Virus record (IMG/VR): IMGVR_UViG_2061766007_000180
Length of the DNA stretch: 20,000 nt
DNA from: an uncultured virus (IMG/VR IMGVR_UViG_2061766007_000180)
Lineage: Duplodnaviria; Heunggongvirae; Uroviricota; Caudoviricetes
Direction: 5' to 3' (one strand)
Position numbers and translations under genes: made by a program. The notes below the pieces were generated by a model. The model made no database searches and was not told the DNA's origin. It was given only the letters and a program-made list of their open reading frames with translations. Shown piece after piece: positions 1 through 20,000 of the stretch (its first letter is position 1; every line of letters begins with the position of its first letter).

Positions 1-149
1 TGTTGCGCCCCTTCGGCGGTCTCGTCCGCAGAGAACACCCTGTACAGGCACATCTCGGGATTCTTGTACTGGAGGACATCGAGGAATTTCTCGACGGATT
101 CCTTCGTCTTTCCGACGGCACGAATGGTGAACATACAGTTGTTTGCCAT
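1..149 (-). CDS. Hypothetical protein, 5' part (runs off window)
   Basis: AAAGGAAACAATC-ATG at 149; MANNCMFTIRAVGKTKESVEKFLDVLQYKNPEMCLYRVFSADETAEGAQ stays open to the window edge. The MANNC start weakly recalls DUF1281/YubB-like proteins. Confidence 0.8.
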   Translation of the reverse strand, partial: MANNCMFTIRAVGKTKESVEKFLDVLQYKNPEMCLYRVFSADETAEGAQ

Positions 150-164
150 GATTGTTTCCTTTCT

Positions 165-401
165 TCAGAATTCAAGGATCTCGTCTCCGGTGGCCTCAAC
201 GATGAGGTCTCGGATTGCCTTGCGGTGGTTGTAAATCTCGTCAAGGAGTTCATCGTGTTCGTTACAGGTCTCCACATCCCAAAATTCGCGGTTGCCGTGC
301 TCCTCATCGAAGACCCACTCGTCGTCGCGGAGCGCGTTGTACTCCATGATCTCGTCGATGAGTTCCTTGAGGATCTCCGTGTCGGTTCTGTTCTTCTTCA
401 T
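165..401 (-). CDS. Highly acidic hypothetical protein (78 aa)
   Basis: Own promoter 430-458 and AAAGGA RBS; 25 D/E versus 9 K/R. Confidence 0.9.
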   Translation of the reverse strand: MKKNRTDTEILKELIDEIMEYNALRDDEWVFDEEHGNREFWDVETCNEHDELLDEIYNHRKAIRDLIVEATGDEILEF

Positions 402-454
402 TGTTGGTTTCCTTTCTCGTTATGTCCAGATTATACCAAACTTCCGGAAGAATG

Positions 455-730
455 TCAACCGAAAAACCTATATCCCGGATAACTTCTGATCCGGGAGGAC
501 TTGTCCGCGACATGGCTCTTCCACCGGGGAGGGAATCCGTGCTTGCGCTGATATGCGTAGTAGAAGGTGGTCGCGTCACAATCCTCTTCGAGGTATGCGC
601 AGTCTCCCCTCATGTAGGAGTACGCGCTGATCTTGTCCGCGATTCCGAGTTCCCGGAGGATCGCCTTTTCGACCTTGAGCCAACCGTGGCCGGGATCGGA
701 GTAGAAGTCAAAGACTTTCTTGATTTTCAT
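455..730 (-). CDS. Hypothetical phage-type protein with DPGHGWL / YLEEDCD motifs (91 aa)
   Basis: Start MKIKK follows promoter 762-790 and an RBS. The motifs are recalled from uncharacterised phage proteins. The stop TGA lies inside the next -35. Confidence 0.88.
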   Translation of the reverse strand: MKIKKVFDFYSDPGHGWLKVEKAILRELGIADKISAYSYMRGDCAYLEEDCDATTFYYAYQRKHGFPPRWKSHVADKSSRIRSYPGYRFFG

Positions 731-882
731 TTCGTTTCCTTTCTTCGTTCGTTGTGGCAACAGTATACACCATCTTCCGGGAGAAGTCAAGCGAAAACCC
801 TTCCGGAAAGATTTTTCTTCAAGATTGAAAATTTGCTTGACTTTTCCTGGAAAAGTGATATTTTTCCGAAAATTAGGTCGGG

Positions 883-913
883 AAAAACGGAGGCCCTCCG
901 CGAGGAGGGCCTC
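883..913 (-). terminator. Intrinsic terminator-like hairpin
   Basis: GAGGCCCTCC-gcga-GGAGGGCCTC (890-913); the A-run at 883-887 is a U-tract on the minus strand. Confidence 0.75.
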
Positions 914-932
914 AGTTTGCATCCCCTTCCTG

Positions 933-1160
933 TCAGACATCCAAGGTCACGGTCGCGAAGCAGTGTCCCTGAACATACCACGATTTCCCCCGACGAAGGG
1001 CGTAGACGAGATCTTCCAACTCGTCTTTCATGATGTCGAAAATGCCGAGTTCGGAAAGGGCGGTGGAGATTTCGTCCTCCATGGAACCTTTCATTACGGA
1101 GGCATACTCCACCGGATGTTCGGCCTCCTCGTTGATTACTTCCAAGACATTGATCTTCAT
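933..1160 (-). CDS. Hypothetical protein (75 aa)
   Basis: Promoter 1188-1216, AAAGGA RBS. Confidence 0.88.
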   Translation of the reverse strand: MKINVLEVINEEAEHPVEYASVMKGSMEDEISTALSELGIFDIMKDELEDLVYALRRGKSWYVQGHCFATVTLDV

Positions 1161-1212
1161 TTCGTTTTCCTTTCTCGTTATGTCTAGATTATATCAGACC
1201 GGAGGAGGGTTG

Positions 1213-1407
1213 TCAACCGAAAATCCCGTCTCTTTCGATCTCCCACGGCTCCTGTTCCGGAAAGTCGAGAGATTCCTCTCCGGTCTCCCGGTTCACCACC
1301 TTGAACTTTCCGTAGTATTTCTCGTAGACGATCCGCTCGGCCTCTTGTGGGGAATCGGCCTCCACTTCCCAGTTGGCCTCGAACGTGTGCGCGAAGGTGA
1401 ATTTCAT
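1213..1407 (-). CDS. Hypothetical acidic protein (64 aa)
   Basis: Start MKFTF with AAAGGAG RBS, directly after the stop of 1409-1615; its stop lies within the -35 of the next promoter. Confidence 0.85.
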   Translation of the reverse strand: MKFTFAHTFEANWEVEADSPQEAERIVYEKYYGKFKVVNRETGEESLDFPEQEPWEIERDGIFG

Positions 1408-1408
1408 G

Positions 1409-1615
1409 TCAGATCTCCTTTGGTGCGAGGTTGTAGAGCCAAGGAAACTCCTTGGCGAGTTCGTGGCTTTTGCCGAGTTGACAGGCAATGTCCAAGGCAA
1501 GATCGGCCAGTTTGTCCTGAAGTTCGCAGAGATCGTCCTGTTCCATGAGATCGTCTCCGCGCCATGCGATCTTCTGAAGGTTGACTACCTTCGCGTAGAT
1601 GTTTTCCATCGTCAT
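1409..1615 (-). CDS. Hypothetical protein (68 aa)
   Basis: Promoter 1647-1675, RBS. Confidence 0.87.
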   Translation of the reverse strand: MTMENIYAKVVNLQKIAWRGDDLMEQDDLCELQDKLADLALDIACQLGKSHELAKEFPWLYNLAPKEI

Positions 1616-1681
1616 TTCGTTTTCCTTTCCTGTTCGTTATGCCCAGATTATAGCAGATGTTCCGGAGAATGTCAACCGAAA

Positions 1682-1930
1682 TCAGACTCTCCGGATCGAA
1701 AATCCCTTCAGAAAGGTGGTTCCGGCCTCGGACTTCTCTCCGGAACGGATCATCGCGGAAGAACCTTTCCGGAGAGATCTCACGGAAGCGATCCACTCCC
1801 GGCAGTTCCCAACCGAGATGGCCTTGAAGAGGAAGTCGATTTCGTCGAGGGACATCCTCCGGTCTTTGATCGCCCCCAACTGTCCGTTGTCGGCGATGTA
1901 GGCGTAGGTCACAAGGTAGTTCTTCTTCAT
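1682..1930 (-). CDS. Hypothetical protein (82 aa)
   Basis: GGAGG RBS; the start abuts the stop of 1932-2087. Confidence 0.82.
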   Translation of the reverse strand: MKKNYLVTYAYIADNGQLGAIKDRRMSLDEIDFLFKAISVGNCREWIASVRSLRKGSSAMIRSGEKSEAGTTFLKGFSIRRV

Positions 1931-1931
1931 C

Positions 1932-2087
1932 TCATGCCTCCGGAGCGGTCTTGCGCTGGGTCTTCCAGAACCGGATCGTGTCCCGCGTCGCCTTGAGGTC
2001 GAAACGGATGTCTGCGATCTTTTGCTTCAAGGATTCGATCCTGCGCTCTTCTCGCTTGATCTCTCGGTCGATGTCTTTCTTGGTCAT
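1932..2087 (-). CDS. Small basic coiled-coil-like protein (51 aa)
   Basis: Hand-translated MTKKDIDREIKREERRIESLKQKIADIRFDLKATRDTIRFWKTQRKTAPEA; promoter 2112-2140 plus RBS. Confidence 0.85.
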   Translation of the reverse strand: MTKKDIDREIKREERRIESLKQKIADIRFDLKATRDTIRFWKTQRKTAPEA

Positions 2088-2153
2088 GTCTTGTTTTCCT
2101 TTCATGCCTAGATTATACCAAAAGGTTTGGCCCTCGTCAAGCGAAACCGGAAG

Positions 2154-2185
2154 AAAAATCCCGGGCCCTCGGACAGGCCCAGGAT
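2154..2185 (-). terminator. Intrinsic terminator-like hairpin
   Basis: ATCCCGGGCC/GGCCCAGGAT stem (the C-A mismatch is G-U on the minus strand) with an A-run, just after the DUF932 stop. Confidence 0.7.
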
Positions 2186-2194
2186 CTCGTTCGG

Positions 2195-3040
2195 CTACTC
2201 CACGTCCACCGCATCCTCGACGTCATCGCCGAGTGGCTTGAAGGTCGGGTCGATGATCGACATGATGAGGTTGTTGCAGTAGCGGGAGGCGGAGGCGGCC
2301 TGTGCCGGGTTCTTGATCTGGTGGGTGGTCACCGTGCTGACCGCGTTCAGAAGGCGGAAGCAGGAGGAATCGTCGTGGTTGTTGAGCGAGGGATTCTCCA
2401 GTTCCTCCAAGACGCGCAGGAGATTCGCCGAGCCGAGGTAGGGGTTCTTGTAGAAGTAGCGGTTTCCGTTGGCCCTCACACGCCACTCTCCGTTGGCCTT
2501 GCGGACGAACGCTCCGAGGATCGAATCCGTGAGACGGGTTCCCTTCATCGTGTCGATCTGATGGTGGATCGCGTCCTTGTCCTGAAGGAAGCGGTCGAAC
2601 ACGAAGTCGATCCGGGAATCAATAGCCCCTTCGGACACGTTTCCGATGGTATGACGCATCCGGGAGGGCTGGACAATGGCCGTGAGAACGCCATTCTCGC
2701 AGCACAGGCACGAATTTCCTAGTGCTCCTGCAAACGCGAACGACTGGTCGGAGGAATTCCGGAAGCCGCACTGGAGGGTGTAGTCCGGGCGAGACTCGTT
2801 CACCACGTTCGCCACGTACATGAACCGGGTACCGTCCTTCTTCAGCGCACAGTCCTCCTTCGCGAGGACGAGGCCGAAAGACCTGGCCCTCTCGCGGAAC
2901 TTCGTGAGAATCTCCGCCGAGGAGACCGGAGAATGGAACCTCCCGCGAGGAGTCATGTCCTCATGGGCGCGGATGAAGTCCACCTCGTTCGCTCCGTCTT
3001 CGTTCCTGAACCATACGCGAGTATCTGCTATAACGCTCAT
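2195..3040 (-). CDS. DUF932-family protein (281 aa)
   Basis: GFRNSSDQSFAFAGALGNSCLCCENG...RMRHT matches the DUF932 pattern (RNSxDxS..G...CxNG...RH); AAAGGA RBS. Confidence 0.8.
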   Translation of the reverse strand: MSVIADTRVWFRNEDGANEVDFIRAHEDMTPRGRFHSPVSSAEILTKFRERARSFGLVLAKEDCALKKDGTRFMYVANVVNESRPDYTLQCGFRNSSDQSFAFAGALGNSCLCCENGVLTAIVQPSRMRHTIGNVSEGAIDSRIDFVFDRFLQDKDAIHHQIDTMKGTRLTDSILGAFVRKANGEWRVRANGNRYFYKNPYLGSANLLRVLEELENPSLNNHDDSSCFRLLNAVSTVTTHQIKNPAQAASASRYCNNLIMSIIDPTFKPLGDDVEDAVDVE

Positions 3041-3083
3041 TTTCTGTTTCCTTTCTGTGTTTTTTGTTTGTTTTGTGTTGAAA

Positions 3084-3191
3084 TCACTTGATGAACTTGA
3101 AATCGAACTTGACGATGGTGTACTGGGAGCGGTAGTTCTCGCTCTCGACCTCGAAGGTGGAACTGGCTGGCTTCTTTGCTTTCGTCTTCAT
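3084..3191 (-). CDS. Small hypothetical protein (35 aa)
   Basis: MKTKAKK...FKFIK after promoter 3216-3244 and RBS. Confidence 0.7.
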   Translation of the reverse strand: MKTKAKKPASSTFEVESENYRSQYTIVKFDFKFIK

Positions 3192-3250
3192 CTGTTGTTT
3201 TCCTTTCATGCCCAGATTATACCAAACCGGGATAGGGTTGTCAACCGAAA

Positions 3251-3553
3251 TCATCTCGCCGAATTGAAAAGATCGAGGATTTCCTGTCCGAAGTCCCAGA
3301 CGATCTCCTTGTCCAGTTCCTTCCCCATCTTGTAGGAAATATCCCAGAACGGGACGATCTCCACTTCCTTCACATGGGCGAGGAGACGCTCGAAGTAGTC
3401 CTTGAAGTACAGGAACCGGGGCTTGACCGTCCAGTCGTCGCCCTCGTAGTTCTCCACGCACCACTTCGCGACAAGGGCGTTCGCTTGCAGGTGATGGTTT
3501 GCCTCGGTGCAGAAATTGATCTCCTTCAAGGTCTCGAAATCGGGTTTCTTCAT
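3251..3553 (-). CDS. Hypothetical protein (100 aa)
   Basis: Start MKKPDF after promoter 3578-3606. Confidence 0.88.
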   Translation of the reverse strand: MKKPDFETLKEINFCTEANHHLQANALVAKWCVENYEGDDWTVKPRFLYFKDYFERLLAHVKEVEIVPFWDISYKMGKELDKEIVWDFGQEILDLFNSAR

Positions 3554-3685
3554 CTGTCGGTTTCCTTTCATGCCCACATTATACACCTTTCCGGGAGGGA
3601 AGTCAACCGAAAATATCCAACCGGGGGAAATAGTTTCCGGAAAGGTTTTTCGCTTGACTTTCCTTCCGGATCTGGTATTTTTCCG

Positions 3686-3713
3686 AAAAATGGGCCCGGG
3701 AAAATCCCAGGCC
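3686..3713 (-). terminator. Intrinsic terminator-like hairpin
   Basis: GGCCCGGGA/TCCCAGGCC stem next to an A-run. Confidence 0.6.
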
Positions 3714-3718
3714 TGCGT

Positions 3719-3991
3719 TCAACTTTCCAGTTCCTCCTTCGGACACCCGGTTTCCTTGGCGATCTTCTCCCACTCGTCCCGGAAGAAGTAGTGGTACTCG
3801 TCGCGATCAGCTCCGTTGGGAAACTCCCGGTTGAGAAGGAAATCGAGGGTTGCGACCGCTCCGGGATTCTCCCCGAGCCAGTCGAAGAGCCGGATCGACT
3901 CCAGCGGAAGATCGGTCTTGCTGCGATCCTCCCCGCCCACCTCCTCGTAGTAGAGGTTCATTGCCCGCATGTATTGGTTGACCTTGATCAT
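3719..3991 (-). CDS. Hypothetical protein (90 aa)
   Basis: Start MIKVNQ with GAAAGGAG RBS. Confidence 0.85.
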   Translation of the reverse strand: MIKVNQYMRAMNLYYEEVGGEDRSKTDLPLESIRLFDWLGENPGAVATLDFLLNREFPNGADRDEYHYFFRDEWEKIAKETGCPKEELES

Positions 3992-4004
3992 GACGATTCT
4001 CCTT

Positions 4005-4304
4005 TCAGCACCACGAAAGGTACGCATATTCCCCCGTCGGAGCGGCGATCAAGCCTTTGACCAGTTCCCGGAACTGCTCTCCGGTGATTTCGTCCCTATC
4101 CACGAAAGCCTCTTCCGGGATGGCCTTCAACTGGTCTTTCTCCAGTTCCCACTCGGAGTTCTCCCCGTACTCCCCTCCGCCGATGACGTCCACGTCATTG
4201 TCGAGAAAGAAGTTCCAGACGGTCTGGCTCTTGAAGTTCATGTCCGGGATTGCATCTCCCGTCTCGATGATGTGCTTCGTTTGGATATGTGGTCTATAAC
4301 CCAT
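4005..4304 (-). CDS. Hypothetical acidic protein (99 aa)
   Basis: Start MGYRPH after promoter 4338-4366. Confidence 0.88.
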   Translation of the reverse strand: MGYRPHIQTKHIIETGDAIPDMNFKSQTVWNFFLDNDVDVIGGGEYGENSEWELEKDQLKAIPEEAFVDRDEITGEQFRELVKGLIAAPTGEYAYLSWC

Positions 4305-4435
4305 TTTCGTTTTCCTTTCTTGTTTCGTTATGCCTAGATTATACCAGATCGTCCGGGGAATGTCAAGCGAACGGCGGAAAAAGATATTTTTTTGGTTTTT
4401 TGCTTGACTTCTTGCGGAATTCCGGTATTTTTCCG

Positions 4436-4482
4436 AAAAAACCGCCCGGAGGGGCTGGCCCTCCGGGAAAGGCTTTTTTTTT
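4436..4482. terminator. Possibly bidirectional terminator
   Basis: CCCGGAGGG/CCCTCCGGG (4445-4467) with an A-run on the left and a T-run on the right. Confidence 0.7.
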
Positions 4483-4491
4483 GGATCGGCG

Positions 4492-4746
4492 TCACTTCTC
4501 GATCCTGGAGATCGAGAAGTTCCATTCGTACCCATGCCACCGGGAGACTAGAATCTCTCCCTCTGACACCTTGCGAACCTGTCGGGGAGAAGGCTTGCGG
4601 CCGATCAGATGCCGGAATGCATCCATGAAGGCGAGGACTGCCTCCTTCCGGGTCTTGCACACGTCCGGGACTTCCTGTATCCCGTGGAGTTTCCCGTTGA
4701 GAAACAGGTTCTTGTGGAGCAGGTATCGGGTCTTCTTGGTATTCAT
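4492..4746 (-). CDS. Hypothetical basic protein (84 aa)
   Basis: Promoter 4785-4813, RBS. Confidence 0.87.
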   Translation of the reverse strand: MNTKKTRYLLHKNLFLNGKLHGIQEVPDVCKTRKEAVLAFMDAFRHLIGRKPSPRQVRKVSEGEILVSRWHGYEWNFSISRIEK

Positions 4747-4809
4747 CTTCTTTCCTTTCTCGTTTCGTTGTTCGTTATACTTAGATTATAGCAGATGTTC
4801 CGGTGGAAG

Positions 4810-5070
4810 TCAAGCAAAAGACTTCCTGCGAAGTTCCACAAGTCTGTCAGCCATCGCGGCGCGAAGCGCCTTGATCGTCCGGACTCCGCGATTCCACATG
4901 GACTGAACCGTGGAAACGATCCACTCCTCGTATTCGTCCGTGTGTCCGCCATCCTCCGGAACAGGCTCAAGGCCAGTCTCCTCGTAATATACGACAAACC
5001 ACTCGTTCTGGACATCGTTGAAGATGACCGCATCCAGAAGTTCGTCCGCGCTATTGAAGACGTTTTCCAT
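4810..5070 (-). CDS. Hypothetical acidic protein (86 aa)
   Basis: AGGAG RBS; the stop lies inside a -35 box. Confidence 0.85.
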   Translation of the reverse strand: MENVFNSADELLDAVIFNDVQNEWFVVYYEETGLEPVPEDGGHTDEYEEWIVSTVQSMWNRGVRTIKALRAAMADRLVELRRKSFA

Positions 5071-5093
5071 TCCGCATCTCCTCTGTCCGGTCT

Positions 5094-5381
5094 CTAGTCA
5101 AGGAACCGGAAGTAGTATTCCGCATCCTCGCCCTTGAAGTGGTCGCATCCGTAGGCGTCGGCCTTCTTCCACAGTTCATTATAGAGCCGGGCGCGGGATT
5201 CGTCCTTCTTGTACCAGTACCAGATGAGGTGGTTGAGGGTCATGACGAGAGGAGCGAAATACCTCACGTTGTCCTTCCACTCGTTGAACGCCCGGTTGTA
5301 GGTGTCCCGGATCGCGCTCTCGCCGAAACAATCGGCAATCCGGAAGTCCTGCATGAATCCTTCGTAGTCAGACTCGTCCAT
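5094..5381 (-). CDS. Conserved phage-type hypothetical protein (95 aa)
   Basis: QDFRIADCFGESAIRDTYNRAFNEWK...LNHLIW pattern recalled from uncharacterised phage proteins; promoter 5415-5443. Confidence 0.88.
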   Translation of the reverse strand: MDESDYEGFMQDFRIADCFGESAIRDTYNRAFNEWKDNVRYFAPLVMTLNHLIWYWYKKDESRARLYNELWKKADAYGCDHFKGEDAEYYFRFLD

Positions 5382-5439
5382 TTCGTTTTTCCTTTCTTGT
5401 TTCGTTGTGTCCAAATTATACCAAACCGGAAGGCCGGTG

Positions 5440-5679
5440 TCAAGCGGAAACCTTCTCGCTGAAGATTATTTCCGTGTAATCCCGGTCACATCCGTTCTTG
5501 TTCTTGTCGTGCCAAAACCGGGAGGACTTGTACTCGTAGAGATCCTTCCGGGAATTGACGTAGTGATCTTCCGAATAGAACGTGCTCTGCGTGACGCGCT
5601 TCCCGTTGACGTAGTAGTGTGTCGCGTGGAGCGTTCTGATTCCGGTGAAGCAACTGAACTCGATAATGAGGAATTTCAT
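5440..5679 (-). CDS. Hypothetical protein (79 aa)
   Basis: Start MKFLII after promoter 5702-5730; the stop lies inside the next -35. Confidence 0.83.
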   Translation of the reverse strand: MKFLIIEFSCFTGIRTLHATHYYVNGKRVTQSTFYSEDHYVNSRKDLYEYKSSRFWHDKNKNGCDRDYTEIIFSEKVSA

Positions 5680-5804
5680 CTTCTTGTCCTTTCGTGTCCA
5701 CATTATACCAAACCGGAAAAGAGATGTCAACCGAAACTTTCCGGAAGATTTTTTTTTTTCGATTTCGGTTGACTTTGCTGGAGGATGTGCTATTTTTCCG
5801 AAAG

Positions 5805-6191
5805 TCAGCGGAAGGATTCGATGCCGTAAACCACGTAGGGCTTGAACTCGCCCATGCAGTCGCAGGATCGGATCGTGTTGTAGTCGATCCATTCGACGGC
5901 ATCCTCGTAAGACCACCTGTTCCGGACCATCATGATCCCGACCAGCTTGTCGTAGGAGTAGAGCAGATGGTCGTGGTCGTGCGTGACTCCGATCACCGCG
6001 TCGAGGTATTCTCCGGGTTTGTCCCCGATGTAGACCAACCGATCGTTGACTTCCTCCAGCTGCTTGAGCAGCCACTCCTTCTCTTCGGATGGTTGCTTTT
6101 TGGGTTGCTTCTTTTCCGGTTCGGACTTGAACTGGTTCTTCTTGGCCTTCTCGGCGATCTTCTTGGGGGTCTTCAGCGTGTTCTTCTTCAT
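5805..6191 (-). CDS. Phage-type hypothetical protein with Lys-rich N-terminal tail (128 aa)
   Basis: ATGA overlap with the upstream ORF; C-terminal DAVIG..YSYDKLV..EDAVEWIDYNT pattern recalled from phage proteins. Confidence 0.82.
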   Translation of the reverse strand: MKKNTLKTPKKIAEKAKKNQFKSEPEKKQPKKQPSEEKEWLLKQLEEVNDRLVYIGDKPGEYLDAVIGVTHDHDHLLYSYDKLVGIMMVRNRWSYEDAVEWIDYNTIRSCDCMGEFKPYVVYGIESFR

Positions 6192-6472
6192 GCAAATAGT
6201 GTACGCTTGCCGTCGAGGACGTCGAACACCGTCTTCACCTTTTCCCTGTCCGCGTTCTCCTTGGGGATCTTTCCGTCGAAAGTGACCGCTCCCCGGTTCG
6301 TGACCGTCACGGGAATCCTTCTCCGGGAAGTCCCTCCGGAGGAATCCTTCTCCCACGTCGAGAGCCAGAAAGTCCTGACCCTCGTCCTCTTCCCCTCGTC
6401 ATGCTCGGAGTAGTCCCTCCCGGACTTCTCTTCTGGGAGAGGATCGTCGAACTCGATTCCGCAGATGTTCAC
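6188..6472 (-). CDS. Hypothetical protein (94 aa)
   Basis: GTG start in a GTGA overlap, GAGGAG RBS. Confidence 0.82.
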   Translation of the reverse strand: MNICGIEFDDPLPEEKSGRDYSEHDEGKRTRVRTFWLSTWEKDSSGGTSRRRIPVTVTNRGAVTFDGKIPKENADREKVKTVFDVLDGKRTLFA

Positions 6473-6702
6473 ACCGCGCTCCTCACCGTTTCCCAGTTCC
6501 GGACGTGAGCCGCCACGGAAAGTTCGTTCGGAACGACGATTCCCGTCCGGGAGTAGATTTCGGTGGAGATCCTCCAGACGAGATCCTGCGGAATTTCGAC
6601 GAGTCTCCGCAGGACGGAGAACCGGATGGTCTTCTCCGTGAGATGGGGGAAATCCTCCATGTCCCGATCAGACCAGTTCCACTCTATCTGAAAGTCGGTC
6701 AT
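6469..6702 (-). CDS. Hypothetical protein (77 aa)
   Basis: AGGAG RBS; part of a coupled 4-gene unit. Confidence 0.82.
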   Translation of the reverse strand: MTDFQIEWNWSDRDMEDFPHLTEKTIRFSVLRRLVEIPQDLVWRISTEIYSRTGIVVPNELSVAAHVRNWETVRSAV

Positions 6703-6711
6703 TCCCGTCTC

Positions 6712-6948
6712 CTAGTCCAAGTCCACACAGACCGTGGGGACGCGGCGTCCGTCCTCCGGGTCTTTGCACATCTCAAGATATATATCGTCCCCGAAAGTCT
6801 TGTTGAGCAACGGCTTGATCTCCTCCATCACGGGTTCATACCATCCAATGTAGTCGGCCATCCAAAGCCACACGATCTCTCCGTCCGGCTTCTTGATGCG
6901 GACGAGAGTTTCGTCATTTATGACGTTCAAGAGTGTCTTGAGTTTCAT
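6712..6948 (-). CDS. Hypothetical protein (78 aa)
   Basis: Promoter 6972-7000, RBS. Confidence 0.88.
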   Translation of the reverse strand: MKLKTLLNVINDETLVRIKKPDGEIVWLWMADYIGWYEPVMEEIKPLLNKTFGDDIYLEMCKDPEDGRRVPTVCVDLD

Positions 6949-7009
6949 TCTTCTGTTCCTTTCATGCCTAGATTATACCAGAAGTCCTGGCCCTCGTCAA
7001 GCGAAAAGA

Positions 7010-7288
7010 TCAGAGGTTCCGCAGTTCGCAGAGACTGTCCTCAAGATCGTTCAGCGCCATGTTCTGATCTGCCGTATATCCGTAGCATCCCGCCGTGAAC
7101 GAGCAGTCATGCGCTCCGCAGAGCATGACAAGACGAATGTCCGAGATCTTGTCGAAATCCGTGTGCCGCAGTCGGTCAATCGCGAGGAAATGCTCCACCC
7201 TCATGTCGGGCGAGAGGGTGGGAAAGACCTCCACGATCCGTTTCATCTTCCGGACGATCTCCTCTCGCAGTTCCTTCGGAATGTTCAT
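7010..7288 (-). CDS. Hypothetical protein (92 aa)
   Basis: Start MNIPKE after promoter 7313-7341. Confidence 0.87.
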   Translation of the reverse strand: MNIPKELREEIVRKMKRIVEVFPTLSPDMRVEHFLAIDRLRHTDFDKISDIRLVMLCGAHDCSFTAGCYGYTADQNMALNDLEDSLCELRNL

Positions 7289-7351
7289 GTCTTGTTTTCC
7301 TTTTATGCCTAGAGTATACCAAAAGGCTTGGCCCCTGTCAACCAAAAAAAT

Positions 7352-7498
7352 TCAGTCCCCGAACGTCACGCACGAAGTGAGGGTGGCCGCCGCGATCCAG
7401 TAGATCGCCATCCTCCAGTTGGTCTGGAAGGCGTAGCAGATCGCGGAAGCCACGTTCAGACCTATCATCGCGACCGGAAACACATACTCGATTTTCAT
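7352..7498 (-). CDS. Small membrane protein, two predicted hydrophobic segments (48 aa)
   Basis: Hand-translated MKIEYVFPVAMIGLNVASAICYAFQTNWRMAIYWIAAATLTSCVTFGD; GGAG RBS. Confidence 0.78.
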   Translation of the reverse strand: MKIEYVFPVAMIGLNVASAICYAFQTNWRMAIYWIAAATLTSCVTFGD

Positions 7499-7522
7499 TT
7501 GCTACTCCAAAAGGCTTGGCCC

Positions 7523-8251
7523 TCATGCGGCGCGAAGGTTGAGGATCGGCTGGCACACGATCCCATGTCTCCGGAGCGCACTTTCCACAGACCCGTAGTC
7601 GTTTCCGTGGACGAAGATCGCACGGACCTTCCCGCCGCGGCTGTCCCATGTGTCCCGGACGCATCCGTTCGTGTCTATCGCCGCGACATGGCCGCTTGAC
7701 TGCGAGATGCAGGGCTTGGAAATGTAGCCTCTCAAGATTCGGGCGAGGACAGACCGCTTCGTGTGGCGGAGAAGGTTTACCTGCATCCACCCCTTCTCCC
7801 GGATCACGATGTCCCATGTTCCGGTGGTGTTCCTGCGTGTGTGCCTCTGCGCGGCGAGCAGATACTGGCGGCTCTCGATCTCCCGGTAGGACATGATCCC
7901 TTCGAGGCAGAACGCCATCGCCCGGGTCGTGCAATCTCCCTTCAAGGTGCGGATGCCGTCTCCCGGACGGACATCGGTGCGAATCCACTCGCACTCCGTG
8001 TTCCGGGACTCGTGCTTTCCCTTGGTCGCGTACCACTCCACGCCGATCTTCCGGCCAAAGGAGTTCTTCAGCGACCGCTTGTGGAGGGTGTAGCCGAGTT
8101 CGGCAACCTTCCGGGTGTAGGCCCGCCATTCCGACTTTTCCTCGCGCGAGATCAGACCGCAGTACGCGGATCGCTGGATCGCGTTCAGCCGCTGGAGGCA
8201 ATCCTCGACGGAAACGGGATGGACGGAGAGAAGTTGGATGCTGTCGTTCAT
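7523..8251 (-). CDS. Putative papain-like (C39-like) Cys-His-Asp domain protein (242 aa)
   Basis: GDCTTRAMA...GHVAAIDTNGCVRDTWDS motif set; promoter 8282-8310. Confidence 0.72.
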   Translation of the reverse strand: MNDSIQLLSVHPVSVEDCLQRLNAIQRSAYCGLISREEKSEWRAYTRKVAELGYTLHKRSLKNSFGRKIGVEWYATKGKHESRNTECEWIRTDVRPGDGIRTLKGDCTTRAMAFCLEGIMSYREIESRQYLLAAQRHTRRNTTGTWDIVIREKGWMQVNLLRHTKRSVLARILRGYISKPCISQSSGHVAAIDTNGCVRDTWDSRGGKVRAIFVHGNDYGSVESALRRHGIVCQPILNLRAA

Positions 8252-8316
8252 GGGTTCTGTTCCTTTCGTTCCTATGTCCAGATTATACCAAACCGCTCCC
8301 CCTTTGTCAACCGAAA

Positions 8317-8643
8317 TCAGATCAATGGAAGTTCAAATCTGTATTTCTTGAGATACTCCTCGTCGAGGCCGCACATCTTGACAAGCGCGTCCCACATGAC
8401 CGAGCACGCCTTAGACGCGGCCATGTCCCGGTCGTCGTACCATCCGTTCTTGTAGTTCTGCGCCATCCTTTGGACATAGCGGATTATCACCTTGGAAGTG
8501 AAGGACTGCACAAGTGTCCTGTGCATGAAGAGGAGGTTGTCCACGAGTCCATCTGTGGTCTCGGAGTTGCCCATCACGTTGATGATGTCCTCGATCTCGT
8601 GGGCGAGATTCTCGATCTTCGTTTTCTGTTCTTCGTTCAGCAT
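8317..8643 (-). CDS. Hypothetical protein (108 aa)
   Basis: Promoter 8671-8699, RBS. Confidence 0.88.
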   Translation of the reverse strand: MLNEEQKTKIENLAHEIEDIINVMGNSETTDGLVDNLLFMHRTLVQSFTSKVIIRYVQRMAQNYKNGWYDDRDMAASKACSVMWDALVKMCGLDEEYLKKYRFELPLI

Positions 8644-8772
8644 TGTCTGTTCCTTTCCTGTTATGGCTAGATTATATCAGATTGTTCCCACGAAGTCAAG
8701 CAAAGGAGAAATTCTTCCGGAAATTGTTTTTTCGCTTGACTTTCTTTCCGGAAACGGTATTTTTCCGAAAAG

Positions 8773-8841
8773 CCGATCCGGGAAATTCCTGGCCCGGATC
8801 GGTCAAAAGAAAAAACCTCCCGGTCTCTTTCACCCGGGAGG
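8773..8841 (-). terminator. Tandem hairpins / terminator
   Basis: CCGATCCGGG/CCCGGATCGG (8773-8802) and CCTCCCGG/CCGGGAGG (8816-8841), with an A-run between them. Confidence 0.7.
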
Positions 8842-8872
8842 GAGGAACCATGAACGATATGACAATTGATTT

Positions 8873-9571
8873 TTACAGACCCCGAACGGGGACGTACTGC
8901 CCGACACTCGCGTTCTGCTTGGCGATTTCTTCCTTGTCAAGCGCGCTGGCCTTGAAGCCAGGCGTTAGACTCTCCAACGCCTTCTCAAAGGTGGAAAGGA
9001 GGAGTTTCGTCTGCTCCCTCGTCCATGTCGCAAGACAGTAGATTTCCCACCATCCCTTCGCGTTGTAGAGTTTCTCAAGGTCGCGCGTTCCGTGGCGGAC
9101 GAGACTCCGCGCGGAGCACACCTTGTATTCGGGCTTGTCCGTGTCGCTCGTATACGCCCACACGTCAATGACTGTTATTGCCTTGGGAGACGAGAACGTG
9201 AAGTAGTTTGCGTGGCAGGCGGCCCCGTTCCTGCGGATGTCCGTGATATAGTTGTTGTTCACCTTGAACGTGATGTTCAGCATACCAATCTGGTCGGAAT
9301 AGGTCTCGCCCTCGCGCGGCCAGCCGTTGAAGGTGAGGGGTTGCCAAAAACTCCCGATGCTCATGTGCTTGAGGTTGAAGAACATCCCGATGTTCTCGCG
9401 GATTTTCCTCAAGATGAAGTTCTTGAGTTCGGTGTACTCCTTGACTGCCGCCTTGGCGTAGGCGTAAATCTTCTCGTCTCGGTACTCCCCGTCATAGGAC
9501 TGCGAGAGTTCCTGCATGGACTTCGCGGTGCTGAGAAGATTGTTGATGTGGGTTCTTTCCGTGGTTGTCAT
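8873..9571 (-). CDS. Hypothetical protein (232 aa)
   Basis: Start MTTTER after promoter 9599-9627. Confidence 0.88.
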   Translation of the reverse strand: MTTTERTHINNLLSTAKSMQELSQSYDGEYRDEKIYAYAKAAVKEYTELKNFILRKIRENIGMFFNLKHMSIGSFWQPLTFNGWPREGETYSDQIGMLNITFKVNNNYITDIRRNGAACHANYFTFSSPKAITVIDVWAYTSDTDKPEYKVCSARSLVRHGTRDLEKLYNAKGWWEIYCLATWTREQTKLLLSTFEKALESLTPGFKASALDKEEIAKQNASVGQYVPVRGL

Positions 9572-9638
9572 TGTCTGTTCCTTTCCTGTCATGCCTAGAT
9601 TATACCAAACCGCTCCCCTTTTGTCAACCGAAAACCTC

Positions 9639-9842
9639 TCAATCCCACGGACGAAGACGATACAGTCCGCAGATCGTGTCCCCGACATCCGCCGCATGGG
9701 AGGTGATCCTGTTCCATGTGTGGTTCGCGTCCTCGCCGGAGATGTCGCATACCATGCGTCCGGCTTCGTCCAACTTGTTCTGAACATCGCGAAGGAGGTT
9801 CTCAAGGGCGTCCACCTGTTCGTGCGTGAGTTTCTTGTTCAT
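9639..9842 (-). CDS. Hypothetical protein (67 aa)
   Basis: Start MNKKLT after promoter 9867-9895. Confidence 0.87.
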   Translation of the reverse strand: MNKKLTHEQVDALENLLRDVQNKLDEAGRMVCDISGEDANHTWNRITSHAADVGDTICGLYRLRPWD

Positions 9843-9976
9843 GTCTTGTTTTCCTTTCATGCTCAAATTATATCAGAATTTCCGAGGAGAGTCAAGCAAA
9901 GAAAGAATTTTTCCTAAAATTGATTTTTCGCTTGACTTTCTCTGAGAAAATGGTAGTTTTCCGAAAAGTCCGAACG

Positions 9977-10005
9977 AAAAAGGCCGGGCCCTCTCAGGCC
10001 CGGCC
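9977..10005 (-). terminator. Intrinsic terminator after the tRNA-like RNA
   Basis: GGCCGGGCC/GGCCCGGCC plus an A-run; a near-identical copy lies at 11459-11487. Confidence 0.8.
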
Positions 10006-10038
10006 ACTATGAACGGATGAACCATGAACGAAAGATGA

Positions 10039-10157
10039 TGGTGTGCCCGGGAGTCGAACCCGGATTCCCACGCGATACCGCTAGGTCTCCTACCATTGGA
10101 ACAGTTGCCCGCCTTGGGTTTTCAGCCGACTCGAACGGCACTGCTGTTGAACACACC
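10039..10157 (-). ncRNA. tRNA-like RNA (119 nt) with internal insertion and aberrant anticodon arm
   Basis: Acceptor GGTGTGT/GCACACC plus A; T arm CCGGG-TTCGACT-CCCGG; D-like arm TTCC-AATGGTA-GGAG; extra domain of about 45 nt. Confidence 0.75.
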
Positions 10158-10166
10158 AGATTGAAT

Positions 10167-10397
10167 TTAAGCGAACTTCGCGAGCAACTTGCGGAAAGTC
10201 CAGATGCGATAGCCGCCGCCGTTGTGGAGGAACTTGGACTTGCTGACCGAGTAGAACCGACCACGGCGGGACGAGCGATACATCCGAATGATCCCCCACG
10301 GGGAGCGAACCACGTTGGACTGGCCGTTGCGCGAGCACTTGTCACAGTTAGCGAGGATGCGCTGGACAATGTTGTAGCAGAGGGTCTTGTATGACAT
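10167..10397 (-). CDS. Basic hypothetical protein (76 aa)
   Basis: Promoter 10427-10455, AGGAG RBS; the stop is 9 nt before the tRNA-like RNA. Confidence 0.8.
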   Translation of the reverse strand: MSYKTLCYNIVQRILANCDKCSRNGQSNVVRSPWGIIRMYRSSRRGRFYSVSKSKFLHNGGGYRIWTFRKLLAKFA

Positions 10398-10405
10398 TTC
10401 TCTTC

Positions 10406-10769
10406 TCCTGTTGGTTGTTTGGTTAGATTCTATCAGATCTTCTGGGACTTGTCAAGCGAAAATGGATTATCATTCAACGATAAATTCTTCTCCGTTCTTT
10501 CCGGCCTCGTATGCCTTTTTCATATAAGAGATGATATCGTTGCATGAAATGAGACTTCTTTCTATGATGGCATCTTCGGGACATTCACAGAGAGGGCCGA
10601 CATACTCGTCAGCAATACGATTCCCATCCTTATCATATATAGTCATGGAATCCGAAGAGTGCCCCATGTCATCTGCATCTTCATCGATCAAATAGACTAT
10701 CTTCATTTCTTTTTTCCTGTTGGTTGTTTGGTTAGATTCTATCAGATCTTCTGGGACTTGTCAAGCGAA
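10406..10769. repeat. 55-bp perfect direct repeat (10406-10460 and 10715-10769)
   Basis: TCCTGTTGGTTGTTTGGTTAGATTCTATCAGATCTTCTGGGACTTGTCAAGCGAA is present twice, 309 bp apart. Confidence 0.95.
10470..10706 (-). CDS. Acidic hypothetical protein, AT-rich gene (78 aa)
   Basis: Promoter 10736-10764; CECPEDA and AYEAGK motifs. Confidence 0.87.
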   Translation of the reverse strand: MKIVYLIDEDADDMGHSSDSMTIYDKDGNRIADEYVGPLCECPEDAIIERSLISCNDIISYMKKAYEAGKNGEEFIVE

Positions 10770-10772
10770 GTT

Positions 10773-11093
10773 TCAATCGAGATCGTTCTCGTCAACATAG
10801 AAGTTGAACGCGCCAATCCAGTCGCTGTACATGCAATATCCGCCCTGTCCGCCGATCTCGTCAACAATATAGTCGCGGACTGCGGCGCTTTCGAGGGATT
10901 CCTGCGGAATGTCGGGGTGGTTCTCGTCTCCGAAGAGAAGCGTGCGGAAATCGTCGTTCGTGGATGCGGTCGCGAGGATGAGGTCGGCGCACCGCCGGAT
11001 TGCGTCACCGCGCGTGCGGCAGGAGCAGACCGTTTCCGCCGAATACGGGGCGTTCCGTGGGTCTGTGGTCTTGATGATTGTGTAGATCGTCAT
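10773..11093 (-). CDS. Hypothetical protein (106 aa)
   Basis: Start MTIYTI after promoter 11118-11146. Confidence 0.87.
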   Translation of the reverse strand: MTIYTIIKTTDPRNAPYSAETVCSCRTRGDAIRRCADLILATASTNDDFRTLLFGDENHPDIPQESLESAAVRDYIVDEIGGQGGYCMYSDWIGAFNFYVDENDLD

Positions 11094-11152
11094 GGTCTTG
11101 TTTCCTTTCATGCCTAGATTATACCAAACTGGAAGGTCGGTGTCAACCGAAA

Positions 11153-11326
11153 TCACTCGCAGAATCCGCGTCTGACAACCTTCCCGTTCACGAACACGCG
11201 ATAGACAAATCCTCCGCTTTCCCGTGCCCAGCGGACGCCTTCGGCTATGCTCTTCGCGTGGTACGGCTGGCAGACGTGTCCCCAGCGGGTGTTTACAACG
11301 ACAACGCACTCAATCGGCTTCTTCAT
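11153..11326 (-). CDS. Small hypothetical protein (57 aa)
   Basis: Hand-translated MKKPIECVVVVNTRWGHVCQPYHAKSIAEGVRWARESGGFVYRVFVNGKVVRRGFCE; promoter 11349-11377. Confidence 0.83.
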   Translation of the reverse strand: MKKPIECVVVVNTRWGHVCQPYHAKSIAEGVRWARESGGFVYRVFVNGKVVRRGFCE

Positions 11327-11458
11327 GGTCTTTTCCTTTCATGCCCATATCATACCAAAAAGTCAGGCCGAAGTCAAGCAAACCGAAAAGAAAAGATTTT
11401 CTGGCCTTTTCGCTTGACTTTTCTCCGGAATCGCGTATTTTTCCGAAAGATCGGGGCG

Positions 11459-11487
11459 AAAAAGGCCGGGCCCTCGCAGGCCCGGCC
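11459..11487 (-). terminator. Intrinsic terminator
   Basis: GGCCGGGCC/GGCCCGGCC plus an A-run. Confidence 0.78.
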
Positions 11488-11509
11488 CCGGTGAACCATG
11501 AACCGCAAA

Positions 11510-11714
11510 TCATTTTTGCTCGGTCTTTTTCAGAAGGCCGTCCATCCATTCGTTCGCGAGTGTCAGAGCCTTGTCCCCGATCCCCTGTATCTTCTCGTTG
11601 TTTACAAGGGCGGGAATCACCTTGATCGCGCACATCTCCTTCGTGTTCGCATTCGAAACTGTAGAACCACTCGGTGTTCGGATCGTTGACAAGTTTCTTG
11701 AGTTTCTCGTTCAT
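11510..11714 (-). pseudogene. Frame-discordant cassette (probable deletion or frameshift remnant)
   Basis: The promoter-linked start MNEKLKK (11714) is in a different frame from the protein-like tail NTKEMCAIKVIPALVNNEKIQ...LANEW, which stops at 11510 before the terminator. Confidence 0.55.
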
Positions 11715-11769
11715 CGTTTTCTCCCTATGCCAAGATTATACCAGATGTTCCCCCTTTTGTCAACCGAAA

Positions 11770-12060
11770 TCACCTCAAGCCGATCATCTTTCGCAGTTCG
11801 GCCTTGATGCGCTTCGCCGTCTCGCCGCGCCACGTGGAGCAGTTGGAGAGGAAGCCGCCGACAACCATCCGGCCGGAGTCGAACATATAGTTGTCGTCAA
11901 CGGAGTTCAGCGAGAGCATGGCGTCCGCGTACTGGTGAAGGTACGGGAACATCTGCCGCCAGTACTTTCCCTTGGACTTCGCGATGGACTCCATGTCCAT
12001 GATTGCCTCGGAGGCGATGCGGTGGAGGGGACGGACGGCACTGGTGTTCGTGGTGTTCAT
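11770..12060 (-). CDS. Conserved phage-type hypothetical protein (96 aa)
   Basis: RPLHRIA...FLSNCSTWRGETAKRIKAEL pattern recalled from phage proteins; promoter 12090-12118. Confidence 0.88.
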   Translation of the reverse strand: MNTTNTSAVRPLHRIASEAIMDMESIAKSKGKYWRQMFPYLHQYADAMLSLNSVDDNYMFDSGRMVVGGFLSNCSTWRGETAKRIKAELRKMIGLR

Positions 12061-12123
12061 TGTTGTGTTCCTTTCTCGTTTGTGCCTAGATTATAGCAAA
12101 CTGTCTTTTTCGTGTCAAGCAAA

Positions 12124-12270
12124 TCATCCGATAAAACACACCGATTCGCCGACAAACTGAATGGAATGGCTTCCAGCCGCTCCCTTTGCAATTCGGCAAA
12201 CATCCATGAATCGGTACTCCCCGATGAGGATGTTGTTCATAAATACCTTGATCTTCTTTTCTCTGTTCAT
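12124..12270 (-). CDS. Small hypothetical protein (48 aa)
   Basis: Hand-translated MNREKKIKVFMNNILIGEYRFMDVCRIAKGAAGSHSIQFVGESVCFIG; promoter 12293-12321. Confidence 0.8.
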   Translation of the reverse strand: MNREKKIKVFMNNILIGEYRFMDVCRIAKGAAGSHSIQFVGESVCFIG

Positions 12271-12317
12271 CTGTTTTCTCCTTTGTGTCTAGATTATAGC
12301 AAACCGGAATGTGAAAG

Positions 12318-12446
12318 TCAACCAAAATCCTTCCAGTTCTTCGGGTTGTTGAGATACCGGCGGGTCTTCGCCTTGCGCTTCTTGTCAACGATTATGCGCG
12401 TGGTAGTCTTGATCGCCGGAACGAACCTGTGCTTGCGGATGTCCAT
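12318..12446 (-). CDS. Small, very basic peptide (42 aa)
   Basis: MDIRKHRF...WKDFG after promoter 12471-12499. Confidence 0.78.
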   Translation of the reverse strand: MDIRKHRFVPAIKTTTRIIVDKKRKAKTRRYLNNPKNWKDFG

Positions 12447-12566
12447 CGCCTGATTTCCTTTCGTGGCAACATTATACCAAACGATTCGGAGAATGTCAAG
12501 CAAAGGAAAATGTTTTTCGTCTGGTCTATTTTTGCTTGACTTTCTGGAAGAAAGGTGTATTTTTCC

Positions 12567-12597
12567 GAAAACAAGACCCGGATCAAATCCGGGTCTT
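12567..12597 (-). terminator. Intrinsic terminator-like hairpin
   Basis: AAGACCCGGAT/ATCCGGGTCTT (12573-12597). Confidence 0.75.
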
Positions 12598-12601
12598 CAC
12601 A

Positions 12602-13054
12602 TCATTTCGCCGCGGCCATCTTCTCGGCTACCAGTCTCGCGGCCTCCTGCATGACCATCTTCTCAAACTTCTTCGTGTTCAACTTGATGGTGTCCAGAAC
12701 CTTATCAACAAGGTTGTGAATCCTCTGTATGCACGCGCTTTGGACATACTGCTCCGCAATCGCCAAGGCCGCGCCTTTGCGCGTCTCGTTGAACAGGCTC
12801 CCGTCATAGAATAGGCAATACTCTATTTTCTTCGGGTCGGAGAGTATCTTCTTCACGCCATCCTTTATGGACTCCACCATGTCCTCGCCCAGTTCGTCGC
12901 GAACCTTCTGCATGACGATGGCATACGCCGTGTTCGAGACAAGGACGGACATCGGCTCGTGGGACGCGACATCGTGCATCTTGTCGGCAACCGCTCGCGT
13001 TGCCAGTTCCTTCTTCTCGTCGTTCGTGAGATAGTCTAAGGGGTTGAAGTTCAT
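12602..13054 (-). CDS. Hypothetical helical protein (150 aa)
   Basis: Start MNFNPL after promoter 13082-13110. Confidence 0.88.
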   Translation of the reverse strand: MNFNPLDYLTNDEKKELATRAVADKMHDVASHEPMSVLVSNTAYAIVMQKVRDELGEDMVESIKDGVKKILSDPKKIEYCLFYDGSLFNETRKGAALAIAEQYVQSACIQRIHNLVDKVLDTIKLNTKKFEKMVMQEAARLVAEKMAAAK

Positions 13055-13217
13055 TGTCGTTTCCTTTCCTGTTATGCCCAAATTATATCAAACTCTTCCG
13101 GAAATGTCAAGCAAAGGGAAAAAGATCTTTCACGGGCGGTTTTCGCTTGACTTTTCTAGACTTTCCTCTATTTTCCGAAAGTTCCCGGGCCGGAAATCTC
13201 CTGGCCCGTGCGATCCT

Positions 13218-13553
13218 TCAGACCGTTCCCGCGAAAAGTTCCTGGCCTGAGGGAGTGAGTTCGTGGACAGGGATGCGGACGAACCCGGAAGGAATCGTGC
13301 GGACGCACTTCCCGACGATTCCGAGATCGAGAAGGGTCTTGAGGATTCCGGTGTTCTCGGCGTAGTTCTTCACCGCGATTTGCGTGTCCGGGATGGTCTC
13401 TCCGGGATTGACCGTGACCGTGCAGAACGGTTCGTCCGTCTCCGCGTCCATCATCTGGAGCGCGAGATTTCCGTTTCCGTAGCGACCGGGAACGAATTGG
13501 CAGGTGTAGGTGTCCCCGAAGGCGTTGACCTTGAATGTTTCGGTGGGTTTCAT
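13218..13553 (-). CDS. DUF4313-like protein (111 aa)
   Basis: YGNGNLALQM..EPFCTVTVN..SGFVRIP matches the DUF4313 pattern; promoter 13581-13609. Confidence 0.75.
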   Translation of the reverse strand: MKPTETFKVNAFGDTYTCQFVPGRYGNGNLALQMMDAETDEPFCTVTVNPGETIPDTQIAVKNYAENTGILKTLLDLGIVGKCVRTIPSGFVRIPVHELTPSGQELFAGTV

Positions 13554-13623
13554 TTCGGTGTTCCTTTCATTCATGCCTAGATTATACCAAACCGGAAGAT
13601 CGTTGTCAAGCGAAATTCCCGAT

Positions 13624-13878
13624 TCACTTCATGATTATTCCGTGATTGAGACGCAGGTGAAGCAGGTAACATTTCCAAAACACCTGCTTAAGATGCCGTT
13701 CTTCCCACGCCTTGATGCCTTTCGGAATCGCATCCCACGTCTGATTGCAATAGAGACATTTAAACCCTACGCCATGTGGATGCTTGCTACCGCCGCCTTC
13801 CCATCGCGTGGAACTGGGCTTGCCAAAAGCCACGAATGTGGCGAGAACCGCAATCATTGCGAATATTGTCATTTTCAT
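13624..13878 (-). CDS. Signal-peptide/TM protein with CxxC...HxxxxH putative Zn site (84 aa)
   Basis: MKMTIFAMIAVLATFVAFG N-terminus; CLYC and HLRLNH; promoter 13907-13935. Confidence 0.8.
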   Translation of the reverse strand: MKMTIFAMIAVLATFVAFGKPSSTRWEGGGSKHPHGVGFKCLYCNQTWDAIPKGIKAWEERHLKQVFWKCYLLHLRLNHGIIMK

Positions 13879-14040
13879 ATGCCGTTTTCCTTTCCTTTGT
13901 GCTTCTATTATACCAAAAAGTTCCGGCCCCGTCAAGCGAACGCCGCGAAAAAACGATCGGCCCTCGGCGAAAGGCCGGAGCGGCCTTTCGGAAAAATACA
14001 AAAACTGGCCCATATGTCAAGCAAAAAATCAATTTCGGTC

Positions 14041-14069
14041 AAAAAAGTCTGGCCCTTGCGGGCCAGACT
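14041..14069 (-). terminator. Intrinsic terminator
   Basis: 10-bp stem, GCAA tetraloop on the minus strand, U-tract. Confidence 0.82.
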
Positions 14070-14096
14070 GGGGGGTATGGTATTTTTGGTGAGAGG

Positions 14097-14762
14097 TTAT
14101 TTTAGAAGTTCGTTCACATAAAACACGTCATTGTGAGAGTAGCAGAGCGTACAGGCTACGCAACTTTTGGCACCGCAATTTATCTTGACCCCGTTCAGCA
14201 CGGCGTACTCTTTCGTGTAGACCGTGAAGACCTTGTCCACGAAATCGTATGCCGACACGTCCATCGGCTCGTTTATCACCGGAGAGGACGCAATGATTAT
14301 CAGATTCTCCGGCTTTTCGGCCACCTTCAGCGCGGACTTGTAGACCGCGAGATTCTTTGTCCAGACCGTGAACTGGACGCGAGGATTGCGGCGGCAGAAA
14401 TTGAAGTAGTTCAAAACCTGCGTCTCGTTCTGCACGTCCCCGAACGATTCCAGACGGAACATCAGCGCATTCACGATCGGCCACTTCTCCACCGGAATCA
14501 GCCGTGTGGTGAGAACTTCGAGGTTTTTCGCCAGCATCTGCGACAGGTTCCGATACTGCAACTGCATGGCGATGGAATAGCAATGCTCACAGATCGTACC
14601 CTTGCACTTGCTACGCGCCATGCAAAAGGTGTTATGAACCGGAGAGGTGGAGAGCGAGCAGAAGCCCGTCATCTTTCCGGTATGGTTCGTGGTGAATCCC
14701 ACGCCGAACTCCTCGCGGAAGGACTGCATGGTCTGGAACTTTTCTCTCTTGTGTGTGTTCAT
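14097..14762 (-). CDS. GP88-like (phage gene product 88) Cys-cluster protein (221 aa)
   Basis: GKM..S...C..CEHCY; FRLESFGD; WTKN; KPENL..SSP; C-terminal CGAKSCVACTLCY. Confidence 0.78.
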   Translation of the reverse strand: MNTHKREKFQTMQSFREEFGVGFTTNHTGKMTGFCSLSTSPVHNTFCMARSKCKGTICEHCYSIAMQLQYRNLSQMLAKNLEVLTTRLIPVEKWPIVNALMFRLESFGDVQNETQVLNYFNFCRRNPRVQFTVWTKNLAVYKSALKVAEKPENLIIIASSPVINEPMDVSAYDFVDKVFTVYTKEYAVLNGVKINCGAKSCVACTLCYSHNDVFYVNELLK

Positions 14763-14811
14763 GGGTTGATTTCCTTTCATGCCTAGATTATACCAAACCG
14801 GAAGGGCAATG

Positions 14812-15048
14812 TCAATCGAAATTCCGAACTTTTCTCTTAAAACGGCAATATCCCTCTTCGGTACAATGGCCGCAGGTGTAATGACGGCAGAGACCAAGAA
14901 AACTTTCACAACGTGGAAGGCGGGAAAATTCCTCCTTTTGATACCGCATGACGATTTCCCTATATTCGTCCGAAGTGACGGACTGGTTTAAGATCGTCCA
15001 GTCGGACGGCGTCATGGAAAGAGTTTCAAGTTTTTCGGCGAGGTTCAT
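14812..15048 (-). CDS. Hypothetical protein with Cys-rich C-terminus (78 aa)
   Basis: Promoter 15073-15101; the stop lies inside the next -35. Confidence 0.83.
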   Translation of the reverse strand: MNLAEKLETLSMTPSDWTILNQSVTSDEYREIVMRYQKEEFSRLPRCESFLGLCRHYTCGHCTEEGYCRFKRKVRNFD

Positions 15049-15232
15049 GGTTTGTTTTCCTTTCATGCTTAGATTATAGCAAACATCGGCGAGGTAGTCA
15101 ATCAAAAAAAGAAAAGATCGGCATAATTCACTTTTTGATTGACTTTTAATCAAAAAATTGTATTTTTCCGAAATGACAAAAAAAGGCATGGCCCTCCGGC
15201 CACACCCTCCGTTTTTCTTCGGCCCCCTCAAT

Positions 15233-15487
15233 TCAGCGGAATCTTTCCAAATGGTTGTAGATAGTATGAAACTTCCTACTGCACTTCAAACACCTATAGT
15301 GGTAAACCGTTGGGGAATTGAACTTTTCAGACGCTGAATACAACTCCCACTTTCCGCCACAAACCTCACATTCTCCCTTGTTATAAGTTTCAAGTGCCTG
15401 CTTTTTTTCAATCCTCGGCAAACCAATGACCACAAACAGGTAGCCGAACAGGCAGATGAGCGCAAACATTACATTTATCACTTTCAT
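15233..15487 (-). CDS. TM-anchored zinc-ribbon protein, AT-rich gene (84 aa)
   Basis: N-terminal hydrophobic helix; CEVC and CLKC; promoter 15512-15540. Confidence 0.85.
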   Translation of the reverse strand: MKVINVMFALICLFGYLFVVIGLPRIEKKQALETYNKGECEVCGGKWELYSASEKFNSPTVYHYRCLKCSRKFHTIYNHLERFR

Positions 15488-15546
15488 GGTTTGTTTTCCT
15501 TTCATGTCTAGATTATACCAAATCGGAAGAGGGTTGTCAACCGAAA

Positions 15547-15750
15547 TCAGAGGGAAACTCTCCCAGTTTCCCAATTCCCGAAACCGCCGTAGGGAGGACG
15601 GAGACAGGTAAGGCGAAATTCCTTTCCGTAGATAAAGTCGGAGTAGTTGGGCGAACCTTCCCAATGTCCATCTCCTTTGCGGAGGTGCTCTGCGATCAGT
15701 TTCTCGGCGCGTTCCTTCGCGATGGGCTTAAGTGTCTTTGGAATAGCCAT
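15547..15750 (-). CDS. Hypothetical protein (67 aa)
   Basis: Start MAIPKT after promoter 15778-15806. Confidence 0.86.
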   Translation of the reverse strand: MAIPKTLKPIAKERAEKLIAEHLRKGDGHWEGSPNYSDFIYGKEFRLTCLRPPYGGFGNWETGRVSL

Positions 15751-15802
15751 TTTTGTTTCCTTTCTCGTTATGTCTAGATTATAGCAGAAGGACAGAGGAA
15801 TG

Positions 15803-15925
15803 TCAAGCAAAAATGCTTGCGACTTTCATACCGAGCGCGAACACCGTAATCAGCAATCCGATCAAGGAAACTACGATTATTTTGTCAAGTTCACGGTTGA
15901 TTTCTGCGATTTCTTTGTCGTTCAT
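15803..15925 (-). CDS. Single-TM peptide (40 aa)
   Basis: Hand-translated MNDKEIAEINRELDKIIVVSLIGLLITVFALGMKVASIFA; promoter 15949-15977. Confidence 0.8.
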   Translation of the reverse strand: MNDKEIAEINRELDKIIVVSLIGLLITVFALGMKVASIFA

Positions 15926-16046
15926 GGTCTTGTTCCTTTCGTGCCTAAATTATACCAAAAGGCCGTGTCCGCGTCAATCAAAACCGGAAGAAAAGATTTT
16001 TCGGTCTTTTCGGTTGACTTCCGGAGGATCTTTGATATTTTTCCGA

Positions 16047-16077
16047 AAAGAAAAGACGCGGCCATCTGGCCGCGTCT
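16047..16077 (-). terminator. Intrinsic terminator
   Basis: AGACGCGGCC/GGCCGCGTCT plus an A-run. Confidence 0.8.
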
Positions 16078-16097
16078 GGGAATTTCCCACACACACT

Positions 16098-16178
16098 AGT
16101 CAACTACTCGCTACCTATCTGCTTATCCAGTGCAGTTTCGCAGCCAAAGTTTGTCCGTTGCGCGGCGTGTAGTTGACT
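16098..16178. ncRNA. Candidate structured element (three-way junction)
   Basis: AGTCAACTAC/GTAGTTGACT outer stem extended by CGCT/GGCG; inner CTGC/GCAG and CGCAGC/GTTGCG hairpins. Confidence 0.5.
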
Positions 16179-16420
16179 TAAACTCCGTACAAGTAAATGG
16201 CATTTATCTTATCCACCACATAGACCAGTTCACCAAGGGTCAGGTGGCGGTCACCGATGGACAACTTGTACCCACCATGTCCTTGGTAGATGTGGATTTC
16301 TCCCTGTGGCTCTTCGGGGAGAACACGGACTGTCCGATTGAATTTCGGATTCTTGTTGTGAATAACAACATTCTCTCCCCTGCACATCAAATCAACCTCG
16401 TATTGCATCTCTTTAGTCAT
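16178..16420 (-). CDS. Hypothetical protein (80 aa)
   Basis: Promoter 16443-16471, RBS. Confidence 0.86.
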   Translation of the reverse strand: MTKEMQYEVDLMCRGENVVIHNKNPKFNRTVRVLPEEPQGEIHIYQGHGGYKLSIGDRHLTLGELVYVVDKINAIYLYGV

Positions 16421-16547
16421 GGTCTTTTCCTTTCATGCCTAGATTATAGCAAATTGCGATTCCGGTGTCAATCAAAACCTAAAACTAAAAATTTCTTATG
16501 TTTTCGCTTGACTTCTCGAAGATTCGTTCTATTTTTCCGAAAGGGTC

Positions 16548-16569
16548 GGCCAGTCCGCTAGGACTGGCC
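16548..16569 (-). terminator. Hairpin after the WYL_2-like gene
   Basis: GGCCAGTCC/GGACTGGCC; weak U-tract. Confidence 0.55.
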
Positions 16570-16591
16570 TCATTCTCTCTTGGCAGTGCAA

Positions 16592-16915
16592 TCACAAAAC
16601 TGCGATTTTTCCTTCAACTGTCCGCAGGTTGATGGTGCGTGGCTGGACTTCTCCCTCGCCGATGATCTCCTGTATGGTAATCATGTCGGCGGCGCACTTT
16701 GAGGCCACGATGCGACGGCCGATGTTCGTGGTGCGCAGACCAAACGTTTCGTTATATTCGCGGCCAGGAACGAAGGTCACTGGACGGAGTGTCCCATCCT
16801 TTTTGCGGAAGGTCAACCGAACGCGACGATTCTGATGGCGCAGAAGGAAGTTCGCGATTTCCAAGACCTTCGCGTCTGTGGAGTGGTTTGCGACATTGAT
16901 GAGTGACTGGTTCAT
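16592..16915 (-). CDS. WYL_2 / SH3-like beta-barrel protein (107 aa)
   Basis: VRLTFRKKDGTLR ... RTINLRTV pattern; promoter 16954-16982. Confidence 0.72.
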   Translation of the reverse strand: MNQSLINVANHSTDAKVLEIANFLLRHQNRRVRLTFRKKDGTLRPVTFVPGREYNETFGLRTTNIGRRIVASKCAADMITIQEIIGEGEVQPRTINLRTVEGKIAVL

Positions 16916-16978
16916 GGTTTTTCTCCTGTTGTGTTGTTTTCGTTTATGCCTAGATTATACCAAACTTTCCGATGAATG

Positions 16979-17098
16979 TCAAGCGTTCCGAAGAGGAATT
17001 TTCGCGAGAATGTGGATGACTGTCCTCGCTTGCCTGTCTGAGATGATTCCGGCCTTGACTGCGGATTTGAGGTCTGCGATGAGTTTCTTGTAGTTCAT
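16979..17098 (-). CDS. Small basic peptide (39 aa)
   Basis: Hand-translated MNYKKLIADLKSAVKAGIISDRQARTVIHILAKIPLRNA; promoter 17123-17151. Confidence 0.78.
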   Translation of the reverse strand: MNYKKLIADLKSAVKAGIISDRQARTVIHILAKIPLRNA

Positions 17099-17152
17099 GT
17101 CTTGTTTTCCTTTCATGCCTCTATTATACCAAATTTCTCCAGTATAGTCAAG

Positions 17153-17326
17153 TTATTTCTTGAAGATTTTCTTATAAGGATTCGGAGGATACCATACAGG
17201 ATAGACGTAGACTTTCATTCCAAGTTCAAGCGCGAGACGTTCGGCATAAGCAAGTGCATCGGCATGGGTTCTGAACCTGACGCGTTTTTCGGTTCCGTCT
17301 TCGTATCTCACTTCATACAGTTTCAT
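17153..17326 (-). CDS. Small hypothetical protein (57 aa)
   Basis: Hand-translated MKLYEVRYEDGTEKRVRFRTHADALAYAERLALELGMKVYVYPVWYPPNPYKKIFKK; promoter 17350-17378. Confidence 0.82.
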   Translation of the reverse strand: MKLYEVRYEDGTEKRVRFRTHADALAYAERLALELGMKVYVYPVWYPPNPYKKIFKK

Positions 17327-17378
17327 GGTTCGTTTCCTTTCATGTCTAGATTATACCAAACCTTCGCGTGGATGTCAA

Positions 17379-17639
17379 TCAAAACGGACAGATATTGATT
17401 TTGCTATCATACCAGTTGATATTCTCCCATTTGTATTTTCCGCTGAAGAGAAACTTCCCGTCCTCGTAGACGTTCATGCAAATACTGTCGCAGTTTCCAC
17501 CAACATCGGGATATTCCTTCTTGAAATAGCCAAGGAGGGATTCCTTTGCCGCCGAGACGTCCTTGACGATGATTTCAAGACTATCGTTCCATCCGGGGTC
17601 ATACTCGCTAGACCAGCAGAACTCGATTTTCAGTTTCAT
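17379..17639 (-). CDS. Hypothetical protein (86 aa)
   Basis: Start MKLKIE after promoter 17664-17692. Confidence 0.86.
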   Translation of the reverse strand: MKLKIEFCWSSEYDPGWNDSLEIIVKDVSAAKESLLGYFKKEYPDVGGNCDSICMNVYEDGKFLFSGKYKWENINWYDSKINICPF

Positions 17640-17836
17640 TGTCTGTTTTCCTTTCATGCCTAGATTATACCAAACTCCAAGGCTGGTGTCAATCAAAACC
17701 TAAAACTAAAAATTTCTCATATTTTCACTTGACTTCTTGAAGATTCGTGCTATTTTTCCGAAAGGTTCTTCCCGAAAAGACCCCGGCCCCCTAGGAAAAG
17801 GGCCTGGCTCCATCGGGAAAATCGGGTTCCGGCCTG

Positions 17837-18052
17837 TCAGACAAGCCGGAAGTGGGAGAATTTGATCGTTTCGGTTGCCCGCCACACGCGCTTTCTCGTG
17901 AAAAAGGCAATCTGATTCTTGAACTCCTCGTACAACTGGTCAAATACCATCTCTATTGCGACATCCGCGTCCGGAGCCTGCACACGAACCTCACGGAGGG
18001 TTGTGTTTCCGGTATCGATCTCGACCTCAACGATGTAGTCTGTCATGTCCAT
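17837..18052 (-). CDS. Hypothetical protein (71 aa)
   Basis: Start MDMTDY after promoter 18080-18108. Confidence 0.85.
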   Translation of the reverse strand: MDMTDYIVEVEIDTGNTTLREVRVQAPDADVAIEMVFDQLYEEFKNQIAFFTRKRVWRATETIKFSHFRLV

Positions 18053-18135
18053 GGTTCTGTTCCTTTCGTTCATGCCTAGATTATACCAAACGATCGTTCC
18101 GATGTCAAGTGAAATCGAAACGACCGTCAACATAT

Positions 18136-18474
18136 TCAATCTATTTCCAGACATCTATGTATCTCAATACCCAAAGGAATTGTAGTCTCACGCCACCATG
18201 AACGATCAACCGCATATCCACCTCTCATCTGGAACGGGTGATTATGTTTTTCACAGTAATCAAAATCGTTTGAAGGGTGGCATTCCTTTGTCCATTCAAT
18301 CCATTTGCCATCTTCAAAGACTTCAATTTTGGTCTTAAATGCCTCTCTTTTGAAGATTTTGAACTTGACAGATTTCCCGATGGTGTCACTTCCGTCATCG
18401 TAATACAGGAACTTCACTTCCTCACCATCAGAAAAGTTTTTCTCAATCAAAGCAATCAATTCTTCTTTTTTCAT
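18136..18474 (-). CDS. Hypothetical protein, AT-rich gene (112 aa)
   Basis: Promoter 18500-18528, GAGGA RBS. Confidence 0.87.
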   Translation of the reverse strand: MKKEELIALIEKNFSDGEEVKFLYYDDGSDTIGKSVKFKIFKREAFKTKIEVFEDGKWIEWTKECHPSNDFDYCEKHNHPFQMRGGYAVDRSWWRETTIPLGIEIHRCLEID

Positions 18475-18534
18475 GGTCTTTTCCTCTCTTTGTGCCTAGA
18501 TTATACCAAACGATCATTCCGGTGTCAAGCGAAA

Positions 18535-18636
18535 TCAGTACGTAATCTCATAGACTATCGCCAAAAGAATGGCTGCTAGGAGAACACCTACGACTACCGT
18601 CACCGCCGACAGCAGAGGAAGCAGTAAAATTTCCAT
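18535..18636 (-). CDS. Single-TM peptide (33 aa)
   Basis: Hand-translated MEILLLPLLSAVTVVVGVLLAAILLAIVYEITY; AGGAG RBS. Confidence 0.72.
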   Translation of the reverse strand: MEILLLPLLSAVTVVVGVLLAAILLAIVYEITY

Positions 18637-18665
18637 TTCTTTTCTCCTATTGATCAAATTATTGA

Positions 18666-18806
18666 TTATGCTGCCATTATGTCTTCGTACCCGAAGACCA
18701 GGGCCTGCGACACGTTGAAGTTGAACAGGTACATGATGTCCATGAGTTTGTCCAACTGGGAGTCTGTGAGAGACTTTAGGATTTCATGTTGCCTTGAGAT
18801 TCTCAT
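18666..18806 (-). CDS. Small hypothetical protein (46 aa)
   Basis: Start MRISRQ, GGAGG RBS, promoter 18828-18856. Confidence 0.82.
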   Translation of the reverse strand: MRISRQHEILKSLTDSQLDKLMDIMYLFNFNVSQALVFGYEDIMAA

Positions 18807-18901
18807 GTGCTTTCCTCCTATGCCTATATTATACCGAATCGTTGCCTTCCGGTCAAGCAAAACCTTCCGAAAAAAAGATCGTGGCCGAAGAGAAATTTCG
18901 C

Positions 18902-18930
18902 TTGACTTTGATTTGAAGACATGATATAAT
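18902..18930 (+). promoter_or_regulatory. Plus-strand sigma70-type promoter
   Basis: TTGACT-N17-TATAAT with TG extension. Confidence 0.75.
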
Positions 18931-19016
18931 ATTAGGGGGAGGTATTTTCGGAAAATATCACAAATCTTAAAATAGTTAAGCAAAAAGATAAAGATTTTTT
19001 AGTTTTCTTTGTTTGC

Positions 19017-19045
19017 TTGACTGTTGTCCAATATTCTGGTATAAT
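19017..19045 (+). promoter_or_regulatory. Plus-strand P-type promoter
   Basis: TTGACT-N17-TATAAT-CTAGGCAT. Confidence 0.9.
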
Positions 19046-19082
19046 CTAGGCATACTGAATGAAACGAGAAGGAGATCAAACC

Positions 19083-19229
19083 ATGTTCACCAGAGCGCAA
19101 ATTCTAAGACTTTTCTCGGAAGAATCGTTCTTCCACAACGGACAGGTTGTCGTGTTGATTAACGGTCAATATCTATCACTTGACCAGTTGATAAAAACCC
19201 TTCTCATAATGGGGTTAATTGTGGAATAA
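19083..19229 (+). CDS. Small hypothetical protein (48 aa)
   Basis: Hand-translated MFTRAQILRLFSEESFFHNGQVVVLINGQYLSLDQLIKTLLIMGLIVE; AAGGAG RBS. Confidence 0.78.
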   Translation: MFTRAQILRLFSEESFFHNGQVVVLINGQYLSLDQLIKTLLIMGLIVE

Positions 19230-19242
19230 TCTGTCATTTTGC

Positions 19243-19271
19243 TTGACTGGATCATAACATTCTGGTATAAT
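19243..19271 (+). promoter_or_regulatory. Plus-strand P-type promoter
   Basis: TTGACT-N17-TATAAT-CTAGGCAT. Confidence 0.9.
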
Positions 19272-19313
19272 CTAGGCATAAAACGAAAACCACCTAACAA
19301 GAAAGGAAAAACC

Positions 19314-19487
19314 ATGAACGAAACGAATGCCACGAAACCTGCTGCCGGAATGATTCAGCCCCGGTATGGGAAGTACGGAATAACTGGATGGGATGCAATC
19401 GTCACCGGACTTGACCTTGTGTTTTTCGCCACGAAAAAGAAAGCCGCAGATTGGATGAAAGCGAACGGCTACGAAATTGTGGGATAA
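19314..19487 (+). CDS. Small hypothetical protein (57 aa)
   Basis: Start MNETNA with AAAGGA RBS. Confidence 0.83.
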   Translation: MNETNATKPAAGMIQPRYGKYGITGWDAIVTGLDLVFFATKKKAADWMKANGYEIVG

Positions 19488-19495
19488 AATCCAAA

Positions 19496-19880
19496 GAGGG
19501 GGGGTATTGAGGTGGTATGTCAACCATATCCACCTTACTTTTTTCTAAAAATGATCGATTTTTTTGGTTGACGGGGGGAGGGGGTTATGGTATTTTTCCG
19601 AAACGACCCCCATACCCCCGATGCGTTTTCCGAAGGTGGGAGGGGGGTAGGGGAGGTGTATCATTCTGACACACCCCTCCCCAAGGGAGGGTTCTTTCGG
19701 TCAACCCCCACTTAGAGGGGGATTTACGGGGTTGCCAAAACAACCCCACCCCCTCTGACCATCCCGATCCTTCAGCCGGATTCCCCCTTCGCCGAAGGGG
19801 TAACCTTCAGACCGTGGGTGGGGGTGGGGGTTGTAACCCCCCTTTTAACCCCCCAAAATCGCGGGACACGCGAGGGGGTA
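19496..19880. other. Non-coding G/C-homopolymer region with many short inverted repeats
   Basis: G4-7 and C4-6 runs; CCCTCC/GGAGGG, GGGGTTG/CAACCCC, CCCCTTC/GAAGGGG, GGGGTTGTAACCCC. Confidence 0.8.
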
Positions 19881-19950
19881 AAATGGCCTTTCTACTGATA
19901 GAAGAAAAAGTTATCAACATGTTATGAACAGGTCTCCCTCACTCCTGAGG

Positions 19951-20000
19951 TCCGAGATTCATCCTTCCGAGATTCATCCTTCCGAGATTCATCCTTCCGA
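19951..20000. repeat. 15-bp tandem repeat TCCGAGATTCATCCT (at least 3.3 copies, runs off window)
   Basis: Exact units start at 19951, 19966 and 19981; a partial unit starts at 19996. Confidence 0.95.

What the first reader, a model, noticed from the sequence alone, without database searches (positions are those of the whole stretch)
165..19487. Array of about 43 self-promoted mini-gene cassettes built on one repeated promoter-RBS unit
Seen: 41 minus-strand and 2 plus-strand copies of a roughly 55-bp unit (-35, 17 bp, extended -10, CTAGGCAT, AAAGGA RBS, ATG), about one every 450 bp, each driving an unrelated small ORF. Known: phage early regions (SPO1 host-takeover module, T5 pre-early genes, PeSL cassettes of RB49-type T4 phages) have repeated strong promoters and small host-interacting genes. 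Inference: the density and one-promoter-per-gene regularity look like an integrase-free gene-cassette array. The promoter would serve as both expression signal and recombination homology for a payload of anti-defence or host-takeover genes. It could also act as an RNA-polymerase sink.
Basis: partly seen in the sequence, partly recalled or inferred. Interest (0 to 1): 0.88.

Follow-up and report, generated by a model that had tools for sequence, protein, structure and literature searches.

The report
Dense promoter-per-gene array, phage early region
An uncultured cattle-gut phage places the same near-perfect host-type promoter and ribosome-binding unit in front of almost every one of about 50 tiny unknown genes, and related phages gain, lose and reorder these genes at the units, much like a known gene-shuffling system of T4-type phages.

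Summary
The window holds 41 minus-strand and 3 plus-strand copies of TTGACA-17-(TG)nTATAAT-CTAGGCAT-AAAGGA-ATG. A one-mismatch pattern finds 42 copies against 0.01 expected. Copies occur about every 449 bp. 34 units drive one gene, 6 drive two and 1 drives four, and no two genes are paralogs.

It is most likely the early, host-takeover-type region of a large uncultured tailed phage with a Gram-positive-type host. Each boundary carries a backward-facing, weaker promoter-like element (TTGACT-16-TATTTT-TCCGAAA), usually 37 nt from the forward -35.

Five related metagenomic contigs, and contigs from three other studies, share genes at 52-95% amino-acid identity but are not collinear. Cassettes are missing, added, reordered or inverted. 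Several homology breaks lie inside units while the promoter stays in register.

So the cassette-shuffling reading is partly supported. Selection for intact genes could also place breaks in the intergenic units. No circles, transcription starts or payload functions were shown.

The closest described system is the PeSL cassettes of T4-type phages, but most units here lack the stem-loop. I rate it a new variant of a known kind, of moderate interest.

The parts
18828..18856 (-). forward unit (-35 to -10), TTGACC/TATAAT; drives genes 18666-18806 and 18535-18636
18500..18528 (-). forward unit; drives gene 18136-18474
18080..18108 (-). forward unit; drives gene 17837-18052
   Evidence: chimeric relative to L044
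17664..17692 (-). forward unit (long type); drives gene 17379-17639
17350..17378 (-). forward unit; drives gene 17153-17326
17123..17151 (-). forward unit; drives gene 16979-17098
16954..16982 (-). forward unit; drives gene 16592-16915; the TGA inside TTGAC is the stop of gene 16979-17098
16443..16471 (-). forward unit (long type); drives gene 16178-16420
15949..15977 (-). forward unit (long type); drives gene 15803-15925
15778..15806 (-). forward unit; drives gene 15547-15750; the TGA inside TTGAC is the stop of gene 15803-15925
15512..15540 (-). forward unit; drives gene 15233-15487
15073..15101 (-). forward unit (long type); drives gene 14812-15048
14787..14815 (-). forward unit; drives gene 14097-14762 (Pfam GP88 family, E 1.1e-12)
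13907..13935 (-). forward unit; drives gene 13624-13878
13581..13609 (-). forward unit; drives gene 13218-13553
13082..13110 (-). forward unit (long type); drives gene 12602-13054
12471..12499 (-). forward unit (long type); drives gene 12318-12446
12293..12321 (-). forward unit; drives gene 12124-12270
12090..12118 (-). forward unit; drives gene 11770-12060
11735..11763 (-). forward unit; drives ORF 11310-11714 (doubtful 3' part, see Noticed in passing)
11349..11377 (-). forward unit (long type, -10 TATGAT); drives gene 11153-11326
11118..11146 (-). forward unit; drives gene 10773-11093; in two other studies its leader is joined to gene 8317-8643
10736..10764 (-). forward unit (-10 TAGAAT); drives gene 10470-10706; 64/66 identical to the unit at 10427-10455
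10427..10455 (-). forward unit (-10 TAGAAT); drives gene 10167-10397
9867..9895 (-). forward unit (long type); drives gene 9639-9842
9599..9627 (-). forward unit; drives gene 8873-9571
8671..8699 (-). forward unit (long type); drives gene 8317-8643
8282..8310 (-). forward unit; drives gene 7523-8251
7313..7341 (-). forward unit (-10 TATACT); drives gene 7010-7288
6972..7000 (-). forward unit; drives four genes: 6712-6948, 6469-6702, 6188-6472, 5805-6038
5702..5730 (-). forward unit (long type); drives gene 5440-5679
5415..5443 (-). forward unit; drives genes 5094-5381 and 4810-5070
4785..4813 (-). forward unit; drives gene 4492-4746
4338..4366 (-). forward unit (long type); drives genes 4005-4304 and 3719-3991
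3578..3606 (-). forward unit (long type, no TG extension); drives gene 3251-3553
3216..3244 (-). forward unit; drives genes 3084-3191 and 2195-3040 (281 aa; some of its 79 relatives carry PF06067/DUF932)
2112..2140 (-). forward unit; drives genes 1932-2087 and 1682-1930
1647..1675 (-). forward unit; drives genes 1409-1615 and 1213-1407
1188..1216 (-). forward unit; drives gene 933-1160
762..790 (-). forward unit (long type, -10 TATACT, no TG); drives gene 455-730
430..458 (-). forward unit; drives gene 165-401; a further ORF (3-149) follows without its own unit, so the array runs off the window
18902..18930 (+). plus-strand perfect promoter without CTAGGCAT, RBS or ORF; back-to-back with the unit at 18856
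19017..19045 (+). plus-strand complete unit (long type); drives gene 19083-19229
19243..19271 (+). plus-strand complete unit; drives gene 19314-19487; its homolog in L044 lies in the same orientation as the other cassettes
837..864 (+). backward promoter-like element TTGACT-16-TATTTT, followed by TCCGAAA
3654..3681 (+). backward promoter-like element
4404..4431 (+). backward promoter-like element; the only one whose downstream hairpin is followed by a T-run in the backward direction
5769..5796 (+). backward promoter-like element (no hairpin; upstream gene stop 9 nt away)
8736..8763 (+). backward promoter-like element
9932..9959 (+). backward promoter-like element (-10 TAGTTT)
11414..11441 (+). 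backward promoter-like element
12536..12563 (+). backward promoter-like element
13147..13174 (+). backward promoter-like element; the 13174->8820 joint of two other studies lies at its edge
15139..15166 (+). backward promoter-like element
16014..16041 (+). backward promoter-like element
16508..16535 (+). backward promoter-like element
17729..17756 (+). backward promoter-like element
19568..19596 (+). same element type, outside the array, in the G/C-run-rich right end
13993..14020 (-). same element type (TTGACA-16-TATTTT) in forward orientation, followed by hairpin 13958-13977 and a T-run: a gene-less mini unit
890..913 (-). terminator hairpin plus T-run ending a gene block
3693..3713 (-). terminator hairpin plus T-run
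4445..4467 (-). terminator hairpin plus T-run (A-run before it, so possibly bidirectional)
8772..8803 (-). imperfect GC hairpin before the conserved element (coordinates approximate)
9982..10005 (-). terminator hairpin plus T-run; nearly identical to the one at 11464-11487
11464..11487 (-). terminator hairpin plus T-run
12573..12597 (-). terminator hairpin plus T-rich tail
13186..13208 (-). GC hairpin before the conserved element
14046..14069 (-). terminator hairpin plus T-run after the GP88-family gene
15181..15210 (-). terminator hairpin plus T-run
16054..16077 (-). terminator hairpin plus T-run
16548..16569 (-). GC hairpin before the conserved element
17785..17804 (-). terminator-like hairpin
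19490..20000 (.). apparently non-coding right flank: many G- and C-homopolymer runs, and a perfect 15-nt tandem repeat (19951-20000, 3.3 copies) that runs off the window

Best explanation
This is the early (host-takeover-type) region of a large, uncultured tailed phage from cattle-gut samples. Its host probably has a Gram-positive-type transcription and translation apparatus.

The host's primary-sigma RNA polymerase is expected to fire from 41 leftward and 2-3 rightward near-consensus promoters: -35 TTGACA, a 17-bp spacer, an extended -10 TnTGnTATAAT, and a conserved CTAGGCAT around the predicted start. Each promoter is inferred to make a very short leader of about 14-30 nt that is little more than an AAAGGA Shine-Dalgarno, in front of one to four small ORFan genes.

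About two thirds of the units sit directly on the stop codon of the gene before them. In 8 cases the TGA inside TTGAC is that stop codon. Transcripts are therefore inferred to be nested. They are inferred to end at about 14 intrinsic terminators, which cut the array into blocks.

Each block boundary is a fixed composite: terminator hairpin and T-run, then a backward-facing weaker promoter-like element (TTGACT-16-TATTTT-TCCGAAA), about 30 A/T-rich bases, then the forward unit.

The roughly 65-nt units are copies of one another, so they also serve as patches of homology. Recombination between units, within one genome or between co-infecting relatives, deletes, inserts, inverts or moves whole gene-plus-unit cassettes and leaves an intact promoter behind. 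This is how PeSL cassettes of T4-type phages work.

What is shown: the anatomy, the relatedness of the units, purifying selection on the genes, and cassette-level mosaicism with some breaks inside intact units. What is inferred: promoter and terminator activity, early timing, the host type, and that the units, not merely the gene boundaries, are the recombination substrate.
For: Anatomy and excess over chance:
- 42 pattern matches against 0.01 expected.
- 69 promoter-like sites against 13.3 +/- 3.7 in shuffles, 24 of them perfect.
- Conserved columns run from TTTYG to AAAGGAA.

The units are related by descent. 35 spacer pairs share at least 10 of 14 positions, against 0.42 in shuffles. The units at 10764 and 10455 are 64/66 identical from TTCGC to the ATG and flank unrelated genes.

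The genes are real. dN/dS is 0.03-0.33 for the 9 of 10 gene pairs where dS could be estimated.

Phage origin:
- 5 of 50 proteins hit PHROG families, and 1 hits Pfam GP88.
- GP88-type homologs occur in 3 phage records.
- A distant relative, L052, shares 4 proteins and lies in an 81.6-kb IMG/VR contig.
- That contig has a terminase, a clamp loader and a sigma factor.

Mosaicism:
- L044 keeps 5 of 10 window cassettes in order, lacks 5, adds one, and has one in the opposite relative orientation.
- L036 has the order reversed.
- L004, L010 and L019 intersperse unrelated genes.
- The joint 8643->11101 occurs in runs of two other studies, with the same 11 extra letters and sides of 219 and 240 nt. 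It couples the leader of one unit to the ATG of another gene.
- The block 8820-9998 is relocated in the same two runs.

Breaks in units:
- 10 of 24 listed loose ends fall in units (P = 0.003) and 6 of 15 HSP ends do (P = 0.02).
- For gene 17837-18052 (92% amino-acid identity, pS 0.25), homology to L044 starts at the -10. Only 5 of 17 spacer bases agree, yet the L044 unit keeps perfect geometry.
- For gene 16592-16915, homology starts three bases upstream of the -35 hexamer, at CGCTTGAC.

Block structure: 13-14 hairpins plus conserved elements at fixed distances.
Against: - No RNA data. No RNA run holds the stretch, so no promoter, terminator or timing is demonstrated.
- Units occupy about 3.2 kb of roughly 5 kb of non-coding DNA. 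Among breaks that lie in non-coding DNA, the share inside units (about 10 of 14) is close to what chance gives. Selection against broken genes could therefore explain the enrichment (and my count).
- Heterogeneity of synonymous divergence among six adjacent L044 genes is only borderline: chi-square 11.0, p = 0.051 on four-fold sites.
- The relatives are five short contigs of 2-2.6 kb plus Logan contigs. Repeats of this kind can cause chimeric assemblies. Many listed joints have short sides (25-43 nt) and may be unit-to-unit misalignments.
- The host is not identified. No relative was found in 185,579 species genomes.
- No payload function was found.
- The distant relative has only 5 such promoters in 81.6 kb, so the array is not a lineage-wide constant.
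Confidence: 0.7

Rival explanations
1. The units are only an expression device: strong host promoters for fast, high early expression. The mosaicism among relatives arises from ordinary illegitimate or short-homology recombination anywhere. Selection then keeps only products with intact genes, which puts the surviving junctions in the intergenic units by default.
For: Units make up most of the non-coding space, so enrichment of breaks in units relative to non-coding DNA is not significant (and my count of 10 of 14). Several breaks lie at gene 3' ends outside units: 16587, 16162, 19486, 2198. Gene-boundary mosaicism is the general rule in phage genomes (established knowledge, recalled).
Against: Junctions inside promoters keep the exact 17-bp geometry and consensus (L044 unit at 590). 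Random joining would rarely give this. Two 64/66-identical units bracket one gene, as expected after homologous insertion of a circle or before its excision. Spacer subfamilies show that the units are copied or converted.
Confidence: 0.2
2. The apparent rearrangements, or even the array order itself, are artefacts of short-read metagenome assembly across 30-66-nt repeats shared by co-occurring strains.
For: Logan contigs of the probable source run end at units (727-755, 2093-2121, 16467-16493, 17673-17688). Many listed joints have sides of only 25-43 nt.
Against: One source-run contig spans 10740-16493 with 0 differences across 15 units. The 8643->11101 joint has sides of 219-240 nt, carries 11 letters absent from the window, and recurs in two studies. 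L010 and L019 show the same arrangement. The relatives differ from the window by 5-30% in sequence, so they are other genomes, not mis-joined copies of this one.
Confidence: 0.04
3. The main role of the array is to act as a sink that titrates host RNA polymerase away from host genes, with the small ORFs of secondary importance.
For: 24 perfect and 17 near-perfect consensus promoters with TG extension lie within 18.7 kb. About 14 extra backward promoter-like sites have no gene behind them.
Against: The ORFs are under purifying selection (dN/dS 0.03-0.33), and each unit carries a conserved Shine-Dalgarno at a fixed distance from an ATG. So the products matter. No data on polymerase occupancy exist. 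The idea is compatible with the best explanation rather than an alternative to it.
Confidence: 0.08
4. The region is not from a phage. It is the leading or establishment region of a conjugative plasmid or integrative element of a Gram-positive bacterium.
For: Some relatives of the 281-aa protein carry PF06067/DUF932. A 64-aa protein is a near-threshold match to DpnD/PcfM (24.5 bits against a cut-off of 25). I recall both families from conjugative elements, which is recollection and was not tested.
Against: The only relative with long context lies in a viral contig with a terminase, a head-tail adaptor and a clamp loader. PHROG and GP88 hits are phage families. No relaxase, coupling protein or replication gene is in the window.
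Confidence: 0.03

Closest known systems
PeSL (promoter-early stem-loop) cassettes of T4-type phages RB49/phi1, T4/PST and KVP40/nt-1 (PMC2839356, passages read; PMC4122927, abstract and outline read)
   Same: [quoted passage not shown] Both have a strong host sigma-70-type promoter and a Shine-Dalgarno, sit mostly in front of ORFans, and come in dozens of copies. In both, indels and replacements between relatives are bounded by the element. The crossover zones reported for PeSL (between the -10 and the ATG, or upstream of the -35) resemble the break positions seen here.
   Different: Only 13-14 of 41 units here have a stem-loop, and it is a separate upstream terminator. Spacers show no excess hairpin potential. 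Density is far higher: 41 in 18.7 kb, against about 52 per whole genome in the passages read. The promoter is the Gram-positive style with a TG extension and AAAGGA. A fixed backward promoter-like element at each terminator is not part of the PeSL description in the passages I read. Mini-circles are untested here. No T4-type core genes were seen.
SPO1 host-takeover module (26 genes in a 12.4-kb terminal region; PMC6873191, passages read; Stewart et al. 1998 seen only as a reference)
   Same: Both are a cluster of small early genes, each or nearly each with promoters and ribosome-binding sites typical of highly expressed genes, read by host polymerase, in a large virulent phage of a Gram-positive host.
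   Different: There are roughly twice as many genes here, and about one promoter per 1.2 genes. I found no similarity to any GenBank phage at DNA level. A position in a terminal repeat cannot be tested from the window. Host shut-off activity is untested.
Early promoters of Staphylococcus Kayvirus vB_SauM-515A1 (PMC7698491, passages read)
   Same: The consensus architecture is the same: TTGACW, a 17-bp spacer, a TRTGN extension and TATANT, with the start about 6 nt after the -10. There are many copies and Rho-independent terminators.
   Different: The Kayvirus has 58 promoters for 193 genes across the whole genome (about 1 per 3.3 genes), against 41 for 50 genes here. No conserved start region or leader, and no cassette shuffling, is described in the passages read. 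I did not consult its Table S2, which lists the promoters.
Integron gene-cassette arrays
   Same: Both are arrays of small, unrelated, swappable genes bounded by a repeated element.
   Different: There is no integrase and no attC-type site here. Integron cassettes are promoterless and share one promoter. Here each cassette brings its own.
Earlier notes of this scan on other gut or rumen phage windows (e1-5868971, e1-5761178): forward promoter arrays with backward promoters at block ends
   Same: Both show about 40 forward host-type promoters plus about 14-15 backward promoters with no gene behind them, placed at transcription-unit boundaries next to GC hairpins.
   Different: These are unchecked AI notes on other genomes, with no shared sequence words with this window. 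Here the backward -10 is weak (TATTTT, 16-bp spacer, 9 of 12). Only 1 of 13 in-array elements has a T-run after the hairpin, so 'short hairpin RNAs only' is not supported for this window.

Membership tests
PeSL cassettes (T4-type phages) | Strong sigma-70-type promoter plus Shine-Dalgarno filling the gap between the upstream stop and the downstream ATG | tested here: met
   41+3 consensus promoters. 23 of 40 lie within 15 nt of the upstream stop, and the -10-to-ATG distance is 20-38 nt. Activity was not measured.
PeSL cassettes (T4-type phages) | A stable stem-loop is part of each motif (between or overlapping the boxes, or just up- or downstream) | tested here: not met
   The mean folding energy of the promoter region is -3.55, against -3.70 +/- 0.26 with shuffled spacers. 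Only 13-14 of 41 units have a GC hairpin, which lies 60-110 nt upstream as a separate terminator.
PeSL cassettes (T4-type phages) | Preferentially upstream of ORFans in variable regions | tested here: met
   49 of 50 proteins have no Pfam family above threshold, and 45 of 50 have no PHROG. Relatives differ in gene content.
PeSL cassettes (T4-type phages) | Insertions, deletions and replacements between related phages are bounded by the motif | tested here: inconclusive
   Breaks are enriched in units against the whole window, but not clearly against non-coding DNA. Only five short relatives plus Logan contigs were available.
PeSL cassettes (T4-type phages) | Recombination between neighbouring motifs yields mini-circles | not testable with these tools
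   This needs inverse PCR or long or raw reads. The runs were available only as contigs.
PeSL cassettes (T4-type phages) | Carried by a T4-type myovirus | not testable with these tools
   The window has no core genes. The only long relative is distant: 48% identity in one protein.
SPO1-type host-takeover module | Cluster of small early genes with strong host promoters and strong ribosome-binding sites | tested here: met
   by sequence only.
SPO1-type host-takeover module | Located in the terminal redundancy of the genome | not testable with these tools
   Only 20 kb is visible. The right end turns into non-coding G/C-run DNA with a tandem repeat, which could be an end or an origin.
SPO1-type host-takeover module | Sequence relationship to Herelleviridae | tested here: not met
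   Megablast of the whole window against 50,697 phage records gave no match. tblastn with two proteins gave none or only distant non-Herelleviridae hits. Only 2 of the 50 proteins were searched by tblastn.
SPO1-type host-takeover module | Products shut off host processes | not tested
   No function was found for any product.
Integron | Tyrosine-recombinase integrase next to the array | tested here: not met
   No integrase family among the 50 proteins. DNA outside the window was not seen.
Integron | attC recombination sites between promoterless cassettes | tested here: not met
   The boundaries are promoters. No Rfam or structured family was found. Each cassette has its own promoter.

The most novel reading that the evidence does not exclude
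A lineage of cattle-gut phages carries a self-shuffling expression array. A portable unit of about 65 nt (promoter, start region and Shine-Dalgarno, sometimes supplying the previous gene's stop codon) is both the expression socket and the recombination joint for single ORFan genes. Every transcription block is closed by a fixed-geometry insulator made of a terminator and a backward-firing promoter 37 nt from the next forward promoter. The backward promoter would be a functional part, working as an antisense or roadblock device or as an RNA-polymerase dock. That composite is not described in the literature I could search.
Probability: 0.3. Interest if true: 0.75.

Novelty: new variant of a known kind. 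Interest (0 to 1): 0.55.

Why it matters
If the units are true recombination joints, this array shows the PeSL principle outside T4-type phages of Gram-negative hosts and in a much denser form. Regulatory cassettes that carry their own promoter would then be shuffling orphan genes here too. That would make it a general route by which phages trial new early genes, the class that includes host-takeover and anti-defence functions.

The array is also a ready catalogue of about 50 small early proteins for functional screens. It supplies a set of 41 natural variants of one strong promoter and leader, which is useful for studying promoter context.

The terminator plus backward-promoter boundary recurs with fixed spacing. 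It may be an undescribed way of insulating adjacent transcription units.

Tried and rejected
Searches for relatives:
- The window's own genome is not held.
- Megablast of the window against GenBank phages gave no match.
- The unit pattern in IMG/VR gave 2 isolated matches, neither related.
- The unit pattern in 185,579 species genomes gave 20 single matches, none sharing proteins.
- The 281-aa protein gave nothing in the phage records, IMG/VR or, as a profile, the species genomes.
- Its profile in IMG/VR found one distant relative, L052, with no units in 20 kb.
- Of the 50 metagenome stretches from the pattern scan, only 5 share genes with the window. The rest are chance matches or other phage groups.

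Expression: no RNA holder was listed for the stretch, so expression could not be examined.

RNA genes: no tRNA or tmRNA and no Rfam family.

Payload function:
- Pfam gave 1 of 50 proteins above threshold (GP88), and PHROGs gave 5 of 50, all of unknown function.
- NCBIfam gave 0 of 14 above cut-off, and the PDB sequence profile gave none.
- The AlphaFold model of the 281-aa protein is good (pLDDT 85.4), but Foldseek against the PDB gave no match with E <= 0.001 and all TM scores were below 0.2.
- The ESM Atlas gave only viral hypothetical clusters for the 242-aa protein and nothing for the 232-aa protein.

Ideas rejected or left open:
- Leaderless translation from the ATG in CATG. The two ATGs are not consistently in frame, and many units have CATA or CACA.
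- A stem-loop inside the promoter spacer, as in some PeSL classes. There is no excess folding energy.
- Tight bidirectional terminators behind the backward elements. Only 1 of 13 has a T-run.

Literature and earlier notes:
- A five-term search for a dense early-promoter array returned 0 papers.
- A search for antisense or divergent promoters at phage early terminators returned 1 irrelevant paper.
- A DUF932 search listed no paper containing that term.
- Earlier-notes look-ups by place and by sequence found nothing.

Full report
**Observation.** Reading the minus strand shows the repeated unit at once. A strict regular expression finds 38 minus-strand and 3 plus-strand copies. The pattern TTGAC-N15-TGNTATAAT with one mismatch finds 42, against a mean of 0.01 in 200 shuffles. 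The union is 41 minus and 3 plus. The independent scanner lists the same sites among 69 promoter-like sites, against 13.3 +/- 3.7 in shuffles, and 24 are perfect 12/12 matches with a TG extension. Anchored on the -35, the conserved columns read TTTYG-N-TTGACA, a variable spacer ending in TTTGG, TATAAT, CTAGGCAT, then A-rich AAAGGAA and the ATG 20-38 nt after the -10. The third plus-strand copy, at 18902, is a perfect promoter without the leader, RBS or ORF.

**Genes.** Fifty minus-strand ORFs of 33-281 aa follow the units: 34 units have one gene, 6 have two and 1 has four. There are no paralogs among 52 proteins. In 8 units the TGA inside TTGAC is the stop codon of the gene before, and 23 of 40 units lie within 15 nt of that stop. 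The genes are real. Ten gene pairs with related contigs were compared. dN/dS was 0.03-0.33 in the nine pairs where dS could be estimated, and the tenth was saturated. Their functions are unknown. One of the 50 proteins passes a Pfam threshold (GP88), 5 of 50 hit PHROGs of unknown function, and near-threshold hits to DpnD/PcfM and DUF2188 mean little. NCBIfam, a PDB sequence profile, a good AlphaFold model (pLDDT 85.4) with Foldseek, and the ESM Atlas gave nothing usable.

**What the replicon is.** No genome is held for the window, and nothing similar exists among 50,697 GenBank phage records at DNA level. The stretch is held almost completely by two runs of one cattle-gut sample, which is the probable source, and in part by runs of three other studies. 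The 281-aa protein has 79 metagenomic relatives at 48-89% identity, some with PF06067/DUF932, on contigs of up to 111 kb. The only relative with long context is L052, which shares four proteins with the window and lies in an 81.6-kb IMG/VR contig rated 44% complete. That contig has a terminase, a head-tail adaptor, a clamp loader, RNA ligases, methyltransferases and a phage sigma factor. It has only 5 such promoters in the whole record and none in the 20 kb around the shared gene. So this is a large tailed phage lineage in which a host-sigma early programme followed by a phage-sigma later programme is plausible. The dense array is a feature of closer relatives only. The TG-extended -10 and the AAAGGA Shine-Dalgarno match the Gram-positive style documented for a Staphylococcus Kayvirus (PMC7698491, passages). 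The host itself is not identified.

About 14 units are 'long'. On the gene strand, 60-85 nt upstream of the -35, lies TTTCGGAAAAATA-N17-AAGTCAAGCGAAAA, directly after a GC-rich hairpin with a T-run. Read on the other strand, this is TTTTCGC-TTGACT-16 nt-(TG)nTATTTT-TCCGAAA. That is an inverted copy of the -35 half of the unit with a weaker -10, and the scanner scores it 9 of 12. Fourteen copies lie on the plus strand. For the 13 inside the array, the backward -35 is 37-48 nt from the forward -35, and exactly 37 nt in 8 of them. In 12 of the 13, the terminator hairpin of the preceding block follows within a few bases. Only one of these hairpins (at 4404) has a T-run after it in the backward direction, so any backward transcripts here would mostly run on as antisense RNA. 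One further copy, at 14020-13993, lies in the forward orientation and is followed by a hairpin and T-run with no gene. The array is thus about 14 terminator-bounded blocks, each with one to several nested promoters. Two earlier notes of this scan (e1-5868971, e1-5761178) describe the same forward and backward layout in other gut or rumen phages. They share no sequence words with this window and are unchecked. I saw the element here before reading them. Their claim of 'short hairpin RNAs only' is not supported for this window.

**The units are copies of one another.** The 14 spacer positions that a promoter does not constrain are far too similar. 35 of 946 pairs share at least 10 of 14 positions, against 0.42 in composition-preserving shuffles. 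Clear subfamilies exist, among them CTTCCGGTTTGG, CCGGAAYGATCG, GGGCCAA and AAAGGGGGAGCGG. CCGG occurs in 17 of 44 spacers, against 2.6 expected. The units at 10764 and 10455 are 64/66 identical from TTCGC to the ATG and flank the unrelated gene 10470-10706. That is the picture expected after a circle is inserted by homologous recombination, or before one is excised. The long units at 17692 and 16471 are 89% identical over 123 nt.

**Relatives are not collinear.** Scanning metagenome contigs for the unit returned 50 stretches, and five of them share genes with the window.
- **L044** carries, in one orientation, homologs of genes 18666-18806, 19314-19487 (on the opposite strand in the window), 17837-18052, 17379-17639, 16592-16915, one new ORF, and 15803-15925. 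It lacks five window cassettes.
- **L036** carries homologs of 165-401 and 1213-1407, then two or three new ORFs, then 2195-3040, which is the reverse of the window order.
- **L004, L010 and L019** intersperse shared genes with unrelated ones. L010 and L019 show the same arrangement as each other.

Contigs of three other studies laid on the window give well-supported joints.
- 8643->11101 appears in two studies, with sides of 219 and 240 nt and the same 11 extra letters. It couples the leader of unit 11146 to the ATG of gene 8317-8643.
- The block 8820-9998 is moved next to 13174 in the same two runs.
- A 712-letter replacement lies at 1602-1788.
- A 188-letter insertion lies at 18797-18816.

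Between 26% and 71% of laid contigs run on into unlike sequence.

**Where the breaks fall.** Of the 24 loose ends listed (of 341), 10 lie in units, which cover 16% of the window (P = 0.003). Collapsed to distinct places, the figure is 8 of 16. Of 15 ends of HSPs of 100 nt or more that are not at contig ends, 6 lie in units (P = 0.02). Three of 8 ends of the four long-sided joints do. Units, however, fill about 3.2 kb of roughly 5 kb of non-coding DNA. Of the 14 listed loose ends that are non-coding or at an ATG, 10 are in units, which is close to chance. The enrichment alone therefore does not separate unit-mediated recombination from selection for intact genes.

The better argument is the state of the junction units.
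- For gene 17837-18052 (92% amino-acid identity, pS 0.25), homology with L044 begins at the -10 and only 5 of 17 spacer bases agree. Yet the L044 unit is a perfect TTGAC-N18-TATAAT.
- For gene 16592-16915, homology begins three bases upstream of the -35 hexamer, at CGCTTGAC.
- For gene 17379-17639, the whole long unit travels with the gene.

In-register chimeric promoters are what homologous exchange between units predicts. Synonymous divergence differs between neighbouring L044 genes (pS 0.25 to 0.98). On four-fold sites the heterogeneity is only borderline (p = 0.051).

**Artefact check.** Logan contigs of the source run break at a few units, but one spans 10740-16493 without a difference across 15 units. 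Recurrent long-sided joints in two studies, and the agreement of L010 with L019, argue against chimeras. Many short-sided joints (25-43 nt) may be unit-to-unit alignments, and I give them no weight.

**Comparison with known systems.** PeSLs of T4-type phages are composite elements from the upstream stop to the downstream ATG. They have an AT-rich stretch, a strong sigma-70-type promoter, a stem-loop in one of five positions and a Shine-Dalgarno. There are about 52 per genome, mostly before ORFans. Recombination between them gives indels and mini-circles, with crossovers mapped between the -10 and the ATG or upstream (PMC2839356, passages; PMC4122927, abstract). The present units work like PeSLs in most respects but fail one defining feature, because most have no stem-loop. 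They are also much denser, belong to a different promoter style and probably a different host group, and come with the backward element. The SPO1 host-takeover module has 26 small genes in 12.4 kb with strong promoters and RBSs (PMC6873191, passages). The Kayvirus has 58 early promoters for 193 genes (PMC7698491, passages). Both are functional parallels with lower promoter density and no detectable sequence relationship. Integrons are excluded: there is no integrase and no attC, and every cassette has its own promoter.

**Verdict.** The most likely reading (0.7) is a phage early region in which one strong promoter-leader-RBS unit serves nearly every gene and also acts as a recombination joint. 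I rate it a new variant of a known kind (PeSL-like). Its extreme density, the stop-codon-sharing units and the fixed terminator/backward-promoter boundary are what make it worth a modest follow-up.

Noticed in passing
window 837-864, 3654-3681, 4404-4431, 5769-5796, 8736-8763, 9932-9959, 11414-11441, 12536-12563, 13147-13174, 15139-15166, 16014-16041, 16508-16535, 17729-17756 (+): Backward-facing promoter-like elements, TTTTCGC-TTGACT-16-(TG)nTATTTT-TCCGAAA, sit at every block boundary, 37-48 nt from the forward -35. They face the preceding terminator hairpin and have no gene behind them. Their function is unknown (antisense RNA, roadblock or insulator, or polymerase dock).
   Followed up: partly
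window 13958-14020 (-): One copy of the same element lies in the forward orientation (TTGACA-16-TATTTT). It is followed at once by a hairpin and a T-run and then by the normal unit at 13935. It looks like a gene-less mini transcription unit of about 45 nt.
   Followed up: no
window 19490-20000: To the right of the divergent promoters, the sequence looks non-coding and is full of G- and C-homopolymer runs. It holds another copy of the TTGAC-16-TATTTT-TCCGAAA element (19568-19596) and ends in a perfect 15-nt tandem repeat (19951-20000, 3.3 copies) that runs off the window. It may be an origin, a packaging site or a genome end.
   Followed up: partly
window 10395-10460 and 10704-10769: Two 66-nt units that are 97% identical, with an atypical -10 (TAGAAT) and their own leader (CTAACCAAACAACCAACAGGA), bracket gene 10470-10706. 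This gene is a candidate for a recently inserted or excisable cassette.
   Followed up: partly
window, spacers of the units: CCGG, mostly as TCCGG or CCGGA and sometimes as the palindrome TTCCGGAA, occurs in 17 of 44 promoter spacers against 2.6 expected, and also in several backward-element spacers. This could reflect shared descent, an operator, or a methylation site. The distant relative encodes DNA methyltransferases.
   Followed up: partly
window, core of the backward element (TTTTC-C-GAAAA): The conserved TTTTCCGAAAA is an inverted repeat around one base. From memory it resembles the core of the CodY box of Gram-positive bacteria (AATTTTCWGAAAATT), except for the centre base. This is a recalled resemblance and was not tested.
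   Followed up: no
window 11310-11714 (-): This 134-aa, low-complexity ORF reads straight through a terminator hairpin (11464-11487), the backward element and the forward unit at 11377. Its 3' half is probably not coding, or the gene call is wrong.
   Followed up: no
window 15001-19000 against the rest: G+C drops to 0.40-0.48 in 15-19 kb, against 0.50-0.58 elsewhere. This fits cassettes of different origin.
   Followed up: no
L034, L050, L008, L026, L037, L024, L023: A different group of metagenomic phage contigs has its own repeated promoter-leader-RBS unit (TTGACA-17-TATAAT-AGACACATTGTTTAACACAAAGGAGCG) at similar density. It shares no genes with the window. Arrays of this kind seem common in uncultured phages.
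   Followed up: no
L036 (units at 11, 662 and 1138 in the reversed orientation): In this relative, three of four units use -10 TACAAT or TATAAT with a different leader (ACAGGCATCTTCAAACGAAAGAAAGGAAAAG). Unit subfamilies therefore differ between related genomes while the genes are shared.
   Followed up: no
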